A stretch of DNA of 64,000 nt from Candidatus Sungiibacteriota bacterium. GTDB taxonomy: Bacteria > Patescibacteriota > Minisyncoccia > Sungbacterales > SURF-37. How positions within the stretch are numbered: the first letter of the stretch is position 1; the number at the start of each line of letters is the position of its first letter. The notes under the pieces were generated by a model, which was not told the DNA's origin, ran no database searches, and saw only the letters and a program-made list of their open reading frames with translations. The position numbers and the translations under genes were made by a program. Shown here one piece after another: positions 1 to 64,000 of this stretch. The DNA is taken from the NCBI GenBank assembly GCA_016186145.1, contig JACPMF010000006.1, positions 1,906 through 65,905 on the forward strand. Direction: 5' to 3'.

Positions 1-525
1 TTGTTGCCGGTTTTATTTTCGTTGTTTGCGGCGGGCGCATTTTTTCTTGCCCGTTTTTTTTCAAAATTCTGGCCCCCGCTTCTTCAATTCGCAAAATTCG
101 CCGCAGTCGGCGCGCTGAACTTTGCCATTGATTTCGGAGTCCTCAACGGGCTTATATTTCTCACGGGAATTGCCGCAGGTTCCCAGTTTATTGTTTTTAA
201 AACAATTTCGGTTGTGCTCGCGATAACAAACAGCTACCTATGGAATAAATTCTGGACTTTTCAGGATCGCGAAATAAAAGGCGCGGGAAGGGAGTTTCTG
301 GAATTTCTTATTGTAACCCTTATCGGTATTGGCATTAACGTGGGGGCGGCTCATTTTATGGTGAACATTCTTGGTCCGCAGGGGGGGATTGACCCGAAGG
401 CCTGGGCAAATATCGGCGCCGGAGTCTCGGTGGTCGTTACACTCTTTTGGAACTTCTTCGGCTACAAGTTTTTTGTTTTTAAAAAGGCCGAGGTGTCCGA
501 AGTACAAACACCCAACTGGCATTAA
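1..525 (+). CDS. GtrA-family polysaccharide-synthesis membrane protein (5' partial at window edge)
   Basis: Long ORF with four hydrophobic segments and a GtrA-like sequence (FAKFAAVGALNFAIDFGV...FGYKFFVF). It starts at base 1. Confidence 0.55.
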   Translation: MLPVLFSLFAAGAFFLARFFSKFWPPLLQFAKFAAVGALNFAIDFGVLNGLIFLTGIAAGSQFIVFKTISVVLAITNSYLWNKFWTFQDREIKGAGREFLEFLIVTLIGIGINVGAAHFMVNILGPQGGIDPKAWANIGAGVSVVVTLFWNFFGYKFFVFKKAEVSEVQTPNWH

Positions 526-596
526 ATGAAGGGTTGATGTCTGTATAATTAATAATTTATTATAATAACAGCGACTGTATTTTCATATAATCCAGC

Positions 597-644
597 TCAC
601 TCCATCACTCCCTCATTCGCGCGAATGAGGGAGTGATGGAGTGA
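597..644. promoter_or_regulatory. perfect 48-bp palindrome (24+24 bp) about 40 bp upstream of the ArsR-family gene; candidate operator or hairpin
   Basis: Left arm 597-620 is the exact reverse complement of right arm 621-644. The core is TCATTCGCGCGAATGA. Confidence 0.5.
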
Positions 645-669
645 TGAAAACGTCAAAACGCAAGTAAGC

Positions 670-680
670 GGGGGGGGGGG
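670..680. repeat. G11 homopolymer 3 nt upstream of the ArsR-family start codon
   Basis: Eleven consecutive G directly abut ...cgtATG at 684. Confidence 0.9.
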
Positions 681-683
681 CGT

Positions 684-983
684 ATGGGTATAAAATTTAT
701 GAAACCGCAAAGTGCAAAAATTGATTTAAAAATTGAAAGAGTCCTTAAAAGTCTGGCTAATCGCAGGCGTTTGGCCATTTTAAAATATCTTGCTAAAACG
801 CGTTTTGCAACGGTCAATGATATTGCAGAGGAAATCCACCTCTCACATAAATCAACCTCAAAACATTTAAAAATACTTACCGCAGTTGATATACTTGAAC
901 ATGAGCAAAGCAATAAATATGTCTTCTATCGGGTTGCTGATGATTTGCCGACACTCGTACATCCAATAATAAAGATGCTTTAA
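684..983 (+). CDS. ArsR/SmtB-family HTH transcriptional regulator
   Basis: 99 aa. The stretch RRRLAILKYLAKTRFATVNDIAEEIHLSHKSTSKHLKIL is a typical ArsR winged helix. Confidence 0.8.
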   Translation: MGIKFMKPQSAKIDLKIERVLKSLANRRRLAILKYLAKTRFATVNDIAEEIHLSHKSTSKHLKILTAVDILEHEQSNKYVFYRVADDLPTLVHPIIKML

Positions 984-1039
984 TACTTATTTTACTGCAG
1001 CATTATCTTTATGCAATCTGTATTCAGTATTCATTCGCA

Positions 1040-1059
1040 CATTCGCGCGAATGAGGGAG
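1040..1059. promoter_or_regulatory. second copy of the palindrome core (cattcgcgcgaatgagggag), downstream of arsR and upstream of ORF 1210
   Basis: This 20-mer is identical to 614-633 and contains the 14-bp palindrome CATTCGCGCGAATG. Confidence 0.45.
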
Positions 1060-1209
1060 GAGAAATGAATGGGGAAAAAATGGAAAATGAACGTAGGAAG
1101 AATGAGATTGAAGGGGAGGCTTGCGCTTTTTGTGTAAATATGCAACTAATTACATATAAACACAATCAATACCGCGGCCCTTTAAAATAAACGAAACAGG
1201 AGGATTGCC

Positions 1210-1530
1210 ATGCGGAGGCTAAGAACCGCTTTCCAGATCATAACGGCCATTTTCATCCTACTGATCCCGGCACCACTTGTTTTTGCCGGCCAAACACTGC
1301 TTGCGCGAGAAGAGGTTAGAATTACAGCTGATGGCGGCGTGGAAGCAATCAGGGATGCGCTGGGTAAGGAAATGCCTTCATTGATAGAGCGGATGGAAAA
1401 TCATCAGTGCGCAATTAAGGCCAGGAGTGAAGAACGTATTCTTAAGATTCGCTTTAATGTCATTTTTAAGGAAGTTGTGGATGGTAACCATACGATAGTC
1501 ATGGAAGTGTATAGTGACGAGTGCAGCTAA
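1210..1530 (+). CDS. small secreted hypothetical protein
   Basis: SD-like caggagg lies 7 nt upstream. The N-terminus has a signal peptide (ILLIPAPLVFAG). Confidence 0.55.
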   Translation: MRRLRTAFQIITAIFILLIPAPLVFAGQTLLAREEVRITADGGVEAIRDALGKEMPSLIERMENHQCAIKARSEERILKIRFNVIFKEVVDGNHTIVMEVYSDECS

Positions 1531-1542
1531 AAATTGATTATC

Positions 1543-1564
1543 CCGGCTATGCCGGGGTTTTTAT
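1543..1564 (+). terminator. rho-independent terminator
   Basis: Hairpin CCCGGC-TAT-GCCGGG followed by a T-run. Confidence 0.7.
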
Positions 1565-1599
1565 TGACAAAAAGGTTGCAATTTGATACGCTTGATTTG

Positions 1600-1720
1600 A
1601 TCCTGCGGCAGAGTTGGCATATCAGCGATTGATGTTGCAGGAGTTGTGCCTCGGGGAAGCCACCGAGTCACCCAGCCGGGTCTCACGGCGCCATGGGTTG
1701 GCGCGCTGCGACTCCGGCTC
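1600..1720 (+). ncRNA. ffs: candidate SRP RNA (4.5S/scRNA) upstream of dnaX
   Basis: Contains GTGCC-UCGG-GGAAGCCACCGAG, which resembles the helix-8 consensus guCC-GGAA-GGAAGCAGCC. A T-run follows at 1721-1730. scr-dnaX synteny is known from Bacillus. Confidence 0.4.
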
Positions 1721-1757
1721 TTTTATTTTGTATTTCCTGTGTTAAAGTAATAGCGAT

Positions 1758-2963
1758 ATGAATAATCAAGTGCTTTATCGGAAACATCGCCCGAAAAGTT
1801 TTGAGGAAGTGGTCGGGCAGGGGCATGTTGTTCTCCCGATCACAAATGCCATACGCATGGATAAAATCGCCCACGCGTATTTATTTTCGGGACCCCGTGG
1901 AACCGGAAAAACTACCATTGCCCGGCTCATTGCAAAAGCCGCGAATTGCGCCAATTTGTCCAAAATTTCTGAAGGAAATTTTGTTGACAAATTGAGCGTC
2001 CGCCGACCTGTCCGCCAAAGCTTTAGCGTCGGCGGAAGCCTTGGCGAAGGCGGATTATCCATACCTTGTAACTCATGCGATCCGTGCGTTCAATTCAACG
2101 AAGGGAAATCTTTTGACGTTATTGAGATTGACGCGGCATCAAACACCGGTGTTGATGATATGCGCGAGCTTCGCGAGGCAGTACGGTTCGTGCCGGCCGG
2201 CGGTAATAAAAAAACCTACATTATTGACGAAGTGCATATGCTTTCCAAAGGCGCGTTTAACGCTCTTTTGAAAACGCTTGAGGAGCCGCCGGAGCATGCA
2301 ATCTTTGTTCTTGCCACAACAGAGCTTGAAAAAGTGCCGGCAACGATTGTCTCCCGTACCCAGCATTACGAATTTCGGAGGCCGTCAATGACGGACATAG
2401 TGAGGCGCCTCAAGACCGTTGCCGAACTTGAAAAAGTCGCGCTTGAAAGTCAGGCCGCCCAAACAATTGCTTTTGTGGCGGAAGGTTCTTTGCGGGATGC
2501 CGAAAGCATTCTTGGAAAAATTCTTGCGGTGGAAAACAAGAAGATTACCGAGGAGGAAATTAACGAAACTCTCGGAATTCCGCGGCGGATTCTGCTTCGT
2601 GAAATGGTTACGGCGGCCGCCGCGAAAGACCGGAAACGGCTGCTTGAGTTGGCGAGCGAACTTACCGCCGGCGGTTATGATTACTCTTACGCCGTAAAAA
2701 TGCTTATTCAATATTTCCGAAACATGCTGTTGCTGAAAATAGATCCATCGTTTGTCGAACTCGCTCGGCAAGAAATGCCCGAAGAAGATATCGCATTTAT
2801 TCGGGAACAAGGCGGGCGTTTTTCGGATCTGCGAGTTAAAAACGCGCTTGCTTCGCTTATTGACGCTATGGCGAACTTTAAAAAATCCCCAATCCCGCAA
2901 CTTCCCCTTGAACTTGCGCTTCTTGAGATTGTTGAAGAGGGCAAGGGCAACGAACAGCCATGA
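1758..2963 (+). CDS. dnaX: DNA polymerase III subunit gamma/tau
   Basis: Walker A GPRGTGKTT, DEVHML and the clamp-loader sensor region are present. A ~35 aa insert sits in the Zn module. Confidence 0.9.
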   Translation: MNNQVLYRKHRPKSFEEVVGQGHVVLPITNAIRMDKIAHAYLFSGPRGTGKTTIARLIAKAANCANLSKISEGNFVDKLSVRRPVRQSFSVGGSLGEGGLSIPCNSCDPCVQFNEGKSFDVIEIDAASNTGVDDMRELREAVRFVPAGGNKKTYIIDEVHMLSKGAFNALLKTLEEPPEHAIFVLATTELEKVPATIVSRTQHYEFRRPSMTDIVRRLKTVAELEKVALESQAAQTIAFVAEGSLRDAESILGKILAVENKKITEEEINETLGIPRRILLREMVTAAAAKDRKRLLELASELTAGGYDYSYAVKMLIQYFRNMLLLKIDPSFVELARQEMPEEDIAFIREQGGRFSDLRVKNALASLIDAMANFKKSPIPQLPLELALLEIVEEGKGNEQP

Positions 2964-3448
2964 AGTTATATCTGATACGCCATGGAGAAAGCGAGTCAAA
3001 CGCCTCCGGATATTATTTGGGGAAGGACTCCAAGCTTTCAATCGCAGGCCGCACGCAAGCGCGCAAACTTGCGCGGCGATTTGTTAAAATCCCCATTAAT
3101 CTTGTTGTAGCGAGTGATTATCGGCGGGCAATCAGCACCGCCGAGATTATCGGGAGGGTAAAAAAGAAAAAAGTTGTCATTATTCCTTTTCTTGGCGAAG
3201 AAAGATACCCGACGGAATTTGAGCGAAAGCACACCAATGACCCTGAAGTTGCGCGAATGCGGCGGATTTTACGGAAGAATAGAAACAAAAAGGGATGGCA
3301 TTATTCCGACGAAGAAAATTTCTTTGATTTGAAACTGCGGATACAGAAATTTTTAAAGGTTTTAGGCCGGCGGAAGGAAAAAAGTATTCTTGCGGTGGGG
3401 CACGGCATATCTAATCGGATGATTGTCGGACTTATGCTGTTTGGGTGA
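2960..3448 (+). CDS. histidine phosphatase (phosphoglycerate-mutase-like) family protein
   Basis: RHGESESN catalytic motif at the N-terminus. The start ATG overlaps the dnaX stop codon (ATGA). Confidence 0.75.
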   Translation: MKLYLIRHGESESNASGYYLGKDSKLSIAGRTQARKLARRFVKIPINLVVASDYRRAISTAEIIGRVKKKKVVIIPFLGEERYPTEFERKHTNDPEVARMRRILRKNRNKKGWHYSDEENFFDLKLRIQKFLKVLGRRKEKSILAVGHGISNRMIVGLMLFG

Positions 3449-3588
3449 AAGCTCACGCGGACATATTCCAAAGACTCCGTCGCGGGCTTTTAACCAGAAA
3501 TACCGGTATTACGATGTGCGAGTTTGAAGACGGCCAATGGCGCATTCATACATGGAATGACCACGCGCATCTCGGATAAATCGATAAT

Positions 3589-3659
3589 TGGGGGATCGTC
3601 TAATGGTAGGACACTGCCCTTTGAAGGCAGGTATCGGGGTTCGAGTCCCTGTCCCCCAG
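3589..3659 (+). tRNA. tRNA-Gln (anticodon UUG)
   Basis: Full cloverleaf drawn by hand. Acceptor TGGGGGA/TCCCCCA, anticodon loop CTTTGAA, T-loop TTCGAGT. CCA is not encoded. Confidence 0.8.
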
Positions 3660-3730
3660 GATTAGAGGGAAGTATCGAGTGACCAGGACGGGTCGTAAAA
3701 GACCCCCCCTATGGCTGATGCTTTCCTTAG

Positions 3731-3803
3731 CTCGTCACCATCACGTCATACCGGCTGAGTGCCGTATCCAAAACGAAAGATCGCCTCCCAAGGCGGTTTT
3801 TCG
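3731..3803 (+). repeat. R1 repeat copy A (ctcgtcacca..gtcataccggctgagtgccgtat.caaaacgaaa plus terminator hairpin)
   Basis: Near-identical to 14911-14987. The hairpin CGCCT-CCCA-AGGCG is followed by a T-run. Confidence 0.8.
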
Positions 3804-3871
3804 TTAGAAATACCTTTAGTATACATATGTATACTTGACTTTTCTATTATAATAGATTATACTGCTTATAT

Positions 3872-6367
3872 ATGGCAATCAATAAAGCAGAATTTATTAC
3901 TGTGGCTGAAATGGCCAAAATGCTTGGGGTTACCCGAGCGGCAATAAACAAGCAAATTTCAGAGAAAAAGATCCCTGCTGAGAAGGTCGGGCGTAATTAC
4001 CTAATCCCCAAAACGGCCCTTCCGGCTGGGCTTGAGGAGCGTATTCGGACTGAGCAAAAGAAAGCCACCGATACGGTTATCAAGAAAAGCCATCATCACG
4101 ATCTCGATTTTGAGAAAGAACTGTGGGCGGCGGCAGACAAGCTTCGCGGCAATATTGATGTCTCCGAATACAAAAACATAGTCCTCGGACTCCTCTTCTT
4201 AAAATATATCTCTGACGCTTTTTACAAACGACGTGAAGAACTCGCGGGTTTTACTCGTGATTCGAAGAATGAGGATTTTTATGTGAAAGACGATAAGGCT
4301 CGCGCCCAAGTTCTTGAGACCAAAGATTTCTATAAGAGTGTTGGTGTGTTCTATGTACCAGAGAAATCTCGCTGGGAATATTTGCAGACAAAGACGATGC
4401 AGTCCGATATCGGGCAAGCGCTCGATAAGGCAATGGATCTTATCGAAGAGGACAACCGCGCCGAGCTTGAGGGGGTTCTCCCTAAAATTTATACTCGCAC
4501 AACCTTGGATCATGCTGTAATTGGCGAACTCGTAAATATATTTTCTCGCATTTCATTCAATCACGACTTTGACAGGGAGAAAGACATACTCGGCCGCATT
4601 TACGAATATTTCCTTGGTCAATTTGCTTCTTCTGAAGGCAAGCGTGGTGGTGAATTTTTTACTGCACGATCGATTGTTAATTTACTGGTAGAGATTCTTG
4701 AGCCATATGAAAATGCGCGGGTTCTTGATCCGGCCTGCGGAAGCGGCGGCATGTTTGTTTCTATGGGTGAATATCTGCGAAAACACGGGCAAGATCCATC
4801 GAAGCTTGCTGTCAATGGCCAAGAGAGTAACCAAACAACACTTCGTCTTGCAAAAATGAATCTCGCGATCCGTGGACTCTCTGGGAAAATTGAGCTTGGG
4901 AATAGTTATTACCAAGACAAGTTTCCCCACCTGCAAGCCGACTTCGTAATCGCCAATCCTCCGTTTAATGCAGAATGGGAACCGTCAAAACTTGCCGACA
5001 ACGATCCTCGCATGACACTAGGAGCCCCCCCAGGCAGTAACGCCAACTTTATGTGGATTCAACACTTCGCGCACCATTTAGCGCCAAATGGTCAGGCTGG
5101 GTTCGTTATGCCAAATGGAGCACTGGCAGTTTCTGGTAGAGAGGGTGATCTTCGTCAGAAATTGATCGAAGCGGATCTTGTCGACGCAATAATCACCTGC
5201 CCTTCAAAGCTTTTCTATAACGTCACTCTTCCAGTATCTCTCTGGTTCCTTTCGAAAAATAAATCCGGAGACCGTTTCCGTAGTCGCTCTGGCGAGATCC
5301 TATTTGTGGACGCTAGGGATACATTCGAGCAAATTTCTCGTAAGCAAGTTGTTTTCAACCCTACGCAAATCCAGAAAATTGCAAACACTGTTCGAGCATG
5401 GCGCGGAGAAAAGAGGTATGGCGAATACAAGGATGTCCCGGGTTTTTGTAAATCTGTTGATGTTAATAGAGTAAAAAAGAATCACTATATCTTGAGTCCA
5501 GAAAAATATGTTGATTCCGTTGTGATCCAGGGAGATGGGATATCATTCAAAAATGATCTTGAAAATACATCCAAGTTTTTAAAACAGCAGACAATAAAAT
5601 ATAAAGAGTTCGATCATAAAATATCCACCAGTCTAAATGAATTTTACCCGAGCTCTGATTGGAATAATATAAACTATTCATCGACAAGTGTTTTAGAAAG
5701 CCTAGCTTCTAAAATATTTGACGAGTGGTTTAATCGTTACCATATTCCTGGACGTAAAAAACTGAAGTTGGTTGAGCAGGATGATAAATTAATTCCGGAA
5801 GAATGGGGCGTAAAAAAGTTGGACGAAGTGGTGGATATTTCTATTGGACGAACTCCACCGAGGGAGCAGTATGAGTGGTTTTCTAGAAATGCAGAGGATA
5901 TAAAATGGATCTCCATAAAAGATCTCGGCACCAGTGGTGCATTTATACTTGACACCGAAGAGCGTCTAACAAGAGCAGCGGTTCAAAAATTTAATATTTC
6001 AATTATTCCAAAAAATACCGTTATCGTTAGTTTTAAACTCACGGTGGGACGTGTTGCGATTACGACGGAGAACATGTTGTCGAATGAGGCTATAGCGCAC
6101 CTGAAAACAAAAAAACAGCCACACATTCCATTCCAGTACCTCTATTTACTCATGAAAAAATATAATTATGCCTCTCTCGCTAGTACTTCTTCCATTGCAA
6201 ACGCCGTAAACTCAAAGACTATAAAAAATATTGAGATCGCAATTCCTGACCCTCAAACCCTGAGTCTTTTCGAGAAGATCATGACGCCTATCTTTGAAAA
6301 GATTTACGCGCTGCAGACAGAAGAAAGGGAGTTAAAAAAACTGAGGAATCAGCTATCGGTCAACTAA
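3872..6367 (+). CDS. hsdM: type I RM methyltransferase fused to a single-TRD specificity subunit, with an N-terminal HTH
   Basis: Excisionase-like HTH (AEMAKMLGVTRAAINKQI). HsdM N-domain, motif I LDPACGSGGMF and motif IV NPPFN. The C-terminal ~230 aa is an HsdS target-recognition domain. Confidence 0.85.
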   Translation: MAINKAEFITVAEMAKMLGVTRAAINKQISEKKIPAEKVGRNYLIPKTALPAGLEERIRTEQKKATDTVIKKSHHHDLDFEKELWAAADKLRGNIDVSEYKNIVLGLLFLKYISDAFYKRREELAGFTRDSKNEDFYVKDDKARAQVLETKDFYKSVGVFYVPEKSRWEYLQTKTMQSDIGQALDKAMDLIEEDNRAELEGVLPKIYTRTTLDHAVIGELVNIFSRISFNHDFDREKDILGRIYEYFLGQFASSEGKRGGEFFTARSIVNLLVEILEPYENARVLDPACGSGGMFVSMGEYLRKHGQDPSKLAVNGQESNQTTLRLAKMNLAIRGLSGKIELGNSYYQDKFPHLQADFVIANPPFNAEWEPSKLADNDPRMTLGAPPGSNANFMWIQHFAHHLAPNGQAGFVMPNGALAVSGREGDLRQKLIEADLVDAIITCPSKLFYNVTLPVSLWFLSKNKSGDRFRSRSGEILFVDARDTFEQISRKQVVFNPTQIQKIANTVRAWRGEKRYGEYKDVPGFCKSVDVNRVKKNHYILSPEKYVDSVVIQGDGISFKNDLENTSKFLKQQTIKYKEFDHKISTSLNEFYPSSDWNNINYSSTSVLESLASKIFDEWFNRYHIPGRKKLKLVEQDDKLIPEEWGVKKLDEVVDISIGRTPPREQYEWFSRNAEDIKWISIKDLGTSGAFILDTEERLTRAAVQKFNISIIPKNTVIVSFKLTVGRVAITTENMLSNEAIAHLKTKKQPHIPFQYLYLLMKKYNYASLASTSSIANAVNSKTIKNIEIAIPDPQTLSLFEKIMTPIFEKIYALQTEERELKKLRNQLSVN

Positions 6368-6371
6368 AATC

Positions 6372-9300
6372 ATGAACCCACTCAACGAAAATAATCTAAC
6401 AGAGCAATCACTCATTGAATGGCTTCAAGCTCAGGGTTATGAGTATGTTTATGGTCCAGCAATTGCTCCGGGACAACCTAGCGCAGAGCGTGAGGATTTT
6501 CGTGGTGTTGTACTTAAAAATCGTTTGCTTTCTGGTGTCCGTCGTTTCAATCCCCAGCTTCCAGCTGAACAAGCAGAACAAGTCGTGGATGATATCGCCG
6601 GATATCATAATGCTGACCTCGTTCTTGGCAACAAAGAAATGTTCACCCTCCTTACCGAGGGGGCGAAGAAGACGTGGCGAGAAAAGGGTGAGGAAAAGAC
6701 CGAAGTCGTGAAGTTGATTGACTTCACAAATGTGGACGCGAACGAATTCTTGATCGTCAACCAGTTTACAATCCAGGGTATCGAGAACGTTTGCCGCCTC
6801 GATGGCGTTGTTTTTGTAAACGGTCTTCCTCTTGGAGTCCTTGAACTCAAGAGTCCCGTACGTGAGGAAGCGACGATCGGTCAGGCGTACCGCGACATAG
6901 AATATTACAAAAGGGAAATACCGAGAATCTTCTTCTATAACCAAGTCCTTTGCTTATCTGACCTTACAGAAGCACGTCATGGAACGATATCTTCATCATG
7001 GGAGCGATATAGCGCGTGGAAAGGAATTGAATCAGAAACGGATGCACCTAAAGGAGCGGCGGAGCTTGAGGTTCTTGCTAGGGGTCTTTTTAACAAGGCG
7101 CGGCTTCTCGATGTAATTCAGAACTTTACGGTTTTTGAGGCCGACGGAGATGGTGACGCGGTGACGTACACAAAAAAATCTGCTTTGTACCATCAGTACT
7201 ACGGCGTAAATAAGACGATTCAAAGCACTGTGCATTCAGTGCTTGGAGAGCGGGAAAGAAAAATTGGTGTTTTCTGGCACACGCAGGGTTCGGGTAAGTC
7301 ACTCTCAATGGTTTTCTATGTGAATAAAACAAAGAGCATATCAGAGCTTAAAAGTCCCGCTTATGTATTTCTTAATGACCGCGAGGATCTCGACGACGCG
7401 CTATTTAAAACATTTAGTCGTACTGGGTATGGCACGCTCGCAAAACGCGCTTCGAGCATAAAAGATTTGAAAGATCGACTTTCCCACTTGGGAAGTGAAC
7501 TGATATTTACAACCATTCAGAAATTCCAAGAAGATCCTGACGCGAACGCCGTTCTCTCGGAAAGAGAAAATATTATTGTGCTTACTGATGAAGCACACCG
7601 CACGCAATACAGCATGCTTGCGGGTAATGTGCGACAGGCATTACCAAACGCGAGCTTTTTGGGCGTGACCGGAACTCCAATTTCACGGCATAATCGCAAC
7701 ACCATGCGTGTTTTTGGTGATGTAATAAGCGCATATAAGATTGGCCAGGCAGTAAAAGATAAAGCAACCGTCCCTATTTACTACGAGGGCCGTCTTGTTC
7801 CTCTCCATCTGGCTGATCAATTTGTTGATAGCAAACTCGACGAAATTCTTGGAGAAATTATCGTCGATGAAAAAGCAAAAGCCCGTAAAGAATGGGCCGT
7901 CCTTGAGGAGGTTGTAGGCGCGCCAAGCCGTATTGATCAAATATCAAAAGATATCGTTACTCATTTCAATAACCGTCCCATCGAGGGCAAAGCAATGGTA
8001 GTTACAATGAGTCGTCCTATCGCCGTCGCTATGTATCAAGCAATCAAAAAGATTTCCGGTACTCCAGAGTGCGCAGTGGTAATTTCCAAAATGGAGGACT
8101 TCCCGGGACAAATTCAAACTGAGCACGATGTGAAAAAACTCGAGAAGCGGTTTAAAAAGACGAATGACCCACTTCGTTTGGTTGTCGTCTGCGATATGTG
8201 GCTTACCGGATTTGATGTGCCGAGCATGCACACAATGTATCTCGATAAACCCCTTAAGAACCATGGGCTCATGCAAGCCATTGCTCGCGTGAACCGCGTC
8301 TACAAAGATAAGCCGGGTGGTTTAATTGTGGACTATATCGGTATTGCCGAACACTTAAAGAAAGCCTTGGCTATTTATGACTCTGATGTCCAAAAGGAAG
8401 CAATGATTCCTCTCGATGAAGTAATTAGTGAGATGAGAAAATTGCACGGAGAAATTTCTCGCTACTTTACGAATATCGACTTTTCTGGTTGGAGACAAAA
8501 GAAAGGCGTTGAACTGGTCAATCTCTTCCAGTCGGCAATGAATGAAGTTATCTCAGAGAATGGCCGGCTTTCTGATGATCGAAAAATGGCTTATATGGGT
8601 GGAGTTTCCAAACTTTCCCAGCTCCATGCCCTCGTCATGCCCGCAGAGGCGGCGATGAAGATTATAACCGATGTTCAATTCTTCCAGTCAATCCGCGAAG
8701 CAATCAACAAACAGACAGTGGTGCCGCATATTATCTTTCCCGAAGCAAAAGAGAGTGCCATCCGCAGCCTTATACAAGACGCGGTGCAAGCAGAAGGCGT
8801 AATTGACCTATTTACCAAAGAAGGCGAAGAGAAAAAAAGCATCTCCATCTTTGATAGTCGATTCGCAGAAGAAATAAAGAAGGTTAAATACCAAAATCTT
8901 GCCATTGATACGGTTCGCAAAATGCTTGATCAAGAAATAAAGGTACGCTCTCGTACAAACAAGGCGCGCTATGAAACGATGCTTACGCTTTTAACCGAAC
9001 TAATTGAGAAATACGAGAATAATGTTATTAGTTCGGCAGAGATCATTAAGCATCTACTCGAGATTGCCGACGAGATAAAGAAACTGGACGAAGAGAGCGA
9101 GGAACTCGGACTTTCCGAAGAGGAGATCGTCTTTTATGACACTCTTGCAGCCGATCCAGATCTCAAAGAAGCAGGGATTGATATCAAAGAATTCGTAAAG
9201 GAACTTACAAAACGTATTCGGCGCGACTTGGCTATTGATTGGACCAATAACGAAACTATCAAAGCGCGCATTCGCCAAAATGTTCGGTTGCTTTTGCTCC

Positions 9301-9401
9301 AGAAGGGCTTCGTCGAGCAGATGCAAACAGAACGACTAATAGAGTCGATATATCAGGAGACGGTGAGGGTGTACCGGGAATACTTACCAGTACCAGCGTA
9401 A
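6372..9401 (+). CDS. hsdR: type I restriction enzyme R subunit
   Basis: Walker A TQGSGKS and DEAH box LTDEAH. Length 1009 aa. Starts 5 nt after hsdM-S. Confidence 0.9.
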   Translation: MNPLNENNLTEQSLIEWLQAQGYEYVYGPAIAPGQPSAEREDFRGVVLKNRLLSGVRRFNPQLPAEQAEQVVDDIAGYHNADLVLGNKEMFTLLTEGAKKTWREKGEEKTEVVKLIDFTNVDANEFLIVNQFTIQGIENVCRLDGVVFVNGLPLGVLELKSPVREEATIGQAYRDIEYYKREIPRIFFYNQVLCLSDLTEARHGTISSSWERYSAWKGIESETDAPKGAAELEVLARGLFNKARLLDVIQNFTVFEADGDGDAVTYTKKSALYHQYYGVNKTIQSTVHSVLGERERKIGVFWHTQGSGKSLSMVFYVNKTKSISELKSPAYVFLNDREDLDDALFKTFSRTGYGTLAKRASSIKDLKDRLSHLGSELIFTTIQKFQEDPDANAVLSERENIIVLTDEAHRTQYSMLAGNVRQALPNASFLGVTGTPISRHNRNTMRVFGDVISAYKIGQAVKDKATVPIYYEGRLVPLHLADQFVDSKLDEILGEIIVDEKAKARKEWAVLEEVVGAPSRIDQISKDIVTHFNNRPIEGKAMVVTMSRPIAVAMYQAIKKISGTPECAVVISKMEDFPGQIQTEHDVKKLEKRFKKTNDPLRLVVVCDMWLTGFDVPSMHTMYLDKPLKNHGLMQAIARVNRVYKDKPGGLIVDYIGIAEHLKKALAIYDSDVQKEAMIPLDEVISEMRKLHGEISRYFTNIDFSGWRQKKGVELVNLFQSAMNEVISENGRLSDDRKMAYMGGVSKLSQLHALVMPAEAAMKIITDVQFFQSIREAINKQTVVPHIIFPEAKESAIRSLIQDAVQAEGVIDLFTKEGEEKKSISIFDSRFAEEIKKVKYQNLAIDTVRKMLDQEIKVRSRTNKARYETMLTLLTELIEKYENNVISSAEIIKHLLEIADEIKKLDEESEELGLSEEEIVFYDTLAADPDLKEAGIDIKEFVKELTKRIRRDLAIDWTNNETIKARIRQNVRLLLLQKGFVEQMQTERLIESIYQETVRVYREYLPVPA

Positions 9402-9405
9402 TTTT

Positions 9406-11961
9406 ATGGACAGTCGTATACCATTTGTAAAAGAAGTCGCCAAGGTCATCATTGAACGCCATGAAAAAGAGGGCGGCTCCTTTATTTTTGGTATATCCGG
9501 CAAGTGGGGTGAGGGTAAAACAACTTTTCTGGACGAATTGAAAAAAGTATTGGAAAAAGATAATTCATCATTCAAAGTTGTGGATATAAATCCATGGAAA
9601 TTTTCCGTCGACAGAATTTCTTTTTTGAGAAACTTCCTGCGAACTTTGCACGGAAAATGTGATTTGGGGGGTGACGATGATTTAAAACAGTTAGATGTTG
9701 ATACGTCAAAAAATGCAATCGATTGGGGACGATTTTTAAAATTTGTCGTATTGTTTGGAGTCATTTGTTGGGCTTTTACTTATGCCCCTCTTTTTAATTT
9801 TATAATTGGCCTTCCTGCGCAATGGCAATTTTTTCTAACCGTTTTGTTGCTCCCAATTGTCTTAGCAGCCGTTCAAGGCGTAGTAACTGTCCAAAAGACA
9901 GATCACGCTATAGTTACTTTAGACAAATTTGATGATCTACTTAAAAAAATATTAAAGAATTTTGAGATGGCGGGAAAGAAGATCATTGTTTTTGTCGATG
10001 ATTTGGACCGTGTAACTCCCGAAATGGCGAGAGATGTTCTCGATAATCTGCGGACGTTCTTTGATAAAAAAGAAATGACCTTCGTCGTAACAGGAGACCA
10101 TACAGTACTCGAAGGACATCTCGGGAGAAGTCTTCTTCCCGACGAAGAATCTTCTGCTGCTCAGCTAGAAGAAGGACGTAGATTTATGAAGAAAATCTTT
10201 AATGTTTATTGGCGACTTCCACTCCCAATCAAAAAGGGGATCCAAGACTTTATTGGAGGTGAGTTCAAAAAGAGGGACTCAGGGTTGAAAGAAGTGTTCT
10301 CTGAAGAGAGCCAGAAAATTACCTTCGCTACATATCTGGAGAAATATTTTGAAAGTAATTTCAGGCAAATAATCAGATTTTTAGACACTGTTCTTTTTAA
10401 TTTTCAAATCATAAAACAAAAAGCTGAAGGCGAAGACACACAAGCTCCTTACTTCAAGGATATGCTGACCAATCCGCTGCTTGTGATACGTATTCTTATA
10501 ATCCAAGAGTTGTGCGCCCCTCTTTTCGACAAAATGGTTAGAGATGTTTCCATTTTGCAGGGGCTTGAATACGCAGTCGAGAAAAAGGATTCTTCTAAAA
10601 CAACTGAGATCCTAGGACAAGGCAAGGATACGCTTTCTCCTAGTCAACGAGCTTTTATAGAAAAGTTTATTTATGAGGAACCACGTTTTTACAAAGGATC
10701 TCGCCTACAGGTCTTAAACCTTCAGCCCTATCTATCGTTAGCTGCTGACGTAAGCTTCGGCGATCAGCGTGGTCCGTCCAGCGAAGACTTTATTACGGCA
10801 CTTAACGGAGGAGATCCCAAGGGAGTAAAAAATGATCTCCTTTCAATGGGAGATGCAAAAGCAGAGGAGGGCGCAACTGCTTTGGTAACCCAGCTACCCC
10901 CCATGATTGATGTTACTCAAAAATTGGGCGCAATAAAAACACTTCTTGTCGCCTTGTCTGATTCACCCACCGAATTAACCATACATAAAATATTTGCTGA
11001 TCAATTAAGCAAGCTTGATTACCATTTTGTAAATAATGCTGCGTCTAATCTAAAAATGGAAGTTTTAAACCTTCTCTTTGGTTGGCTCGACCTGATTTCA
11101 GACCCCACTGTGATAAGTGCGTTTGAAAGTAAATTTACTCTGAAGGATATTACTGAATTTAATGCTGTAAATATTGAAGGAGCAGGTTCTTTCAAAAGTT
11201 TGGTTTTGGCGAAATGGATTAAGGAGTATTACTCTAAGCAAAAACCCGATGCCATAAACGCTATGGTTGCACACTTTCCAAAACTAAAAATTGAGAAAGT
11301 GAGGGAGCAAATGGATACTATTGATAAAATCTTGGTTACTGACCTTATTGGAGACTCCAACGCACTGTTAAGGGAGAACCGCTTTGCTTTGTTGAGAAAC
11401 TATACAACTAAAGGGGCTGAGATGCTCAAAGAAAATGTTCTGAACCAAGTTTCTGGTTTTGATCAAGGAATTACTGCGTGGGCTATCGCAAAAGCAAATG
11501 AGGAAAAAGCTCTGTGGACGATAGGTGAGCTTGAGACAAAAATCCTAGAAAAAATTGAGATTTCGGCGGACTTCAATGCCCTTAATCAGGGATTAAGGTT
11601 TGCTTTAACCAATAAAGTTGGATCCCCAGAGATGATTTGGCCCAAGCTTCTTCCTAAACACCAGAAAAGTATTCTTGAAAATTTACCAGCAATTATTGAT
11701 GACGCTTCACTTCAACCGATTTCACCACCACAAGCTTATGCAAATCAACTTATGGATGCAGTAGTAGCAAAAATTAAGACCATTCCGGAGGCTGACCAAG
11801 CCCGCTGGCTTAGTTATATAGTTAAAGGTAAATGGCCTTGGATTAATCTGGCTAAATACCCTATTACCAGTAAGTTTAGAAATATGAAGAAGTCTAAAAA
11901 CGAAGATCTTAAGAAGAATTTTGCAATTACTGAAGAAAGCTGGGTAGAGAAAAATGATTGA
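9406..11961 (+). CDS. KAP-family P-loop NTPase
   Basis: Walker A GKWGEGKTT and Walker B IIVFVDDLDR. Two TM helices inserted between them are the KAP hallmark. Starts 4 nt after hsdR. Confidence 0.8.
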   Translation: MDSRIPFVKEVAKVIIERHEKEGGSFIFGISGKWGEGKTTFLDELKKVLEKDNSSFKVVDINPWKFSVDRISFLRNFLRTLHGKCDLGGDDDLKQLDVDTSKNAIDWGRFLKFVVLFGVICWAFTYAPLFNFIIGLPAQWQFFLTVLLLPIVLAAVQGVVTVQKTDHAIVTLDKFDDLLKKILKNFEMAGKKIIVFVDDLDRVTPEMARDVLDNLRTFFDKKEMTFVVTGDHTVLEGHLGRSLLPDEESSAAQLEEGRRFMKKIFNVYWRLPLPIKKGIQDFIGGEFKKRDSGLKEVFSEESQKITFATYLEKYFESNFRQIIRFLDTVLFNFQIIKQKAEGEDTQAPYFKDMLTNPLLVIRILIIQELCAPLFDKMVRDVSILQGLEYAVEKKDSSKTTEILGQGKDTLSPSQRAFIEKFIYEEPRFYKGSRLQVLNLQPYLSLAADVSFGDQRGPSSEDFITALNGGDPKGVKNDLLSMGDAKAEEGATALVTQLPPMIDVTQKLGAIKTLLVALSDSPTELTIHKIFADQLSKLDYHFVNNAASNLKMEVLNLLFGWLDLISDPTVISAFESKFTLKDITEFNAVNIEGAGSFKSLVLAKWIKEYYSKQKPDAINAMVAHFPKLKIEKVREQMDTIDKILVTDLIGDSNALLRENRFALLRNYTTKGAEMLKENVLNQVSGFDQGITAWAIAKANEEKALWTIGELETKILEKIEISADFNALNQGLRFALTNKVGSPEMIWPKLLPKHQKSILENLPAIIDDASLQPISPPQAYANQLMDAVVAKIKTIPEADQARWLSYIVKGKWPWINLAKYPITSKFRNMKKSKNEDLKKNFAITEESWVEKND

Positions 11962-12084
11962 GTGGTCTATATCATAGCTGGAGGTTAATGAGCGATGGGG
12001 TAAGCTATCGACTAGGCATATTAAGCGGCCGGTTCCATGGTTCGTTACGAAAGAGAAGAGGATTTAATTAAACTGGTTACGTAG

Positions 12085-13488
12085 ATGTTTACGAGTGAGA
12101 ATTTTAAAAAAGTTGCTGATCTTGTCTATAAAGATTACTACAAATATCTCTTTAAGCACGCCGTATCTTTATTGCGACGTTCGAGACTTCCGTATCTTAG
12201 AAGGAATAATCTTTGGATAGGTGGAATTCAGCAAAACATGGTTAAATATAGACTCGGATTTGAAGAAACGGTCAGAAAGGGTAAGTCGATGGTCCCAAAA
12301 GACGACAAGGAGAAAAAAGCATTAGATATTGCACTGAGATCAAATAAAGAATTCCTCCGTGTCTTGAAGGATATTGGTGATGGTATTGCCTGGAGAAATC
12401 TAGACTATAGACGCTCATTAATTCGACTTATGTCGGAACATGCACCGACTGGCGATATTGGTCCGGATGCAGAGCGACTTATTTTGCTTTTAGGCGCTAG
12501 GAAAAAAGTAAGCGACCGAGTGATAATCAACGATTTGACCCACTGTCTAAAGATCGCCGATTTAACAGTTATCACATCAAAAAGTAGAATCTTTATTTAT
12601 GAAGTAAAGGCGCGAAAAGATAAGACCGAGATTATAGGTATATCAGAAATTTCAAGACGTATCCAAAAATATGGACAGGCAAGAAAGCAGGCTATTTCGC
12701 ACTGGATAGTTCAAGACGCTTTTATAAATAAAAAAGTTAAGACCCCCAAACTTGAAATAAGAATCGTAGATTTAGACTTTGTTTTTCACACTCACATCAG
12801 TAAGGTAAATCAATTGATTAAAGAGTCGGATAACAAGAACTTCTCCAACGCATTATTGGAAGGGGGATACCACATAGAAATTTGTGCGTTGGACAAGGTT
12901 TTTGAGAAATCAGGTCAGGAAAAAATTAAGGAACAATTGAATAAACTCAAGCCCTTTAATCCCCATAAAGAAGGGTGGTCCGATATGACACTTTGCATCT
13001 CAAACTATGATACCTTTTATTCGAGCATCAACGACAGATTTACGAATTTTACGCCGTATTCGGTTCTACCATTATCTGCTCGAAACTGCGTTAGGTTAAC
13101 GATGGGGCAACTTTATATTCGTATCTGCTTCGATTTTATGAAGTTAAAACAGAAATTCGAAGAAGCTGGATGGAGTGTCGAGGTTAAAGACTGGACATCA
13201 TGGGAATCTCAAAACAAGGAAACCATCAGAAAAATTAGGGAGGGTAAGGGTGGTTTCTTAGAGCATTCAGTTAATGAGTATATATTCAAAATTTCTAAAC
13301 AAGGCGAGAACGGTAGGTATACCCAGGATTTTCCGGTAAATCTAGTGATCATTATGCTCTCGGCTTTTTATACAACGGACTATCTCATTGGTATGGCCGA
13401 GGCTGTTTATCAAGATGCAAAATTAAACAGCCGAGGTGGTGGTTTATCAACGTTTAATTGTCTATATGAACGATGTATTTTAAGATGA
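12085..13488 (+). CDS. hypothetical protein with a PD-(D/E)XK-like nuclease motif
   Basis: 467 aa with low GC. LKIADLTVITSKSRIFIYEVKARKD fits the D...ExK core. Confidence 0.5.
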   Translation: MFTSENFKKVADLVYKDYYKYLFKHAVSLLRRSRLPYLRRNNLWIGGIQQNMVKYRLGFEETVRKGKSMVPKDDKEKKALDIALRSNKEFLRVLKDIGDGIAWRNLDYRRSLIRLMSEHAPTGDIGPDAERLILLLGARKKVSDRVIINDLTHCLKIADLTVITSKSRIFIYEVKARKDKTEIIGISEISRRIQKYGQARKQAISHWIVQDAFINKKVKTPKLEIRIVDLDFVFHTHISKVNQLIKESDNKNFSNALLEGGYHIEICALDKVFEKSGQEKIKEQLNKLKPFNPHKEGWSDMTLCISNYDTFYSSINDRFTNFTPYSVLPLSARNCVRLTMGQLYIRICFDFMKLKQKFEEAGWSVEVKDWTSWESQNKETIRKIREGKGGFLEHSVNEYIFKISKQGENGRYTQDFPVNLVIIMLSAFYTTDYLIGMAEAVYQDAKLNSRGGGLSTFNCLYERCILR

Positions 13489-13581
13489 TCCCTGCTCGCG
13501 GCGAACGCTGGTCCTATTCAGAATCAGAGGATTCGACAGCCGGCTGGCGTAGAGCATTGAACTGTAATTGAATAAAATCAT

Positions 13582-14235
13582 ATGCTAGACGCTGAAACAT
13601 TCAAAAAGTTTACAAGGCAAGCCAACCTTTCTCATCAGCAGTTTTGTGTTTGGTTCGCATTTAACAATGAGTATGCCAAACACCAGGATCGTTGGAACAA
13701 ATTTTATCCCGAAAGTTACTTTGCACCGGAAGATTTTGATAAGACGAAAGGATGTAAGTATAAAAACTTCTGGGGTGTAACTTTGGCCTCAACGCAGCAC
13801 GGCTGGATTCTGGGAATAGCAAGACTCTTTGATCCCGCATTTCATCCTTTTGATAAAAAACAGGAAAAACCTCGAATCTCTTTCGACTATATTCTTAGAA
13901 GACTTAATGATCAAAACTTGTCAGATAAACTGAGGCAAGAGTTAGATTGGCACAAAAATGTAATTGAATCTGTAAGAAAACATAGGGATAATGTTCTTGC
14001 GCATAACGATGCGAGCTTTGATTATAAAAAAATTGGGCCAGGAATTGAAAATCTTTTTGAATGGTTAGAAGATGTTATTTCAAGAATAAAAAAAACAGAG
14101 CCACACCTTAGTAGTTGTGGTGTAGTGAACGTTAAGTATCACGAGAAATTATCCCAATGTGGCGTAGATGAGGTTTTTGAAACTTTACTGCTTGGGGAAA
14201 AGCATGAGGTAGATGAGTCGAGGAGAACCTCATAA
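13582..14235 (+). CDS. hypothetical HEPN-like (Abi-type) protein
   Basis: 217 aa. RKHRDNVLAH fits the Rx4-6H HEPN motif (AbiD/F-like R..RN..AH). Confidence 0.4.
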   Translation: MLDAETFKKFTRQANLSHQQFCVWFAFNNEYAKHQDRWNKFYPESYFAPEDFDKTKGCKYKNFWGVTLASTQHGWILGIARLFDPAFHPFDKKQEKPRISFDYILRRLNDQNLSDKLRQELDWHKNVIESVRKHRDNVLAHNDASFDYKKIGPGIENLFEWLEDVISRIKKTEPHLSSCGVVNVKYHEKLSQCGVDEVFETLLLGEKHEVDESRRTS

Positions 14236-14250
14236 AAGCGATGATCATAT

Positions 14251-14655
14251 ATGTTTCCACTGGAAACTAAATCTTACGAAGCAAAATCGCTAGCCGACTC
14301 TTTGCTTGGCAATCCGTATCTCCAAGTTGAGTCCGCAGAACTCCCCGAGAGCGGAGGAGTTTATTTGTTCAGAAATGATGCAAATGAAATAGTATATATA
14401 GGCAAGGCGCGAAATCTAAAGAGAAGAATCCGCATTGACCACTTAAGCCAGGAACTGGGCGATACTATGAGTGCTTTTAGAAGAAGCATTAATAAGGTGC
14501 TTGGAATTCCTTTCGGCCATGAGATGAAAAGCTGGATATGCAGCAATTGCAAAATTTCTTTCATCCAGATAGATGATCCAGATATGCGCAGTTTGGTGGA
14601 GGCGCTTTTAATCGCTGCCGTCAGATCGAAGTCATTGCTCAATCATGATAGTTAG
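14251..14655 (+). CDS. GIY-YIG nuclease domain protein
   Basis: GVYLFRNDANEIVYIGKARNLKRRI. Lies 16 nt downstream of the HEPN-like gene. Confidence 0.7.
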   Translation: MFPLETKSYEAKSLADSLLGNPYLQVESAELPESGGVYLFRNDANEIVYIGKARNLKRRIRIDHLSQELGDTMSAFRRSINKVLGIPFGHEMKSWICSNCKISFIQIDDPDMRSLVEALLIAAVRSKSLLNHDS

Positions 14656-14674
14656 TGTTCACGGCATATGAAAT

Positions 14675-14709
14675 GAGACACACATAGTAGTGTCTCATTT
14701 GTCTCATTT
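14675..14709 (+). terminator. rho-independent terminator
   Basis: Hairpin GAGACAC-8 nt-GTGTCTC followed by ATTTGTCTCATTT. Confidence 0.6.
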
Positions 14710-14910
14710 AGGTTAAAATGACCTAGACCGAGACCCTTCACTATAGAGAAGGGAAGGATCTCCAAAGAAGCTCTAAGGTATCCCACTCGGGTTGGTTCTA
14801 GACTGGAGTGGCCAGCCACCTTGCGACCCCTACCGGGACGCCTGCCTGCCGGCAGGCAGGGGTCAGGCGTCGTAACGCTTGACTCGTCAATGTACGAAAT
14901 TTGGTCGCAA

Positions 14911-14987
14911 GACTCGTCACCATTTATGGCATACCGGCTGAGTGCCGTATTCAAGAACGAAAAACCACCAATGTCGGTGGTTTTTCG
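14911..14987 (+). repeat. R1 repeat copy B with terminator hairpin
   Basis: gactcgtcaccat..ggcataccggctgagtgccgtattcaagaacgaaa, then CCACC-AATGTC-GGTGG and a T-run. Confidence 0.8.
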
Positions 14988-15056
14988 TTTTGTACAAAAT
15001 AAACATGTTTTGATTCCGATATTTATTTTTCTGAGCTTATAAATTAGATTTAGTCT

Positions 15057-15953
15057 TTATTGGATTCCCATGGGGTTGCCAAATACCGGTACAAAGTTGG
15101 TTGGTTCTACTATGTTTCCTGTTTCCATTCCAATCGCTCGCATATCCGAAGAGTTCTCGATGCCGATGGCTATTCCATTCTCAGTACTATATGTATTGGC
15201 ATTTGGGTCTATATCAGCCTTAATCATCAATGTCTTGCTTAATCTCTCCGGTGTAACGAGCAGGAAATCCAAGCTAATCACGGCTTTGCCGTCTAAGAAA
15301 CTGCTCGCTGTTCCGATTCGGGTGCTGCCGTCAAAAATCTGAATGTTGAGAAGGTCGGCATCTGTCCCGCCGTTTCTTGTCAGCGTCAGTTGCTGGATTC
15401 CTACATTTTCGTTTCCAGCAGTAAAAGTAATCGCGCTAAAGTTATTCCATGCACTCCCGCGCTCATAGTAGGCAGACGGAGGTGTATTTGGAGAAAGCGC
15501 GACCGTAAGCGGTGCGGGAGTTTTTGGTTGAAGCGTTCCATGTACTTCCGTGTAGGCGATAACCATGCCGTTAGAATTTTTTGCCTCAACGCGAACCGTG
15601 AGCGGCACTTCGGTTTTGCTCCTCAAAACATTGGCGTCAAGAACGATGCCGAACCCGTATTTGCCCGCAGGGCGCAAGGACGGAAAAACTTGTTCCACAC
15701 CCTGCGATATTTGTTTGCTGTCAGTTGATGCGGAGACGATAAGTTGGCCGCCCAGTTTCAGGATGGGGCCGTCCCAAAACCCTTTAGCAATAGTGCCGCC
15801 GATAGGAAGCGTGTCTTGCTCTCCGGTAATTACGAATCCTTCAGAAAGCGAGGAAATCATTATTGGCCCGCCTGCCGCGCCCGTAAAAAGAGGTAGTAGC
15901 GAGATACCAATGATTATTGCGAATGATGTTTTCATATAAGTATATTGTAGCAT
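15057..15953 (-). CDS. secreted hypothetical protein
   Basis: 298 aa with an N-terminal signal peptide (SFAIIIGISLLPLFTGAAGG). Confidence 0.6.
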   Translation of the reverse strand: MLQYTYMKTSFAIIIGISLLPLFTGAAGGPIMISSLSEGFVITGEQDTLPIGGTIAKGFWDGPILKLGGQLIVSASTDSKQISQGVEQVFPSLRPAGKYGFGIVLDANVLRSKTEVPLTVRVEAKNSNGMVIAYTEVHGTLQPKTPAPLTVALSPNTPPSAYYERGSAWNNFSAITFTAGNENVGIQQLTLTRNGGTDADLLNIQIFDGSTRIGTASSFLDGKAVISLDFLLVTPERLSKTLMIKADIDPNANTYSTENGIAIGIENSSDMRAIGMETGNIVEPTNFVPVFGNPMGIQ

Positions 15954-15964
15954 ATTGAAAGGTT

Positions 15965-18061
15965 TTACTCTATTGTCAGCGGAACGGTTATTTGTCTCCC
16001 GTCTCTTAAGAGCAGACCAATAAAATATTCTCCGGAGGATATACTTTCTGGTATGAAAACGCCATTTATATGTGGTTCACAACTTGTTTTAAAAAAATAA
16101 TTAAGATTGTTTAAAGAAATTGTCATATTTAACACTATATCATCGAATCCCAAGGTGTTATCTCGAGAAAGTATTAATGCGGCGACTTCATCCTGTTGGA
16201 ACCCCGCGCTTGCACTTTGAAACCTTAAAAACCCTCCTTTTGCAACACTGTTGACACACAGTTTAAATTCCTTTACGACCACATTAGAAGGTTGATGCGC
16301 AGGCTGAAAAAGTATTTCCACCGCATCCGCTCGTGTTTTGAACTTTTTAATTTTTTTTAATAAATCATTTTTAGGTATGATTACAGGATCGTCATCGAGA
16401 TTGATCCATTGGTTGGATAATAACCTTGCGAGGGTTTCGATAGTAATATTTTCGTCTGATATTTCTGTGTGCGAAAATTTTGTCATGCCGCGGTCGTCTC
16501 TTTTTTCATGATTGACCACTTCGCTACGCCTCTCATTTTCTTCTTTAGTTAAACAAATAACTCCGAAAAGATAATGATTTGGAATTTGCTCATCGTGAAT
16601 TAAGTTGAAACTCGTATGATTACCTCTCACGCTAGAAAAACTCGGCTCGGGTAAATAGTCAAAAGTACTCCCATAGCTATTTATGTTGAAGTGAGAACAA
16701 AAATTGCTAACGTATAGCGCGTTATCTATGTCCCATTTTATTTCAGTAGTCGACGGGAAAGAAGATACCATGATGGGGCCATCGTTTCCGTTAGCCTTGA
16801 CCCCAACATAAGGATTGATAGGAGCACAAACATCCTGTGGTACGGCCACCTTCACGCCATCAGAAACTATTGTATGACTAGAAAAATCTCGCGCGTTATA
16901 ATGCTCTACCTTTAGAACGTATTCGTATGTTTTCCCAGTAACAATTGTTCCATCGCCGTATTCGGTTCCGTTCATTGAAGACAGACTGTGTATTTCTTTG
17001 CCATCTCGATATATAGTCTGGGACGCAATCAAATCGCCAGCCGGAATTGAGTCCAAATTCCACTCTAAGATAACAGTGGGAACAGCTCCTGTATTATCAG
17101 CTCCACGGTCACAATATGTTTTATAACGAAGATTTACCGTCTTTCCTTGCACCGCAATTGAAGATAGCTGTTGAGTTGCGGGTGGTTGTTGGTTTTTTTG
17201 CGGTTGTTCGTCTTCTTTTTGTTTTGTTTCTGTAGCTGGCCTTGTTACAATTTGAGTACTTTCCTTAGCAATTTCATGATGTTCCAACTCATTTGCTATA
17301 AGTTTTGCAATCTCCTCCGGAGCGGAGACACCAGTTTTTACTAATTTGTTCAACTCAACAAGACCAAACGCAAGTTTTGTTGCGGAAACTTTAAGGCCGA
17401 CTTCTTCGGAAATGGCTTCGGCAACTTTGCTGACAATCACATCTTTTGCCGCGTTTCTATCTGCGGTGGAAACGCTTTTGAATTGCGAGTCAAGCCAGTA
17501 ATTTAAGAGCATACTTTCAGCCCCCATCAAGGTGCTACCGAACTTTCCTCCAGCGGCCTTTCCCGCAAGCCCCGGAATACTTGCAGACAATTTTCCGATT
17601 TCATGCTCAATCTCTTGAGCTTTCTCTATGTTTCGGCTCCATACCTCCAACGCCGCGGAATCATAGAGATGCCAAAGGCGCTGGTAGGAAGTACTTCGTT
17701 CAATGTGCTCGTTGGCTATATCGGTATTACCGCTTATAAGAAACTTTTCGGCAATGCCGAGTTCCTGCAAAGCGTAATTTTTATAAGCGTGCGCGGAAAG
17801 ATAAAGTTCATTGTATTCGTCTAAGTGCGGCTGGCGTATTCCGAGAACAAACCATTTGCGCACGTTATTTAAAAACCCATCTGCTGGTTCAATGATTAAA
17901 TTAGGCGAGTCCGGCGTCTCAAGAATTATTTTTCTTGATTGCGAGATAACATTTTTGAGGTCCGGCATCTCGATGGCATTCGCTTGAGAAAAACTAAAGA
18001 TGAACCAGCCAGATATGACCAGCATTGTTGAAATTACAAATATGATTGGGTGTCTTTCCAT
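15965..18061 (-). CDS. large secreted or membrane-anchored hypothetical protein
   Basis: 698 aa. N-terminal TM/signal segment and a Q/P-rich linker. The segment around TVNLRYKTYCDRG..TYEYVLKVEHYN is a beta-sandwich, possibly fibronectin type III-like. Confidence 0.6.
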   Translation of the reverse strand: MERHPIIFVISTMLVISGWFIFSFSQANAIEMPDLKNVISQSRKIILETPDSPNLIIEPADGFLNNVRKWFVLGIRQPHLDEYNELYLSAHAYKNYALQELGIAEKFLISGNTDIANEHIERSTSYQRLWHLYDSAALEVWSRNIEKAQEIEHEIGKLSASIPGLAGKAAGGKFGSTLMGAESMLLNYWLDSQFKSVSTADRNAAKDVIVSKVAEAISEEVGLKVSATKLAFGLVELNKLVKTGVSAPEEIAKLIANELEHHEIAKESTQIVTRPATETKQKEDEQPQKNQQPPATQQLSSIAVQGKTVNLRYKTYCDRGADNTGAVPTVILEWNLDSIPAGDLIASQTIYRDGKEIHSLSSMNGTEYGDGTIVTGKTYEYVLKVEHYNARDFSSHTIVSDGVKVAVPQDVCAPINPYVGVKANGNDGPIMVSSFPSTTEIKWDIDNALYVSNFCSHFNINSYGSTFDYLPEPSFSSVRGNHTSFNLIHDEQIPNHYLFGVICLTKEENERRSEVVNHEKRDDRGMTKFSHTEISDENITIETLARLLSNQWINLDDDPVIIPKNDLLKKIKKFKTRADAVEILFQPAHQPSNVVVKEFKLCVNSVAKGGFLRFQSASAGFQQDEVAALILSRDNTLGFDDIVLNMTISLNNLNYFFKTSCEPHINGVFIPESISSGEYFIGLLLRDGRQITVPLTIE

Positions 18062-18314
18062 CGAAGTTAAAATAACATGATTTTGTGTTTAAGGTAAGTG
18101 CTTTCGCCTAACCAGCTATTTTCAACAGTTCTTGGTCCAACTCTTTTCCTAGTAGACGCGGCGGGACGCCTTTCGGTAAATGTGACACTACCAAGAACCT
18201 CTCCCGTGTCATGTTTGTAACATTTGCATGGGGCTACGGTTCGAATCCAAGAACCCCCCGTTTTTCGGATTCACACCACTAAGGTCTAAAACAAAGGGCC
18301 ACGCATGAACAAGA

Positions 18315-18342
18315 TAGACATCAAACAGCCTCTTTTTATAGT
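18315..18342. repeat. 28-bp direct repeat, copy 1 (tagacatcaaacagcctctttttatagt)
   Basis: Identical to 20477-20504. Confidence 0.9.
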
Positions 18343-18459
18343 ATGACTCGGACCCCCCATATTTAGACACAAAGGCCGGAAAGTATTCAGGGCGGAAAGC
18401 TGTTAACCTGTTCTGCTGCCCTTTTGTTTGCTTGTCTATTTTGATATAATTAGAGGAAT

Positions 18460-18699
18460 ATGGAAAACAAGTCCAAAACGATCATTATCGCGACAGTCGT
18501 GGTTCTTGTAGTAGCGGGGGCCGGCTTTTGGTATTGGTCAAAGAGCAAGCAGGCCCCGTCTTCAAAAGAAGCTTCTTCGTTAGGGGGCGAGATCTTTGAT
18601 AAAACGCAAAATCAACTTCAGGGCCAGGTTCCGGATACTAATCCCTTCAAAGACCAGAGGAATCCTTTAGATTTAATTTATCAAAACCCTTTTGAGTAA
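18460..18699 (+). CDS. small membrane protein
   Basis: 79 aa with one TM helix. Confidence 0.4.
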   Translation: MENKSKTIIIATVVVLVVAGAGFWYWSKSKQAPSSKEASSLGGEIFDKTQNQLQGQVPDTNPFKDQRNPLDLIYQNPFE

Positions 18700-18705
18700 T
18701 TAAAA

Positions 18706-20382
18706 ATGAAATTATTTTATTTCCCAAAATTCGTAATGCTCTCTTTCGCAATCATTGCGCTTTCGTTTTTTGCGGTCTTTTTCGTTACCTTTGCTCTGAA
18801 TGAAGTATCGGCACAAATTAGCAATATTACATACCCAGTAGCAGAGTTGGGGAGTTGTGTCGGCCAGCAAGAATGTGAAGCTTACTGCGGTGTGCCAAGC
18901 AATTATTCAAAATGCGCCGCATTTGCCCAAAAAAATAATTTAGCAATAGAAATACCCGACGATAAAAAAGCCGTTTTTGCGGCGATGCAAAAAGGAGAGA
19001 GTCCGGGCGGATGCAAGGATGAAGCATCTTGCCGCAATTATTGCGAAGATATTGACCACATAGAGGAATGCGTCAATTTTGTGGAAAAATTTAACTTGGC
19101 CAGTTCTGACGAGTTAAAGGAAATACGCCAGATGGCCGATGTTAAAAAAGCGGGTGTGGCGTTTCCGGGAAACTGCAAAACCAAAGAAAACTGTTTAAAG
19201 TATTGTGATAATTCCGATAACGCGGTTGTATGTATGGAATTTGCCCTGAAAGCCGGATTTATACCGAAAGCAGATACCGAGGCGGTTAGTAAAATTCTTC
19301 CTTATCTGAAGAGCGGCGGGAAATTACCCGGTGGGTGCACGACAAGGGAATCGTGCGACACATACTGTAATGACGACGCTCATGTTACTGAATGCATTAA
19401 CTTTGCCGAAAAAACCGGATTTGTATCAAAAGAGGATGCCGACATAGTGAGGAAGACCGGCGGTAAGAGTCCGGGAAATTGTAAATCGAAAGAGGCATGC
19501 GACAGTTACTGTAAGAGTGAAACGCATATTGATGAATGCGTGGACTTTGCGGTAAAAGCCGGTCTTATCTCAAAAGAAGACGCAGAAATGGCCAAAAGAT
19601 TCAAAATTACTTCCGGCCCCGGCGGATGCAAGAGCAAAGCCGATTGTGAAGCCTTCTGTGTCGTAAACCAGGATACTTGTTTCCAATTTGCCAAGGACCA
19701 TGGAATGCTTAGCGAAGAAGATCTCAAGAACATTGAGGAACAGAAAAAGTTCCTGGAATCGCTTGGTAAGGCCTCTCCGGAGTGGTTTGCCTGCATGGAG
19801 AAAGAGCTCGGTTCACCCTTTTTTGAACGATTTAAGGCTGGAAAATTAACACAAACAGAAGCCAAATCTCCAGCCCTGGAAAAAGCGCAGAGAAAATGCG
19901 GGGGCGAGATGGCCCAGGAAAAAGAGGCCGCCTGTTTGGCACTTTCCTGCTCCGAGTTTGAGTCCTGTCTAAAAGCTCTGCAGTCAAGCGGCGGAGACCA
20001 GGACGGAGAACAACAAGAAGAAGGCGCTCCGAATCCGGCAGTTAATGCGAAGGCCCAATCCTGCCAACAAGAAAAAATTAACGCGTGTTTGGCAAAATCG
20101 TGCAGTGAATTTGACGCTTGTGTAAATGCTCTTCAGCAAGGTGGTGGAAAACAGGGCGGACAACAGCAGCAGGGAGAGTCGGATCCGAAGCTAAAAGCAA
20201 AAATCCAGGCCTGTACTGATGAAAAAATTAACGCGTGTATTGCCAAACCATGCGGTGAATTTCAAGCCTGTCTTAATTCTTTAGGCGCTGGAGGTGAAGG
20301 CGGAGCACAACAGGGCGCACCGAATCCGGCTGTTCAGTCCAAGCTTATGACATGCTTTCCTCCGCCTCCTTCAGGTGAATGA
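18706..20382 (+). CDS. secreted Cys-rich tandem-repeat protein
   Basis: Signal/TM at the N-terminus. Six ~50 aa repeats of PGGCKxKExCxxYCxxxxHxxECxxFAxKxGxxSKED. Three C-terminal repeats of CxxEKINAC(L/I)AKxCxEFxACxNALQQGG. Confidence 0.7.
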   Translation: MKLFYFPKFVMLSFAIIALSFFAVFFVTFALNEVSAQISNITYPVAELGSCVGQQECEAYCGVPSNYSKCAAFAQKNNLAIEIPDDKKAVFAAMQKGESPGGCKDEASCRNYCEDIDHIEECVNFVEKFNLASSDELKEIRQMADVKKAGVAFPGNCKTKENCLKYCDNSDNAVVCMEFALKAGFIPKADTEAVSKILPYLKSGGKLPGGCTTRESCDTYCNDDAHVTECINFAEKTGFVSKEDADIVRKTGGKSPGNCKSKEACDSYCKSETHIDECVDFAVKAGLISKEDAEMAKRFKITSGPGGCKSKADCEAFCVVNQDTCFQFAKDHGMLSEEDLKNIEEQKKFLESLGKASPEWFACMEKELGSPFFERFKAGKLTQTEAKSPALEKAQRKCGGEMAQEKEAACLALSCSEFESCLKALQSSGGDQDGEQQEEGAPNPAVNAKAQSCQQEKINACLAKSCSEFDACVNALQQGGGKQGGQQQQGESDPKLKAKIQACTDEKINACIAKPCGEFQACLNSLGAGGEGGAQQGAPNPAVQSKLMTCFPPPPSGE

Positions 20383-20476
20383 GGGCCATCGAGCTCATTT
20401 ATAGGGCACTCATTTCTTACAACAATATCAAGGTTTCTTCTTAAATAACGGGGTTTTGATTTTTATAAAACGCCAG

Positions 20477-20504
20477 TAGACATCAAACAGCCTCTTTTTA
20501 TAGT
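20477..20504. repeat. 28-bp direct repeat, copy 2; here it forms part of a hairpin GTAGACA...TGTCTAC
   Basis: Identical to 18315-18342. Confidence 0.9.
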
Positions 20505-20646
20505 GTCTACTTTGTCTACTGAGGCCCCGCCTGCGCTAAAGCTACGGACGGGCAGGTCGGATTTTGTTCGGGGGGGACAGCACGCGTATGCTAAAGTCAG
20601 GTGACTGAGGTGCCCGCCCTTTGGGCGGCATCGCATACGACTCCTT

Positions 20647-20788
20647 TCCACCATGTCATACCGGCTGATGGTTCGACAAGCTCACCATAAAGCGCCGCTT
20701 GTCCTGTTTATGCCGAGCCGTGTCGAGGGAGGCGGAGTCGAAGGATATTCAAGAACGAAAAGTCCGCTGTAAAGTCAGCGACTTTTCG
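20647..20788 (+). repeat. R1 repeat copy C, split by a 77-bp insert (20669-20745) with inverted ends
   Basis: ccaccatgtcataccggctga | insert tggTTCGACaag..gaGTCGAAgga | tattcaagaacgaaaag, then hairpin CGCTG-TAAAGT-CAGCG and a T-run. Confidence 0.7.
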
Positions 20789-20965
20789 TCTGGACAGGGG
20801 AGCGCGTAAAATTTTCTCGAAGAAAATTATCAGTGCAAAAAGACTTATTTCATGATAAGCTTTTTATATTGTTTGCTTGCGATTTACCTTGTTAGAAATT
20901 TTGGATCAGCGGAATACGGTAAATAGCAGTGTTGAATTATATTATAGATGAACTTCTAGCGGAAT

Positions 20966-22012
20966 TTGTTTATGGTTAAAAAACTTCGCATTGCGCAACT
21001 TGCCCCCTTATGGATTCCGATACCGCCGCGAACATACGGCGGGATTGAGCTTATGCTCTCAGAACTGACAGAAGAGTTGGTAAAGCGTAAGTATGAGGTA
21101 ACGCTTTTTGCGTCTGGCGATTCAAAAACAACCGCGAAATTCGTCCCGATTATCGAAAAAGCGATTTGGCTTGATCATGAATTGAAAAATCCGCATGCGC
21201 CGGTGATGCGCATGCTGAAAGAGGTTTTTGAGAGGTTTTACGAGTTTGATGTTCTCCACAACCACTTCAATTTTTTCATGTTCCCGCTCTCACTACGTCT
21301 TGATTGTCCGCGATTTCTAACTACCGTTCATCGACCGGTTGACAAACAATATGCTGAAGCCATGAAAACCTATCATAAAATCAAGTATGTGGCGATCTCC
21401 GAAGATCATAAAAAAAGCATGGAAGAGTTGGGCGTTCCCGTGTGCGGCGTGGTCTATAACGGCATTGACCCCGCGCGTTATGAATTCAATGATTCTCCCG
21501 GCGATTATCTTTTATACTTGAGCCGTCTTAACCGAGAAAAAGGCGTGCTGACTGCCATTGAGGTTGCCAAGGCCATGGGACAAAAGTTGATTATTGCCGG
21601 AAACAGCGCAGGAAACGCCGAATGGTCTTTTTTCATGCACGAAATTCAGCCGCACCTCCATGACGACAATATCTCTTTTCGCGGACAGGTGAATTTTCAA
21701 GAAAAAGTTGCGCTTCTGAAAAACGCCAAGGCGCTTCTTTTTCCGATTGATCGTCGAGAGCCGTTCGGCCTTGTCATGATAGAGGCAATGGCTTGCGGAA
21801 CCCCGGTGATCGGTTTCAGAAAAGGTTCGGTGCCTGAAATAGTAGAACACGGAAAAACCGGCTTTGTTGTGAATACGCCGGAAGGGATGGTTAAGGCGAT
21901 AGGGCGGCTCTCAGAAATTAATCGAAAGATATGCCGCAAGACGGTAGAAGATAAATTCTCCTTGAAGCAAATGGTTGATAAATATGAGGAAATTTATAAA
22001 AAACTTGCCTAA
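20966..22012 (+). CDS. GT4-family glycosyltransferase
   Basis: N-terminus KKLRIAQLAPLW. C-terminus EPFGLVMIEAMACGTPVIGF..GKTGFVV. Confidence 0.8.
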   Translation: MFMVKKLRIAQLAPLWIPIPPRTYGGIELMLSELTEELVKRKYEVTLFASGDSKTTAKFVPIIEKAIWLDHELKNPHAPVMRMLKEVFERFYEFDVLHNHFNFFMFPLSLRLDCPRFLTTVHRPVDKQYAEAMKTYHKIKYVAISEDHKKSMEELGVPVCGVVYNGIDPARYEFNDSPGDYLLYLSRLNREKGVLTAIEVAKAMGQKLIIAGNSAGNAEWSFFMHEIQPHLHDDNISFRGQVNFQEKVALLKNAKALLFPIDRREPFGLVMIEAMACGTPVIGFRKGSVPEIVEHGKTGFVVNTPEGMVKAIGRLSEINRKICRKTVEDKFSLKQMVDKYEEIYKKLA

Positions 22013-23090
22013 AAAAACAAAAAAACTCCGCATCGCCCAAGTAGCGCCGCTGTGGTTTACTATCCCGCCAAAAGGATATGGCGGAATTGAGCGCATTGTT
22101 TCCATGCTTACGGAGGAACTTACGCGCCGAGGACACGCGGTAACGCTTTTTGCGGCTCCCGGTTCCCGAACTTCCGCAAAACTTATCTCGGTTTTTGACA
22201 AGCCTCTCAGCGAAGCAAATATCCCTTGGTCAAATCCTATTTGGAATTTAAGAAATCTTTCAACGGCATTCGAGATGGCGGACAAGGGAGCATTTGACAT
22301 CATTCACTCTCATCTTGATCTCTGGGCGCTTTTTTTTCAAAACCTGACGAAAGTACCTTCAATACACACCATGCATAACCCTCTTTATCGCACGAACGCC
22401 GATGCCACGAAAAATGAGCGCTTACGGCTTTTTACCGAAGAAGCGTCCCGCACCAATATCGTATTTATCAGCAAATCGGCGCGGAAACTTGCGATGGTAA
22501 ATTTGCCCAAAAGCCGGGTCATCTATAACGGCATTGATCTCAAACATTTTCGTTTCAATAAGAAGGGCGGCGAACATTTTATCTGGATCGCCAGGATGAA
22601 TAAGCATAAGGGTGTCGAGAATGCTATTGCGGCATGCGAGCAAATAAATGCCCGGCTTCTCCTTGCGGGAAGGATTGATCCCACCCAACGGGAATATTTT
22701 GAAAAGATGATTAAGCCGCACCTCAATGAAAAGATACGGTATGTTGGCGAGCTCAAAGACAACAAACTTTCCGAATTTTACGGCCGGGCGAAAGCCCTTC
22801 TTTACCCGATCGAATGGGAAGAGCCTTTCGGTTTAGTAGTTGCCGAAGCAATGGCCTGCGGCACGCCCGTGATTGCGTATAAGCGAGGATCGATGGAAGA
22901 ACTTATCAAAGACGGCGAAAGCGGATTTGTTGTCGAGAGCGACATTGGAAAACTTATTGAGGCAATGAAAAAGGTTGATACTGTTGATCGCGTCGCGGTT
23001 CGCAAACATACGAAAGATAATTTCAGCAAAGAACGAATGGTCGATGAATACGAAAAGCTTTACTACGAATTATGTCTAAAACAAAGATAG
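21975..23090 (+). CDS. GT4-family glycosyltransferase
   Basis: N-terminus KKLRIAQVAPLW. C-terminus EEPFGLVVAEAMACGTPVIAY..GESGFVV. Start may be at 21984. Confidence 0.8.
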   Translation: MINMRKFIKNLPKKTKKLRIAQVAPLWFTIPPKGYGGIERIVSMLTEELTRRGHAVTLFAAPGSRTSAKLISVFDKPLSEANIPWSNPIWNLRNLSTAFEMADKGAFDIIHSHLDLWALFFQNLTKVPSIHTMHNPLYRTNADATKNERLRLFTEEASRTNIVFISKSARKLAMVNLPKSRVIYNGIDLKHFRFNKKGGEHFIWIARMNKHKGVENAIAACEQINARLLLAGRIDPTQREYFEKMIKPHLNEKIRYVGELKDNKLSEFYGRAKALLYPIEWEEPFGLVVAEAMACGTPVIAYKRGSMEELIKDGESGFVVESDIGKLIEAMKKVDTVDRVAVRKHTKDNFSKERMVDEYEKLYYELCLKQR

Positions 23091-24238
23091 CGGTTAAAAA
23101 AATCAAGCAGAAGTTGGAGGAAAATATCGAGACATTGCGAGACCCGGAATTCGGCTATATTCGCGCGGGGCTTCCGCGATTTGCCGCGCTCTTTGGAAGA
23201 GACTCGTGTATTGTCTCATGGCAGTTGATTGATTACGATCCTGATATTGCCCGCCGCACCATTAAAATCCTTGCCCGGCTTCAAGGCAAAAAAGTTGACA
23301 ATGAAAGCGAAGAGGAGCCCGGGAAAATTGTCCATGAATGGCACCCGAATCCGTCAGAATATAAATCACTGCAGTGGCCTTTGCCGTATTACGGCTCGGT
23401 GGATTCAACTCCGTTTTTCATATACCTTTGCGGCCTTTATTACGAAAAGACCGTTGATACCGAATGGCTTGTAAAATACTGGCCGCATATCGTTGCCGCT
23501 CTTGAGTGGTGTGAAAAATACGGAGATTTTGACGGCGATACGCTCCTTGAATATGAGAGAAAAAATCCCACCGGTCTTTTTCATCAAGGATGGAAAGATA
23601 GCCGCATGGATCATTTGGGGCTTATGACGCCGGTAGAGCTGGTCGAGGCGCAGGGGTATTACTATGCAGCGCTTCGCGAAGCTGCGGAGTTTGCGTTAAT
23701 GCTAAAAAACGAATCCCTCGAAAGGAATCTTCGTTCGCGTGCCGAAAAATTAAAAGAAGCTGCCCTAAAAGAATTCTGGCTTCCAGAGAAAAACTTTTTT
23801 GCCACCGCTCTTACGGAATCCAAATTTCCGGACAAGCGAATTTCTTCCAATCCGGGCCATCTTCTTTTCAGCGGGATTCTTGACGGCGAAGATTTTAAAA
23901 TTAAAGCTACAGTAGATCGCCTTTTTCAAAATGATATGTGGACGACCTATGGCATCCGCACCCATGCGGAGTCAAATTCTGACTTCAATCCGATGAGTTA
24001 TCACCTCGGATCAATCTGGCCGCACGACAACTGGATTATTGCGCAAGGGCTGAAAAAGCACGGATACAACAAAGAGTATCGGAAAATAAAACAAGGACTT
24101 CTTAACGCATATTCCGAACTTGGAGAAATTCCGGAGCTTTATGCCGTGGTGGATGGCAAAATTGAGCAGATTCCTGTTGCGTGCTCTCCTCAAGCGTGGG
24201 CAAGCGGCGCATTATTAAATTTTATTTTGGAAAAATGA
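23072..24238 (+). CDS. amylo-alpha-1,6-glucosidase / glycogen-debranching-like six-hairpin glycoside hydrolase
   Basis: MWTTYGIRTHAESNSDFNPMSYHLGSIWPHDNW resembles the debranching-enzyme C-domain. Confidence 0.55.
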   Translation: MSKTKIAVKKIKQKLEENIETLRDPEFGYIRAGLPRFAALFGRDSCIVSWQLIDYDPDIARRTIKILARLQGKKVDNESEEEPGKIVHEWHPNPSEYKSLQWPLPYYGSVDSTPFFIYLCGLYYEKTVDTEWLVKYWPHIVAALEWCEKYGDFDGDTLLEYERKNPTGLFHQGWKDSRMDHLGLMTPVELVEAQGYYYAALREAAEFALMLKNESLERNLRSRAEKLKEAALKEFWLPEKNFFATALTESKFPDKRISSNPGHLLFSGILDGEDFKIKATVDRLFQNDMWTTYGIRTHAESNSDFNPMSYHLGSIWPHDNWIIAQGLKKHGYNKEYRKIKQGLLNAYSELGEIPELYAVVDGKIEQIPVACSPQAWASGALLNFILEK

Positions 24239-25335
24239 AAAAACTCCGAATTGCCGCAATGGTCTCCGGTCACTTCACTACGCCGCCGCCCCCCGGCGTA
24301 ATTTACGCGCCGATGGATATTGCGGTTGCAGTAAGCGAGGGTTTGGCGAAGCGGGGTCACGACGTGACCTTCTTCGCTCCCGAAGGTTCAAAAATAAAAG
24401 TCTCAAAAAATGAAACCGCCGGACTGAAACCGTTGCGCCAAAACGGAAAGCTCGCAATTTTGGCCGGGCCGAATGTCGGCGGAGCAGAAAAGGCAAAAAT
24501 CTACAACCTTTGGGACCAATTCCTGCTTTCTGCCATATATAAAGAATCTCTTGACGGTAAATTTGACGTTGTTCATATTCATCCCGTTGATCGCGCATTA
24601 CCCTTAGCGTACGCAATGCGCAATATCCCAACGGTATATACGCTCCATGATCCCATTTATCCATGGCGTGCCGAAATTTTCCGAATGTTTTCCTCGCCCA
24701 ATCAGCATTATGTGTCAATTAGTGATTCGCAGCGGCTACCAGCCCCGGATCTTAATTATCTCGCGACGATTTATAACGGAATCGACACCAAAGAAATTCC
24801 CTTTTACGAAAAACCGAAGGGAAATTATTTATTATTTGTCGGTCGGCTTCATCCGGAAAAGGGCGTAGCAGAAGCGGTGGAAATTGCCCGAAAAACCGGG
24901 GATGAGCTCATAATCCTTGGACCGCCGGTTACCGGAGAATATTGGGACAAAAAAATTAAACCATATCTCGGAGAGAAAATTCGCCACATCGGCGTTGTTT
25001 CAAGAAAGGAACTGTACGAATATTATGGAAACGCGAGAGCAACACTCGTGCCAATCCAGTGGGAAGAACCCTTCGGGCTCGTAATGATAGAATCAATGGC
25101 CACGGGAACGCCGGTTATAGCATTTCGGCGCGGATCGGTGCCGGAGATCGTCGTTGGCGGTAAGAACGGTTTTATTGTTGACACCGTTGATGAGATGGCC
25201 GAAGCGATTAAAAGAGTTGGCGCAATTCGCAGAAACGATTGCCGCATTCATGTTGAAGAAAACTTCGGAATGGAGCGCATGATCGATCGCTATGAAGAAG
25301 CATTTTTGCAATTGGTGGGCACTAAGTCAGGTTAA
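24235..25335 (+). CDS. GT4-family glycosyltransferase
   Basis: MKKLRIAAMV start overlaps the previous stop (ATGA). C-terminus EEPFGLVMIESMATGTPVIAF..GKNGFIV. Confidence 0.8.
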   Translation: MKKLRIAAMVSGHFTTPPPPGVIYAPMDIAVAVSEGLAKRGHDVTFFAPEGSKIKVSKNETAGLKPLRQNGKLAILAGPNVGGAEKAKIYNLWDQFLLSAIYKESLDGKFDVVHIHPVDRALPLAYAMRNIPTVYTLHDPIYPWRAEIFRMFSSPNQHYVSISDSQRLPAPDLNYLATIYNGIDTKEIPFYEKPKGNYLLFVGRLHPEKGVAEAVEIARKTGDELIILGPPVTGEYWDKKIKPYLGEKIRHIGVVSRKELYEYYGNARATLVPIQWEEPFGLVMIESMATGTPVIAFRRGSVPEIVVGGKNGFIVDTVDEMAEAIKRVGAIRRNDCRIHVEENFGMERMIDRYEEAFLQLVGTKSG

Positions 25336-25361
25336 AAGCATGGGAAAACACCGTAACTGAT

Positions 25362-25889
25362 ATGCGAAAATATTTGCGATACACATGGGCTAGCCCAAAG
25401 ATTGCCGCCGGAAAATCTCAAATACACGGCGAGGGCATTTTCGCAACTGAAAAAATAACCAGAGGAGAAAAAATTATGGAGTTTGGGGGAGAGTTGGTAT
25501 CGCGCGAGCAGGCATTTTCTGGAAATTATCGAAGCCGTTCAATCTGGATGGTGGATAAAGGTCATTTTCTTGCCTTGCCAAAAAGCGATACGCATATAAG
25601 CTTGGATGAGTATTTAAATCATTCCTGCGATGCGAATACCTGGCTTGAAGATGAGGTTACTATTGCGGCCTGCCGAGACATTAATTTTGGCGAGGAGATA
25701 ACTCTAGATCAGGGCACTTGGAATTTCGAAGACAGCGAATACACGGACAATCGTGAATTCTGCTCGTGTGGAACGACCCGGTGCCGCCATACGCTGACCA
25801 AAGATGATTGGAAACTTGTTGATATTCAAGAGCGATACAAAGATCATTTCCACCCCATGATTCAACAAAAGATTGATGCGATAGTATAA
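25362..25889 (+). CDS. SET-domain protein (putative lysine methyltransferase)
   Basis: GEGIFA, NHSCDAN, GEEITLD and a post-SET CSCGTTRCRH motif. Confidence 0.65.
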   Translation: MRKYLRYTWASPKIAAGKSQIHGEGIFATEKITRGEKIMEFGGELVSREQAFSGNYRSRSIWMVDKGHFLALPKSDTHISLDEYLNHSCDANTWLEDEVTIAACRDINFGEEITLDQGTWNFEDSEYTDNREFCSCGTTRCRHTLTKDDWKLVDIQERYKDHFHPMIQQKIDAIV

Positions 25890-25912
25890 AGAAGATCGAC
25901 GCGGCAAAAGTT

Positions 25913-26872
25913 ATGGAAAAATTTCAAAGACGGATCAAATTCAGCGGTGATATCCGCCCGCTTTTAGAAAAGATCGCGTTTGATTATAAATTAGGCCTCT
26001 ATAAAACGCACCGCATTATCCCTGTCGGTTACGAGGATTACAACCTCGTGCTCACGACTGAAAAAGATAGATATTTTGTAAAAATTTTCGCCTCCTATCG
26101 TTCGAGGGCGAACTGCGAACGGTATATCGCGATCATTCGTCAAGCTTTGAGACACGGAGTTTGCCATCCCATGCTTTATAAATCTCCGAGTGGATTTTTA
26201 TATTCATTGAATCTAAACAAAATCATGCTCCGGTTATGCGTGATGGAATATATAGATGGAACTAGCCTCTATTCTTTGGGGGGAAATTTGAGTCAAAAAA
26301 AGGCGAAATTCCTTATCAAACAGGCGGCACTTATTAACCAAATCAAGTTAAGGCCGAAATTCGTTTACGATAGCTGGGCGATTTCAAACTTTCTTAAGGA
26401 GTACAAGAAAAAGCGAAAATTTCTCGGAGTCAAAGAGCAAACAGCGCTTGATCGGCTCAAAAAGCAATTCGTACAAGTTTCAATTCGAAAATTGCCTCGT
26501 TGTTTAGTTCACGGGGACATTATTAAAACGAATGTTTTGAAAGATAAGAACGGGAGGCTCCATATCATTGATTTCTCGGTTGCAAACTATTATCCGCGAA
26601 TACAGGAATTAGCTGTTTTACTCTGCAGCGTCCTTTTCGATGAAAAATGCCCGGAGAAGATGGAAGACCAAAGACGTTTCGCCTTAAAGGAATACAAAAA
26701 ACATATCAAACTTACTGATGCAGAGGTCCTCGCTTTCCCTATTTTCTGCGATGTTGCTCATGCGATGCACCTGCTTCAGGCCGCTTACGAAGAAAAGGTG
26801 AAGCATAATACCAGTAAGGAGAATAAATACTGGTTAAGGTTGGGTAGAATCGGCCTCGGAGTCGCAAAATAA
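25913..26872 (+). CDS. phosphotransferase of the APH/choline-kinase-like family
   Basis: Catalytic loop LVHGDIIKTNVL and IIDFSVANY. Confidence 0.65.
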   Translation: MEKFQRRIKFSGDIRPLLEKIAFDYKLGLYKTHRIIPVGYEDYNLVLTTEKDRYFVKIFASYRSRANCERYIAIIRQALRHGVCHPMLYKSPSGFLYSLNLNKIMLRLCVMEYIDGTSLYSLGGNLSQKKAKFLIKQAALINQIKLRPKFVYDSWAISNFLKEYKKKRKFLGVKEQTALDRLKKQFVQVSIRKLPRCLVHGDIIKTNVLKDKNGRLHIIDFSVANYYPRIQELAVLLCSVLFDEKCPEKMEDQRRFALKEYKKHIKLTDAEVLAFPIFCDVAHAMHLLQAAYEEKVKHNTSKENKYWLRLGRIGLGVAK

Positions 26873-26954
26873 ATCCCCACCAAGATTCTTCCACCAGCGG
26901 CTTTGGTTTAAAAAAAGCCATCGTGTAAACGATGGCTGTTACGGATATATCCGG

Positions 26955-27431
26955 TTAGAACTTCGCGATTGTCACGTACGCGTCAGAGATGTGGAGGTTG
27001 AGTTCTTTCTCAAGGAGCTGCTCCCATTCGGCCGCAGTAGCACAGAGTTCATCGTAGATTGTCTCGTCGAAAACATGCACCGTGCGCGTGCTTACCTCGA
27101 CCAGAGCAGGGTACTGATCCGGCTTTTCCGGCTCGACTTTGTCCACGACAAAGTCAGGGATAGCAACCCTTCAACCAAAGCCATTCATTCTGACGACCCC
27201 AACCAACGCATCGTCGGTAAGACAAGCGTTGCTGTGTTCGCGGTTTGACTGCATCACAAGACTCAAAACCTCTTGAGCGCGTTCCTCGCCAAGAACTTCC
27301 GAAGAGAGATAATCAAGTAGCCGAAATCCTTTGGGCGCAAGGGCCCTGTTGAAAGCCGGAAGGATAGTTTCCTTGAATGCTCGTTCCATCAGCGGCCTGT
27401 CGGGCACCGCAAACGCCTCTGTTTTTGGCAC
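26955..27431 (-). pseudogene. GC-rich ORF interrupted by one in-frame TGA (pseudogene or recoding)
   Basis: ORFs 27171-27431 and 26955-27146 are in the same frame. Only the TGA at 27171-27173 separates them. GC is above that of the neighbours. Confidence 0.35.
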
Positions 27432-27565
27432 GTCGTGCCTCCGTTCTCTGCTTCTTAAGCGGTAATAAATTAAAGAGCATTCACAGTATAACTGTCATGG
27501 ACAAGATGTCAACTACAGCCAATAGATACGCTCGTCCTATTATTGTATAATGGCTTAACACTATT

Positions 27566-28558
27566 ATGTCTTTCCGCATTCTTTTGATCTTCGCCGCATT
27601 CGGCGGATTTCTCCTCGCGTTTTACATCCGGCATAAGAAACACGCGCGGGAGAAAATGGTCTGTCCGCTCGATTCCGATTGCGATGCGGTAGTCTACAGC
27701 AAATACGCGACTTTTCTTGGAATCCCCGTAGAAATACTCGGCCTTTTTTACTACGGCTTTATTGCGGTAAGTTACGCGATCTTTCTTGGCATCCCGTCTT
27801 TTGCTTCCACCTTGACCGTATTCGGGACGCTAGTGATAACGGCTGCAGCTTTTCTTTTTTCGCTCTACCTGACTTTTATCCAGGCGTTCGCCCTTAAACA
27901 GTGGTGCTCATGGTGTTTGACGTCTGCCGGTCTTTGCACCGTAATTTTTGGGACTGCGCTCATAAGTTCGGAATTTAGTTTTTTAGGGCTCCTTGCCCAG
28001 TATCGCGGCTTTATCCTAGCAGTGCATATTTTAGGCGTTGCTCTCGGCCTTGGCGGAGCAACGATTACCGATATTTTCTTTTTCAAGTTTTTAAAAGACT
28101 TCCGGATTTCAGACTGGGAAGCCGAAGTAATGCACACGCTATCCCAAGTAATTTGGTTTTCCCTTGCCATTTTGGTATTGGGCGGAATCGGCCTTTATCT
28201 CCCGGAGGCGCATGAGTTTAATCAGTCGCCGAAGTTTCTTTTAAAAATGGTTGTCGTTTCCGTATTGGTCGTAAACGGCGCGTTTCTCAACCTATTCATT
28301 GCTCCGAAGTTAATTCACATTTCCTTCGGCCAGAAGCACGACCATGAAGCCGGGGAACTTCGCCGTATTCGAAAATTTGCCTTCGCGCTGGGGGCAATTT
28401 CCATTGCCTCATGGTATTCGGCATTTCTACTCGGTTTTTTGCCAAGGGGCGTCTTTCCGGAATTTTGGACGCCTCTTTTCGGCTACCTTTTAATCGTGGG
28501 CGCGGGAGTAGCTACAAGCCAGCTTCTTGAACGGCTGTTTTCAAAAAAGGCGCCGTAA
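27566..28558 (+). CDS. VKOR-family thiol oxidoreductase with a C-terminal membrane extension
   Basis: Loop Cys pair CPLDSDC and active-site WCSWC in a TM helix. Multiple TM helices. Confidence 0.6.
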   Translation: MSFRILLIFAAFGGFLLAFYIRHKKHAREKMVCPLDSDCDAVVYSKYATFLGIPVEILGLFYYGFIAVSYAIFLGIPSFASTLTVFGTLVITAAAFLFSLYLTFIQAFALKQWCSWCLTSAGLCTVIFGTALISSEFSFLGLLAQYRGFILAVHILGVALGLGGATITDIFFFKFLKDFRISDWEAEVMHTLSQVIWFSLAILVLGGIGLYLPEAHEFNQSPKFLLKMVVVSVLVVNGAFLNLFIAPKLIHISFGQKHDHEAGELRRIRKFAFALGAISIASWYSAFLLGFLPRGVFPEFWTPLFGYLLIVGAGVATSQLLERLFSKKAP

Positions 28559-28600
28559 ACCCCGTTAGAAGTCGCGGACGCATGATATCATCGCATCTTT

Positions 28601-29347
28601 ATGTTTTCCATTTTTCTTACGTACATTCTTGTCGGATTTTTTAGCGCATTTTTGCTTCCGCAATTAATGCCGGTCGCCATCCTTCAAAAGCTGATTTATT
28701 ACGCAAAAAATTTTGAAACAAGCCATCGTGACCGAATTCTCAAACCGCTCGTATTGCCGCTTATTCGGCTGGGCATCCATCCTAACGTTATAACCATTCT
28801 CGGTTTTTTACTGGTCTTTGCCGTTGCGTACGGTTTTTTAGTCGAAGCAAATCCTTTATTTTTGTTTTTCGCAGCGCTTTTTGCGGGATTAAGCGATATG
28901 TTTGACGGTGTGCTGGCGCGCGCTTCGGGAAAAGTAACGATGCTTGGCGGTATCCTCGATGGCTCCAGGGATTTTTTTCTTTTCATAGTGCTTACCGCGC
29001 GATTCGTCTTCGCTAATTCCGTTCCATACACCCTTATTCTTTGGTTTATCGTCGGTGCTGCCGCTATTGAGGTATTGAAAGCCGGTGGAATAATTAAGAA
29101 CGGGATATTCGTCGGTTTCGGTTCGTCGACGAAAAAGCGTCTTGGCGGCGAGGGCAAATTGTCCATTGATCGCGCGAAATTTTTTTTCTATATTGCGGGA
29201 TGCCTCGGCATTCTTCTTGGCGAGGTGTGGCTGCCAGGCATCTATGCAGGCTATGTGTTCCTTACGGGCGCCATTGTGCTGGTTTTTCTTTCTATCATAT
29301 GCCACGCGGTTTTGCTTCGTATGCCGTATGAAGGCCATCCTGCCTAA
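28601..29347 (+). CDS. CDP-alcohol phosphatidyltransferase family protein
   Basis: DGVLARASGKVTMLGGILDGSRD fits D-G-x2-A-R-x8-G-x3-D-x3-D. Confidence 0.7.
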   Translation: MFSIFLTYILVGFFSAFLLPQLMPVAILQKLIYYAKNFETSHRDRILKPLVLPLIRLGIHPNVITILGFLLVFAVAYGFLVEANPLFLFFAALFAGLSDMFDGVLARASGKVTMLGGILDGSRDFFLFIVLTARFVFANSVPYTLILWFIVGAAAIEVLKAGGIIKNGIFVGFGSSTKKRLGGEGKLSIDRAKFFFYIAGCLGILLGEVWLPGIYAGYVFLTGAIVLVFLSIICHAVLLRMPYEGHPA

Positions 29348-29483
29348 AGCAGATTAAATACGCGGAGGCCTTGCATTCTTTTGCAGCATTCTTTATTATC
29401 AAATTTATGACTTTTGCGGTAATCAAAACCCCGCACCAAAACCTTCGGTTTGGTACGGGGCAGGCCGGCAGGAAACACTAAAT

Positions 29484-29804
29484 ATGGCAACATTCGCGGT
29501 AATTAAAACTGGAGGCAAACAATACCTGATAACTCCGGGCCAAAAACTAAAAATCGAAAAACTTGATGCCGATGGGGGCGCAGTGGTTTCGTTTAGCGAG
29601 GTTCTTCTTGTCGTTGACGGCGTTACGGCAGAGATCGGAATGCCTTTTATCGGGGGGGCAAAGGTTGAAGCGGAGGTGCTGGGACAGGGGCGGGAGAGAA
29701 AGAAAATTGTTTTTAAGTATCACGCTAAGGCCAGATACAGAAAAAAGAAAGGACATCGCCAACCTTATACCGAAATAGAAATCAAAAAAATCGCTATGAA
29801 ATGA
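29484..29804 (+). CDS. rplU: 50S ribosomal protein L21
   Basis: FAVIKTGGKQYLITPGQKL...GHRQPYTEIEI. Confidence 0.9.
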   Translation: MATFAVIKTGGKQYLITPGQKLKIEKLDADGGAVVSFSEVLLVVDGVTAEIGMPFIGGAKVEAEVLGQGRERKKIVFKYHAKARYRKKKGHRQPYTEIEIKKIAMK

Positions 29805-30345
29805 ACAACCGCCGATTCTGTCGGCGGTTGTTCATTTTCGGTTCATCAGGGAGATACCGCGCCGTTGCATCTCCATCAGTTGTTGCATTTGTGGCAAGAA
29901 TTATTTCTACCTCCTGTCCTTCTTTTTTTAGTGACTCCACTCTTTGGAAGAGCTGGGGTACATGAAGCCGTGCGGGAGCCGCAGAATCCAGCGGATCTAT
30001 TGTTCCGTTCAAAATATGATACACTCCTGAAAATCTTTTTGTTTTTTCGATATTTATAAAATCGGCTTCCTTTTCCACCACCATGATATGAGCGTCATTC
30101 CGGGCCTTATCGCGGCAATTTCTGCAGACTAACGCGTTTGCGTCACTTCCTCGCTCGGCCGATACATAACATTTTCCGCAAAAACCAACTTGGTCGTGCA
30201 GTGTTTTCAAAATTTCGGCAAGCGCTTGCGCTGTTTTTCGCTCTTCACCCAAAAGATAAAAAGCGAATCGGGCGGCTTGGCGCGGACCGATGCCGGGAAA
30301 ACGGAGAAAGAGGCCGATGAGTTTTTGAACAGAAGGTGGATACAT
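29794..30345 (-). CDS. recR: recombination protein RecR
   Basis: Helix-hairpin-helix LIGLFLRFPGIGPRQAARFAF, C4 zinc finger and Toprim region. Confidence 0.9.
   Translation of the reverse strand: MYPPSVQKLIGLFLRFPGIGPRQAARFAFYLLGEERKTAQALAEILKTLHDQVGFCGKCYVSAERGSDANALVCRNCRDKARNDAHIMVVEKEADFINIEKTKRFSGVYHILNGTIDPLDSAAPARLHVPQLFQRVESLKKEGQEVEIILATNATTDGDATARYLPDEPKMNNRRQNRRLFIS
29804..29838 (+). terminator. terminator hairpin after rplU, inside the convergent recR 3' end
   Basis: Perfect stem GAACAACCGCCG / CGGCGGTTGTTC followed by ATTTTCG. Confidence 0.5.
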
Positions 30346-30445
30346 GCTTGCTATCGCTCTATCAACGAATTACGAATCTTTTACGAATCTACGAATATAA
30401 TGAATAAAATTCGTATATTCGCGACCGATTCGTAATTCGATGATG
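30346..30445 (-). promoter_or_regulatory. family-1 palindromic TTCGTAA/TTACGAA array element, copy 1, oriented toward recR
   Basis: ACGAAT x3 then ATTCGT x3. Read on the minus strand it ends ..gtaattcgttgatagagcgatagcaagcATG (recR start). Confidence 0.75.
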
Positions 30446-30448
30446 CTT

Positions 30449-31813
30449 TTAGAACGCCTCGTCGTCAAACCCTTTTGCGAGCGAGTAGAAACTGACCGTG
30501 TTTTCATTAAAACCGAGTTCCACCACGCCGGTCGGTCCGTTTCGATGTTTGGCGATATGAATCTCCGCCACATTTTTTCGATCAGTGTTCTTTTTTACTT
30601 TGTCTTCGCGATAGATAAAAAGCACAACGTCGCTGTCCTGTTCTATGGTGCCGGAATCGCGCAAATCAGAAAGTTTCGGTATCGCATCATGCCGCATTTC
30701 AACTGCCCGAGAAAGCTGGGAAAGTGCGAGTACCGGAATGTTCAGTTCTTTTGCAAGACCCTTAAGCGACCGAGAAATCTCTGAAACTTCTTGAACCCGG
30801 CTTTCGGAATTATCCGACCCCTTAATCAGTTGCAGGTAGTCAACGACTACAAGGCCAAGGCCTTTATGTTCTGCTTGCAACCTGCGGGCCATTGCCCGTA
30901 TTTGCATAACGCTTGGGGAAGCAACATCGTCAACAAATATCGGGGCCTGTGAAAGCGAATCCATTGCGCTTTGGATTTTAACAAGGTCATCGTCGGAAAG
31001 ATTGCCGGTTCGCAACCGCCATAAATCCACCTCTGCTTCGGCTGCGATCAGCCGGTCTACCACCTGATCTTTCGACATTTCAAGAGAGAAAAAACCAACC
31101 GGCATTTTTTCGTTGATTGCAACGCTTCTGACGATATCAAGCGCGAGGGCGGTTTTCCCCAAACTTGGCCGTGCAGCAAGAACCACAAGATCTGATTTCT
31201 GCAAACCGGAAAGTTTGCCATCAATGTCTAAAAAACCTGTTGCCACGCCACGGATTTTCCGTTCCCCCGAATGCGACATTTCGATCCGCTGCCATGCTTC
31301 CTCCAACGCCTCTTTAACATGGAAAAAATTCTGCTGGAGCGAGTAATTCGAAACCCCGAAGATCTTTTGTTCCGCTTCGTCCAATAATTTTTCGATATCC
31401 TGTTTTTCGTCATACGCGAGTTCGGAAATAGTCGAGGCCGCCGCGATAAGATCCCGGTGGACTTTTTTTCGGTTCACGGTTTTCGCATAATGACTGGCAT
31501 TGGAAGCTGTGGGCACGAAATTTACCAGCGTCGTGAGGTATGTCATGCCGCCGATTGGGTCAAGCTCCTTTCGGTCTTTAAGGCGGTTTTTGACGCTCAC
31601 AATGTCTATCGGCTCGCGTTTTTCAATAAGATCGAGCATTGCCTGAAAAATCTGCTGGTGCGCCGGCTTGTAAAAATCAGCCGGGCGGATAAGGTCCGCA
31701 ACCCGGAATATCGCGTCTTTATCGAGCATAAGCGAACCAAGCACCGACATTTCGGCATCAATGCTTTGCGGAGGCATGCGAGCACCACCGATTTTTTTTG
31801 ATTCGTTTGGCAT
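30449..31813 (-). CDS. dnaB: replicative DNA helicase
   Basis: N-terminal domain PPQSIDAEMSVLGS. RecA-like GxxxxGKT LGKTALALDI and FSLEMS motif. Confidence 0.9.
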   Translation of the reverse strand: MPNESKKIGGARMPPQSIDAEMSVLGSLMLDKDAIFRVADLIRPADFYKPAHQQIFQAMLDLIEKREPIDIVSVKNRLKDRKELDPIGGMTYLTTLVNFVPTASNASHYAKTVNRKKVHRDLIAAASTISELAYDEKQDIEKLLDEAEQKIFGVSNYSLQQNFFHVKEALEEAWQRIEMSHSGERKIRGVATGFLDIDGKLSGLQKSDLVVLAARPSLGKTALALDIVRSVAINEKMPVGFFSLEMSKDQVVDRLIAAEAEVDLWRLRTGNLSDDDLVKIQSAMDSLSQAPIFVDDVASPSVMQIRAMARRLQAEHKGLGLVVVDYLQLIKGSDNSESRVQEVSEISRSLKGLAKELNIPVLALSQLSRAVEMRHDAIPKLSDLRDSGTIEQDSDVVLFIYREDKVKKNTDRKNVAEIHIAKHRNGPTGVVELGFNENTVSFYSLAKGFDDEAF

Positions 31814-31989
31814 AGTAAGCGGCGGGGGAATATAAGCTCGAAAATAGAATGGGGATTATGAAGACCCCGTTATCATACATTTTATGAAAATCGAGGTCGA
31901 CTTGACAAGAGGAAAAAGTGGTGATAACGTGTTAGTATTCTTTCACAACTTTTTGTGTTCACTCCAACTTTAACAAACCAGGAGAAACA

Positions 31990-32598
31990 ATGCCGAAAGG
32001 CCGTAAAACACGAGAGATGACAGAGACACGGAAAGACGCGATTGAGGCAGAAATCGCAAAAGGCATAACAAGCGTCAGAGAGATTGCACGAGTTCTTCAT
32101 GGACATCCGGGGTTTGATGCTGAAACATTCGAAGGCACTTCCGAGGGTATCCGTAGATACTTCAAAAAACGGAAGCTTTCGGCATCGCAACAGCCACGAA
32201 CCCACGCCTCTATGATAACGGCCATTGCTGCTTCTGCAGCAACTTCGGCAAGCTCAATTCAAACATTTCTCGAAAAATACCAAATCCGTCTGCCTGCCGG
32301 ACAGATTAGCGAATTTAACCGTTTTATTACCGCATTGACGGCCGTTGCCCGTCCGTTAGAGGAACGAGCCCTGCGGGTACCGATAATGGAAGAGAGGATT
32401 CGTGAATTGGAAGCATCTGTCCGTGATTTGAAATCGAATTTGCCGACAGTCATTTTGGAGGAGGAAAACCGCCGCCTTCGCGGTGTTATCGAAAAACAGG
32501 AAACAGTAATCGAAACCCTGAAAAGAACCAAGGGCTATCGAGGTGGGCGCATATTAACCCCGGAAAGCCACCTTGTGGTGAGTGCGGGGAGAGATTAA
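31990..32598 (+). CDS. hypothetical protein with a coiled-coil C-terminus
   Basis: SD aggag 8 nt upstream. 202 aa. Confidence 0.5.
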   Translation: MPKGRKTREMTETRKDAIEAEIAKGITSVREIARVLHGHPGFDAETFEGTSEGIRRYFKKRKLSASQQPRTHASMITAIAASAATSASSIQTFLEKYQIRLPAGQISEFNRFITALTAVARPLEERALRVPIMEERIRELEASVRDLKSNLPTVILEEENRRLRGVIEKQETVIETLKRTKGYRGGRILTPESHLVVSAGRD

Positions 32599-32694
32599 TA
32601 ACTAAGAAATACGATGTGGATAAGACTCCTTCAGGCCGTAGCAATACGGCCTTTCATTTTGTTACGGGGAAGGTTCTTGTTATACTATCAAGGT

Positions 32695-33834
32695 ATGTCC
32701 TTGCGGTGGAATATTTTTTCTTCATCCCAAAAAACGGTCAAGCATAGACTCTTTATTGATGTTGGATCGAGCGCTATCCGTTCTCTCCTTGTAGAATCAG
32801 GCCCCAAAGGACACCTGGGGATCAAAAAGCGAGTTCATTATCTTCCGGTGATGGCGGAGAGAAGCAGGTTTTTAAAAAAAGTTAGCGGGCAATTCCATGA
32901 AATCATCTTCCGCTACATAAAAAGTTTAGGTTCCATTCCTGAAAAGATCGTGATCAGCGCCTCTCCACCGCTTGCCCCGGTTGCCGTTGAAGTCATAAAA
33001 AAGGAGCGGCATGACAAAAATAAGCCCGTCAGCGTAAAGGAAATAGAAGGCCTTCTTGCGGAAAAAATAACCCGTACGCCAAGCGCTGCATGGCACCCTC
33101 CGCAGTTAACCCGTCTTACCGTAGATGGCTATGATATTTCTTTGGAGGATACGGAAAACATCACCGGTTCTGTTATAGAACTTTCCGCGGCCTATCCCAC
33201 CTTTGAACCGGATTTTATCGAAGCGTTTTCTGCTTTGAATAAAACATGGGGAGGGTTGACGCTGGAAATCCATTCAACCCCGATTACGGTGGCTATGGCG
33301 ACAATAAAAAAACTTGCTGAGCGAAATTTTGCTATTATAAAGATTGGCGGAACCGCAACGACTGTCATTGCGGTCGCCTCAGGCACTATCTTATGGGTTG
33401 AATCGTTTCCTTTCGGCGGAGACGACGTAACCAGGGAGCTGGTGAATCAATTAAAAATAGAAATTGGTGAGGCCGAGGATATAAAGCGGCGTTTCGGCAA
33501 ATTCGTGCTGCCTCAAGCCCTTTCCGAGAAGGCAGAAGAGATTTTTAAGCGCCATGCGGAAAAACTTGCGGGGACGGTCGTTTCTCCGTTTCTAAAACGG
33601 CAAAATGCTTTTCCTCCCACCGTTTTCCTTTATGGGGGCGGGGCTAAAGATTCAGCGGTTCAAAAAACCTTGTCGGATCCGCATTGGTTTGAAAATACTA
33701 CTTTTGCGGAAAAATTGCGTGTTGAGGTTTTAGCCGGCGAGCGGTTTACTGACGGAGTACTGTTTAACTCGCCGCTCCAAGGACCGGACTATGTTGAACT
33801 TGCGGCCTCGGTTTTTAAGACACTCAACACTTAA
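32695..33834 (+). CDS. actin-fold ATPase of the FtsA/PilM family
   Basis: IDVGSSAIRSLLV phosphate-1-like at the N-terminus and VFLYGGGAKDS near the C-terminus. Start chosen at the internal ATG. Confidence 0.45.
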   Translation: MSLRWNIFSSSQKTVKHRLFIDVGSSAIRSLLVESGPKGHLGIKKRVHYLPVMAERSRFLKKVSGQFHEIIFRYIKSLGSIPEKIVISASPPLAPVAVEVIKKERHDKNKPVSVKEIEGLLAEKITRTPSAAWHPPQLTRLTVDGYDISLEDTENITGSVIELSAAYPTFEPDFIEAFSALNKTWGGLTLEIHSTPITVAMATIKKLAERNFAIIKIGGTATTVIAVASGTILWVESFPFGGDDVTRELVNQLKIEIGEAEDIKRRFGKFVLPQALSEKAEEIFKRHAEKLAGTVVSPFLKRQNAFPPTVFLYGGGAKDSAVQKTLSDPHWFENTTFAEKLRVEVLAGERFTDGVLFNSPLQGPDYVELAASVFKTLNT

Positions 33835-33870
33835 AAAGACAACAACCATGGCGCGACAACGCATTATAAG

Positions 33871-35316
33871 TTGTCCGTTATAAGTTGTTGGCAATTAATG
33901 ATAAAAAATATGGCTGATTTCTTAAGAAAGATAGCCAAAGAAAGGGAGGAGAAAAGAGGCGGTAAAATCGTTCAAGACATCCTACCCCCGAAAAGCGGTC
34001 TGACGGCTAGAAAAAAGCCGCCCCTGCCCGCGATACAAGAAAAGGCCTCAAAAGAACCGGTGAAACCGAAAATCGAACAAAAGATTTCGCTTCCTTCGGT
34101 ACATTTCTGGAAACCCGCAGCAAGGCGCTTTAATCCCGCCCTTCTTTTGACCCGGCTGCTTTCTTCACGCCGCGCGCAAATAGGATCTGCCGCCGGTATT
34201 CTCATCCTTTTTACTATAATTTTCAGCATCGTTTTTGCATCAACTAAAATAACCATACGCCCAATTGCTGCCGACCTTTCGCTTTCGCCGCTTTCTATAA
34301 CCGCGGATCCGGGTACTAATACTGTTGACCTGGGGGCAAAAAAAATTCCAGCGCTCAAAATTGCGGTAGAAGATACCTATACCGCAACCCGCCAGTCTTC
34401 GGGAAAAAAATATGTTGAGGAACGCGCGACCGGAACTATTGCCATATTCAACCGTTTCGATTCTAACCCTCAAAATCTAGTCCGCACAACACGTTTTGTC
34501 GATTCTAACGGAAAAGTATTCCGTTTGGTAAATTCCGTTACGGTTCCGGGGGCTAAAATACAAGGAGGAAAAATAGTTCCGAGTTCGGTAGATGCTCAAG
34601 TTGTGGCCGACGGCCCCGGCCAAGATTACAATATACCGCCATCACGCTTTACGATTCCGGGTTTCCAAGGTTCTCCCAAATTTGAGGGGTTTTATGGCGA
34701 ATCCCGTTCTGCCATGAAGAATGGTTTTCGTGGTGAAGCTCGCGTGGTAACCGCCGAAGATATTAAAGCGGGGCAGGAGGAAGCAACCCGCCGGCTTTTC
34801 GAGGAATTAAGAAAAAAGCTTGATTCGAAAATTCCTCCGGGCAATGAATTTCTTTCCCTTGACGGTTCCCGGGATATCCGAATTGCAAAGGTAGTAAGCC
34901 CAAAAGCGGGGGAACGGAAAGAAGAATTTGCCATAGAAGCAAGCGGGATGGCCGAAGCGGTTGTGTTTCGCAAAACAGACCTTTTCGCATTTCTCGACTC
35001 CGCCCTGCTTTCCCCGGAACGGCCCTCAACAATATTGGAGGATACGAGCCAAATTGAATTTTCAGGCATCCAATTTGATATCGGAAAGGATATATTGGAA
35101 TTCACCGTTAAAGGATCTGCCACCGCAGTCCGTGTTATTCCGGTTGTAGAAATGCAAGCATTACTTGCCGGAAAAACCACTACGCAAGCCGAAGCATTTC
35201 TTCGCGGACGGCCGGAAATTGGCGGTTTTTCAATAAAAAATTCTCCATTCTGGCGATGGAAGACACCACGCCATCCTGAGGCAATTGAGGTGAAAGTGGA
35301 GATCCCGGCTGTCTGA
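33871..35316 (+). CDS. membrane-anchored hypothetical protein
   Basis: 481 aa with a single TM helix (ILILFTIIFSIVFA). Directly downstream of the FtsA/PilM-like gene. Confidence 0.5.
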   Translation: MSVISCWQLMIKNMADFLRKIAKEREEKRGGKIVQDILPPKSGLTARKKPPLPAIQEKASKEPVKPKIEQKISLPSVHFWKPAARRFNPALLLTRLLSSRRAQIGSAAGILILFTIIFSIVFASTKITIRPIAADLSLSPLSITADPGTNTVDLGAKKIPALKIAVEDTYTATRQSSGKKYVEERATGTIAIFNRFDSNPQNLVRTTRFVDSNGKVFRLVNSVTVPGAKIQGGKIVPSSVDAQVVADGPGQDYNIPPSRFTIPGFQGSPKFEGFYGESRSAMKNGFRGEARVVTAEDIKAGQEEATRRLFEELRKKLDSKIPPGNEFLSLDGSRDIRIAKVVSPKAGERKEEFAIEASGMAEAVVFRKTDLFAFLDSALLSPERPSTILEDTSQIEFSGIQFDIGKDILEFTVKGSATAVRVIPVVEMQALLAGKTTTQAEAFLRGRPEIGGFSIKNSPFWRWKTPRHPEAIEVKVEIPAV

Positions 35317-35411
35317 TGCCATGCTAAGAATGCGATTTCGGGGGGTACGAATTAAAAGATTGACACCATAACGGCAATCTGCTAAACTCGTGTGGTGCCG
35401 TTATTATCACT

Positions 35412-35633
35412 ATGAAGGGCGAAAAACGGGGTATTTTAAAAGAAGGAGTGGTGACAGAAGCGCTCCCTGCTACTCTTTTCCGGGTTAAACTTGACGACGG
35501 CGCTGAAATCATTGCCCACCTTGCGGGAAGACTGCGCCTTCATTACATCCGGGTAATGGCGGGGGATCGCGTTCGGATAGAAATGTCGGAGTACGACGCC
35601 ACGAAGGGAAGAATTGTGCACCGCTTGAAATAA
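35412..35633 (+). CDS. infA: translation initiation factor IF-1
   Basis: 73 aa S1-like protein ([31 protein letters not shown]). Confidence 0.9.
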
Positions 35634-35704
35634 TGTTAAATTTTGAATGCCGGATGCCGAATAGAAATTATTTAGCACCCAGCATTTATAATTTATAATT
35701 TTAT

Positions 35705-35818
35705 TTGAAAGTCCGAGCATCAGTTAAACGCATGTGCGCAAAATGCAAAGTAATACGGCGCAAGCGTCGTGTTTTTGTTATTTGCACAACCCCGAAACAT
35801 AAACAGCGCCAAGGGTAA
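35705..35818 (+). CDS. rpmJ: 50S ribosomal protein L36 (TTG start); absent from the ORF track
   Basis: Translation (M)[36 protein letters not shown]. Confidence 0.85.
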
Positions 35819-35917
35819 TTATCATCGAATTACGAATCAGCCGCGAATTTACGAATTTGATTCATTATTCGTAGATTCGTAAAAGATTCGTAATTCGTTG
35901 ATGAGGCGATAGCGAAC
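35819..35917 (+). promoter_or_regulatory. family-1 element, copy 2, ending at the rpsM ATG
   Basis: tcatcgaattacgaatc...gattcgtaattcgttgATGaggcgatagcgaacATG. Confidence 0.75.
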
Positions 35918-36304
35918 ATGAGAATAGCCGGAACCAATATACCCGACAATAAAAAAATAGAATATGCATTGCCCTATATTTTCGGCGTCGGCTTAAGTTT
36001 GTCGCGAAAGATTCTCGTTGCGGCGCGTGTAAACAAATCCAAGCGCGCAAAAGAGCTTGCCCCTGATGAGGTAAGCCGGCTTCGTGAAATAATCGAAAAA
36101 AATTACAGAATTGAAGGGGAACTACGAAGAGAAATTTTAATAAACGTAAAACGCCTGAAAGACATCGGTACATATCGGGGTAACCGCCATATTCGGGGCC
36201 TTCCGGTCAGAGGACAGCGGACCAAAACGAATTCTCGCACCCGCCGCGGCAATGTGAGAAAAACAATGGGTTCAGGAAGAAAATCGGCAGCAAGTCCGAC
36301 ATAA
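35918..36304 (+). CDS. rpsM: 30S ribosomal protein S13
   Basis: MRIAGTNIPDNKKIEYALPYIFGVG. Confidence 0.9.
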   Translation: MRIAGTNIPDNKKIEYALPYIFGVGLSLSRKILVAARVNKSKRAKELAPDEVSRLREIIEKNYRIEGELRREILINVKRLKDIGTYRGNRHIRGLPVRGQRTKTNSRTRRGNVRKTMGSGRKSAASPT

Positions 36305-36424
36305 TTTTAAAACAATCCTCCTTCGCTAAAGCTATGGAGGACATCTTTCGCTACCACATAACGAGAGGTGTCCCTAATTAGATGGCTTGCCATCCGTAGC
36401 TCCGAGCGATGCGAGAAGCGAAGA

Positions 36425-36886
36425 ATGGGAAAAAAGCGAATCATAACCAAAGGAGATACTGAAGGTGCTGCCTCAAGCAAGGTGGAGGGGGTATCCGGCA
36501 CCAATGACGGCGGGCAGGGAAATCCGCAAGAGCGGCAACATGTTCAATATGGAGCCGCGTATATTCTTGCAACATATAACAATACCTTAATTTCGATTGC
36601 CGACGAGAATGGTAATACCATCGCGTGGTCGTCTGCCGGGGCAATGGGTTTTAAAGGCACTAAAAAAGCAACACCTTATGCGGCTTCGCGTGCCGCGGAG
36701 GCCGTAGCGGAAAAAGCAAAAAAGTGGGGTATAACAGGGGTAACTGTTTTTGTGAAAGGCGTCGGCTCCGGCCGCGAGTCGGCAATCAGATCGCTTGCTA
36801 ACTATGGCCTTGACATAGCAATGATTAAAGATATTACCCCAATCCCGCATAATGGTCCGAGGCCTTCGAAAGTCCGACGAGTATAA
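36425..36886 (+). CDS. rpsK: 30S ribosomal protein S11
   Basis: [43 protein letters not shown]. Internal ATG start chosen. Confidence 0.85.
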
Positions 36887-36896
36887 CGAGGAGGAC

Positions 36897-36994
36897 CCAG
36901 CACATAAATTTACAATTGCCGTCTACTGCATTTCATAATTATTGCATCAGCCCCGCGACTAAAATTAATTGACGGATGTAAATTTATGTGCTGG
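36897..36994 (+). promoter_or_regulatory. perfect 18-bp inverted repeat, 62 bp apart, in the rpsK-rpsD leader
   Basis: ccagcacataaatttaca (36897-36914) and tgtaaatttatgtgctgg (36977-36994) are exact reverse complements. Confidence 0.5.
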
Positions 36995-37062
36995 GTGCTG
37001 AATTTTGTGGCGAAATTTTGTTCACAAAACAAGTTTCGCTCCAAAATTTCGACAAAATTCGC

Positions 37063-37698
37063 ATGCCACTATCTCGACCGAAGGAAAAAATTGAAAGAAG
37101 AATAGGCGAGCGGCTCTTTTTAAAAGGGGAGCGCAGTTTTTCTCAAAAGGCAGGAGTTGCCCGAAGGCCATATCCTCCCGGACAACACGGCAAACGAAAA
37201 ACAGGAAGAGGCGGTTTTTCTGAATTCGGACAACAGCTAAAAGAAAAACAGAAAGTTCGGCACATCTATGGAATCAGCGACAGGGCGCTTAAAAAATATT
37301 TTACTTTGGCACGCAGAAACCGAGCAAAGCCTACCGACGAAACTCTTGCGGAACTTCTGGAGCGGCGTCTTGATAACGTAGTTTTTCGTCTTGGACTGGC
37401 ACTATCACGAAGCATTGGACGCCATATGGTAAGCTACGGGCACATAACGGTTAACGGAAAACGAGCTAAACAGCCGTCATTAACGGTCAAACCGAGTGAT
37501 ATTATTTCAATCGCGGAAAAATCGCGCAATCTCGGTTTTTTCCAAGATCTCGGAGAGCGGATGAAAAAATACTCGCCACCGGCATGGCTGGAGTTTGATC
37601 CGGAAAAATACGAAGGAAAACTCAGGCATACCCCGGCTCTTCAGGACATCTCCGGCCAGCAAAACATGTCATTAGTAGTTGAGTATTATTCGAGATAA
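37063..37698 (+). CDS. rpsD: 30S ribosomal protein S4
   Basis: S4 domain VFRLGLALSRSIGRHMVSYGHITVNGKRAK. Internal ATG start. Confidence 0.85.
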   Translation: MPLSRPKEKIERRIGERLFLKGERSFSQKAGVARRPYPPGQHGKRKTGRGGFSEFGQQLKEKQKVRHIYGISDRALKKYFTLARRNRAKPTDETLAELLERRLDNVVFRLGLALSRSIGRHMVSYGHITVNGKRAKQPSLTVKPSDIISIAEKSRNLGFFQDLGERMKKYSPPAWLEFDPEKYEGKLRHTPALQDISGQQNMSLVVEYYSR

Positions 37699-37699
37699 T

Positions 37700-37790
37700 A
37701 GAAGCGGATCGCTTCGCTTCACGCAGATCACAACGCGGAAAAACGCGGATCCGCATGAATCCGCGTAGCTATCCGCGTTTATCTGCCTTT
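37700..37790 (+). promoter_or_regulatory. family-3 GCGGAT/ATCCGC array element ending before the rpoA ATG
   Basis: atccgcgtagctatccgcgtttatctgcc. Compare 50775-50815. Confidence 0.6.
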
Positions 37791-37794
37791 AAAT

Positions 37795-38769
37795 ATGATT
37801 CCACTTCCCCATCAACCAAAAATTATCCTCGAAGAGGAGGGCAAAGGAGTATATGAAATTGAGGGGCTGTATCCCGGTTACGGCCAAACACTTGGTAATG
37901 CAATACGGAGGGTTTTATTGTCGTCCTTGGACGGATCAGCCATAACGAGCGTAAGGATTGAAGGGGTAAATCATGAATTTACGACCATCCCGAACGTATT
38001 GGAAGACGTGATTGAAGTCACATTAAATTTGAAACAAATCCATTTTCGAATGCATGATGACGGCCCGGTAACCGCAACGCTTCACGTTAAGGGCGAAAAA
38101 AAAGTTACTGCGAAAGACATTCAAACTTCATCACAGCTCGAGATGATGAACCCCGACCAGCACATAGCGACTATCACTGATAAAAAGGGAGAATTAATAA
38201 TGGAGTTTACCGTTGAAAAGGGCCTCGGATATCAATCCGTTGAAACCAGGTCTCGCGAAAAGGTTCCGGTGGGAACAATCGCGTTAGATGCGGCATTCTC
38301 CCCGGTTCGGCTTGTCCATTATGAAGTCGAAAATATGCGCGTTGGCGACCGTACCGACTACAATCGGCTTCGACTGCACATTGAAACGGATGGGTCACTC
38401 GTTCCTCGAGAGGCGTTTCGGCGGGCGGCAAAAATTTTAGCAGATCAGTTCAATGCACTATATGGAGTTTTTGCTGATCAAGAACCAGCTTCCGAAAATC
38501 GTGGGGGCGGAATGGCAGACAGCGCGGAGGAGCAGGAAGGAGAAGACAAAGAAATGTCATATGAGGAAATCGTCGCAAAGAAAAAAATTGACGAGATGGA
38601 GTTTTCCACGCGAGTCCTTAATGCGCTCAGCAATGCGGGAATAAAAACCGCCGGACAACTGGCTAAAAAGAGCGAAAAAAAACTAAAGGAAGTCGAAGGG
38701 CTCGGCGATAAGGGAATTACGGAGGTAAAGAAGGCGCTGGGAAATTTAGGACTGACGCTTAAGCAATAA
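37795..38769 (+). CDS. rpoA: DNA-directed RNA polymerase subunit alpha
   Basis: N-terminal domain TLGNAIRRVLLSSL. C-terminal domain LNALSNAGIKTAGQL. Confidence 0.9.
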   Translation: MIPLPHQPKIILEEEGKGVYEIEGLYPGYGQTLGNAIRRVLLSSLDGSAITSVRIEGVNHEFTTIPNVLEDVIEVTLNLKQIHFRMHDDGPVTATLHVKGEKKVTAKDIQTSSQLEMMNPDQHIATITDKKGELIMEFTVEKGLGYQSVETRSREKVPVGTIALDAAFSPVRLVHYEVENMRVGDRTDYNRLRLHIETDGSLVPREAFRRAAKILADQFNALYGVFADQEPASENRGGGMADSAEEQEGEDKEMSYEEIVAKKKIDEMEFSTRVLNALSNAGIKTAGQLAKKSEKKLKEVEGLGDKGITEVKKALGNLGLTLKQ

Positions 38770-38774
38770 AGAAT

Positions 38775-38873
38775 TCATCATCGAATTACGAATCCAGTAC
38801 GAATGTACGAATTTAATTGATTATTCGTAGATTCGTAAGAGATTCGCTATTCGTTGATGGAACGGCAGCGAAT
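38775..38873 (+). promoter_or_regulatory. family-1 element, copy 3, ending at the rplQ ATG
   Basis: The mini-uORF ATGGAACGGCAGCGAATATGA (MERQRI*) overlaps the rplQ ATG. Confidence 0.75.
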
Positions 38874-39224
38874 ATGAGACACCTCAAAAAAGGGAGAAAA
38901 TTCGGCCGTTTGGCTCGCCAGCGAAAAGCGCTGTTGCGAAATTTAGCTGCGGCATTAATCGAGAAAAGGAAGATCACTACAACAGCGGCAAAGGCAAAGG
39001 AACTTCGCCCGTTTGTGGAACAACTGATTACTTCCGGAAAAATAAAAACGGCCGCCGCAATACGGAAATTGTATGCCATACTCCCTGAGCGTTCTGCTAA
39101 AAAAATAATGGCGAGTCTGGAAAAACATACAGCCTCCCGGCAAAGCGGATATACGCGCATTATTAAACTCGGGCGGCGCAAAAGCGACGGGGCGGAAATG
39201 GCAATTATTGAATTCGTAGACTAG
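38874..39224 (+). CDS. rplQ: 50S ribosomal protein L17
   Basis: MRHLKKGRKFGRLARQRKALLRNLA. The ORF-track start at 38817 lies inside the repeat element. Confidence 0.85.
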   Translation: MRHLKKGRKFGRLARQRKALLRNLAAALIEKRKITTTAAKAKELRPFVEQLITSGKIKTAAAIRKLYAILPERSAKKIMASLEKHTASRQSGYTRIIKLGRRKSDGAEMAIIEFVD

Positions 39225-39233
39225 CAAAAAACC

Positions 39234-39578
39234 ATGGAGACTATTCAAATTGACGCCGCAAACAAAAAAGTTGGCAGGATAGCAAGTGAAATCGCGCACC
39301 GTCTTCAGGGGAAAGACAGGCCGGACTGGCGTGCTCACAAAATGCCGTCTGTCCGAATTCTTGTTACCAATACCGATAAGCTCGTTTTTACGGGAAAAAA
39401 ATTCGATCAGAAAAAGTATTATCGTCATACCGGAACAATCGGTCATTTGAAAATCATTCCGCTTTCGCGGCGTTTTGCGGCAGATTCCCGCAAAGTTCTT
39501 TATGCGGCAATAGCGCGAATGCTTCCGTATAACCGGCTTAAAAAAGAGCGCCTAAAAAATCTCGTTCTCCAGAAATAG
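39234..39578 (+). CDS. rplM: 50S ribosomal protein L13
   Basis: IQIDAANKKVGRIASEIAHRLQGK. Confidence 0.85.
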   Translation: METIQIDAANKKVGRIASEIAHRLQGKDRPDWRAHKMPSVRILVTNTDKLVFTGKKFDQKKYYRHTGTIGHLKIIPLSRRFAADSRKVLYAAIARMLPYNRLKKERLKNLVLQK

Positions 39579-39609
39579 CAGAGGTTTTCTACCACACTCA
39601 AAACAAACC

Positions 39610-40191
39610 ATGCCAGTTCAAAAAACAAAAAAGGCGGCAAAGCCAAAAAAGGCGCTGAAGGAAAAAGGCGCCGAACTTGAATTGCCAAAAAAGAAAGCGG
39701 AGAAACTTGAAATCGAGGCGACTCTGATTCCGGAACCGGCAATTGATAAAGAAAAACTGGAGGAAACGGATGAAAATTCCGCCGCCTTTTTATCTCAATC
39801 TGAACGATATTGGGAAGCGGTTGGAAGAAGAAAAACCGCAGTTGCAAGAGCACGCCTTTTTACACGCGGTGAAAAAGGGGTTTGGGTCCACGAAAAGCCG
39901 GTACAAACATATTTTCAGCAAGACCGCTTGGTTTCAATTATCGAAGAGCCGTTGAAGAAAATGAAATCCACCGATCGTTTTCGCGTAACCATAAAAGTTT
40001 CCGGGGGCGGAATGAACGCGCAAGCCGAAGCGGCCCGCCACGCTATTTCCCGCGCTCTCGTAAAATTTAATCCCGACTTCCGAAAACGCTTAAAACGGGC
40101 CGGATTCTTAAAACGAGACCCGCGTATGAAGGAGCGGAAGAAGTTTGGCCTGAAAGGGGCGCGCAAGGCTCCGCAGTGGGCGAAACGATAA
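39610..40191 (+). CDS. rpsI: 30S ribosomal protein S9 with a Lys-rich N-terminal extension
   Basis: YWEAVGRRKTAVARARLF...GGGMNAQAEAARHAISRALV...KFGLKGARKAPQWAKR. Confidence 0.85.
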   Translation: MPVQKTKKAAKPKKALKEKGAELELPKKKAEKLEIEATLIPEPAIDKEKLEETDENSAAFLSQSERYWEAVGRRKTAVARARLFTRGEKGVWVHEKPVQTYFQQDRLVSIIEEPLKKMKSTDRFRVTIKVSGGGMNAQAEAARHAISRALVKFNPDFRKRLKRAGFLKRDPRMKERKKFGLKGARKAPQWAKR

Positions 40192-40236
40192 GCGAACCCG
40201 GCATTAAGTTTCAGAACTGGTTTTATAAAGCAAAAT

Positions 40237-40278
40237 AAGAGGAGTGCGAAAAAAACGCATTCCTCTTATTTTTTTATT
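40237..40278. terminator. bidirectional rho-independent terminator
   Basis: 12-bp stem AAGAGGAGTGCG / CGCATTCCTCTT with an A7 loop. A T-run follows on the plus strand and the A-run gives a T-run on the minus strand. Confidence 0.7.
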
Positions 40279-40291
40279 CGTTTGAGACGGC

Positions 40292-41692
40292 TCAAAAACT
40301 TGAAGAGTAAAGAAAACTGCCGCTTGCGCGCAAAATCCGGTTTGCCGATGCGTCGTAATCAAATACCCCGCCGCCCTGTTCAAAAATAATCGTTGCTGCA
40401 GGACCGCCGCCTCGGTTATCGATATCCACAACGCCGATGAATTTGCCGGCGGAAAAAATGCTATGCGCTTCTTTTTCTCCAAACCATGACGCATTGGCAA
40501 GACGCTCCTCGCCGGGCGAAAGTATCCGCTCGCGCGTTCCTGCTTTTCGAAACGGCGCCTGTTTCTCATCGGCGATCCACAATACTTCAAGAGCTCTCTC
40601 CGACCAAAAAAGAAGTTTTTTCCCGTCTTCAGAAAACTCCGCCCCGATAATGTTGCCCGAAATTGGAATTACTTCCGGCTCTTTACGCCTTCGGACAAAA
40701 AAGCCGCCGGCCGAATCAATTAAAAATGCGTCGCCGTATGAATTCATTTCCATCCGGGTCGGTTCATCGCTTAAGTAAAACCCTTTCCGTCCTAAATTTT
40801 CAACCTCCTCGCCGTTGAAATTCGCTGATGACAAAAATCCTCTCTTCGTTACGAACAATATTTGTTCTCCCGATACGCGAAAAGAGTGAACATCGGAAAA
40901 AAGCGGTTCGGCCGTCCTTTTTGTCCGATTGAACCGCAAAAGGGCGCCGCGATTCGTCAAAATGAAAAACTCGTCAGCAGACCCTCCAAAATCCGCCATG
41001 GTCACCATTCCAATATCCGTTGGCGGACGCAATTGCAATTCCTGGACGCGACCGCCCGCTAAGTTGATGATCGAAAACCGCACCGGCCCCCTCCGCTTTA
41101 CCAAAAGCCGCTGATTCTCCGAATCCCATCGAAAATCTTCGATTCGTTCTACTGCGTCAAAAATTTTACTCTCAAGATTAAAAAGGTATGTGAATGCTGT
41201 TCGTTCCGGCGCATAGATGAGGATCCACGAACTTCCCGGCAAAATTTCAAATTGCTCGATAGTGAGATCTCTGCGCATGAGACTAAGAACCTCATCTTCA
41301 GTAATGGTTTCTGGAATAAGCAAAACGGAGCGAAATTCACTAATTGACTCCGGGGTAACATGAATTACCCGCTGCCAAGGGCGAAAGCCCTCCTTTTCAA
41401 CTCGTACCGAATACAAATCCGGCGTAAGGTTAGTAACCAGGGCCCCGAACGAAATGATTCCGCTGTCTTTTACGGCATTGTTGTTTATAAAAATCCTGAA
41501 GTTATTTTGATTCGCCTTTATAAAAATACCGCCGGTGCGCACCACATGCCCGGTTTTTAAATCGAAATTGTATCCCAACGAGTATAAGACAATAAGAGGC
41601 GTGAGCAACAAGAAGAGCAGCGAGCCAAGATAAAAGATCACCCGCCGTTGGGCCTTTGGAAAAGGATGAGATGGTCTAAAAAATTCCGTCAT
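40292..41692 (-). CDS. membrane-anchored hypothetical protein
   Basis: 466 aa with an N-terminal TM helix (VIFYLGSLLFLLLTPLIVLYSLGY). Confidence 0.55.
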   Translation of the reverse strand: MTEFFRPSHPFPKAQRRVIFYLGSLLFLLLTPLIVLYSLGYNFDLKTGHVVRTGGIFIKANQNNFRIFINNNAVKDSGIISFGALVTNLTPDLYSVRVEKEGFRPWQRVIHVTPESISEFRSVLLIPETITEDEVLSLMRRDLTIEQFEILPGSSWILIYAPERTAFTYLFNLESKIFDAVERIEDFRWDSENQRLLVKRRGPVRFSIINLAGGRVQELQLRPPTDIGMVTMADFGGSADEFFILTNRGALLRFNRTKRTAEPLFSDVHSFRVSGEQILFVTKRGFLSSANFNGEEVENLGRKGFYLSDEPTRMEMNSYGDAFLIDSAGGFFVRRRKEPEVIPISGNIIGAEFSEDGKKLLFWSERALEVLWIADEKQAPFRKAGTRERILSPGEERLANASWFGEKEAHSIFSAGKFIGVVDIDNRGGGPAATIIFEQGGGVFDYDASANRILRASGSFLYSSSF

Positions 41693-41775
41693 ATTCTACT
41701 TTATACATTAAACGAGAAATAGGATGACTTGCAACACCCGGCGTTTACCAGTAATCTAAAAGTGGTTTTCCTGTA

Positions 41776-41880
41776 TTCATCATCGAATTACGAATCAGCT
41801 GCGAATATACGAATTTCCACAACCTGATTATTCGTAAATTCGTAAAAGATTCGTTATTCGCCAATGAAGCGGCAGCGAAT
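41776..41880 (+). promoter_or_regulatory. family-1 element, copy 4, ending at the murA ATG
   Basis: About 95% identical to 47281-47384. Confidence 0.8.
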
Positions 41881-43158
41881 ATGCAAAAATTCATTATTGA
41901 AGGCGGACACCCTTTAGAGGGCGAAGTCATTATCGGCGGATCTAAAAATGCAGCTCTTCCGCTTATTGCGGCATCTCTTTTAACCGAAGAGCCGGTTTTG
42001 CTTGAAAATATTCCCGCCATCAGCGATGTCGCTGCGATGGCAAAAATTGCCGAAGGACTCGGGGCTCACATAGAATTTAATGCGGAGAAGAGCGCTATTC
42101 GCATTACCGCCGCCGCCCTTTCCAACCCCTCTGTTGACGAGGCGTTAACGAGAAAACTTCGCGGATCAGTCCTTTTTTCCGGAGCCCTCGTCGGCAGAAT
42201 GCGAAATGCAATTTTACCATACCCTGGAGGGGATGTTATCGGAGCCCGTCCTCTTGCAACCCACCTCCATGCGCTTGAAGGCCTCGGATGCGTCATATAC
42301 GAGGACGGGAATAATCTGCGGATTGACGGCGCGTCACTTCACGGCGGCGAAATCGTTCTTGAGGAACAAAGCGTAACCGCAACAGAAAATACAATACTGG
42401 CGGCAGTGCTTGTCCCCGGCGAAACGATCATAACGCTTGCCGCGTTCGAACCGCATGTTCAGGAACTGGTTGCCTTTTTAAACAAAATGGGGGCGGATAT
42501 TCAGTGGATTGATTTTTCGCGTCTTATGATTCGCGGCGTTAAACGCCTTAACGGGATAACGCACCGGATTAATCCCGATGAAATCGAGATTTCAAGTTTC
42601 GCCGCGCTGGCCGGAGCAACTCGATCGCGAATCTTTCTTCGAAATGTAGAACCGAAGTATCTTGATGCCATTTTCCTGCAACTAAGAAAAATGGGCGTTT
42701 CTTATACCATTTCGGGTAACGGACCACTGGCAACTCTAGGAATTGAGAAGCCGCCTGCCGTTTATAAAAGCTTTCGAATCCAGTCGGGGTTTTATCCAAA
42801 ACTGGTTACCGACCATATACCGCCATTTGCGGTTCTGGCAACGCAAGCCCACGGAACTTCTCTCATTCACGACTGGATGTACGAAAATCGGCTGCGTTAT
42901 ATTCCCGAATTGCAAAAAATGGGCGCTCATTGTACTATATTAGATCCGCACCGAGCACTCATAACCGGCCCGTCCAGCCTCCGAGGAAGCGAAATTGAAA
43001 CCTACGATATTCGTTCCGGCATGACGCTTGTCATCGCGGGCCTTACCGCAGAGGGCCGTTCAACGATTTCCAATATCGAACATATCGATAGGGGATATGA
43101 AAAAATAGACCAGAGATTACGCGCTCTTGGAGCAAACATTGAAAGAATCAATGAATAA
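41881..43158 (+). CDS. murA: UDP-N-acetylglucosamine 1-carboxyvinyltransferase
   Basis: FIIEGGHPLEGEVIIGGSKNAALPLIAASLL. Confidence 0.9.
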   Translation: MQKFIIEGGHPLEGEVIIGGSKNAALPLIAASLLTEEPVLLENIPAISDVAAMAKIAEGLGAHIEFNAEKSAIRITAAALSNPSVDEALTRKLRGSVLFSGALVGRMRNAILPYPGGDVIGARPLATHLHALEGLGCVIYEDGNNLRIDGASLHGGEIVLEEQSVTATENTILAAVLVPGETIITLAAFEPHVQELVAFLNKMGADIQWIDFSRLMIRGVKRLNGITHRINPDEIEISSFAALAGATRSRIFLRNVEPKYLDAIFLQLRKMGVSYTISGNGPLATLGIEKPPAVYKSFRIQSGFYPKLVTDHIPPFAVLATQAHGTSLIHDWMYENRLRYIPELQKMGAHCTILDPHRALITGPSSLRGSEIETYDIRSGMTLVIAGLTAEGRSTISNIEHIDRGYEKIDQRLRALGANIERINE

Positions 43159-43180
43159 AAATTTGATATAACAAGTAACT

Positions 43181-44188
43181 ATGTTTACAAAAAAACTAGG
43201 CATTGATCTCGGCACAACCAATACTCTTGTTTTTGTCCCAAACAGAGGAGTGGTTATCAACGAACCATCCGTTGTCGCGGTCTCTGTCGATGACAATCGC
43301 GTTCTCGCGGTAGGCAATTCGGCCAAAGAAATGATCGGCCGCACTCCGGAAACCATTGTCGCGTATCGCCCCCTGAAAGACGGCGTTATCGCCGATTACC
43401 GCGTAACCGAAGCCATGCTTCGCTATTTTATCGATAAATCCCTCGGCCGTATGCGTATGTTCCAGCCGGAAGTCATGATTTCTGTTCCCGCTGGAGTTAC
43501 TTCAACCGAGCGAAGAGCCGTTGTTGAGGCCGCCACCAAAGCTGGCGCCAAAGCGGCGTATGTTGTGAAAGAACCCGTGCTTGCGGCAATCGGAGCGGGG
43601 ATTCCCATCAATGAACCGTCAGGCCACATGATTGTCGATATCGGCGGCGGCACAACCGATGTCGCAGTCATCTCTCTTGGCGGCATTGTTGCCTCAACTT
43701 CGGTAAAAGTAGCCGGGAATAAACTCGACCAGGCAATCGCCGACTATATTAAACGAAATTACAATCTTGCAATTGGAGACCGCACCGCCGAAGACATCAA
43801 AATAGCTATTGGCAGCGCCGTTCCTTTAAGCGAAGAACTTTCCATGGAAATTAAAGGGCGTGATTTGATGAGCGGTTTGCCGCGAGTTATCGAAATACGC
43901 TCCCCGGAAATAACAGAAGCGGTCTCGAATGAATTGAGCGAAATAATCCAGGCCATAAAGCAGGTTTTACATCAGACGCCGCCGGAACTTGCTGCGGATA
44001 TTATGGAGCGGGGGATTGTGATGTCGGGAGGCACATCGCTCCTTCGCGGCATTGATGAGCTTGTATTTCAAGAAACCGGCGTTATTGCGCATATCGCTCA
44101 AAATCCCCTTCTTTCGGTGGCAAACGGAACCGGCATCGCGCTTGAACACTTAGACGTATACAAAAGAAGCATTATGACAAAACGGTAG
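43181..44188 (+). CDS. mreB: rod-shape-determining protein MreB
   Basis: GIDLGTTNTLVF, DIGGGTTDVAVISLGG, VMSGGTSLLRG. Confidence 0.9.
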   Translation: MFTKKLGIDLGTTNTLVFVPNRGVVINEPSVVAVSVDDNRVLAVGNSAKEMIGRTPETIVAYRPLKDGVIADYRVTEAMLRYFIDKSLGRMRMFQPEVMISVPAGVTSTERRAVVEAATKAGAKAAYVVKEPVLAAIGAGIPINEPSGHMIVDIGGGTTDVAVISLGGIVASTSVKVAGNKLDQAIADYIKRNYNLAIGDRTAEDIKIAIGSAVPLSEELSMEIKGRDLMSGLPRVIEIRSPEITEAVSNELSEIIQAIKQVLHQTPPELAADIMERGIVMSGGTSLLRGIDELVFQETGVIAHIAQNPLLSVANGTGIALEHLDVYKRSIMTKR

Positions 44189-44598
44189 CTCGGCATCACG
44201 AAATTTTTTTCAGCTCGTTTGAAACAAAATTTCCATGCACTGCACAATGAAAAATTTTTATGAAGCCTTGCTTGCCTTACAAGCCATGAAGAAAAACTTT
44301 ATGTCAAAAAATATGCGATAGCAGAAATTTTGACAATTCGGCAATAAAAGTTTCCGACATACAGCCATTTTTGAAGTAAAATAATTGGCGGACTCGAAAA
44401 TCCGCCAGAAATCGTTGCTATGGACTAGCAATAACGAATCTTTCCACCGAGATATCTGGATGGTATACGGCAAAAAACTCGATCGCAAGTTCCACTTCCT
44501 CATCTGTAATGTCCTCGACCCACACCGGGGTTACCCACGAACCAGGGTTAACCTTTTCTGCTCCGAACAAGTAAACCGCAACCGCTACCACGCCCATG

Positions 44599-45342
44599 CT
44601 ACCGGGTGTCAGTTTGATCTTTGCCACGCAAGTCCTCCTTTACTTTATTTCCATGTTCGTCTAAGCGTTTTATCGCAATTATATAAAGTAGCCAATCCAT
44701 TCCCATACCAACGCTATTGATAAAGAGATGTATTATCCCGGCAAAGACAATACTTCCTGAATTGATTGAGACGATGCCCCACAGAAGAGCGTAGGTTGGC
44801 GCGAAAATAAAGTAGCGGATAAGTGAAGCTTTTTGCATACCAGAATCCAGATGATATGCGCCAAAAAGAATCGCTTGGAGAAAGAGAAAGAAGACACCGA
44901 ACGTACTTCCGAAGTCTTGCCAGACGATTATGAGTACCGCTCGATATAGAATCTCCTCCATGATAACCATGGGTATCATCAGGAAGAAATCACGTCTAAC
45001 ACTACCTTCCGCCTCCCGCAATTGTTCTAGAAACTCCTTTGATTGGTCGGCTGGCAATGCCCAGTAGAAAACCACTTTTCCATGCCCTCGTATGAGATTG
45101 AACACCGAACGACATCCTCCGAAGAAGTGAATAAGATGCAGATCGGTAACTACAACAAGCAGGTTTACTACAAGAACCGTGATAATGCTTGGATTAAGAG
45201 GGGGTAGTTTGAAAAGACCAAGAATGTTGTCCCTGTTTGCGAAACCTTCTAGGAAATGGTTTGCAAGTACAGCCCCGGCTAAGCCAAAGCTTATTCCTTG
45301 TCCAATAGCACCGGCTTTGCGTAGGACTTCATCCTTTTTCAA
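44599..45342 (-). CDS. CPBP-family (CAAX-like) intramembrane metalloprotease
   Basis: EEILYRAVL and FGAYH motifs. Multi-TM. Confidence 0.7.
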   Translation of the reverse strand: MKKDEVLRKAGAIGQGISFGLAGAVLANHFLEGFANRDNILGLFKLPPLNPSIITVLVVNLLVVVTDLHLIHFFGGCRSVFNLIRGHGKVVFYWALPADQSKEFLEQLREAEGSVRRDFFLMIPMVIMEEILYRAVLIIVWQDFGSTFGVFFLFLQAILFGAYHLDSGMQKASLIRYFIFAPTYALLWGIVSINSGSIVFAGIIHLFINSVGMGMDWLLYIIAIKRLDEHGNKVKEDLRGKDQTDTR

Positions 45343-45567
45343 AGATCCCTCCCCTTAGAAGAAGAAATCGCCAACTTTTCAGGAACTTCCAACATCTTGC
45401 CGGCCATTTCCGCCCCTCCCTACAATCGTTTTGGTTTGACCAAAAATACCATAATAAAAGCTATTTGTCAATGATTGTGGTTTTTCCAGTTTTTGCTATA
45501 GTTTTAACATTGTCATTAAATATTTGTATTTAGAGTTTAGAATTTAGGGTTTAGGATTTTCAAAAAT

Positions 45568-45852
45568 ATGGTAGTCCGAATGCGGCATACAAAATCGAAA
45601 CGGAATCGGGTACGCTCACACCATGCGCTCGCCCCGGTAAAATTTGGCGCATGCAGCCACTGCAAAGCGCCGATTTTGGGGCACACTGTTTGTAAAAATT
45701 GCGGCTATTACAAAAACCGGCAAGTGGTTGACGTTCTTGCCCGTCTTGATAAGAAAGAACGAAAAAAGAAAGAAAAAGAATTGCACGAACACGAAGAAGA
45801 AGCTGCCAAAAAAGGAGAAACATTGAACGCAGAAGAGTTATCGCACAAATGA
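45568..45852 (+). CDS. rpmF: 50S ribosomal protein L32 with a K/E-rich C-terminal tail
   Basis: HTKSKRNRVRSHHAL...CSHCKAPILGHTVCKNCGYY. The true start may be the ATG at 45580. Confidence 0.8.
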   Translation: MVVRMRHTKSKRNRVRSHHALAPVKFGACSHCKAPILGHTVCKNCGYYKNRQVVDVLARLDKKERKKKEKELHEHEEEAAKKGETLNAEELSHK

Positions 45853-45925
45853 ATCAGGAATTATGAATTAGGAATTACGGCACACTATAAACCCATAATT
45901 CATAATTCATAATTCATAATTCCAG
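45849..45925 (+). promoter_or_regulatory. family-2 TTCATAA/TTATGAA array element ending at the nusB ATG
   Basis: atgaatcaggaattatgaattagg...cataattcataattcataattcataattccagATG. Confidence 0.7.
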
Positions 45926-46432
45926 ATGGCTTCACGTCACTTAGCTCGCTCCATCGCAATGCAAACACTCTATGAGTGGGATTTTAACAACCAGGACGAA
46001 TCGCGCCTCGAAAGCATCATGAACAAGAATATTGCAGAATTCGGCCCCGGGCTCGAAGATGCGGAATTTATTCAAAAACTTGTCCGAGGCACTATCGATC
46101 ATCTTAAGGAAATTAATGCGATTATCGAGAAGGCGGCGCCGGAGTGGCCGATTACTCAAATTGCAACAGTCGATCGGAGCGTTCTTCGCCTCGGGCTCTA
46201 TGAACTGCTCTTCGGAAACCGTGAAGAGGTTCCGCCAAAAGTGGCAATCAATGAAGCAATTGAGCTCGCAAAATCATTTGGCGGCGAGGCATCCGGGCGA
46301 TTTGTTAATGGCGTACTTGGAACTGTGTACCGCGAAATCGGGGAGCCCGGTAAGGAGCATCCGACTAGACACGAAAAGACGGAAAATGATGGCGAGGTTC
46401 AGGCGGAGGATAAAAAATTAAGTGGCAGTTAA
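45926..46432 (+). CDS. nusB: transcription antitermination factor NusB
   Basis: SRHLARSIAMQTLYEWDF. Confidence 0.85.
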   Translation: MASRHLARSIAMQTLYEWDFNNQDESRLESIMNKNIAEFGPGLEDAEFIQKLVRGTIDHLKEINAIIEKAAPEWPITQIATVDRSVLRLGLYELLFGNREEVPPKVAINEAIELAKSFGGEASGRFVNGVLGTVYREIGEPGKEHPTRHEKTENDGEVQAEDKKLSGS

Positions 46433-46439
46433 TTAATAA

Positions 46440-46585
46440 TCTAATTCTTAAATTCGAATATCGAAATTCGAAACAAATTCTAAATCCCAATTATCCAAAC
46501 TCAAAAGTATTTGATATTTCGGGATTCGAGCGTTGGAATTTGTTTAGAATTTCGGATTTCGTGCTTCGACATTTATGTTTTAACA
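46440..46585 (+). promoter_or_regulatory. TTCGAA hexamer array (direct then inverted) upstream of rnc
   Basis: aattcgaatatcgaaattcgaaac ... gggattcgagcg..gaatttcggatttcgtgcttcgac. Confidence 0.5.
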
Positions 46586-47275
46586 ATGGATATCTCTCAA
46601 CTGGAAGCGCGGCTCGGCGCCCCGTTCCAAAATAAGGACCTCCTCCAACAAGCATTCGTACATCGTTCCTACCTCAACGAAAATCCAAATTTTCGGCTTT
46701 CGCACAATGAACGCTTAGAATACCTGGGCGATGCCGTACTCGAGCTCATAATCTCTGAAGAGCTTTATAAGCGTTTCCCCGATAAGCCGGAGGGGGATCT
46801 TACCAGTTTCCGCGCGGCATTGGTAAATTCCAAAATGCTTGCAGAAGTTGCGGCAGAATTTGATTTTAACGACTTTTTGATGCTTTCCCGCGGTGAAGCG
46901 AAGGACGTCGGACGGGCGCGCCAGTTCATTCTTGCAAACACTCTTGAAGCGGTTATTGGCGCCATCTATCTTGATCGGGGCTATGAGGCGGCGGCTCAAT
47001 TTATTCAGAAAGGCCTTTTTTCCAGGATTGACGAGGTGGTGACAAAAAAGCTCTACCGCGATCCAAAAAGCTTGTTTCAAGAAATTGCCCAAGAACATCA
47101 TGGCGTCACTCCCACTTACGAGGTTCTCAAGGAATGGGGGCCTGATCACAATAAACATTTTATTGTAGGCATATATATTGATAAGGAGCTGGTTGCCGAA
47201 GGCGAAGGCCCCTCAAAACAAGCCGCACAAGAAGAAGCCGCCCGAATGGCGTTAAAGGCACGGGGGTGGCTGTAA
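46586..47275 (+). CDS. rnc: ribonuclease III
   Basis: ERLEYLGDAVLELIISEELY signature and a C-terminal dsRBD. Confidence 0.9.
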   Translation: MDISQLEARLGAPFQNKDLLQQAFVHRSYLNENPNFRLSHNERLEYLGDAVLELIISEELYKRFPDKPEGDLTSFRAALVNSKMLAEVAAEFDFNDFLMLSRGEAKDVGRARQFILANTLEAVIGAIYLDRGYEAAAQFIQKGLFSRIDEVVTKKLYRDPKSLFQEIAQEHHGVTPTYEVLKEWGPDHNKHFIVGIYIDKELVAEGEGPSKQAAQEEAARMALKARGWL

Positions 47276-47280
47276 TATAT

Positions 47281-47384
47281 TCATCATCGAATTACGAATC
47301 AGCTGCGAATATACGAATTTCCACAACCTGATTATTCGTAAATTCGTAAAAGATTCGCTATTCGTTGATGAAGCGATAGCGCAC
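47281..47384 (+). promoter_or_regulatory. family-1 element, copy 5, ending at the smc GTG
   Basis: ...gattcgctattcgttgATGaagcgatagcgcacGTG. Confidence 0.8.
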
Positions 47385-49577
47385 GTGAAATTAATCCAAT
47401 TTCATCTCTCCGGATTCAAGTCATTCGCTAAACAAACCACTCTCGAATTCCCGCAGCCGGTAACCGCAATTGTCGGTCCGAACGGCAGCGGCAAGTCGAA
47501 TTTGGCGGAGGCCATCCGCTGGGTGCTTGGCGAACAATCAATGAAAATTCTCCGCGGCAAACGCGGAGAAGATTTGATTTTCAACGGAACCCCCGATACT
47601 CCCCGCATGGGTAAGGCGGGGGTACGCCTCGTATTCGACAACCGCGACGGAAAAATCCCGATTGATTTTGAACAAGTTATTTTTGAACGAAAAATATTTC
47701 GTGACGGAACAAACGAATACTATTTGAATAACTCCCAAGTCCGGCTAAAAGACGTTGTGGAGCTTTTGGCCAGAATGGGGCTCGGGGAAACAAAGCATAA
47801 TATTATCGGGCAGGGCGAGGTTGATCGAACTCTTCTTGCCGGCGCCCGAGAACGGCGAGAAATGCTTGAGGAGGCAATCGGCTTACGAGTGTATCAGCTA
47901 AAAAAAGCCGAAGCGGAACGGCGTCTTGAAGAAACCTCGAAAAACATCATACAAGCGCAGGCGCTCTTAAAAGAAATATCGCCGCATCTCCGATTCTTGC
48001 GGCTGCAAGCAGAGAAGGCAGAAAATAGAACCGGGCTTGAGCAGGAGCTTCGCAAAACAACCATCGCCTGGATTCTCTCCTCTAAAAGCGCCATCGAACG
48101 CGAGCTTGCGAAAACTGCCGGGGCTCATCAAAACCAGGAGCTGCGGCTTACAACGCTTTCCGAAGAAATCAGTGCCATAAAAAAGGATATCGCGGAGGCC
48201 GAAGAAAAGCTTAAACAATATAAAATCCTTCAGCAAGGAGAAAAGGAAATCTCCGTATGGGAACAAAAACGATGGGAGCTGGAGCGGGAGCTTGGCAGAG
48301 TCGAGGGAAAAATCGAGGCAGGCGGAGCGGCAAAGGCATCTGTAACGCACGCCGAACGAACCATTGAAATTTCGTACGTGCGCAAACACCTTTCAACCAT
48401 TCTTGATCGGTTGGAAGAAATTCAGGTTATTGATGATCTGGATGACGTTCGCGAGCGTATTGAGTTTTTAGTTTCGTCAATTGAAACAGTGCTCGGCGAA
48501 ATTGAAGAGCAGGCGCGCGGCGAATCGAAGGCAGAAGTAAAAATTGAAGCTGGGGCTCAATTAAAACAGCTTCATGAAAAAATTCAAAAAGAGCTTGAGG
48601 GACTCCACAAAAAGATTAACGATATGCGAGAATCGCTTCGCGACCAGACACGCGCCTTTACGGAAATCCAGGAGGCCTTGCGAGGATATGAGCGCGCGAT
48701 TCGAGAACGCGAAGAAGAGCGCGGCTCAATACAATCGGCAATCCAGCGGTGGCTTTTTGAAAAAGAGCGTATTGCCGAGCGCGAGCAGGAAGTCATAGAG
48801 GAAGAAGGGCGCCAGGCCCTGTCTCCCGGAGAATTTAACGCAATTGTAGAAACCCCTCTTGCGTCACATTCTCCCGATGAACTCACAAAAAAAATAGAGA
48901 AACTTCGGATCAGGCTTGAAGAAGTTGGCGGAATTGATCCCTCGGTTGTCAAAGAATATCGGGATACAAAAACACGGCATGAGTTTCTCGAGAAGGAAAT
49001 CGGGGATTTGGAAAGGGCATTGCGCGATCTTCGGCTTTTGATCAAAGAATTGGATGAAACAATCGAGCGCGATTTTAAAAACGGCTTCAATAAAATAAAA
49101 GAGGAGTTTAATAATTACTTTCGCATCATTTTTGGAGGCGGCAAAGGAGTTTTGAGATATGCGGAATTACGGAACCAAAACGCCGAAAGCGAAGATAGCG
49201 ATGGCAACACCGAGCCGGAATACGGAATAGAAATAGAAGTTGATGTCCCGAGAAAGCGCGTTCATTCAATCGCAATGCTCTCCGGCGGCGAACGAGCGCT
49301 GACATCTATTGCCCTTTTATTTGCGATCACTGCCGTAAATCCGCCTCCTTTCCTGGTCCTCGACGAAACCGATGCGGCGTTGGATGAGGCAAATTCACAA
49401 AAGTACGCGGCGATCCTTAAAGAACTTGCAAAAAAAACACAGTTGATTCTCATTACCCACAACCGCGAAACCATGAAGGCCGCGGGGGTTCTCTATGGCG
49501 TTACTATGGGAAGCGATGGAGTATCAAAATTGCTTTCGCTAAAACTAGATGAAGCCGAGGCTTACACGAATCGGTGA
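47385..49577 (+). CDS. smc: short SMC-family chromosome-segregation ATPase
   Basis: N-terminal Walker A GPNGSGKSN. Long coiled coil. C-terminal LSGGERALTSIALLFAI and D-loop VLDETDAALD. 730 aa. Confidence 0.75.
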   Translation: MKLIQFHLSGFKSFAKQTTLEFPQPVTAIVGPNGSGKSNLAEAIRWVLGEQSMKILRGKRGEDLIFNGTPDTPRMGKAGVRLVFDNRDGKIPIDFEQVIFERKIFRDGTNEYYLNNSQVRLKDVVELLARMGLGETKHNIIGQGEVDRTLLAGARERREMLEEAIGLRVYQLKKAEAERRLEETSKNIIQAQALLKEISPHLRFLRLQAEKAENRTGLEQELRKTTIAWILSSKSAIERELAKTAGAHQNQELRLTTLSEEISAIKKDIAEAEEKLKQYKILQQGEKEISVWEQKRWELERELGRVEGKIEAGGAAKASVTHAERTIEISYVRKHLSTILDRLEEIQVIDDLDDVRERIEFLVSSIETVLGEIEEQARGESKAEVKIEAGAQLKQLHEKIQKELEGLHKKINDMRESLRDQTRAFTEIQEALRGYERAIREREEERGSIQSAIQRWLFEKERIAEREQEVIEEEGRQALSPGEFNAIVETPLASHSPDELTKKIEKLRIRLEEVGGIDPSVVKEYRDTKTRHEFLEKEIGDLERALRDLRLLIKELDETIERDFKNGFNKIKEEFNNYFRIIFGGGKGVLRYAELRNQNAESEDSDGNTEPEYGIEIEVDVPRKRVHSIAMLSGGERALTSIALLFAITAVNPPPFLVLDETDAALDEANSQKYAAILKELAKKTQLILITHNRETMKAAGVLYGVTMGSDGVSKLLSLKLDEAEAYTNR

Positions 49578-49957
49578 CCTCTTCAAAATTTTCCAGAACT
49601 ACGATTTTGACAAATGGAGCCTCGCCGCTTCGGGGAGCCCCTCCCTTACGCTGCGGCTCGGGTTTCCCTTCTCGCGGCTCTCTCCATTTGTTACCAAAAT
49701 CTCCGTAATGGAAAATTTTGGAGTGGTCACCTCAAAAGGTGACGAAAAGGATTTGTCATAAAATCTCCGCAATGAAAAATTTTATGGCAATATCTCATGG
49801 AGGAGGGGGTTGAAATTTTACGGTCGCACTTATCCCATCTTTTGTGGAACACCGTGCCCGCTCGGCTCCGCGAGGCCAGAAAAAAGCATATCGGCCCGCT
49901 TGGGTTAAACCGAAAAATCGTTCTCAAGAAATTGCCTTGGCCATATCTCACCTTCGG

Positions 49958-50003
49958 AGAAATTAAAATAAAAGGCGGACGGTAGGATTAACCCACCGCC
50001 CGC
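49958..50003 (-). terminator. rho-independent terminator for the minus-strand gene at 50024
   Basis: GC-rich hairpin GGCGGACGGTAGG..CCCACCGCC. The minus strand reads TTTTATTTTAATTT after the stem. Confidence 0.6.
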
Positions 50004-50023
50004 ACGCGTTGACGAACTGTCGC

Positions 50024-50569
50024 TCAGACGAACATCACAAGGGCATCAATGACGATGAAAACGAGAAAGAACACTGCGTGAGTGATCTTCTCGTCTCCGT
50101 TGGGCTTCGTCACCTCATACCTCGTGACTTTCCCTTCTGACGTCAGTTCCACAGGGATCTTCCTCGGGATGCAGTTTCTGCTGTACGACCATGTGAAGAG
50201 CCCCGTACCAATGGCAAGTAAGGGCAGGCCGATCGCGAGCTGAAGAAGATCGACGCCCATCACCTTCCAGGCGATCATGACCATCACGAACATACCGACT
50301 CCGGTCTTGCCGAAGTTCGCCGCGTGATCCGTCACGGCCTTGAGCCCTTCGTTGACGGCGGTGCCGACTTCGCGGCCGAGACCGACCCAGCTGCCGACCT
50401 TCTCCACCTGTTGCTTCTGCTCGATCTTCTGGAGAAGATCCGGCGGCAAGTCGGACTTCTTCACCACGATCCGGTCGTCGGCCTGTTGGGTGTCATCGGC
50501 CACGGCCGATGTGACATTGAAGCCCGTGACTAGTGCGAAAACTATGGCGGTGACGAACAATCTCTTCAT
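50024..50569 (-). CDS. hypothetical membrane protein, GC-rich
   Basis: 181 aa with a signal peptide and TM helices. GC is visibly higher than the surrounding DNA. Confidence 0.55.
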   Translation of the reverse strand: MKRLFVTAIVFALVTGFNVTSAVADDTQQADDRIVVKKSDLPPDLLQKIEQKQQVEKVGSWVGLGREVGTAVNEGLKAVTDHAANFGKTGVGMFVMVMIAWKVMGVDLLQLAIGLPLLAIGTGLFTWSYSRNCIPRKIPVELTSEGKVTRYEVTKPNGDEKITHAVFFLVFIVIDALVMFV

Positions 50570-50774
50570 GGTGCTATCTCCCTTCCCGCGTTTTTAGAGA
50601 CGCGGCCCTCTTTTTTCTAAAGTTTGAAAAAGAACCGGCTTACTACTGCAATATAATTATACCATTTCTAATAACACTGAGTCAATAGCTTGTAAAATAA
50701 CGGCTTAAAAACAAAAAAATTGGTTATTTACAAGCGCCGCTTATTTTCTTATAATTTCAAGAGTTGCTTAGAAA

Positions 50775-50815
50775 CGTATCCGCATAAATCTGCGTAGATA
50801 TCTGCGTTTATCCGC
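50775..50815 (+). promoter_or_regulatory. family-3 element upstream of htpX
   Basis: atccgcataaatctgcgtagatatctgcgtttatccgc. Confidence 0.6.
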
Positions 50816-50827
50816 TTCTAAAAATAG

Positions 50828-51745
50828 ATGGCAACACTTTATACCCACAAAGCCGCGAATATAAGAAAAACATGGCTCTTGATGGCCGTGTTTTTTGGGG
50901 TAGTTATCGGAATAGGATGGATAGTCAGTCGAGTTTATGACAACCCGGGGATTCTTTATTTCGCAGTCATTTTCAGTATTTTTATGAATGTACTCTCATA
51001 CTGGTTCTCCGACAAAATCGTATTGAAACTTCACCATGCCGAACCTGTTGATATGAAAGCTCATCCGGAGCTTTATCGGGTATTGGAAAATCTTGCTATA
51101 ACAGCGGGCCTTCCCATGCCGAAATTTTATCTGATCCGCGATCCGGCGCCAAACGCTTTTGCCACCGGCCGCGACCCAAAACATGCAGTCGTCGCAGTTA
51201 CCGCCGGACTTCTTGAGAAACTTGATAGATCGGAACTTGAAGGCGTACTTGCGCACGAACTCTCTCATATCGGGAACCGTGATATGCTGGTATCAACTAT
51301 TGCCGTAGTTCTGGTAGGATTTGTTTCTATAGTTTCCGACATGTTTATGCGCTCCATGTGGTTCGGGGGAATGGGGGGCGGTCGGGAAGAACGCGGCAGG
51401 GCCGGAGGCGTACTCATTATCATCGGAATCGTCCTATCCATCCTCGCACCAATAATCGCTTCGTTGATACACCTTGCCATATCGCGAAGGCGGGAATTCC
51501 TTGCCGATACTTCAGGCGCCCTGCTTACCCGTTATCCGGTTGGCCTTGCTGCGGCCCTAAAAAAAATCGCCGGCTATCAGCGCCCCTTGCGTAGTGCTAC
51601 AAACGCAACCGCGCACCTTTTCTTTGAAAACCCTTTTGGGGCGGACCGCAACGGCACCCGGAAAACGCCGTTTCTAATAAAGATGTTTTCCACCCACCCG
51701 CCGATCAAGGAAAGAATTGCGGCTCTTGAGCAAATAAGGATGTAA
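50828..51745 (+). CDS. htpX: M48 zinc metalloprotease HtpX
   Basis: HELSHIGNRD (HExxH) and four TM segments. Confidence 0.85.
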   Translation: MATLYTHKAANIRKTWLLMAVFFGVVIGIGWIVSRVYDNPGILYFAVIFSIFMNVLSYWFSDKIVLKLHHAEPVDMKAHPELYRVLENLAITAGLPMPKFYLIRDPAPNAFATGRDPKHAVVAVTAGLLEKLDRSELEGVLAHELSHIGNRDMLVSTIAVVLVGFVSIVSDMFMRSMWFGGMGGGREERGRAGGVLIIIGIVLSILAPIIASLIHLAISRRREFLADTSGALLTRYPVGLAAALKKIAGYQRPLRSATNATAHLFFENPFGADRNGTRKTPFLIKMFSTHPPIKERIAALEQIRM

Positions 51746-51748
51746 GGG

Positions 51749-52849
51749 TTGATTCTTATGAGAGACAATTTCGAGCGGCCAAAGGAAATCATCACCGGCG
51801 AAGCAAAGGAGGCCGGACAAGAAATTTTTGCCGCGGAGATAAAAAACGAAGTGGTATGGCAAAATAAAGATGTTGATATGCCGTTCCGGCTTGAAGAAGG
51901 AAAACCGACAAAACTCGGAGTATTTTTAGTCGAACATCCGCAGAAGCGAAGAGAGGGGCTGAAGGTAAGGGCGTTTAACGAACATTTTCGAAGCGCGCTT
52001 CTTGGGAGAGTTGTATTTCAGGATAAAGAAGGGCGCCTATACCGTGATGTTGACCTAAAAGGAATGGGCGGATTAGACCGACGACTCGAACCGAAAATTC
52101 GCGTTGAACCCCTGCGGCCACGCCGTAGGAGCGAGCAAAAATACGAAACCACGTGGGGAATTCTCAACTGGGGATATGCAGAAAATGACCGCGAGCTTTC
52201 GGAATTCTTTACGAAAGAGGGGCTACGGACACATCGGGTTCTTGCAATTATACGGCTTGATGAAGTGCTGGATGAACGGGGCCGCAAAATTTCCGTCACG
52301 GAGGCGCGGGAAAAAGGTTACATTAAAAAAAATGAAGAACCGGTAATTGCAATCCGCGCGTTCGGTACGAAAGCGCGAATTAGCGAGATAAAAAATGAAG
52401 CGCTTTTGAAAGACGCGGAGAAAATGGTCGCGCAGGAATTCGGAATTGATCCGAAAAAATTTTCAGACAAGGAGTATGCCGAATGGTTTGCGAAAACGCT
52501 GGGAGAACAAGTTGGGCGTATCCATCGGCTTGGATACTACCATCGATACCTAACTATTCATAATGTTACGCTCGATTGCAGAATAGTTGACCTTGATACG
52601 GTAATAAAGCTTCCCCGTAATAAGGAGCAGCGGGGGAAGGAGCTTATTAAAGAAGACATCACGGCTGTTTTAGATACGATCGATTTTTTTGACAGTTGTT
52701 TGAACCACCCTGCAGGCAAACGAATTTTGGGGAATTTATTTTGGCAGGGATATCAGCAAGAAGTTGGCGAAAAATTCTTAAGCGAAAACCCGGCGATCGC
52801 TAAATTCATACGTGGTTTACAATTCCTAACGCCACAGCGCAATTTATAA
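51749..52849 (+). CDS. hypothetical protein
   Basis: 366 aa ORF with no recognised motif. Confidence 0.5.
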   Translation: MILMRDNFERPKEIITGEAKEAGQEIFAAEIKNEVVWQNKDVDMPFRLEEGKPTKLGVFLVEHPQKRREGLKVRAFNEHFRSALLGRVVFQDKEGRLYRDVDLKGMGGLDRRLEPKIRVEPLRPRRRSEQKYETTWGILNWGYAENDRELSEFFTKEGLRTHRVLAIIRLDEVLDERGRKISVTEAREKGYIKKNEEPVIAIRAFGTKARISEIKNEALLKDAEKMVAQEFGIDPKKFSDKEYAEWFAKTLGEQVGRIHRLGYYHRYLTIHNVTLDCRIVDLDTVIKLPRNKEQRGKELIKEDITAVLDTIDFFDSCLNHPAGKRILGNLFWQGYQQEVGEKFLSENPAIAKFIRGLQFLTPQRNL

Positions 52850-53018
52850 TACAAAAAGAAGGGTCGCATAATGGGTGAAAAGCGTTTGAATAGCTTTTCA
52901 CGGGTGTAACGAGCACGCCGCAAAGCGGCGGCGCAGTTCTACACCCCGGACGAGTGCGCTCGCTTGTTCCCGATTTGTTTGCGCGGAGCGAAGCGAGCAC
53001 AACTACAAATCGCAATCC

Positions 53019-53105
53019 CGCTTAAAACGGAGGCGTCGCATAGCGGTCTAGTGCGTTCGCTTGGAAAGCGAATATGCCAGAAATGGCATCAGAGGTTCGA
53101 ATCCT
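53019..53105 (+). tRNA. tRNA-Ser (anticodon GGA), class II with long variable arm
   Basis: Acceptor GGAGGCG/CGCCTCC, anticodon loop TTGGAAA, variable-arm stem GCCA/TGGC, T-arm AGAGG-TTCGAAT-CCTCT. Confidence 0.8.
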
Positions 53106-53438
53106 CTCGCCTCCGTTTTGTGCGGGACAAATCCCACCCCTTCCGCCTTCGCTCGCCAAAGCGAGCTACGGCGGACACAGTCCGCACGTAGATCGCGAAG
53201 GAGAGAAGAAATATGCACATAGTTGGAGGATGAGCTGGCTCCGACATGCTTCGAGAAGCCGTGAGAAAATTAAGCGAGCTCCCGATTAAAAAAGCCGTTG
53301 TATCTGCAGAAAAAAATAAATTAGCAGACGCGCCTGACATTTCAAAGATAGTTGGAAAGGAAATACCGCGCGAACAAAAACAAAAACCGCCCCGGCACTC
53401 AAAGAGAAAGGGACAAAAATATTAAAAACATTTTTGCT

Positions 53439-55199
53439 ATGAATTCTCCAACCGAAGAAATCAAATCGCGAATAGACATCGCCGAGCTGGTGGGAGGGTA
53501 TGTGCGCCTTATAAAAGCCGGCTCGAATTTCAAAGCGCTTTGCCCGTTCCATAAAGAAAAAACCCCGTCGTTTAACGTATCTCCAACACGGCAGATTTGG
53601 CATTGCTTCGGGTGCGGCAAGGGCGGCGATCACTTTAAATTTGTAATGGAAATTGAGGGGCTTGATTTTCCGGAAGCACTCCAACTTCTCGCAAAACGAG
53701 CCGGCGTCGAGTTAAAACGCGAAGACCCGCGCATACGCTCGGAAAGAAACCGCACATACGACCTTCTGGAGGAGGCCGCAAAATACTTCGCAGATAATCT
53801 TGAGACAGTATCGGCGATCAAAACATATCTGAAAAAGCGCGGAGTAATCGACAAGACGATAACAGATTTTAGGATCGGGTTCAGCTTTGACTCGTGGGAC
53901 GGCCTCCTTAGACATCTTCATAAAAAAAAATATGCCGATGCGGAAATAGAAAAAGCCGGTCTTGCCATAAAAGGCGAGGGCGGCAGCTGGTACGACCGAT
54001 TCCGCTCAAGAATTATGTTTCCCATAAATGATGTAAACGGACGCGTTGTGGGCTTCGGCGGGCGTATTTTTCAACCCATCGGCGACAGTCAACGGCCAAC
54101 GGCCGAAGCGAAATACATAAATACCCCCCAAACGCTTGTTTATGACAAATCACGCGTGCTGTATGCCTTTGACAAGGCGAAAGAGTCAATCCGCAAGCAA
54201 AACACCTGCGTTATTGTGGAAGGATACATGGATGCGCTCATGTCGCACCAGGCCGGAGTCGTCAACACGGTTGCCGTTTCCGGAACCGCGTTGACCGCAG
54301 AACAGCTCAAAGCAATCCGCCGTCTCGCCGAAACCGTAATCTCATGTTTTGACAGCGATCTCGCAGGCGAAGAAGCCACAAAACGAAGCATTGATCTTGC
54401 CGTGGAGTTTGATTTTGAACGGAAGGCGGCAATCCTTCCACACGGAATTAAAGATCCTGCCGATGCCGTTCTCCAAAACCCGCAAGCGTGGCAAAAAGCA
54501 GTGCTTGAAGCGGTACCAATAACACAGCTCTTTTTTGACAATGCGCTTCTACGATTCAATCCGGAAACCTCCGAAGGGGCGAAAGCAATCGCGGCGGCAG
54601 TTTTGCCGGAAATCAAACGCCTCGCAAACGAAGTTGAAAAAGCCCATTGGATAAAAAAACTCGCCGGCGCCATTAGAATTTCCGAGGAGTCGGTTTGGAA
54701 CGAATTTACCCGCCCAACCCCAGAGACACGCGTGGCAACGACAGCGGAAGCGGTAGAGAAAAGAACCCCCCAGAAAAGCCGGCACGAGCAGTTGGAAGAA
54801 CTTGTACTCGGACTCATGGGGCTTTCCGTAAAAGCGCCCGAAATCTTCACAGGGCTCACCAGTGATATGTTTGTAAAAGAAGCCCACCGTGATATATTCA
54901 ATGAATTGAAACAAAACGCGGGCAAAACCGCTACTCTTGTGCAAATTCAGACAGACCGGCTCAATCATCTAGCCTTTCGGGCCGAAGTTTTTCTTGCCGC
55001 TTCTCCGGATAAAGAAATTGAAGTCGGATCTATAGTCCGAGAATTCAAATCTGAACACTTAAAGCAAAAACGAGACGGTCTTTCCCGAAAAATCGCGGAG
55101 GCGGAAAAAACAGATGAAGAGACAATACTTGCCGCTCTCGTAAAAGAATATAAAGACACATGCGACGAAATTCTAAAAATATCAGCTAAAAAGGTTTAA
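53439..55199 (+). CDS. dnaG: DNA primase
   Basis: Zn ribbon CPFHKEKTPSFNVS..WHCFGCGKGGD and Toprim VIVEGYMDALMSH. Confidence 0.9.
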   Translation: MNSPTEEIKSRIDIAELVGGYVRLIKAGSNFKALCPFHKEKTPSFNVSPTRQIWHCFGCGKGGDHFKFVMEIEGLDFPEALQLLAKRAGVELKREDPRIRSERNRTYDLLEEAAKYFADNLETVSAIKTYLKKRGVIDKTITDFRIGFSFDSWDGLLRHLHKKKYADAEIEKAGLAIKGEGGSWYDRFRSRIMFPINDVNGRVVGFGGRIFQPIGDSQRPTAEAKYINTPQTLVYDKSRVLYAFDKAKESIRKQNTCVIVEGYMDALMSHQAGVVNTVAVSGTALTAEQLKAIRRLAETVISCFDSDLAGEEATKRSIDLAVEFDFERKAAILPHGIKDPADAVLQNPQAWQKAVLEAVPITQLFFDNALLRFNPETSEGAKAIAAAVLPEIKRLANEVEKAHWIKKLAGAIRISEESVWNEFTRPTPETRVATTAEAVEKRTPQKSRHEQLEELVLGLMGLSVKAPEIFTGLTSDMFVKEAHRDIFNELKQNAGKTATLVQIQTDRLNHLAFRAEVFLAASPDKEIEVGSIVREFKSEHLKQKRDGLSRKIAEAEKTDEETILAALVKEYKDTCDEILKISAKKV

Positions 55200-55217
55200 T
55201 TATAGACGGAAGTTCAT

Positions 55218-56414
55218 ATGGTTAAGCAAAAACCGCAAACTAAACCAAAAGTCCCGCTGCCAAAAAAAGACACCTCAAAAAGCGGCAAATCACCGGGGTC
55301 GACAAAGAAAAAACTTCAACCGGCAAAAGGCAAGACAGCAGCAAAGAATCAATTCGGAGACGTTGAAACAAAAATCGACATTCTCGTCAAAAAGGGAAGA
55401 GAACGTGGTTTTGTCACATACTCCGAAATTCTTGCGCAGTTTCCCGCTATCGAAGAAGACATCCCGCTCCTCGAGGATATTTATCGCCGCTTCGAAGAAC
55501 TCAACGTTGAAATTTTCGATACCTCGGAATTCATCAAAATTGACGAAGAGAAGAAAAAGAAAAAAGAAGAATCGTCGCGCGATGACGCTTCAGACTCCGT
55601 GCAAATGTATTTGCGCGAGATCGGAAAAATTCCGCTCATTACCGGGGACCAAGAAAAGGAATTTGCGCGGCACATCGAGCGCGGAGATAATGAGGCGCGG
55701 GAGCAGCTTGCCAAGGCAAATCTCCGGCTCGTCGTATCCATTGCAAAACGCTATGTCGGCAGAAGTCCGCACCTGACGCTTCTCGACCTTATTCAAGAGG
55801 GAAATCTTGGCCTTTTCAAAGCGGTTGAAAAATTTGACTATCGGCGCGGCTTTAAGTTTTCGACATACGCAACATGGTGGATCAGGCAGGCAATTACCCG
55901 CGCTCTCGCGGACCAGGCACGCACCATTCGCATCCCCGTGCATATGGTCGAGACAATATCAAAATTCCAACAGGTAAAACGCCGTCTTCTTCAGGATCTC
56001 GGCCGCGAACCCTTGCCGGAAGAAATTGCCTCCGAGATGGGAATTGAGGTTGAAAAAGCCCACCATATTGCAAAAATTTCTCAAGAAACAGTTTCTCTCG
56101 AGTCGCCGGTGGGAGAAGACGACGAAGACTCGCTTCTTGGAGAATTCATTGTTGATGAAAAGACTTTATCGCCGGCTCAATCAGCCGCGCGAAAACTTCT
56201 TCGTGAACAAATGATGAAAATAATCAATGACCTTTCTCCCCGGGAGCAGAAAATTTTGCGGCTGCGTTTCGGACTGGATGATGGCGTAACGCATACGCTT
56301 GAGGAGGTTGGAAAAGAATTCGGCGTAACGCGCGAACGAATACGGCAAATTGAAGCAAAAGCTCTTGAACGAATGCGAACGCACGGATTGGTAAGAAAGC
56401 TCGAAGGGTATTAG
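55218..56414 (+). CDS. rpoD: RNA polymerase sigma-70 factor
   Basis: Region 2 [37 protein letters not shown] and region 4 [24 protein letters not shown]. Confidence 0.9.
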
Positions 56415-56417
56415 TAC

Positions 56418-56498
56418 ATGAATTATGAATTGTGAATAATGAATTAGGAATAACCAAATTTTCTATATTCATAATTCATAATTCCTGATTCCTGATTC
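56418..56498 (+). promoter_or_regulatory. family-2 element upstream of murC
   Basis: catgaattatgaattgtgaataatgaattagg...tattcataattcataattcctgattcctgattc. Confidence 0.7.
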
Positions 56499-56503
56499 AA
56501 AAA

Positions 56504-57895
56504 GTGTCCGCAAACTCAAAAATACAACAAGTGCACTTCGTTGGTATCGGCGGTATCGGCGTTTCGGCCCTTGCCCGTTGGTATCACGCACAAAAGTGGA
56601 TGGTAAGCGGATCGGATATTGAACCATCGGAAATTACCGATGCCCTAAAAAGCGAAGGTATTCTCATAACGACAGGTCCACACAAGGCGCAAAACGTGCC
56701 TCCAAATACTGAACTGCTTATCTATACCGCCGCGGCAAAGAAAAACCCGGAGATGGAAGCGGCAAAAAGCCGAAATGTGAAAATACAGAGTTATGCGGAA
56801 GCGCTCGGCGGCATCACGAAAAAATACCTGACGATTGCTATTGCCGGTTCACATGGCAAAAGCACCACTACGGCGCTTATTTCTTTGATTCTCACAAAAG
56901 CAGGATTCGATCCCACCGTCATTATCGGCACAAAGCTCCGTGAATTTGCCAATCCGTACGCATGGCGGGATCTTTGGCTCTCACCCGAGAATAGAAGTCT
57001 CGGCTCGAATTTTAGGGTGGGGTCATCGCCGATTCTCGTCATTGAAGCGGACGAATGGAACGGTTCTTTTTGGAACCATACGCCGGCGCTCACTGTCCTT
57101 ACCAACGTGGACAAAGAACACCTTGACTCCTATAAAACAGAAGCGGGAGTACGCGCGGCATTTAGAAAATTCCTCCTTCGGACGCGGCCCGGCGGGCGAA
57201 TTGTTGTGAATATCGATGACAAACCGGCACGCGACCTGGTAGATAGCTTGAAGAAAAAATATCCGGGCCGATTTAAGCAGAACGTCCATTCGTATTCGGT
57301 ATCCGAAAATACGGCCCCTGAAATCCGCGCCGCTATCCGCCTTCCCGGAAAACATGGCGCTTCAAACGCCCTTGCCGCGTATACTGTTGCAAAAATTTTG
57401 AATGTCCCTGATGAAGTAACTAAACAGACTCTTTCTGAATTTGAAGGAGCGTGGCGGCGATTCGAATACATTGGGACGCTGAGCGGATCGCCGGTCATTG
57501 CCGATTACGCGCATCACCCAACCGAAGTCAAAAAAACCCTGGAGGCGGCGCGAACCCGATTTGGCAAAAAGAAGCTTATTACCGTCTTCCAGCCCCACCA
57601 GATCGAACGAACTCGTGCGCTATTTCAAGATTTTCAGAAAGCTTTTGGTGATGCCGATATCGTATGCTTTATTGATATTTACGAAGTTGCCGGCAGGGAA
57701 CGAGGAATCCGGAATTCAAAAACAAGCGCGTTCAAGCTTGCCCAGTCACTGGCAAAAAACGGAGCAGACGCGCGCTATATTCCGTACCCGAGCAAACTCA
57801 AAGAATTTCTCACGACGGAAGCGGGCTCAAATTCCGTTATCCTCATGCTCGGCGCCGGTTCGATTTGGAATATAAGCAAAGAAATTGTACAATAA
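56504..57895 (+). CDS. murC: UDP-N-acetylmuramate--L-alanine ligase (GTG start)
   Basis: VHFVGIGGIGVSALA and GSHGKSTTT. Confidence 0.85.
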   Translation: MSANSKIQQVHFVGIGGIGVSALARWYHAQKWMVSGSDIEPSEITDALKSEGILITTGPHKAQNVPPNTELLIYTAAAKKNPEMEAAKSRNVKIQSYAEALGGITKKYLTIAIAGSHGKSTTTALISLILTKAGFDPTVIIGTKLREFANPYAWRDLWLSPENRSLGSNFRVGSSPILVIEADEWNGSFWNHTPALTVLTNVDKEHLDSYKTEAGVRAAFRKFLLRTRPGGRIVVNIDDKPARDLVDSLKKKYPGRFKQNVHSYSVSENTAPEIRAAIRLPGKHGASNALAAYTVAKILNVPDEVTKQTLSEFEGAWRRFEYIGTLSGSPVIADYAHHPTEVKKTLEAARTRFGKKKLITVFQPHQIERTRALFQDFQKAFGDADIVCFIDIYEVAGRERGIRNSKTSAFKLAQSLAKNGADARYIPYPSKLKEFLTTEAGSNSVILMLGAGSIWNISKEIVQ

Positions 57896-57920
57896 ATAGC
57901 TGTGTAAACTCCGGCAATTC

Positions 57921-59138
57921 ATGAACTTATCGCCATCAACAAAACAAATAACGCTTGCGGTTGCGCTCTCTGCCATAATTTTGTCGGCGGTTTTTGCAGC
58001 CGGAGTATTCATAGGGTTTGAGCGAAAGGCCGCAATTGAACAGGTGAGTGGGGTTAGCGCGCCGGAAACCGGAAAACCGTCCGAGGTTGATTTTTCCCTG
58101 TTTTGGAAAGTTTGGGCGCGCCTTCAAGAAAAATATGTTGATCGCTCGCACATCGATTCGCAAAAGCAGGTTTGGGGGGCAATTTCCGGAATGGTGCGCG
58201 CTTTGGGTGATCCGTATACGAACTTTCTCCCGCCGGAAGATACAAAACAATTTCAGGAGGATTTAAACGGGGAATTCGGGGGGATAGGAGCAGAGCTTGG
58301 AATACGAAAAGAAGTACTTACCGTGATCACGCCGCTGAAAAATTCTCCGGCCCAGCGCGCAGGCTTAACGGCTGGCGACAAAATAATCAAAATCGACGAA
58401 GAAGTCACTACCGGGCTTTCACTCGAAGGCGCGGTGCGCCTGATTCGGGGCGAAAAAGGAACTCCGGTTAAACTCTCTGTCCTGCGAAACGGGGAGGAAG
58501 CGCATGAATTTACAATCATCCGCGAAACAATAGTAATTCCGACGATTGAAACCAAAGAGCTTGGCAACGGCGTCTTCTACATACGGCTATTCAGCTTTAA
58601 CGGGCCATCGCCTCAAATCTTCCGTGAAGCCGTTGGCGAATTCCTCGGGTCAAAAAATACAAAACTGGTACTTGATCTTCGCGGAAATGCGGGAGGGTTC
58701 CTCAACGCGGCGGTCGACATCGCCTCGTGGTTCCTGCGAGCAGGGGAGGTGGTTGCACGGGAAAAATACGGAGACGGTTCAGAAGATAATTATCGTTCAA
58801 TCGGCAGGCGGCTTCTCGAGGACATTCCTACGGTAGTCCTAATTGACCAAGGATCAGCTTCAGCCTCTGAAATTCTTGCCGGCGCCCTTCGAGATGTTCG
58901 CGGAATCAAACTCGTCGGGCAAAAATCGTTTGGAAAAGGATCGGTCCAAGAGCTGGTTGAACTTGATGACGGCGCGTCACTGAAGGTAACTATTGCAAAA
59001 TGGCTTACCCCGTCAGGTAAAACCATCGACGGGGAGGGGTTGGAACCGGATGTAGTTGTTGAAATAAAAAAAGAAGATACCGAGGAAGGAAAAGATCCGC
59101 AGTTAGATAAGGCGGTTGAGATATTAAAAGAATTATAA
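57921..59138 (+). CDS. S41 carboxyl-terminal processing protease
   Basis: PDZ domain GGIGAELG, catalytic GSASASEILAGAL and KSFGKGSVQ. Confidence 0.85.
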   Translation: MNLSPSTKQITLAVALSAIILSAVFAAGVFIGFERKAAIEQVSGVSAPETGKPSEVDFSLFWKVWARLQEKYVDRSHIDSQKQVWGAISGMVRALGDPYTNFLPPEDTKQFQEDLNGEFGGIGAELGIRKEVLTVITPLKNSPAQRAGLTAGDKIIKIDEEVTTGLSLEGAVRLIRGEKGTPVKLSVLRNGEEAHEFTIIRETIVIPTIETKELGNGVFYIRLFSFNGPSPQIFREAVGEFLGSKNTKLVLDLRGNAGGFLNAAVDIASWFLRAGEVVAREKYGDGSEDNYRSIGRRLLEDIPTVVLIDQGSASASEILAGALRDVRGIKLVGQKSFGKGSVQELVELDDGASLKVTIAKWLTPSGKTIDGEGLEPDVVVEIKKEDTEEGKDPQLDKAVEILKEL

Positions 59139-59225
59139 ATTTGGGGGCCCCACACAAAAAATTTCCTGCCCCGATTCAATCAAAAAGGCGCGCCACAGCA
59201 CGCCGTAAATAATGGTCGTATATTT

Positions 59226-59582
59226 TTATCTCTCGGTGTAATAAATTTGGAGAGCTGGGCCAGAACCATGGCCGCTAGCGTGCTGTTCCACAGGAACGAT
59301 ACAAAGAATTTTCTTATCTGCAAATTTACGTGCGATATATTCTTTTACCGAGATACCGACAAAACGCCGTGCTTGACTATCAAAAAAGTACACATAAATC
59401 CTGGAGAAATTTTGATGGTCTACTTCTAACTTAACCTCGTCTAGATACACAACATCAGCCGTGATTAAACCAGAACAATTTGTATCCGAGGCGTTTGCGC
59501 CATGATCGCCAGCATAAACGGGAGCAATCAGAATCGCAGTTAGTATGACTGTGATGCCGAAAACGACCCGGTAAATGAACAT
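59226..59582 (-). CDS. secreted hypothetical protein
   Basis: 118 aa with a signal peptide ending VYAGDHG. Confidence 0.5.
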   Translation of the reverse strand: MFIYRVVFGITVILTAILIAPVYAGDHGANASDTNCSGLITADVVYLDEVKLEVDHQNFSRIYVYFFDSQARRFVGISVKEYIARKFADKKILCIVPVEQHASGHGSGPALQIYYTER

Positions 59583-59710
59583 ATTTCTCCTCCAGGGTTT
59601 AAAATTTCAAAATACCAACATAGTGTTCAAATGGTAACACGGGGTATAAAAATGTCAAAGGAGTTGGAAATAAAAATAGCCGGTTGGATACAGGGGGCGT
59701 TTTTTAGAAT

Positions 59711-60154
59711 ATGAAAGTTATATTTTTACAAGATATAGCAAAACTTGGTAAAAAACATGAAGTTAAGGATGTAAGCGACGGATACGCGCGGAATTTTTTG
59801 TTGCCGAGAGGTCTCGCAAAACCCGCCGGTGATACGGCATTAAAAGCCGTTGCCAAAGAAAAAGCTGTGGCCGGTCAAAGGGCGGCTGAAGAAAAAAAGC
59901 ACTATGAGAACATTTCAAAAATGCTTGCTGATAAAGCTATTGTTATAAAAACCAAAGTAGGGGAGCGGGGAAAGGCGTTTGGCGCCGTGACCGCCGCACG
60001 CATCAATGACGCCCTAAGGCAAGAAAATATTTCAATTGAAAAAGAGTGGATCCTCCTCGATCATCCGATTAAAAAAACCGGAGAAGTAATAATTCCGGTG
60101 AGGTTTCCGCACGGGATTACCGGCGAAATCAGAATCAATATTATAGGAGAATAA
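59711..60154 (+). CDS. rplI: 50S ribosomal protein L9
   Basis: MKVIFLQDIAKLGKKHEVKDVSDGYARNFLLPRGLA. Confidence 0.9.
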   Translation: MKVIFLQDIAKLGKKHEVKDVSDGYARNFLLPRGLAKPAGDTALKAVAKEKAVAGQRAAEEKKHYENISKMLADKAIVIKTKVGERGKAFGAVTAARINDALRQENISIEKEWILLDHPIKKTGEVIIPVRFPHGITGEIRINIIGE

Positions 60155-60164
60155 AAAACGATAA

Positions 60165-60443
60165 CTAAACCGCGAGAACATTGATAACACTAACTCGTCT
60201 CATTCTTCCGTTGAATTTTGTTTTCCGCCTTTCTGTAAACTTCACAACGCCGGAGTGCATTGCATACAGCGTATCGTCTCCGCCTCTTTTCACATTCTTT
60301 CCAGGGTAAAACTTCGTCCCTCGCTGGCGAATTAAAATAGAACCGGCATTCACGCGTTCTCCATCGAATTTTTTAACCCCCAGGTATTTGGGCCCGGAAT
60401 CCCGGGCATTTTTTGCAGCTCCGGAAGATTTTGTATGTGCCAT
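60165..60443 (-). CDS. rpmA: 50S ribosomal protein L27
   Basis: [31 protein letters not shown]. Start placed at the L27-like ATG. Confidence 0.85.
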
Positions 60444-60605
60444 TTTTGCCAGCGAGTCCGTTAGGACGAGATGTTGCAAAAATGAGCATCCCGTACTAAA
60501 ATTTATCGGACTAAGTTAGATGCGAATTGTTAATTTTAAGTAAGCTCCCGGCCAAACTTATACAGGCTGGATGTAAATTTTAGTGCGGGATGCCATCTGC
60601 CCTAG

Positions 60606-61094
60606 ATGGAGCTGGGTCAGACTTGGCGAAGCGCGCCATGCCTTATTTACAAAAGCCATAAAAGGGCGGGGTGCCAATACTTAATATTTTTTATGCTATC
60701 AAACCACCTCAAAAAACTCAATACCCTTCTTTCCGCGCACAAAACCGATCTTTCGGTAGCGTTTTTAATTTTTCTGGCAAGCATGGCCAGTTTCGGCCTT
60801 GGCCGCCTTTCATCCGTATGGCCGAAAAAAGAGCCGATCACCGTTACGGAAAATGATAAATTACAAATGCTGAATGCTGAATCAAAAAACAGGCGAAATG
60901 TTGCGGCTTCATCATTCATCATTCAGAATTCAGCATTAAGCAAATATGTTGCATCAAAATCAGGCAGCGCGTATCATTTTCCATGGTGCGCCGGAGCGCA
61001 AAAAATAAAAGATAAAAATAAAATCTTGTTTAATTCAAAAGAAGAAGCGGAAAAAGCCGGATACAAACCGGCAGGGAACTGCCCGGGGTTATAG
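60606..61094 (+). CDS. membrane-anchored protein with a C-terminal Ada-like Zn-ribbon domain
   Basis: One TM helix. C-terminus YHFPWCAGAQKIKDKNKILFNSKEEAEKAGYKPAGNC resembles the Ada metal-binding fold. Confidence 0.45.
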   Translation: MELGQTWRSAPCLIYKSHKRAGCQYLIFFMLSNHLKKLNTLLSAHKTDLSVAFLIFLASMASFGLGRLSSVWPKKEPITVTENDKLQMLNAESKNRRNVAASSFIIQNSALSKYVASKSGSAYHFPWCAGAQKIKDKNKILFNSKEEAEKAGYKPAGNCPGL

Positions 61095-61100
61095 TCTTTA

Positions 61101-62267
61101 TTAACCGGGGCTTACTTTTTTCTGGCTCGCAGTTAAAACCGTAAATTCTTTGATAAGAACCCTCGCGGCTTCAATTTCTTGGCGAATATGCGGAGGTAGT
61201 TGTTTCTCCACTAATTTTAATTTCTTATCATCGGCTTCCAGTATATCCTCCCATTTACCGAGCGGTTCAAGAATAGCGCGCACTTTTTCAAAATCATACG
61301 CGAACCTCTTTTGCAGCGATTTTGAGATAAAACCGCCCTCGCCGAACACTCGATCATAACCGCCGCGTTCCATGTATTCCCGTATTTTTTGCTTCAGTTC
61401 AGCCATTCGCGCTTCTGTAGCGGCATTATTTTTAACTAAATCAAAATACTCCTTAAGCGCCGCGTCAATTTCCTCTTGATTCTTGATTCCTGGATCCTGA
61501 CTCCGGTATAAATGCTTCCACGCCGGACATATGGGCTTAAACGCGCACCAGTCGCAAAGAGGGGAGGGATTTGGTTCAAAACGCTCTGCGGCCCCAAGTT
61601 TCTTCGCGATTTCCCGGATGGCATCAAGGACGCCCTGCCGGGTCAACTCGATTTCTTCCTGCGTTCGCGCGGTTGAGAGTTTTTCGCCGTGCTTCAAAAA
61701 GTAAAGAGAAAGTTTAATGTGGCTCGGCTCCAATTGAGGCCATTTTTTTTGAAGGCCGAGGTGATACAAAGAAAGCTGAAAATCTGCATCGACTTTTTCC
61801 TGCGACGGCAGTTTCTTTGCGGTTTTATAATCAATGATTTCAAACGTACCGTCTTCTAACTTGTCGATCCGGTCGATTTTCCCGGCCAGGGTATGCGTTT
61901 CGCTGGAAATTGGATCCTCAATCAGCACCTCGAATTTCGATTCCAAATCCACTACTGAAAAATTCCAAGGGGCATTTTTTGCATAGAAATTTTTGAGCAT
62001 GCCAAGGGCGCTTTCGCGATATGCTTCTCGTTCCGCATCCTGCCAATTCATGCTTTTTGCATCAAAATTTTCACGAAAATACGCCGCAACCTGACCAAGG
62101 GTAGGGTAGAGCGGATCACGGCTGAACATAAATTTAAGCGCGTCGTGAACCAAAGTGCCAAAAATCGCCTCCTTGCTCTTTGGAGCCCGAATCCTATCGA
62201 TTTCTTGAAATTTGTACTTCTGCGGGCACTGTCGGTAGGTGTCCAACGCAGAATACGAGGTACGCAT
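61101..62267 (-). CDS. PD-(D/E)XK nuclease with a Cas4/AddB-like C-terminal Cys cluster
   Basis: GKIDRIDKLEDGTFEIIDYKTAKK (D...E-x-K) and CDWCAFKPICPAW. Confidence 0.65.
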   Translation of the reverse strand: MRTSYSALDTYRQCPQKYKFQEIDRIRAPKSKEAIFGTLVHDALKFMFSRDPLYPTLGQVAAYFRENFDAKSMNWQDAEREAYRESALGMLKNFYAKNAPWNFSVVDLESKFEVLIEDPISSETHTLAGKIDRIDKLEDGTFEIIDYKTAKKLPSQEKVDADFQLSLYHLGLQKKWPQLEPSHIKLSLYFLKHGEKLSTARTQEEIELTRQGVLDAIREIAKKLGAAERFEPNPSPLCDWCAFKPICPAWKHLYRSQDPGIKNQEEIDAALKEYFDLVKNNAATEARMAELKQKIREYMERGGYDRVFGEGGFISKSLQKRFAYDFEKVRAILEPLGKWEDILEADDKKLKLVEKQLPPHIRQEIEAARVLIKEFTVLTASQKKVSPG

Positions 62268-62278
62268 AAATCAATAGA

Positions 62279-62524
62279 TCAATAAAAATACGTCGTAAAC
62301 ACGATATAGCCGTCGACAAAAAGACCGGCTATGCCAACGGCAAAAAGAAAAAAGAGAGACCACCGCGGAAGTGGTCTTCTGAATCTTAAACCCCAAACGG
62401 CAAGAACGATAATAAAGCCAAAAACCAAAATACCAAAGATGTCAAAAAATTGCGGTTGCGGTATGGACATAAGGGAATATGAGCAGGTGAGTGTTGTTTT
62501 TTTGGTCTTTTTGTAAAAAGGCAA
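62279..62524 (-). CDS. small membrane protein
   Basis: 81 aa with two TM helices. Confidence 0.4.
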   Translation of the reverse strand: MPFYKKTKKTTLTCSYSLMSIPQPQFFDIFGILVFGFIIVLAVWGLRFRRPLPRWSLFFLFAVGIAGLFVDGYIVFTTYFY

Positions 62525-62556
62525 CGTCGCACAATCATACTTTTGCGACGTTTATT

Positions 62557-62940
62557 TTATATCCCATCGATTAATTGGCGGATTATGCGGGCGATGCCCT
62601 CAAGGACTATTACGAAAATTTTCCCGATAAACTGAAAAAACTTCAAGAGATCCACACCTGTTTCTTTGGTTATTTGAACATTAAGCTCGGAAACTTTTTC
62701 CGGGTCAACTTCAACTTCTCTTACTCCCGTACCCGGCAATGGCACTTTAACATACTGCTGGAGCGTATTAAACAGCTTTTCCGGCTGAAGAATTTGCAAA
62801 ATAGCATCCCGCGCTGTTGGCTTGTTTCCTGCGGAGGGCGCTTCCAAAACGATTAATTCTTGACCCTGAGCATATAAAAATCCGCATGGAACCGCGACAA
62901 CTGCCGCTGAAATGGACAAAACAATAAATATGTTTTTCAT
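62557..62940 (-). CDS. secreted hypothetical protein
   Basis: Signal peptide MKNIFIVLSISAAVVAVPCGFLYAQ. Confidence 0.5.
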   Translation of the reverse strand: MKNIFIVLSISAAVVAVPCGFLYAQGQELIVLEAPSAGNKPTARDAILQILQPEKLFNTLQQYVKVPLPGTGVREVEVDPEKVSELNVQITKETGVDLLKFFQFIGKIFVIVLEGIARIIRQLIDGI

Positions 62941-62980
62941 ATAATGGCTCGCAAAGTGCCACCCTTATTATACCTCCGCC

Positions 62981-63928
62981 TTAAAGATAATCCAAAGGGT
63001 TAAGATAAGCGCTGGTAGGCGCAATCGGCAGCGTCATTTGGCGGCCGCACACACGGGACCGAATCGAAGTAACTTCTACCGCGTTAGCGACAAAAGCTCC
63101 GAAATGGAGATGAGGGCCGGTTGCATAGCCGGTTTTCCCTGAAAACCCGATTCTGTCCCCACGCGCCACTTCTTGTCCCGTTGATGCATGGATTGCCGAA
63201 AGGTGCGTGTAAAGAGTTGCAAGGTTATTGGGATGACGGATTAAAATCCATTTTCCATATGAGGCGCCGCGGCACCCGATATCCGTATCCCCAACCGCAG
63301 TTATCACGCCGCCGTCTGCCGCAAACACCGGCGTTCCAATATCCGCCCGCAGGTCAACGCCATTATGCCCTTTACCGTTATAGCCGCCGCGCCGGGCAAA
63401 ATCCGTATTGCCAAAATACTGCGTGATGCAATTTTTTGCTCCTTGGCCGCCATTCCAACACGACTTCAATGAAATGTCGGAAAGGGGCCAACCCAAAATG
63501 CCGGAGCCGCGCAAAGGAATCGAAGACGGATCCAGCGTAAAGCCGATTTTTTGCTCAATTTCCTGAATTTCGTTTTCGAGCGCGGCCCTCTTTTTTTCTT
63601 GCTCCTGAAGAAGAGCTTGATACTTTTTCTCTTGATTTTGAGTTTCCTGAAGAAGTTGCGCTTGTTCTTTGCGTTCCACGGCATGAAGACTTCTTTCATC
63701 AGCCAAAGTCCTCAAAAGCCCCGCAAGTTCCTGATTCTTTGCTTTTGCCGCCTCATTGGATTCTTCTAAACCTTGTTTTAACACGCGCAGTTCAACGAGT
63801 TTTTTCTGGAGTTCGCCTTCAAAACTGATAATTGAATAAAATGAATTAAAAAAACCGGCAAGCGATTTATATTTTGCAACCAGCTGCAGCAGCCCTTCTT
63901 CATCTTGCCGGGAAAGAGAAACCATCAA
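62981..63928 (-). CDS. M23-family (LytM/EnvC-like) peptidase with an N-terminal coiled coil
   Basis: GHNGVDLRADIGTPVFAADGG and HLHFG motifs. Q/E-rich coiled coil. Confidence 0.8.
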   Translation of the reverse strand: MMVSLSRQDEEGLLQLVAKYKSLAGFFNSFYSIISFEGELQKKLVELRVLKQGLEESNEAAKAKNQELAGLLRTLADERSLHAVERKEQAQLLQETQNQEKKYQALLQEQEKKRAALENEIQEIEQKIGFTLDPSSIPLRGSGILGWPLSDISLKSCWNGGQGAKNCITQYFGNTDFARRGGYNGKGHNGVDLRADIGTPVFAADGGVITAVGDTDIGCRGASYGKWILIRHPNNLATLYTHLSAIHASTGQEVARGDRIGFSGKTGYATGPHLHFGAFVANAVEVTSIRSRVCGRQMTLPIAPTSAYLNPLDYL

Positions 63929-64000
63929 CGCCGCAAGCGAAACCCGCGAATTGCCTATTGCTCCGGCTTTCCCCCTTATTTCACCATCAAGCTCCCGTAT

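Follow-up and report, generated by a model that had tools for sequence, protein, structure and literature searches.

A defence-gene island behind tRNA-Gln in a Candidatus Sungbacteria genome, bracketed by a conserved hairpin-terminator module and probably acquired through a serine-type integrative element

Introduction

How did a block of restriction and other defence-related genes come to lie behind a tRNA-Gln gene in a Candidatus Sungbacteria (Patescibacteria/CPR) MAG, and what kind of recombinase could have put it there? The window, as we call the whole 64,000-nucleotide stretch analysed here, had been read in an initial annotation as carrying a low-GC defence island between direct repeats that could be att-like scars of an integrative element, itself perhaps decayed or mobilised in trans. 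We find that each repeat is a copy of a conserved structured module that follows tRNA-Gln in many other Patescibacteria, usually with a convergent gene for a large serine recombinase (LSR) within about 3 kb and often directly against it, and with moderate confidence we read the island as the horizontally acquired cargo of an LSR-type element, with the module as an att-like junction and about three tandem cassettes at the locus (Table 1).

Results

All six long ORFs from 3872 to 14655 lie on the plus strand, as proposed. The first encodes an 831-aa type I methyltransferase/specificity subunit in which an excisionase-type HTH is N-terminal to HsdM and HsdS; with HsdR it makes the type I R-M system complete. 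The KAP NTPase is PifA/QatA-like in its N-terminal 330 aa (PADLOC PifA 7e-22, QatA 7e-16, both partial), with no assignment for its C-terminal 500 aa. Pfam, PADLOC, and NCBIfam uphold the type I R-M, KAP NTPase, AbiU2-type HEPN (PF18734 at 31.5 bits, cut-off 26.8), and GIY-YIG calls, but the description of the cargo as defensive throughout fits three or four of the six genes, not all. The call of a PD-(D/E)XK-like protein keeps only the D159, E173, and K175 residues that are invariant across the 10-member family of the 467-aa protein: Pfam, PADLOC, and NCBIfam gave no family match and a poor structure model (AF2 pLDDT 57) gave no fold match, so that a PD-(D/E)XK nuclease is a possible assignment. 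Homologues, of which 10 were found, occupy other mobile or defence contexts, including an LSR element (L043) whose copy is 62% identical.

The low GC content attributed to the whole block is a feature of part of it. The block has a GC of 0.418 against 0.465 in the remaining window (standard deviation of 1-kb windows, 0.031), but the two R-M genes, at 0.427 and 0.450, are inside the host-gene range, and the clear drop is confined to 9.4 to 14.7 kb, where positions 9406 to 14655 stand out at 0.391. The statement that the window has no integrase is borne out among ORFs of at least 150 aa, in which Pfam and tblastn with LSRs detected neither a serine nor a tyrosine recombinase; cassette 1, as we call the block, is also without the LSR/HTH/methylase backbone that related elements have.

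Table 1. Features of the tRNA-Gln locus in window coordinates.
Feature	Position	Strand	Evidence
tRNA-Gln(ttg), anticodon UUG	3588-3660	+	ARAGORN; Rfam; synteny
Variable hairpin P1 of module copy 1, immediately 3' of tRNA	3661-3728	+	fold
Module copy 1 (left R1)	3722-3814	+	covariance model R1, 78.4 bits
Promoter-like site TTGACT-17-TATACT before first island gene	3835-3863	+	consensus scan, consensus match only
HTH + HsdM + half HsdS fusion	3872-6367	+	Pfam; PADLOC; NCBIfam
HsdR, type I restriction subunit	6372-9401	+	TIGR00348 575 bits; PADLOC REase_I 817 bits; Pfam
KAP-family P-loop NTPase	9406-11961	+	Pfam KAP_NTPase 2e-32
Uncharacterised 467-aa protein, rare family	12085-13488	+	invariant D159...E173-x-K175
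AbiU2-type HEPN-domain protein	13582-14235	+	Pfam PF18734, 1.5e-7
Small GIY-YIG nuclease-domain protein	14251-14655	+	Pfam PF20815, PF01541; NCBIfam UvrC/GIY-YIG region
Operator-like repeats AAATGAGACAC-N8-GTGTCTCATTT-GTCTCATTT	14671-14709	+	one inverted + one direct copy
Long-form leader of module copy 2	14715-14904	+	alignments A6 and A7; blastn; fold
Module copy 2 (right R1): linker, core, terminator	14905-14998	+	R1 81.0 bits
Probable cassette 2: two ORFs, 298 aa + 698 aa	15057-18061	-	ORF list, GC
tRNA 3'-end remnant GGTTCGAATCCAAGAACCCCCC, within 18.1-18.46 kb spacer	18238-18268	+	sequence reading; hairpin
Probable cassette 3: 79-aa membrane protein + 558-aa protein	18460-20382	+	
Module copy 3, long form, interrupted core	20477-20799	+	R1 27.4 bits, E = 2e-4; repeats D10, D11

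The direct repeats on either side of the block (about 3730-3805 and 14913-14992 in a global alignment) exist and share the exact 21-mer CATACCGGCTGAGTGCCGTAT, which starts at 3747 and 14930, but to call them near-identical overstates their likeness: 61 of about 77 aligned nucleotides are identical (about 79%), with two indels. The terminator hairpins of the two copies differ through compensatory changes, and the 60 nt flanking the repeat on each side are at background identity. No further copy of CATACCGGCTGAGTGCCGTAT with up to three mismatches is present in the whole window (shuffles expect 0). The repeated unit is a module of about 95 nt in which a linker is followed by the bulged hairpin CATACCGGCTGAGTGCCGTAT and then by a bidirectional terminator, and a variable hairpin comes ahead of it; its 21-nt hairpin core is dyad-symmetric and nearly invariant. 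Two full copies and one interrupted copy, at 20.6 kb, make up the window's total.

Copy 1 follows the tRNA-Gln gene, which is the anchor of an insertion hotspot and is preceded by dnaX and a His-phosphatase gene in the same order as in relatives. The loop of its P1 hairpin, which is similar to that of L023, includes GTGACCAGGAC (fold z = -5.1, terminator counted in), and behind it come the linker CTCGTCACC, the core (3747-3767), and the terminator (about 3773-3805). Copy 2 (core 14930-14950, terminator 14956-14992) is preceded by a long-form leader (fold z = -5.5) with a conserved GACCGAGACCC at 14726-14736, a pseudo-tRNA 3' end GGTTCTAGACTGGAGTGGCCAG at 14794-14815, and a hairpin region (14826-14910) homologous to the hairpin after tRNA-Gln in L009, to which the leader is 85% identical over 105 nt (blastn). 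The operator-like motif ahead of this leader also precedes long-form modules in L010/L027 and L025 and is present in an LSR-bearing viral contig (L071); L006, L014, and copy 3 of the window have variant forms of it.

The initial annotation closed the island at 14990, but the inserted region is probably longer, given the third copy, whose interrupted repeat spans 20632-20799. This copy consists of a promoter/operator-like GTAGACA...TGTCTACTTTGTCTAC, a degenerate tRNA 3' end, a hairpin GCGTATGCTAAAGTCAGGTGACTGAGG like that which L035, the closest relative, has behind tRNA-Gln, CATACCGGCTGA at 20657-20668, an insert of about 76 nt, and finally ATATTCAAGAACG with the terminator at 20745-20792; the interruption falls exactly after CTGA, at the dyad centre of the core. 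Copy 3 lies downstream of cassette 2 and makes it a probable part of the inserted array; neither of this cassette's ORFs matched a family, the 298-aa ORF has a signal-peptide-like N-terminus, and the 698-aa gene has a GC of 0.41. Cassette 3 is flanked by a perfect 28-nt promoter-like repeat (18315-18342 and 20477-20504), and its 79-aa membrane protein (18460-18699) has a homologue in L023, some 1.1 kb beyond the module of that locus. Probably, then, about three cassettes stand in tandem from 3.7 to 20.8 kb, and the island is the first of them. Arrays are short, of 2-3 units: L027 has two TA/Fic cassettes, each with a long-form module at its end, and from -250 to the core these share 86-94% identity, then 20 of 21 positions in the core and about 63% across the terminator, with background identity further on. 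The three copies in the window are mosaics with respect to hairpin, linker, and terminator, and do not fit simple attB/attP bookkeeping.

Among 185,579 species genomes the exact 21-mer is present in 15, all of them Patescibacteria MAGs (Saccharibacteria, Paceibacterota, Sung-, Taylor- and Staskawiczbacteria) with a single copy apiece; 19 metagenome contigs have it too. At 10 of the 15 loci in MAGs and 8 of the 19 in metagenomes, tRNA-Gln is on the same strand and no more than 150 nt upstream, whereas in L011, L016, and L027/L033 it is 2.3-4.6 kb upstream of the core. Over 36 distinct copies the core pair G7-C17 is GC in 32, TA in three, and TG in one; the near-invariance of the 21-mer is partly a sampling effect, since 31 of the 36 were found by its exact sequence. 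In L036 and L038 (DnaX 67-68% identical), dnaX and tRNA-Gln are followed by other genes, with no homologue of an island gene and no module at this locus; in L035 (DnaX 82%) the contig ends 35 nt past the tRNA. Gene content behind tRNA-Gln is therefore variable, and the repeat is specific to its locus, not dispersed between genes: the window copies all lie at the tRNA-Gln locus, and each of the 15 MAGs has one such stretch.

At no fewer than 10 distinct loci an LSR gene, encoding 415-450 aa with Resolvase, Recombinase, and Zn_ribbon_recom domains, lies convergently downstream of the module, usually within about 3 kb, and in about half of the LSR loci it abuts the terminator. In these abutting cases the LSR stop codon is 40-60 nt from the core or overlaps the terminator. 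The gene is 40-60 nt past the core in L004, L016/L002, L019, and L024, with a C-terminal LSR fragment in the abutting position in L025, and 0.7-2.5 kb past the core in L001, L011, L022, and L026 (a fragment in the last); in L006 it occupies the left extremity of a 7.6-kb island whose other end is a long-form module. As an independent test, loci picked by LSR homology alone (L044, L045-L048, and the IMG/VR contig L055) proved to share the layout (dnaX)-tRNA-Gln-module-LSR; their modules score 70-76 bits with R1, and their cores have a compensatory change of G7-C17 to U7-A17. In L055 the LSR stop codon overlaps the terminator, and the gene set comprises a ParB-methylase, an HTH protein, the LSR, and, further on, an HTH-HsdM-S fusion that is 77% identical in amino acids and 78% in nucleotides to that of the window, in the same orientation. 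The backbones of related elements look phage-like (terminase, ParB-methylase, LexA-like repressor, DGR). Over 21 kb, L044 and L045 show a single module, and the far end has neither another copy nor a half-core. For 20 further LSR homologues from viral contigs (43-71% identity), neither a module nor tRNA-Gln was found nearby; the association is therefore limited to part of the LSR family or to the integrated state.

Discussion

Because an LSR gene lies convergently downstream of the module elsewhere, we read the module as an attL/attR-like junction of a large family of LSR-driven integrative, phage-like elements. The module-LSR loci and the HsdM-S orthologue in L055 independently support the proposal that an integrative element was involved, whether decayed or dependent on a recombinase in trans, but the flanking repeats are a conserved structured module, not anonymous scars, and the recombinase to be expected is of the serine type, not the tyrosine type. 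An incoming element would carry its own module preceded by an operator and promoter region, the long form, which would recombine with the module behind tRNA-Gln, the crossover most likely falling within the 21-nt hairpin or at its 3' edge and leaving a full module on both sides of the insert. Repeated events could build tandem arrays such as the roughly three cassettes from 3.7 to 20.8 kb, and cassette 1 would be a deletion derivative or movable only with a recombinase in trans. The adjacency of LSR and module is correlative only; that the LSR acts on the module, that crossover falls where we place it, and that the cassette can still be mobilised are inferences. The att sites of LSRs normally have only a few base pairs in common; sharing a core of at least 21 nt, and similar flanks besides, is unusual for this class and counts against the reading. 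So do the single modules of L044 and L045, the LSR homologues with no module nearby, and the mosaic make-up of the window copies.

The pseudo-tRNA 3' end before long-form modules and the L035-type tRNA-adjacent hairpin in copy 3 fit crossover at the tRNA 3' end better than crossover in the core. Elements could instead have integrated classically into the tRNA-Gln 3' end (T-arm or acceptor), the modules being passengers that mark successive events: each newcomer would supply a replacement tRNA 3' end and its own module beside its recombinase, displacing the resident 3' remnant and module to the far side, and the 21-nt hairpin would not be the crossover site. Besides the pseudo-tRNA 3' end GGTTCTAGAC..G.CCAG ahead of long-form modules and the outermost copy 3, which has the L035 hairpin type with a degenerate tRNA 3' end ahead, this would account for genuine-looking tRNA-Gln 3' remnants immediately before the module in L018, L021, and L032, a perfect duplication of 52 nt from the 3' portion of the tRNA in L008 and one of 18 nt in L005, and the remnant at 18238-18268. 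However, the long-form pseudo-tRNA ends are alike among themselves, unlike the host tRNA 3' end, and unable to pair with the host acceptor 5' strand; the L027 long forms are about 90% identical through the core and diverge only beyond it; copy 3 is interrupted within the core; and what lies nearly invariant beside the LSR gene is the dyad of the core, not a tRNA end. We regard this alternative as rather unlikely, although core crossover and tRNA-end events may both have occurred at the locus via different recombinases.

The module could also be a host structured RNA, a 3' trailer or small RNA transcribed together with tRNA-Gln, stopped by the module's terminator, and with a cellular function, in which case the repeats would be paralogous RNA genes, mobile elements would merely insert nearby, and island-borne copies would be captured duplicates. 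Its constant position and strand relative to tRNA-Gln with no promoter between, folding energies well below shuffles, one covarying pair in the core hairpin, a type-b P1 stem with compensatory changes around a conserved 19-nt loop (by our reading of the sequences), and the promoter-like sequence before long forms all suit an RNA, as do double changes in 11 of 18 predicted pairs of the terminator stem, but any terminator is expected to covary, and the long form has no consensus structure except core and terminator. The module matches no Rfam family, its exact core is in so few genomes, and it is not a housekeeping RNA because L036 and L038 lack it despite their dnaX-tRNA-Gln synteny; the tight link to the LSR stop codon would also go unexplained. 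This origin seems improbable to us, and it is compatible with the LSR reading, since an RNA gene can double as attB. Least probable by far is that nothing here is mobile and a variable defence locus grew by local gene gain, the repeats being duplicated terminator regions. The lack of a recombinase in the window, the host-like GC of the R-M genes, and the large share of the repeat taken by a terminator agree with this, but cross-genome data largely refute it: a 21-nt core that is no terminator is kept across several named candidate Patescibacteria lineages and tied to LSR genes, a cargo orthologue lies within an LSR element, operator repeats are common to the window and LSR-bearing contigs, and L027 has an identical array architecture.

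Several known systems share parts of this organization. The R-M genes resemble other type I systems in their full-length HsdR, HsdM_N and N6_Mtase domains, HsdS target-recognition domain (TRD), and adjacent, co-oriented arrangement, but differ in the 831-aa fusion of M and S with its excisionase-type HTH and in the single TRD (half-S), which would imply a dimer and a symmetric target. As in tRNA-linked genomic or defence islands and prophages, insertion is tRNA-adjacent with flanking direct repeats, atypical composition, and defence and TA cargo, and integrase-less islands arise through decay; tRNA-end duplications at the same locus (L005, L008) add to the likeness. Classical tRNA islands, however, use tyrosine integrases and repeat the tRNA 3' end, whereas here the enzyme is of the serine type and the repeat is a separate conserved module 70-150 nt beyond the tRNA.

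Chromosomal integrons (attC) likewise form recombinase-less cassette arrays, which in L027 and cassette 1 carry defence or TA genes, each cassette ending in a structured imperfect palindrome with a bulged base and, in related loci, the recombinase at one array end. This likeness is at the level of sequence; in place of an IntI tyrosine recombinase and attI there is an LSR, and the cassettes have their own promoters, may be multi-gene, reach 11 kb, include one on the opposite strand (cassette 2), and form arrays of only 2-3 units. In staphylococci, SCC elements (SCCmec, composite islands, ccr-less pseudo-SCC) insert cargo by an LSR at a fixed 3' gene end, direct site repeats bracket the inserts, units accumulate in tandem, and some need a recombinase in trans. 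Judged by this established knowledge, the window would share LSR-driven insertion at a fixed site, bracketing repeats, tandem units, and recombinase-less units, but its anchor is the tRNA-Gln trailer in Patescibacteria instead of rlmH/orfX, and where SCC has CcrA/B or CcrC there is one LSR of about 430 aa. What is repeated is a hairpin-plus-terminator module of about 95 nt, and the backbones look phage-like.

A conserved module behind tRNA-Gln

The island lies directly beside a gene for tRNA-Gln(UUG) identified by both ARAGORN and Rfam, as the initial annotation had it: module copy 1 starts at 3661, and the first open reading frame follows at 3872 (see table). The flanking direct repeats that it described are present, but they are not nearly identical, with 61 identical positions over about 77 nt and two indels (about 79%, including 21 exact nucleotides); repeat search, pairwise alignment, and pattern search agree on this. 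The exact 21-mer, CATACCGGCTGAGTGCCGTAT, has no other occurrence in the 64 kb at up to three mismatches (0 expected in shuffles), and identity falls to background in the 60 nt flanking the repeat on each side. Both copies end in an A-tract/hairpin/T-tract terminator, and the two terminator stems carry compensatory differences (CGCC/GGCG versus CCACC/GGTGG). Searches of Rfam at gathering and permissive thresholds returned no family for the repeat or for its long form, in which a leader and a pseudo-tRNA 3' end precede the module; only tRNAs passed, and the best sub-threshold matches, RNAI and psRNA14, were driven by the terminator. We aligned 31 module copies and built from them a covariance model, R1, which was used to seek diverged copies. 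In this alignment the core is invariant (by selection of the sample), the linker is semi-conserved, and the terminator stem shows abundant covariation.

A scan for the exact 21-mer with one genome per species found 15 stretches, each in a different metagenome-assembled genome (MAG), from Saccharibacteria, Paceibacterota, and Sung-, Taylor-, and Staskawiczbacteria, and a metagenome scan added 19 further loci. For 10 of the 15 loci from MAGs and 8 of the 19 from metagenomes, a same-strand tRNA-Gln is found no more than 150 nt upstream of the core, and a terminator always follows the core. The repeat is therefore a locus-specific module, not a dispersed repeat of unrelated intergenic sites, which would have spoken against an island. 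Degenerate-pattern scans of viral contigs gave one true locus (L055; L-numbers denote other loci in Patescibacteria MAGs, metagenome contigs, and IMG/VR viral contigs) and one weak variant (L056). An exact 23-nt core match, ATACCGGCTGAGTGCCGTATTCA, at L057 2085-2107 and in L058 was treated as unrelated, having no tRNA, terminator, or recombinase; this site is a Klebsiella phage region annotated 'hypothetical protein | antitermination protein Q', and the match is more than chance would give. In the Taylorbacteria locus L013/L031, the gene convergent on the module terminator (7076-7998, minus strand) is, judging by its translation (IPIGNLTSQLFANVYMNEFD), a candidate reverse transcriptase and not a recombinase of the kind described below.

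Comparison of the window, which comes from a Candidatus Sungbacteria MAG, with relatives bore out the expectation that the locus differs among genomes. Two of them (L036 and L038, DnaX 67-68% identical) retain GtrA-dnaX-tRNA-Gln but carry other genes after the tRNA, with no homologues of the island genes and no module, which argues that the tRNA-Gln region is variable and the module no housekeeping feature. In the closest relative, L035 (DnaX 82%), the contig breaks 35 nt after the tRNA, and no true empty site turned up. The His-phosphatase flank had no recorded exact-protein match. In L008, the 3' two-thirds of tRNA-Gln are perfectly duplicated over 52 nt, 47 nt apart, just before the module (reverse complement, about 6770-6960), and in L005 18 nt of the tRNA 3' end are duplicated in the same position; both look like classical tRNA-end att scars. 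Truncated 5' pseudo-copies of tRNA-Gln just upstream of the intact gene, in L027 (1925-1981), L022, and L024, are further evidence of repeated rearrangement.

Features of the inserted region and of one distant gene
Feature	Coordinates	Strand	Description
tRNA-Gln(UUG)	3588-3660	+	ARAGORN, Rfam
Direct repeat, module copy 1	~3730-3805		exact 21-mer at 3747
Fused M/half-S subunit	3872-6367	+	excisionase-type HTH, HsdM_N, N6_Mtase, one HsdS target-recognition domain
Full HsdR	6372-9401	+	TIGR00348, 575 bits
KAP NTPase	9406-11961	+	PifA/QatA profiles match N-terminal third only
467-aa protein	12085-13488	+	without family match
AbiU2-type HEPN protein	13582-14235	+	Pfam, just above cut-off
Small GIY-YIG protein	14251-14655	+
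Operator-like repeats	14671-14709		AAATGAGACAC...GTGTCTCATTTGTCTCATTT, before module copy 2
Conserved block	14726-14736		GACCGAGACCC, before module copy 2
Pseudo-tRNA 3' end	14794-14815		before module copy 2
Hairpin region	14826-14910		homologous to hairpin after tRNA-Gln in L009
Direct repeat, module copy 2	14913-14992		exact 21-mer at 14930
298-aa and 698-aa ORFs	15057-18061	-	between module copies 2 and 3
tRNA 3'-end remnant	18238-18268		GGTTCGAATCCAAGAACCCCCC
28-nt direct repeat	18315-18342 and 20477-20504		TAGACATCAAACAGCCTCTTTTTATAGT, perfect; putative promoter
Small membrane protein	18460-18699
Module copy 3	20477-20799		in order: promoter/operator-like leader, degenerate tRNA 3' end, L035-type hairpin, CATACCGGCTGA, ~76-nt insert, ATATTCAAGAACG and terminator
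181-aa predicted membrane protein	50024-50569	-	GC 0.566, GC3 0.77

Gene content and base composition of the first cassette

Six long ORFs occupy 3872-14655, all on the plus strand as first described. Their GC content is lower than that of the rest of the window when taken together (0.418 versus 0.465), and only 9406-14655 stands out, being at 0.391 about 2 standard deviations of 1-kb windows below the rest; the restriction-modification genes, at 0.427 and 0.450, are ordinary. Far from the island, the gene for the 181-aa protein, which has no Pfam match, is an outlier among genes outside the inserted array (about 0.47 GC and 0.48 GC3).

The view that the cargo is defensive throughout stands only in part. 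A type I restriction-modification system is established: M, S, and R functions are encoded together, Methylase_S sharing one ORF with HsdM_N and N6_Mtase and HsdR adjoining. On gene-by-gene family evidence, a defense role is firm for this system only, plausible for the KAP and HEPN products, and possible for the 467-aa and GIY-YIG proteins. The excisionase-family HTH at the N-terminus of the HsdM-S fusion (3872-4030) matches TIGR01764 with 42 bits; in L036, a separate HTH_17 gene and a Fic gene directly follow tRNA-Gln. The HTH of the fusion may serve to control the restriction-modification genes or to set the direction of recombination. The KAP NTPase has no full-length match to PifA, aligning to profile positions 25-258 of 720 only, and scores 56 bits against QatA, where the cut-off is 600, with the Qat partners QatB-D absent. 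The 467-aa protein belongs to a family of ten in all. Its homologues occur in other defense or mobile contexts, and D159, E173, and K175, in a predicted beta-beta segment, do not vary across the family. An AlphaFold2 model from the 10-sequence alignment reached a pLDDT of 57, and below 50 over the putative nuclease core, and Foldseek found no match to it in the PDB below E = 0.07; because the model is too poor, we assign no fold. A conserved partnership of this protein with the KAP NTPase was considered and rejected, as none of the three distinct homologue neighborhoods examined has a KAP gene.

The initial annotation was also right that no integrase is present: ORFs of at least 150 aa in the window include no serine or tyrosine recombinase (Resolvase, Recombinase, Phage_integrase), and tblastn of the window with four large serine recombinases (LSRs) was negative.

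A probable tandem array extending to 20.8 kb

The block was first taken to end at 14990, which is probably too short: R1 finds a third, interrupted module copy at 20632-20799. The hairpin of copy 3 is of the type that follows tRNA-Gln in L035, and its terminator resembles that of L009. An insert of about 76 nt, TGGTTCGACAAGCTCACCATAAAGCGCCGCTTGTCC..., interrupts its 21-nt core after CATACCGGCTGA; part of the insert resembles L027 2243-2270 (TTCGAACATTAGCGCCGCTCGT), likewise after a module hairpin. Copy 3 could represent a hybrid junction formed with another element, or a small insertion. R1 finds no further full copy in the window; apart from the interrupted copy, it gives terminator-only matches at 29.8 kb.

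The 298-aa ORF, with a signal-peptide-like start, and the 698-aa ORF behind copy 2 have no match in Pfam, NCBIfam, or the loci that we fetched. The spacer that separates the minus-strand 698-aa gene from the gene for the small membrane protein contains a tRNA 3'-end remnant, which suggests an older junction. The 28-nt direct repeat, which fits the promoter consensus TAGACA-16-TATAGT, brackets a 79-aa and a 558-aa gene. A decayed fourth copy at 18.35-18.43 kb, which we considered, has no R1 support, and only the tRNA remnant and the promoter-like repeat are found there. L023 encodes a homologue of the small membrane protein, about 1.1 kb downstream of its module. We interpret the stretch 3.7-20.8 kb as about three cassettes in tandem.

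The long-form blocks of copy 2 also precede the module in L006, L010/L027 (twice), L014, and L025, and the operator-like repeat motif recurs in an LSR-bearing contig, L071, beside a divergent gene; the motif before copy 2 is probably an operator in the regulatory part of the element. The architecture of the window is found again in L027 (identical in sequence to L010 and L033), where one cassette is Fic/SWIM and the other HicB/Panacea. Between its two long forms, identity is 86-94% from -250 to the core, with 20 of 21 positions matching within the core; it falls to about 63% over the terminator and is at background beyond. Five recombinase-less cassettes precede a module (three in the window, two in L027), four of them ending in a long-form module; behind window cassette 2 there is only a decayed junction, at 18.1-18.46 kb.

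Association with a large serine recombinase

ORF inspection and tblastn identified a 415-450-aa protein, convergent and downstream of the module, that Pfam assigns to the LSRs (Resolvase, Recombinase, and Zn_ribbon_recom). Its gene follows the core at a distance of 40-60 nt in L004, L016/L002, L019, and L024, and L025 has a C-terminal fragment in the core-adjacent position; in L001, L011, L022, and L026 (the last a fragment) the distance is 0.7-2.5 kb, and in L006 a 7.6-kb island has the gene at one end and the module at the other. All three domains are found in L001, L002/L016, L004, L006, L011, L019, L022, L024, L044, L045, and L055. The family numbers at least 7,980 proteins at E < 1e-80, thousands of them in metagenomes. 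A putative att site close to the recombinase is thus seen in related loci but not in the window.

As an independent test, loci were fetched by LSR homology alone. L044 and L045-L048 have the order dnaX-(His-phosphatase)-tRNA-Gln-module-(one gene)-LSR, and their modules reach 71-76 bits with R1; the IMG/VR contig L055 has tRNA-Gln-module-LSR, the LSR stop codon overlapping the terminator. The cores of these loci are CATACCUGCUGAGUGCAGUAU or close variants and show a compensatory change in the hairpin stem, from G7-C17 to U7-A17. Over 36 distinct copies, pair 7-17 is GC in 32, TA in 3, and TG in 1, and the other six pairs are invariant save for one mismatch.

LSR loci also share cargo with the window. 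In L055, one strand encodes the LSR, a ParB-methylase, and an HTH protein. The opposite strand encodes VRR-NUC, a protein of 353 aa, and an HTH-HsdM-S fusion, 77% identical in amino acids and 78% in nucleotides to the window's fusion gene and in the same orientation. In L043, an LSR element has a 62% identical homologue of the 467-aa protein, and L006 encodes the LSR, a large terminase, a methylase, and a LexA-like S24 repressor, with a Thoeris pair (ThsB TIR/ThsA Macro) just before its long-form module. The shared cargo of L055 and L043 and the layout of L006 make window cassette 1 look like the cargo end of an LSR element without the backbone. The defense genes of L006, at 4130-6431, stand at the cargo end, as they do in the window.

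Discussion

The reading that we favor, and consider reasonably probable from sequence comparison, is that the module would be the att junction of LSR elements and cassette 1 a recombinase-less derivative. Indirect clues speak for a crossover in or at the core: the core has dyad symmetry and is placed against the LSR stop codon, copy 3 is broken after CTGA at the dyad center, and the L027 homology ends at the core. Other observations count against this and for a crossover in the tRNA 3' end, which we think unlikely: the long forms carry pseudo-tRNA ends, genuine tRNA remnants precede modules in L018, L021, and L032, tRNA ends are duplicated in L005 and L008, and the outermost window copy carries an L035-type hairpin. 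Compared part by part with L009, L023, and L035 in order to place the crossover, the three window copies prove to be mosaics. The att-junction reading also has to be taken with caution: the complete LSR elements L044 and L045 have neither a second module nor a half-core at the far end, with no second module within 21 kb, and 20 other LSR homologues on viral contigs have no module. The attB and attP sites of LSR systems share only a short core, and attL and attR are not long repeats; 21 exact nucleotides and about 79% identity over about 77 nt, as between window copies, are atypical for such systems, in which cores of at least 21 nt are unusual.

The module might be transcribed as a tRNA-Gln trailer RNA that acts in regulation or in site choice. 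The long-form region of copy 2 folds well below shuffles (z = -5.5); when six long forms were folded to a consensus, no helices other than those of core and terminator gained support. That the module primarily functions as RNA is, in our judgment, improbable, and it would be compatible with its also being an att junction of LSR elements. That there is no mobility at all we regard as hardly credible. Tentatively, and with considerable doubt, the 21-nt bulged hairpin with its module could be a dedicated, structured landing pad behind tRNA-Gln at which a very abundant Patescibacteria LSR assembles and exchanges multi-gene defense and toxin-antitoxin cassettes, including recombinase-less ones, as an integron- or SCC-like platform that relies on a serine recombinase.

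To our knowledge, how Patescibacteria gain and exchange phage defenses is poorly known. These bacteria have very small genomes in which CRISPR-Cas is rare (PMC6509639). Our results indicate a single fixed hotspot behind tRNA-Gln; the short sequence that marks it is better conserved than the tRNA. If the link to the recombinase is functional, it would offer a simple rule for finding accessory and defense DNA in Patescibacteria genomes, a candidate recombinase with its site as a basis for genetic tools where manipulation is difficult, and an example of serine-recombinase-driven cassette accumulation. Genomic islands at tRNA genes, integrase-less derivatives, and defense cargo are ordinary. In the full-text literature searched, which covers part of the journals, we found no description of the locus or module; undescribed there are the tRNA-Gln module, its tie to a very abundant Patescibacteria LSR family, and the tandem recombinase-less cassettes. 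Integrons differ in having an IntI-type tyrosine recombinase with attI next to the array, whereas the window has no tyrosine recombinase and the recombinases of related loci are of the serine type. Integron cassettes each end in a structured attC-like repeat, and the core here is a predicted bulged hairpin with one covarying pair.

Follow-up and report, generated by a model that had tools for sequence, protein, structure and literature searches.

Direct repeats beyond tRNA-Gln border two accessory islands in a Candidatus Sungiibacteriota genome and are probably cores of a serine-recombinase site

Results

Features of the locus

We analyzed 64,000 nt of Candidatus Sungiibacteriota DNA (the window, 64 kb), in which a tRNA-Gln gene is followed on the same strand by three units that end in a conserved repeat, R1, with two blocks of accessory genes between them (Table 1). 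An earlier reading of the letters alone (the sequence-only reading) had placed the R1 copies at the borders of these two blocks, and the annotation agrees with it. The restriction-modification genes of island 1 show 75-77% DNA identity to those of another R1 locus (L026), and the island 2 proteins gave no match in Pfam, PADLOC or PHROG. No recombinase was detected in the window, either by tblastn with 14 large serine recombinases (LSRs) or by a search of the ORFs of all six frames with an LSR profile, and the R1 copies here should therefore be considered as sites without a local enzyme.

Table 1. Features of the tRNA-Gln locus, in positions of the window.
Feature	Position	Strand	Remarks
tRNA-Gln (UUG), locus anchor	3588-3660	+	ARAGORN and Rfam
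Unit A, variable 5' module	3661-3746	+	Long GGAAGUAUCGAG-type hairpin, then C/U-rich linker
R1 core, copy A	3747-3767	+	CATACCGGCTGAGTGCCGTAT; conserved block roughly 3737-3773
Terminator A	3769-3805	+	Stem CGCCT/AGGCG within A-tract/U-tract hairpin; bidirectional in form
Island 1 cargo (defence island)	3806-14670	+	Pfam and PADLOC
HTH-HsdM-HsdS fusion (island 1)	3872-6367		Type I restriction-modification
HsdR (island 1)	6372-9401
PifA-like KAP NTPase (island 1)	9406-11961
467-aa protein (island 1)	12085-13488		Unassigned
AbiU2 HEPN (island 1)	13582-14235
GIY-YIG (island 1)	14251-14655
Unit B (long form), 5' part	14671-14793	+	AATGAGACA-N11-TAGTGTCTCAT-TTGTCTCAT repeat motif, A/T-rich stretch, GACCTAGACCGAGACCC block
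Degenerate tRNA-Gln 3' fragment	14794-14817	+	GGTTCTAGACTGGAGTGGCCAGCC; starts at T-loop; read from sequence
Unit B module	14818-14929	+	21-nt palindromic expansion GCCTGCCTGCCGGCAGGCAGG, linker CTCGTCACCAT
R1 core, copy B	14930-14950	+	Sequence match and profile
Terminator B	14956-14992	+	Stem CCACC/GGTGG
Island 2 cargo	14993-20476		Minus-strand ORFs of 298 and 698 aa, followed by plus-strand ORFs of 79 and 558 aa
Stray tRNA 3' fragment (island 2)	18238-18262
Repeat D7 (island 2)	18315-18342		28-nt exact duplicate of the promoter-like start of unit C
Unit C (long form), upstream part	20477-20656	+	TAGACA-16-TATAGT / TGTCTAC-TT-TGTCTAC motif, tRNA 3' fragment 20566-20583, GCUAAGUCAGGUGACUGAG-type module
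R1 copy C, left part	20657-20668	+	CATACCGGCTGA
Insert in copy C	20669-20745	+	77 nt, inverted ends, in place of G(T/C)GCCG; end motifs GGTTCGACAAGCTCACC, GAGCCGTGTCGAGG
R1 copy C, right part, and terminator C	20746-20791	+	TATTCAAGA; stem CGCTG/CAGCG

R1 copies and the units around them

The three R1 copies are in direct orientation, the core of the last being split over 20657-20751. Copies A and B share the 23-mer GTCATACCGGCTGAGTGCCGTAT, as had been proposed, at 3745-3767 (no mismatch) and 14928-14950 (one mismatch), and 100 shuffles of the window gave no match to it. Copy C is indeed the same core divided by an insert, with CATACCGGCTGA before the 77 nt and TATTCAAGAACGAAA from 20746 after it, and the inverted ends TTCGAC...GTCGAA of the insert were recovered. 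The interruption is not exact as had been stated, since six bases of the core, G(T/C)GCCG, have been lost or replaced. When the window was searched with an nhmmer profile of the core, only these three sites matched.

Each copy is followed by a hairpin of 15-16 bp with A-tract and U-tract flanks, so that the form of an intrinsic (rho-independent) terminator, a G+C-containing hairpin and then a U-tract, is found after all three. The sequence-only reading was right about these hairpins and about their differing stems, but not in calling the stems covarying, as they are simply different terminators, each with a stem sequence of its own. The core is likewise predicted to fold as a hairpin, AUAC(C)GGC-UGAGN-GCCGUAU with a bulged C, which is close to, but not exactly, the ATACCGG-CTGAGTG-CCGTAT given earlier.

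The 5' module of unit A folds as a single long hairpin and belongs to a 17-member subfamily (the GGAAGUAUCGAG type), the closing stem of which shows compensatory changes. In unit B, the block order of the 5' part was found again in 13 loci, and this 5' block of the long-form units may be a promoter/operator. The module type of unit B is also present in L009 and L094, and its palindromic expansion in L091. Intact versions of unit C occur in L086 and L117 with 88-90% identity, and the right part of copy C with terminator C is 97.7% identical to the intact unit of L086. Fragments equivalent to the tRNA-Gln 3' fragments lie upstream of most distal R1 copies in other loci; those of the window have strongly diverged from the resident tRNA-Gln.

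R1 in other CPR genomes and metagenomes

The R1 20-mer is found exactly in 15 species genomes of CPR (candidate phyla radiation) bacteria of several classes, on one contig each, and in more than 120 metagenome contigs, a lower bound as it counts those among the matches listed; most contigs represent one locus. A tRNA-Gln precedes 71 of 146 R1 copies by 52-214 nt, which is also the arrangement of copy A, and is found at a greater distance upstream of another 14. As the loci were collected by an exact pattern search, core positions 1-20 are invariant partly for this reason. Flanking positions outside the search pattern are, nonetheless, also near-invariant in the 109 unique copies, in which conservation runs from about -10 to +26 around the core.

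Arrays of two copies are present in L010, L103, L125, L044, L065, L034 and L075. The first three hold a 2.2 kb toxin-antitoxin cassette between two R1 units, and L044 corresponds to L104 with the addition of a 1.66 kb single-gene cassette flanked by two units. ARAGORN found no tmRNA. We found no free or circular element with an attP, and a pattern scan of IMG/VR gave two chance-like matches, which were rejected as attP candidates because the flanking signature was absent and both were in coding sequence. Our literature search found no paper on CPR serine-recombinase islands at tRNA-Gln.

Linkage to a large serine recombinase

The ORFs that adjoin R1 carry Resolvase, Recombinase and Zn_ribbon_recom domains. 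Among 150 distinct ORFs located up to 4 kb downstream of R1, these three LSR domains were the commonest Pfam families (17-20 members, with 4 for the next), and a tyrosine integrase (Phage_integrase) was not among the 25 families listed. An LSR gene is present in 47 of the 137 R1 loci, and the linkage is directional: in each of the 49 R1-LSR pairs R1 and the gene lie on opposite strands, 44 of the genes are downstream of R1, and 28 have their stop codon 40-64 nt past the core, with only the terminator between. The LSRs of R1 loci are of ~430-475 aa, and full elements often carry ParB-methylase and terminase genes.

The LSR clade comprises at least 8000 protein clusters at E <= 1e-30. When loci were instead found via eight LSR proteins, R1 was present at only two of them and three more were near tRNA-Gln without R1; because of this, R1 should not be regarded as universal for the LSR family. 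LSR relatives in IMG/VR mostly have other neighbours, tRNA-Gln with R1 being found only at L153. A variant R1, CATACCTGCTGAGAGCAGTAT, adjoins two LSRs that are 60% identical to each other. Co-variation of R1 variant and LSR clade was considered for it and rejected, as both LSRs are closer to LSRs at canonical R1.

Junctions at R1 and the shape of the site

A 4.1 kb stretch that runs through tRNA fragment, module, R1 and TCAAGA is 99.85% identical in L087 and L120. From 6 nt past the core the two are unrelated, and similarity returns only in a host GTPase gene, at 87.5% identity; the same island thus ends at R1 in two different genomes. L039 and L091 have R1, terminator and LSR in common at 86% identity, while their upstream DNA is different. 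R1 therefore lies at the junction of shared and variable DNA in these two comparisons and in that of L104 with L044.

R1 is an imperfect dyad, ATAC(C)GGC / GCCGTAT around TGAGN, the conserved span of which has the size of an LSR att site, i.e. ~40-50 bp with imperfect inverted half-sites. An attB and attP that differ except for a 2-bp repeat were not found, as all R1 copies share a core of at least 21 bases. Such a core is atypical for LSRs and unlike the phiC31 type; it would fit promiscuous Ccr-like enzymes (Ccr/DsiB-type), or homologous recombination.

The RNA-like unit

Rfam 15 returned only tRNA in the window at the gathering score, no family for R1 at positions 3000-21500 at E <= 10, and only tRNA and LOOT, the latter without overlap with R1, in 32 related loci. 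LOOT RNA was rejected as an att site, since it lies within the elements, flanking the LSR gene on one side or the other, and has no overlap with R1; the part of the text of Weinberg 2017 that was available contained no description of it. The weak Rfam matches concern only those parts of unrelated sRNAs that resemble terminators.

The module stems and R1 show compensatory and G-U changes, although the alignments are shallow and dyad DNA sites would covary likewise. When the long forms and the GGAAGUAUCGAG subfamily were folded with RNAalifold, the R1 hairpin alone came out as consensus, because the alignments were poor (mixed module types). It is plausible, from architecture and covariation, that R1 is the 3' hairpin of an unannotated RNA-like unit in which a covarying 5' hairpin and a C/U-rich linker come before R1 and its terminator. 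The 3' module of a small RNA family, one of two identities offered by the sequence-only reading, is thus supported by an architecture that is constant downstream of tRNA-Gln and by compensatory changes, but less firmly than an att site; as no Rfam family matches, an RNA role is plausible but unproven.

Discussion

We take the three R1 copies to be, most likely, repeats of a site for recombination, situated in a small RNA-like unit directly behind tRNA-Gln, through which serine-recombinase mobile elements of CPR bacteria would stack gene islands. We consider it probable that R1 is the core of an LSR site of ~35-45 bp after tRNA-Gln and that the window contains a tandem array of two recombinase-less islands. 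The other identity offered earlier, that of att-site remnants, gains good support from the directional R1-LSR linkage, from islands that end at R1 and from tandem cassettes elsewhere. As in tandem accretion of the SCC or ssrA-GI type, three direct copies and two unrelated cargo blocks are found with no recombinase. The accessory nature of the DNA between the copies is supported by the comparison with L107 (below) and by the return of the restriction-modification cargo at L026. We infer that an LSR acts on R1 and that the crossover falls there; as neither island encodes a recombinase, the islands would be fixed remnants, or cassettes mobile only with an LSR in trans.

In the formation that we propose, the site-bearing unit (5' hairpin module, C/U-rich linker, R1 hairpin and terminator) would be immediately downstream of tRNA-Gln, and mobile elements with an R1 of their own would integrate through R1 x R1 recombination, so that the element would be flanked by two direct R1 copies. 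The incoming DNA would give a new right half of R1 and a new terminator beside the tRNA, the displaced copy becoming the far end, and repeated integrations followed by loss of the recombinase genes would lead to a tandem array. Copy C, the last site, would have been disrupted and inactivated by a small MITE-like insertion.

A different and rather unlikely explanation is that the R1 units are paralogous small-RNA genes, conserved for an RNA function, that R1 is not a substrate of the neighbouring recombinase, and that the islands came to lie between copies by homologous recombination, or with the tRNA-Gln region as a general insertion hotspot. Every member folds as hairpin, linker, hairpin and terminator with strongly negative z-scores, and the stem changes are compensatory (GGUUGG/CCAACU, GGUCGG/CCGAC and GGCGG/CCGC, with G-U pairs), and the stem that bears a GUGA (GNRA) loop has GC in place of AU in 6 of 18 sequences. 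In rare variants of R1 the pairing is preserved through G-U, CATACCTGCTGAGAGCAGTAT turns a G-C into a U-A beside LSRs that are not each other's closest relatives, and a motif that resembles a promoter lies about 250 nt upstream in the long forms. However, a dimeric DNA-binding protein predicts compensatory changes in a dyad equally, no Rfam family matches, and the RNAalifold consensus in the long forms is the R1 hairpin only. Small-RNA genes, moreover, leave unexplained the opposite orientation of the LSR in 49 of 49 pairs, the terminator-only gap in 28 of them and the stop of island identity 6 nt past R1.

It is still less likely that the islands integrate at the tRNA-Gln 3' end (T-loop), with R1 and its module a passenger between crossover and recombinase gene and the distal copies being displaced old tRNA ends with their downstream DNA. 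This would be in line with the distal units of the window (14794-14817 and 20566-20583), which begin with a tRNA-Gln 3' fragment from the T-loop, a feature for which an R1 crossover gives no account. It would also be in line with L142, where an exact duplicate of the tRNA 3' end, TTCGAATCCTAGCCCGGCAGCCA, follows a ~150 nt insertion, and with the Dehalococcoides LSR, which inserts in the tmRNA T-loop. The boundaries at R1, nonetheless, rule out a T-loop crossover for the L087/L120 and L039/L091 events, as the 99.85% identity of the former runs through tRNA fragment and module and breaks only past R1, while the latter have DNA in common only from R1 onward. The picture of a classical tRNA-targeting island is also not found, in that no tyrosine integrase is listed among the neighbour families and the tRNA fragments of the window are degenerate, strongly diverged from the resident tRNA-Gln.

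Finally, it is very improbable that R1 and its terminator form a generic intergenic repeat, such as a REP or a terminator cassette, that has neither a recombination role nor a specific RNA role, for although each copy is mostly hairpin and terminator and the weak Rfam matches noted above are of terminator-like kind, there are only three copies in 64 kb, in one 17 kb stretch and one orientation, the 15 species genomes have one contig each and most contigs one locus, and R1 is linked to both tRNA-Gln and the LSR gene.

The recombination-site reading can be joined with an RNA role. One possibility, which we put forward tentatively, is that the R1-ending unit is an undescribed CPR small RNA from the tRNA-Gln trailer, with a variable hairpin at the 5' end, then a C/U-rich seed, a 3' hairpin that does not vary and a terminator, and that serine-recombinase elements target its gene and carry promoter-driven variants. 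Integration would then, each time, replace one version of a host regulatory RNA or add another. That this proposed small RNA takes part in, or controls, recombination is more speculative. If real, the small RNA itself would be among the few regulatory RNAs known in CPR. In being placed directly after a tRNA on the same strand, with an unpaired C/U-rich stretch between hairpins and an intrinsic terminator at the end, the R1 unit is like bacterial sRNAs with C-rich seeds that derive from a tRNA 3' trailer or end in a terminator, for example those of the 3'ETS-leuZ and RsaE/RoxS types; unlike these, it has extra copies inside mobile islands, and there is no sequence or Rfam relationship.

The closest arrangement is that of the Dehalococcoides ssrA islands, in which a CcrB-like LSR (DsiB) is encoded on the reverse strand beside attL, with 20-bp direct repeats and islands in tandem; some of these islands are without an integration module and are regarded as fixed or cis-mobilisable (PMC3146451). 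R1 loci similarly have tandem islands after a single small-RNA or putative small-RNA gene, bounded by direct repeats of its 3' region, a reverse-strand LSR gene beside the proximal repeat, and some islands without an integration module. The target, however, differs, being the tmRNA T-loop with a 20-bp repeat in Dehalococcoides and, in R1 loci, a hairpin that belongs to an unannotated unit located 50-100 nt past tRNA-Gln. The repeated R1 unit reaches 150-300 nt, including a tRNA fragment, the host phylum is another one, and the LSRs of R1 loci (about 430-475 aa) belong to elements that often have ParB-methylase and terminase genes.

SCCmec and other SCC composite islands at rlmH (orfX) of staphylococci likewise have serine recombinases (CcrAB, CcrC) with common-core sites, and cassette arrays separated by direct repeats (partly PMC3146451). 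Further similarities are that pseudo-SCC cassettes without ccr genes exist and that SCC cargo often includes restriction-modification genes. SCC elements are targeted to a protein-coding gene, at its 3' end, and two recombinase subunits are common in SCC; the comparison of the two systems for homology covers their shared domain architecture. Phage LSRs (phiC31, Bxb1, A118) resemble those of R1 loci in the Resolvase, Recombinase and Zn ribbon domains, a ~40 bp imperfect-dyad site and an integrase gene at the element edge. In canonical phage LSRs, attB and attP differ, which gives directionality, and only 2 bp are duplicated, whereas all R1 sites observed share a core of at least 21 bases.

CPR (Patescibacteria) make up a large, mostly uncultured share of bacterial diversity, and their mobile elements are little known. 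The locus points to a phylum-wide integration hotspot beside tRNA-Gln, often near dnaX, with a short conserved site and an abundant dedicated recombinase clade. R1 may serve as a marker to delimit islands and defence cargo in fragmentary CPR genomes, and a natural recombinase/site pair is a possible genetic tool for CPR organisms. The window itself is fairly ordinary, a probable decayed tandem island array with att-site repeats as borders.

The insert in copy C has MITE traits in its inverted ends and MITE-like end motif, with one copy only in the window and no target-site duplication, as 6 nt are replaced. Its end motifs recur, dispersed, in other CPR loci, where ~0.93 Mb contains 5 exact 13-mers. 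In L107, a related contig, R1 is split in the same way by a 53-nt version of the insert; L107 has this split-R1 unit in common with the window, plus one 525-nt stretch 4.7 kb further downstream, and the distance from first R1 to split last R1 is about 2 kb in L107, as compared with 17 kb in the window.

Copies of R1 in the window

The R1 23-mer GTCATACCGGCTGAGTGCCGTAT occurs without mismatch at copy A and with one mismatch at copy B, and zero matches to it were obtained across 100 shuffles of the 64 kb window. The block that the sequence-only reading had described as common to these copies, ..CGTCACCAT..CATACCGGCTGAGTGCCGTAT(C/T)CAA(A/G)AACGAAA, was recovered by reading the sequence and by aligning the three regions. 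Copy C begins with CATACCGGCTGA, runs into a 77-nt insert and continues with TATTCAAGAACGAAA; the core is indeed split, as had been proposed, but the split is not exact, as six core bases, G(T/C)GCCG, are missing or replaced. A profile of the core found no R1 copies in the 64 kb besides A, B and C. Each copy is followed by the hairpin noted earlier, with stems of 15-16 bp that differ between copies and with A- and U-tracts. The core itself is predicted to fold as AUAC(C)GGC-UGAGN-GCCGUAU, such that a core hairpin is retained but not the exact pairing ATACCGG-CTGAGTG-CCGTAT first suggested.

The tRNA-Gln gene ahead of copy A is preceded by dnaX and a histidine phosphatase gene. R1 copies do border two accessory blocks, as claimed from the sequence. 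The first (A to B) holds defence genes, its cargo consisting of an HTH-HsdM-HsdS fusion, HsdR, a PifA-like KAP NTPase, an unknown 467-aa protein, an AbiU2 HEPN protein and a GIY-YIG protein, all on the plus strand, while the second (B to C) holds four ORFs for which Pfam, PADLOC and PHROG all gave no match. Glycosyltransferase genes lie 3' of copy C. No recombinase of the large serine recombinase (LSR) family relevant here is encoded in the whole 64 kb window. The type I methylase of the first island is a single 831-aa fusion of an N-terminal excisionase-like HTH_17, HsdM and one HsdS target-recognition domain.

Distribution of R1 and its linkage to a serine recombinase

An exact R1 21-mer was found in 15 species-level genomes, all of them CPR (Saccharibacteria, Paceibacterota, Sungbacteria, Taylorbacteria and Staskawiczbacteria), and a 20-mer with one free position was found in more than 120 metagenome contigs among the matches listed. 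Our survey set comprised 146 R1 copies at 137 loci among these listed matches. A tRNA-Gln lies 52-214 nt upstream of R1 in 71 of the 146 listed copies and farther upstream in 14 more; identity of the tRNA at the listed loci to that of the window is only 76-96%. The tRNA-adjacent units all present one layout, namely a hairpin module that varies among several sequence types, a C/U-rich linker that stays unpaired (e.g., CUCCGUCCCACCCACGU), R1, YCARA and a terminator whose stem varies. It should be noted that the invariance of core positions 1-20 is partly a product of the pattern-based finding of loci; yet among 109 unique copies, the unselected neighbours C at 0, C/A at +22/+23 and A at -4 are also near-invariant.

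The commonest ORF after R1 encodes a protein of 430-475 aa with Resolvase, Recombinase and Zn_ribbon_recom domains. These three domains, with 17-20 members, were the most frequent Pfam families among 150 distinct ORFs lying up to 4 kb downstream, where the family ranking next had 4, and no tyrosine integrase was among the families listed for these ORFs. Such an LSR gene is present in 47 of the 137 listed loci. It is on the strand opposite R1 in all 49 R1-LSR pairs and downstream of R1 in 44, and in 28 pairs its stop codon falls 40-64 nt beyond the core, so that just a bidirectional-looking terminator separates the two. Full LSR elements carry ParB-methylase, small and large terminase-like and SNase genes, frequently together with cargo for defence or diversity, for instance CBASS, restriction enzymes or DGR RT/Avd. 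As in the window, dnaX neighbours the LSR-element loci L023, L142, L171 and L174. The LSR family in CPR is very large (at least 8000 clusters at E <= 1e-30), and R1 use is not universal across it; eight contexts sampled by LSR showed R1 in two, a nearby tRNA-Gln without R1 in three and neither in three. Diversity-generating retroelement genes (RT and bAvd) were seen in two LSR elements and a CBASS pair (SMODS and SAVED) in another.

Junctions at R1

Two R1 loci, L087 and L120, share 4.1 kb at 99.85% identity, a stretch that takes in a tRNA fragment and the module and runs through R1 and TCAAGA, but show no relation from 6 nt past the core and are alike again only in a host GTPase gene, at 87.5% identity. 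R1 is therefore where one and the same island ends in two different genomes. In L039 and L091, upstream DNA differs, while R1, terminator and LSR are common at 86% identity. L044 matches its relative L104 except for an added one-gene cassette of 1.66 kb that lies between two units, and L010, L103 and L125 hold a 2.2 kb toxin-antitoxin cassette surrounded by two nearly identical 300-nt units. L107 shares with the window the split-R1 unit and a 525-nt stretch 4.7 kb farther downstream, yet the distance from first to last R1 is about 2 kb in L107, as compared to 17 kb in the window.

From sequence comparison, the best reading of R1 is that it forms the core of the site at which this LSR clade recombines, and that the window carries two islands, neither with a recombinase, arrayed in tandem. 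The earlier suggestion of att-site remnants thus gains from the LSR linkage in relatives and the island ends at R1 in L087 and L120. A free attP was not found. Among described systems, SCC elements and the ssrA islands of Dehalococcoides come closest; in the latter, a CcrB-like LSR is encoded on the reverse strand beside attL, repeats are of 20 bp, and islands are arranged in tandem, some without integrase (PMC3146451). R1 departs from the sites of phiC31-type integrases, because every copy observed has the same core; with such a shared core, recombination would be possible between any two R1 copies.

In L142, the tRNA-Gln 3' end TTCGAATCCTAGCCCGGCAGCCA is exactly duplicated beyond roughly 150 nt of inserted DNA, and there is no R1; another kind of insertion therefore also uses tRNA-Gln.

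The R1 unit as a possible RNA

Conserved RNA genes are common integrase targets, and a role of the R1 unit as a transcribed, structured RNA is plausible and would be compatible with an att role. The small-RNA 3' module proposed earlier draws support from a constant layout, on the same strand as the adjoining tRNA, and from compensatory changes, but the unit matches no Rfam family. The changes occur in the closing stem of the GGAAGUAUCGAG subfamily and, as an AU to GC swap, in a GUGA-capped stem (6 of 18 sequences), while single changes in R1 remain G-U-compatible. The R1 variant CATACCTGCTGAGAGCAGTAT turns one G-C pair into U-A at two loci, L153 and L171, which were located via the LSR rather than via R1 and whose LSRs are not mutually closest relatives. 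However, automatic consensus folding recovered the R1 hairpin alone, and equal covariation would be expected of dyad-symmetric protein sites.

Insert and long-form units

In L107, R1 is split at the identical point by a 53-nt version of the insert, and the unit is intact in L086 and L117. The insert end motifs, GGTTCGACAAGCTCA and GAGCCGTGTCGA(A/G), occur once within the window and recur at unrelated places in other CPR loci (5 exact 13-mers in ~0.93 Mb of loci). In appearance the insert is a small MITE-like element, whose entry would have broken the last R1 site.

Copies B and C each sit in a larger unit of about 300 nt, as do distal copies in other loci, and the blocks of these units follow a common order: a 5' block (AATGAGACA-N-TAGTGTCTCAT-TTGTCTCAT), an A/T-rich stretch, a GACC..GACCGAGAC block, a tRNA-Gln 3' fragment that begins at the T-loop, the module and R1. 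Unit C has TAGACA/TGTCTAC as its variant of the 5' block, with the score of a sigma-70-like promoter. The motif GAGACA...TGTCTCAT-TTGTCTCAT is present in one inverted and two direct copies, with letters that shift in concert among loci (TAGACA/TGTCTAC, GTGACA/TGTCAC, TTAGACA/GTCTAAT); it resembles a set of operators or iterons and sits some 250 nt ahead of distal R1 copies. Three copies of GACCGAGAC (GACCAGAGAG in L039 and L134) are present per long-form unit, and at a given locus they vary together. A 21-nt perfect palindrome, GCCTGCCT(G/A)CCGGCAGGCAGG, lengthens the apical stem of the unit B module and is found independently in the L091 module beside tRNA-Gln, the relatives L009 and L094 being without it. 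Small GIY-YIG genes recurrently adjoin tRNA-Gln or long-form units, directly upstream of unit B in the window and beside a real tRNA-Gln in L143.

Two exact copies of the promoter-like 28-mer TAGACATCAAACAGCCTCTTTTTATAGT (TAGACA-16-TATAGT) flank ORFs of 79 and 558 aa in the second island. The first of them is preceded, at a distance of 55 nt, by GGTTCGAATCCAAGAACCCCCC, a stray tRNA 3' fragment with no R1 behind it. The second island may therefore consist of two blocks.

Coordinates of the features in the window and in related CPR loci
Feature	Window	Other loci
tRNA-Gln, copy A 86 nt downstream	3588-3660	
R1 copy A	3745-3767	
R1 copy B	14928-14950	
R1 copy C, first part	20657-20668	
Insert, small element or motif with the insert ends	20669-20745	L107:3909-3961; L070:5661-5727
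The same element or motif, continued		L037:7604-7624; L053:2091-2109; L060:2585-2597; L034:480-492
Methylase fusion	3872-6367	
GIY-YIG gene	14251-14655	L143:8921-9178; L173:2947-3243
Inverted/direct motif	14671-14709; 20477-20520	L010, L006, L078, L096, L039, L134, L086
GACCGAGAC motif	14726-14736; 14799-14808; 14825-14833	same three places in L078, L039, L134 and others
21-nt palindrome	14845-14865	L091
Stray tRNA 3' fragment	18238-18262	
28-nt duplicate	18315-18342; 20477-20504	
tRNA-Gln 3'-end duplication		L142:18150-18400 (minus strand)
Retroelement RT and bAvd		L023:6582-7949; L149:12092-13532
CBASS pair		L146:1129-3148
LOOT RNA, Rfam-scored		L056:371-491(-); L001:6640-6759(+); L002:440-554; L046:4591-4711; L079:10390-10505; L067:5666-5791; L049:6150-6284; L085:270-395
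LOOT RNA, by eye		L142 ~11375-11495; L149 ~11350-11480

LOOT RNA (RF03000, labelled in Rfam just as gene/sRNA) was located inside serine-recombinase/terminase elements. In seven of the eight Rfam-scored cases it shares the orientation of R1, at a distance of 70 nt to 3.6 kb past the LSR start, and in L142 and L149 it is on the LSR strand directly behind the LSR stop. These placements suggest that LOOT RNA belongs to the mobile elements of CPR.

What the first reader, a model, noticed from the sequence alone, without database searches (positions are those of the whole stretch)
3872..6367. HsdM-HsdS single-TRD fusion with an N-terminal excisionase-type HTH
The 831 aa protein carries four modules in order. 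The first is a ~55 aa HTH (VAEMAKMLGVTRAAINKQI). The second is the HsdM N-terminal domain. The third is the MTase core with GSGG and NPPF motifs. The last is one complete HsdS target-recognition domain (IPEEWGVKKLDEV...EIAIPDP...QTEERELKKLRNQL). A canonical type I system has separate M and S genes, and S has two TRDs. This architecture predicts a palindromic or half-site target and possibly self-regulation through the HTH. hsdR remains separate.
Basis: partly seen in the sequence, partly recalled or inferred. Interest (0 to 1): 0.55.

Follow-up and report, generated by a model that had tools for sequence, protein, structure and literature searches.

The report
Two-gene type I restriction system
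This is a real, intact gene that joins a DNA-binding regulator domain, a DNA methylase and half of a DNA-recognition subunit into one protein. Together with the neighbouring cutting enzyme it forms a compact anti-phage restriction system, of a kind that has been built in the laboratory and seen once in nature, so it is a modest variant rather than a new system.

Summary
ORF 3872-6367 encodes an intact 831-aa protein with four domains in order: HTH_17 (9-50), HsdM_N (81-224), N6_Mtase (236-549, GSGG and NPPF present) and one HsdS TRD with its conserved helix (about 600-831). A complete hsdR starts 4 nt downstream. The identical ORF was assembled in three other sequencing runs. About 23 of the 120 closest database relatives carry the same fusion, with at least 8 different TRDs. 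It is therefore not a frameshift artefact.

The most likely mechanism is that two fusion proteins dimerise through their M-tail and CR helices. The dimer mimics M2S1, methylates a symmetric bipartite site, and restricts DNA together with HsdR. This matches the engineered 'M½Sfus' / 'Type IMS' enzymes and the natural Vibrio vulnificus M-S½ methyltransferase (PDB 7EEW).

The part I could not find described is the N-terminal HTH. A perfect 18-bp palindrome (3818-3835) abuts the -35 box. Related 18-bp palindromes occur at this position in 20 of 27 related promoters, and their half-sites change with the HTH recognition helix. This points to autoregulation.

Verdict: new variant of a known kind, moderate-to-low interest. 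The target motif, dimerisation and HTH binding are all inferred, not shown.

The parts
3772..3805 (.). GC-rich hairpin followed by a T run (terminator-like, readable on both strands). It separates tRNA-Gln and the upstream genes from the RM operon.
   Evidence: Inverted repeat I1, 15-nt arms, 87% complementary; terminator-like site.
3818..3835 (.). Perfect 18-bp palindrome AGTATACAT|ATGTATACT, the candidate operator for the N-terminal HTH.
   Evidence: It is the only GTATAC-N4-GTATAC site in the 64 kb even with 2 mismatches allowed. The same element sits at the same place in L004, L008, L005, L006, L009, L047 and L048. The 18-bp palindrome class is enriched at HTH-hsdM promoters.
3835..3863 (+). 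Sigma-70-like promoter: TTGACT, 17-nt spacer, TATACT. The -10 box ends 8 nt before the ATG, so the mRNA would be leaderless or nearly so.
   Evidence: Best promoter-like match in 3400-6600, 10 of 12 positions. The -35 and -10 blocks are conserved in the alignment of six relatives. The transcription start is inferred, not measured.
3872..6367 (+). hsdMS fusion gene, 831 aa: HTH, HsdM, half HsdS.
3896..4021 (+). HTH_17 / excisionase-type winged helix-turn-helix (residues 9-50).
   Evidence: Pfam PF12728 at 34 bits and TIGR01764 at 42 bits. The model shows strand-helix-helix-strand-strand.
4112..4543 (+). HsdM N-terminal domain (residues 81-224).
   Evidence: PF12161, E 3.9e-25.
4577..5518 (+). 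Gamma-class N6-adenine methyltransferase core (residues 236-549). Motif I GSGG lies at 4739-4750 and motif IV NPPF at 4955-4966.
   Evidence: PF02384, E 2.7e-96. PDB 3KHK E 2.9e-105 and EcoR124I HsdM E 5.7e-37.
5546..5644 (+). HsdM C-terminal 'tail' helix (residues 559-591), homologous to the tail that ends the unfused 593-aa relatives.
   Evidence: Helix in both models, pLDDT 84-96 in the C-terminal model; alignment with unfused relatives.
5660..5791 (+). Fusion junction (residues 597-640): a linker, then a short helix VLESLASKIFDEWFNRYHIPG that matches the last third of the central conserved region (CR1) of canonical HsdS, then the IPEEWGV lead-in to the TRD.
   Evidence: BLASTP to canonical S subunits of relatives starts at their residues ~191-208. 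PADLOC Specificity_I profiles match from positions 148-177 onward. Alignment.
5792..6250 (+). Single target-recognition domain (residues 641-793), equivalent to TRD2 of a canonical HsdS.
   Evidence: PF01420. 1YF2 residues 223-411, E 2.4e-33. Foldseek 1YF2 E 9.5e-15. Up to 57% identity to the second TRD of ordinary 2-TRD S subunits.
6251..6364 (+). C-terminal conserved-region (CR) helix, residues 794-831, the expected dimerisation helix.
   Evidence: A 37-residue helix in both models. It aligns to CR2 of canonical S subunits, 8 residues shorter.
6372..9401 (+). hsdR, 1009 aa, complete (nuclease, SF2 motor and C-terminal domains). It starts 4 nt after the hsdMS stop.
   Evidence: HSDR_N, SWI2_SNF2/ResIII, T1R_D3-like and T1RH-like_C domains. 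TIGR00348 at 575 bits. PADLOC REase_I E 4.6e-246.

Best explanation
This is a compact two-gene type I restriction-modification system (hsdMS plus hsdR) in a Candidatus Sungbacteria (Patescibacteria) genome. HsdM is fused through its C-terminal tail helix to half of an HsdS, meaning one TRD plus one conserved helix. Two fusion proteins most likely pair through a bundle of their M-tail and CR helices. That gives a two-fold symmetric (M-S½)2 complex equivalent to the canonical M2S1 methyltransferase. The complex would recognise a symmetric bipartite target and methylate one adenine on each strand. With two HsdR subunits it would translocate and cut unmodified DNA. The N-terminal excisionase-type HTH most likely binds the 18-bp palindrome that abuts the -35 box of its own promoter, so that it sets the expression level of the whole hsdMS-hsdR operon. 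Repression is more likely than activation.

Shown here: the domain content, the intactness and recurrence of the fusion, the absence of another hsdS or hsdM nearby, and the conserved operator that co-varies with the HTH.

Inferred: dimerisation, target symmetry, restriction activity, and HTH binding and its sign.
For: - **Domains and motifs.**
- **Not an artefact.** The identical ORF occurs in three other assemblies. About 23 fused relatives are among the top 120 hits.
- **A functional lineage.** Fused relatives have 78-92% identical M cores but TRDs only 11-30% identical, with at least 8 TRD types and three junction types.
- **Self-sufficient pair.** In six loci (window, L008, L046-L049) the fusion is followed by a 1007-1009-aa hsdR. 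There is no separate hsdS or hsdM within ±7 kb for L046-L049, within the 14.5-kb L008 locus, or within the 64-kb window.
- **Dimerisation elements retained.** The 33-residue M-tail helix and the 37-residue CR helix are both present.
- **Precedent.** Engineered HsdM-half-HsdS fusions dimerise, methylate the predicted symmetric target and restrict with HsdR (PMC6158711). 'Type IMS' was defined in PMC3510504. Half-S dimers give symmetric sites (PMC3874165). In the natural V. vulnificus fusion, two M-S½ chains recapitulate M2S1 (Seo 2022, as cited in PMC12429846; PDB 7EEW).
- **HTH and operator.** The perfect palindrome 3818-3835 touches the -35 box and is unique in the window. An 18-bp NGT-N12-ACN palindrome with at least 7 of 9 pairs lies within 85 nt upstream in 14 of 27 HTH-hsdM loci, against 11 sites in 377 kb of background (binomial P ~8e-31). 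With at least 6 of 9 pairs it is 20 of 27. Half-sites change with the recognition helix.
Against:
- The full-length AlphaFold model is poor in the MTase core (pLDDT ~30).
- The junction carries an extra 17-residue CR1-like helix (605-621) whose place in a homodimer is unclear. By homology it would occupy roughly the position of the partner's CR end.
- The nearly invariant Pro of the GGEFFTP motif is Ala here (A265). One 87%-identical unfused relative, P0006, shares the change, so it is not a sequencing error, but its effect on activity is unknown.
- A generic palindrome test on the promoters is not significant (Fisher P 0.077).
- The strong motif-specific statistic uses a pattern defined after seeing the data, and the loci are phylogenetically related.
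- Only 64 kb of the genome was visible, so an orphan hsdS or hsdM elsewhere cannot be excluded.
Confidence: 0.72

Rival explanations
1. The fusion works as a monomer, like the methylase-TRD part of Type ISP, IIG/IIL or BREX PglX enzymes. It would read a short asymmetric half-site and methylate one strand only, with HsdR recruited one per site.
For: There is only one TRD per chain. The junction carries a second short CR-like helix (605-621) that could fold back on the chain's own CR helix. The monomer model of the C-terminal module is compact, with pTM 0.82. Single-TRD monomeric enzymes exist (PMC6158711 introduction; BpuSI 3S1S appears as a weak fold match).
Against: The full-length M-tail and CR helices that build the four-helix bundle of M2S1 are kept. 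The closest sequence and fold matches are classical HsdS and HsdM, not Type IIG or ISP enzymes. Every tested half-S and M-half-S construct, and the natural V. vulnificus protein, act as dimers (PMC6158711, PMC3874165, PMC12429846). Hemimethylation on one strand with a classical separate HsdR has no known safe solution for self-protection after replication.
Confidence: 0.1
2. The fusion is only one half of a heteromeric enzyme. It pairs with a separately encoded half-S, full S or free HsdM located elsewhere in the genome, giving an asymmetric target.
For: The engineered EcoKI M-S fusion with two TRDs needed extra free HsdM in vitro (PMC3510504). Only 64 kb of the genome could be inspected.
Against: No second hsdS or hsdM exists in the window, within ±7 kb in L046-L049, or in the 14.5-kb L008 locus. 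With one TRD per M, the stoichiometry is already balanced at 2 M to 2 half-S. The fusion-plus-hsdR pair travels as a unit into different genomes.
Confidence: 0.07
3. The fusion is a decaying remnant of a canonical hsdM-hsdS pair that lost TRD1 by deletion and is no longer active.
For: The junction looks like a recombination scar, joining the M tail to the last third of CR1. There is a P265A change in a conserved motif. A neighbouring gene (histidine phosphatase) is frameshifted.
Against: The ORF is long and uninterrupted, the catalytic motifs are intact and hsdR is complete. The same junction class is kept across relatives that have exchanged TRDs and HTH variants, which requires selection on the fused form. 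Promoter and operator are conserved.
Confidence: 0.05
4. The N-terminal HTH is not a transcription regulator. It would be a general DNA anchor, or a partner-binding module, for the methyltransferase.
For: No binding data exist. HTH_17 domains also occur in excisionases and other non-regulatory proteins. The generic palindrome statistic is weak.
Against: An 18-bp palindrome sits at the promoter in 20 of 27 loci, and its sequence changes together with the recognition helix. It is the only such site in 64 kb. Precedents exist for regulators of RM operons: the separately encoded RptR upstream of type I systems (PMC12255303), and, from general knowledge, C proteins and SsoII-type methyltransferases with N-terminal HTH.
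Confidence: 0.15

Closest known systems
Vibrio vulnificus YJ016 'minimal intact' type I methyltransferase (PDB 7EEW; Seo et al. 2022, Int J Biol Macromol 208:381, known here only through its citation in PMC12429846 and the PDB entry title)
   Same: It is a natural single polypeptide of HsdM with a tail helix plus S½ (one TRD and one CR helix) in a type I operon. Two chains assemble into an M2S1-like complex. The domain order is the same as here.
   Different: Sequence similarity is limited to the MTase core (E 2.4e-8). The S½ part matches only weakly by fold (rank 14, E 1.7e-4), so the two are probably independent fusions. The deposited 7EEW construct is 638 aa, shorter than the 831 aa here. 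No match to the HTH region was seen. The window protein keeps an extra CR1-tail helix at the junction.
Engineered 'Type IMS' fusions: EcoKI MSFusion (PMC3510504) and S. aureus CC398-1 M½Sfus (PMC6158711)
   Same: HsdM is fused in frame to HsdS or half-HsdS, with HsdR separate. M½Sfus dimerises, methylates a symmetric bipartite site and restricts with HsdR. This is the mechanism proposed here.
   Different: Those are laboratory constructs that join the M tail directly to TRD1-CR1. The window protein is natural and uses a TRD2-type cassette preceded by the end of CR1. Relatives P0055 and P0117 do have the direct 'engineered-like' junction. The constructs have no HTH.
Canonical type I R-M systems with HTH-HsdM (the ~593-aa unfused relatives in Patescibacteria, DPANN and other MAGs: L004-L044)
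   Same: The M cores are 85-92% identical in the closest unfused relatives (P0006, P0016, P0031, P0035). They share the same HTH, the same promoter and operator layout and the same 1007-1012-aa HsdR.
   Different: They carry a separate 380-430-aa hsdS with two TRDs, often with one or two cargo genes between hsdM and hsdS.
Half-HsdS systems and 'Type 1½' methyltransferases (EcoDXXI ΔN/ΔC, EcoR124I-NT, AhdI-like; PMC3874165, PMC2877798)
   Same: One TRD plus one helix homodimerises to give a symmetric bipartite target.
   Different: In those systems S½ is a separate polypeptide. AhdI-type systems use a type II-like nuclease rather than HsdR.
Transcriptional control of RM operons: RptR upstream of type I systems (PMC12255303); from general knowledge, C proteins and SsoII/Ecl18kI-type methyltransferases with an N-terminal HTH
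   Same: A small DNA-binding module is encoded first in the operon and recognises palindromes overlapping its own promoter.
   Different: RptR and C proteins are separate proteins with other folds. SsoII-type enzymes are C5-cytosine type II methyltransferases with an Xre-like HTH. Here an excisionase/MerR-like HTH_17 is fused to a type I HsdM, and I found no description of this in the searchable literature.

Membership tests
Type I restriction-modification system | HsdM: gamma-class N6-adenine MTase with an HsdM_N domain, motif I (GxGG) and motif IV (NPPF/Y) | tested here: met
   PF12161 E 3.9e-25 and PF02384 E 2.7e-96; GSGG at 290-293 and NPPF at 362-365. PDB HsdM chains down to E 2.9e-105. 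TIGR00497 hsdM scores 155.6 bits, below its strict equivalog cut-off of 242.75.
Type I restriction-modification system | HsdR with an N-terminal nuclease, an SF2 motor and a C-terminal domain, encoded nearby | tested here: met
   ORF 6372-9401: HSDR_N, SWI2_SNF2/ResIII, T1R_D3-like and T1RH-like_C. TIGR00348 at 575 bits against a cut-off of 284.55.
Type I restriction-modification system | Separate HsdS subunit with two TRDs and two conserved helices | tested here: not met
   There is one TRD and one full CR helix, covalently joined to HsdM. No other Methylase_S-like sequence is in the window.
Type I restriction-modification system | ATP-dependent translocation with cleavage far from a bipartite site | not testable with these tools
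   This needs biochemistry.
'Type IMS' / natural M-S½ fusion (7EEW type) | HsdM and a single TRD plus CR helix in one polypeptide, with HsdR separate | tested here: met
'Type IMS' / natural M-S½ fusion (7EEW type) | No additional hsdS or hsdM is needed or encoded alongside | tested here: met
   The window, L046-L049 within ±7 kb and the 14.5-kb L008 locus. The whole genome was not visible.
'Type IMS' / natural M-S½ fusion (7EEW type) | Homodimerisation into an M2(S½)2 complex and a symmetric bipartite target | not testable with these tools
   No multimer prediction or methylome was available. This is inferred from the retained M-tail and CR helices and from published precedent.
'Type IMS' / natural M-S½ fusion (7EEW type) | Common descent with the V. 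vulnificus fusion | tested here: not met
   phmmer matches the MTase core only, E 2.4e-8. There is no sequence hit with residues 547-831 even at E<=10. The fold match is weaker than to ordinary HsdS. The architecture is the same but the fusion event is probably independent.
Type ISP / IIG / IIL single-chain R-M-S enzymes | Nuclease (and motor, for ISP) in the same polypeptide as the MTase and TRD | tested here: not met
   The 831-aa protein has no nuclease or helicase domain. HsdR is a separate gene.
MADS (methylation-associated defence system) MAD1/MAD2 | Match to MAD2 or MAD1 at the family cut-off, with the other mad genes nearby | tested here: not met
   NF047738 scores 66 bits against a cut-off of 720, and NF047737 16 bits against 80. 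PADLOC mad2 E 3e-50 is far weaker than MTase_I at 1e-156, and no mad hits occur in the neighbours.
Self-regulating RM methyltransferases (HTH fused to the MTase) | HTH domain at the N-terminus of the methyltransferase | tested here: met
   HTH_17 and TIGR01764 both score above their cut-offs.
Self-regulating RM methyltransferases (HTH fused to the MTase) | Palindromic operator at its own promoter | tested here: met
   Palindrome 3818-3835 abuts the -35 box. It is conserved and co-varies with the HTH across loci.
Self-regulating RM methyltransferases (HTH fused to the MTase) | Demonstrated binding and change in transcription | not testable with these tools
   This needs EMSA or footprinting and reporter assays.

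The most novel reading that the evidence does not exclude
HTH_17-HsdM proteins, fused to S½ or not, form an undescribed and widespread class of type I methyltransferases that carry their own transcription regulator. The recognition helix and the 18-bp operator co-evolve as matched, mutually orthogonal pairs. In the fused form the regulator, methylase and specificity functions sit in one gene. That gives a self-contained two-gene type I system suited to the tiny genomes of Patescibacteria, in which one TRD cassette swap changes both half-sites at once.
Probability: 0.5. Interest if true: 0.45.

Novelty: new variant of a known kind. Interest (0 to 1): 0.35.

Why it matters
If confirmed, this would be a natural and evolutionarily successful counterpart of the laboratory 'Type IMS' intermediates proposed to link type I, IIB and IIG restriction enzymes. 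It shows that the M-half-S form is stable, recurrent and able to swap TRDs in nature, at least in Patescibacteria and their neighbours. It would also add a built-in transcriptional control to type I systems, whose regulation has mostly been described as post-translational. It offers a set of matched HTH-operator pairs. On the practical side, the system predicts a symmetric methylation motif for this uncultured lineage, and a compact two-gene cassette for engineering. None of this overturns current understanding.

Tried and rejected
- **Assembly or frameshift artefact.** Rejected: the identical ORF is in three other assemblies and there are many fused homologues.
- **MADS membership.** Rejected: scores are far below the cut-offs and no mad neighbours exist.
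- **Integrated element at tRNA-Gln.** No direct repeat of the tRNA 3' end is found in the window, and composition is unremarkable. No claim is made.
- **Phase variation.** The only tandem repeat found in 3400-9500 is a 20-nt one inside hsdR.
- **Other structured RNAs near the promoter.** Rfam finds only tRNAs.
- **Generic palindrome enrichment at promoters.** Results are weak: 7 of 23 loci at p<=0.05 in one test and Fisher P 0.077 in another. I replaced this with a motif-specific test against real background sequence, and its post hoc nature is flagged.
- **Full-length AlphaFold model.** Unusable for the MTase core (pLDDT ~30). Only the C-terminal module model was used.
- **Annotated fused examples on plasmids.** None found. 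All 200 high-coverage matches are separate M and S genes, and the listed top hits lack the HTH.
- **Prevalence of the fusion from the 50%-identity representative library.** The top 150 hits are almost all ordinary two-TRD S subunits. This shows the TRD is a standard cassette but gives no count of fusions.
- **Reading Seo et al. 2022 directly.** The paper is not held.
- **Predicting the target sequence.** Not attempted. No TRD of known specificity was available, and 64 kb is too little for motif-avoidance statistics.
Full report
**1.

- The + strand carries an ATG ORF at 3872..6367 that translates to 831 residues without a stop.
  - HTH_17 at residues 9-50 (34 bits, cut-off 27).
  - HsdM_N at 81-224 (E 3.9e-25).
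  - N6_Mtase at 236-549 (323 bits, E 2.7e-96).
  - Methylase_S at 642-820 (57.9 bits, E 1.9e-15).
- NCBIfam's excisionase-type DNA-binding domain TIGR01764 also passes its cut-off, 42 against 28.8 bits.
- The catalytic motifs are present: DPACGSGGMF (286-295) and NPPF (362-365).
- The next gene, 6372..9401, starts 4 nt after the stop. It is a complete HsdR with HSDR_N, SWI2/SNF2-ResIII, domain 3 and the C-terminal domain, and TIGR00348 scores 575 bits against a cut-off of 284.55.
- By sequence, the MTase part is closest to solved type I M subunits: 3KHK at E 2.9e-105 and EcoR124I HsdM at 5.7e-37. The C-terminal part matches residues 223-411 of the M. jannaschii S subunit 1YF2, which is its second TRD and second conserved helix (E 1.4e-31 and 2.4e-33).

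**2. It is not an assembly or frameshift artefact**

- The exact 831-aa protein is in NCBI as 'N-6 DNA methylase' of a Candidatus Sungbacteria MAG. It is encoded on contigs assembled independently from three further SRA runs.
- Among the 120 best database relatives, about 23 are 770-832 aa and carry the same fusion. The rest are ~593-aa HTH-HsdM proteins without an S part.
M and S are not separable by a frameshift, and the C-terminus is a TRD.

**3. Anatomy of the fusion**

- Canonical relatives were recovered from 42 species-representative genomes. They have a ~595-aa HTH-HsdM, often one or two small cargo genes, a separate 380-430-aa HsdS with two TRDs, and a 1007-1012-aa HsdR.
- Only one of these loci, L008 (Parcubacteria bacterium 21-54-25), is fused like the window.
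- Aligning the window protein with those canonical S subunits shows that homology begins in the last third of their central conserved region. The window's VLESLASKIFDEWFNRYHIPG corresponds to LEQMAQAIFKEWFVKFNFPG. Homology then runs through TRD2 and CR2, ending 8 residues short of the canonical C-terminus.
- Upstream of that segment, the fused protein keeps a full HsdM tail helix homologous to the tail that ends the unfused proteins.
- A model of residues 540-831 is confident (pLDDT 81, pTM 0.82). It shows the M-tail helix at 559-591, a short helix at 605-621, an α/β TRD at 633-791 and a 37-residue CR helix at 794-830.
- That model's best fold matches are HsdS structures, led by 1YF2 at E 9.5e-15.
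- The full-length model is poor in the MTase core because the alignment was shallow. I did not use it for that region.
- The most economical origin is an in-frame recombination between the 3' end of hsdM and the middle of CR1 of a downstream hsdS, deleting TRD1.
- The TRD itself is an ordinary cassette. In a search of 1.84 billion representatives, the best 150 matches were almost all standard two-TRD S subunits that carry it in the second position, at up to 57% identity.

**4. The fusion is a living lineage, not debris**

- Between the window protein and its fused relatives, the MTase core is 78-92% identical. The HTH ranges from 35 to 95%, the tail from 14 to 53%, and the TRD from only 11 to 30%. 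At least eight TRD types are present.
- Three junction types exist:
  - The window's class.
  - A second class with a longer linker (P0041, P0059).
  - A third class in which the M tail runs directly into a TRD1-CR1 half (P0055, P0117), as in the engineered constructs.
- The window's MTase core is closer to an unfused protein (P0006, 92%) than to any fused one. The 'tail plus S½' therefore behaves as an exchangeable module.
- In five further fused loci the gene is followed by a 1007-1009-aa hsdR, directly or, in L046, after a DUF4145 gene. No separate hsdS or hsdM lies within ±7 kb for L046-L049 or within the 14.5-kb L008 locus.
- The 64-kb window contains no other S- or M-like sequence.
- No tandem repeat or other sign of phase variation is present in or near hsdMS.

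**5. How it most likely works**

- With one TRD per M chain, two chains give two M and two half-S. This is the composition of the classical M2S1 methyltransferase.
- Published work supports this directly:
  - Half-HsdS proteins homodimerise and give symmetric bipartite targets (PMC3874165, PMC2877798).
  - An engineered HsdM-half-HsdS fusion ('M½Sfus') dimerised, methylated the predicted symmetric site and restricted phage when HsdR was supplied (PMC6158711).
  - A natural M-S½ fusion from Vibrio vulnificus YJ016 has been crystallised (PDB 7EEW). Two chains recapitulate M2S1, according to Seo et al. 2022 as cited in PMC12429846.
- 7EEW appears among my sequence and fold hits, but only weakly: the MTase core at E 2.4e-8 and the S½ fold at rank 14. 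The window protein therefore shares the architecture but probably arose from an independent fusion.
- I conclude, by inference, that the window encodes an (M-S½)2 plus HsdR enzyme with a palindromic bipartite m6A target.
- The monomer alternative, with an asymmetric half-site, is not excluded but is disfavoured. Both bundle-forming helices are retained, and the closest relatives are classical type I subunits.
- Unresolved points are the role of helix 605-621 in a dimer and the effect of the P265A change in the conserved GGEFFTP motif. One 87%-identical relative shares that change.

**6. The HTH and its probable operator**

- Between the upstream hairpin (3772-3805) and the start codon lies the best promoter-like site of the region. 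It reads TTGACT (3835-3840), a 17-nt spacer, then TATACT (3858-3863), ending 8 nt before the ATG.
- Directly abutting the -35 box is a perfect 18-bp palindrome, AGTATACAT|ATGTATACT, at 3818-3835.
- It is the only GTATAC-N4-GTATAC site in the window even with two mismatches allowed.
- In close relatives the flanking DNA has diverged, but this element, the -35 and the -10 are conserved, in both fused and unfused loci.
- In more distant HTH-hsdM loci a different 18-bp palindrome occupies the same neighbourhood, and its half-site tracks the recognition helix:

| Recognition helix | Palindrome |
|---|---|
| VTRAAINKQ | GTATAC..GTATAC |
| ISRVA(A/T)LK | GGTTATCATATGATAACC |
| ISRVAVFKK | GTTAACATATGTTAAC |
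| (I/V)TRQ.V.K | GGTTGTCA..TGACAACC |

- A generic palindrome test was not convincing (Fisher P 0.077).
- A motif-specific count was. An NGT-N12-ACN 18-mer with at least 7 of 9 palindromic pairs lies within 85 nt upstream in 14 of 27 loci. The remaining 377 kb of the same loci hold 11 such sites (binomial P ~8e-31). With at least 6 of 9 pairs the count is 20 of 27.
- That pattern was defined after looking at the data and the loci are related, so the P value overstates the case. The positional and co-variation evidence is nevertheless strong.
- I infer that the HTH binds this operator, probably as the pair of HTHs in one dimeric complex, and autoregulates the hsdMS-hsdR operon. Because the site touches the -35 box, repression is the likelier sign.
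- Four close relatives also carry a partial second site on the start codon (GGTATACATATG). The window has lost it through a 5-nt difference.
- A separately encoded repressor of type I operons, RptR, has been described (PMC12255303). From general knowledge, C proteins and SsoII-type methyltransferases provide further analogies.
- I found no description of an HTH_17-HsdM fusion in the searchable literature.

**7. Comparison and novelty**

- The system is a type I R-M system in every tested respect except the defining separate two-TRD S subunit.
- It fits the published 'Type IMS' definition and the architecture of the V. vulnificus enzyme.
- It is not Type ISP, IIG or IIL, because the chain contains no nuclease or motor.
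- It is not MADS: NF047738 scores 66 bits against a cut-off of 720.
- The M-S½ fusion is therefore a new member of a known kind.
- The addition of a built-in HTH with a co-varying operator, and the recurrent TRD-swapping fused lineage in Patescibacteria and neighbours, make it a new variant.
- PGAP labels the protein only 'N-6 DNA methylase'.
- Searches of annotated plasmids found only separate M and S genes, and the listed top hits lack the HTH.

**8. Verdict**

The feature is real, well supported and mechanistically interpretable, but it is largely anticipated by earlier work. Interest is 0.35. The decisive experiments are a methylome of the cloned gene, an oligomer-state measurement, and HTH-operator binding and reporter tests.

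Noticed in passing
window 2960-3579: The histidine-phosphatase gene (His_Phos_1, 162-aa ORF ending at 3448) continues in another reading frame to 3579 (…CEFEDGQWRIHTWNDHAHLG*). This suggests a frameshift: either a pseudogene or a sequencing error.
   Followed up: partly
window 3588-3660: tRNA-Gln (TTG) lies 210 nt upstream of the RM operon. No repeat of its 3' end was found elsewhere in the window, so there is no evidence that the defence genes arrived as a tRNA-targeting integrative element.
   Followed up: yes
window 9406-14655: Likely defence genes follow hsdR on the same strand: a KAP-family P-loop NTPase (851 aa, starting 5 nt after hsdR; weak PifA/QatA-like hits), a 467-aa protein with no family hit, an AbiU2-type HEPN protein (217 aa) and a small GIY-YIG nuclease (134 aa).
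   Followed up: partly
L048 12456-14429 (contig carrying P0037, labelled Ca. Wunengus sp. YC60 by NCBI): A KAP NTPase 81% identical to the window's follows hsdR there too. The hsdMS gene of that locus has a 90% identical HTH but a completely different TRD (19% identity). This looks like a TRD swap inside an otherwise shared hsdMS-hsdR-KAP module found in MAGs assigned to different phyla.
   Followed up: partly
L004 ~484-540, L008 ~5901-5940, L005, L006, L009, L048 (upstream of the operator): A conserved block (…GGGATGACGC…CCGAAGGAGTCCAGAG…GAGTTGGTAACT) precedes the operator in several related loci but is absent from the window. Rfam gives no match and its nature is unknown.
   Followed up: partly
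L005-L044 (unfused relatives): One or two small genes (about 160-280 aa) are very often inserted between hsdM and hsdS, or between hsdS and hsdR. An example is DUF4145 in L046. This cargo is typical of type I operons and was not analysed.
   Followed up: no
window residue 265 of the 831-aa protein (nt 4664-4666): The nearly invariant Pro of the GGEFFTP(R)SIV motif is Ala here and in one 87%-identical unfused relative (P0006). The consequence for AdoMet binding or catalysis is unknown.
   Followed up: partly
window 1758-2963: The dnaX (clamp-loader gamma/tau) homologue matches its family profiles in two stretches, with a gap at about residues 64-100. This suggests an insertion near the Walker A region. 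It was not examined.
   Followed up: no
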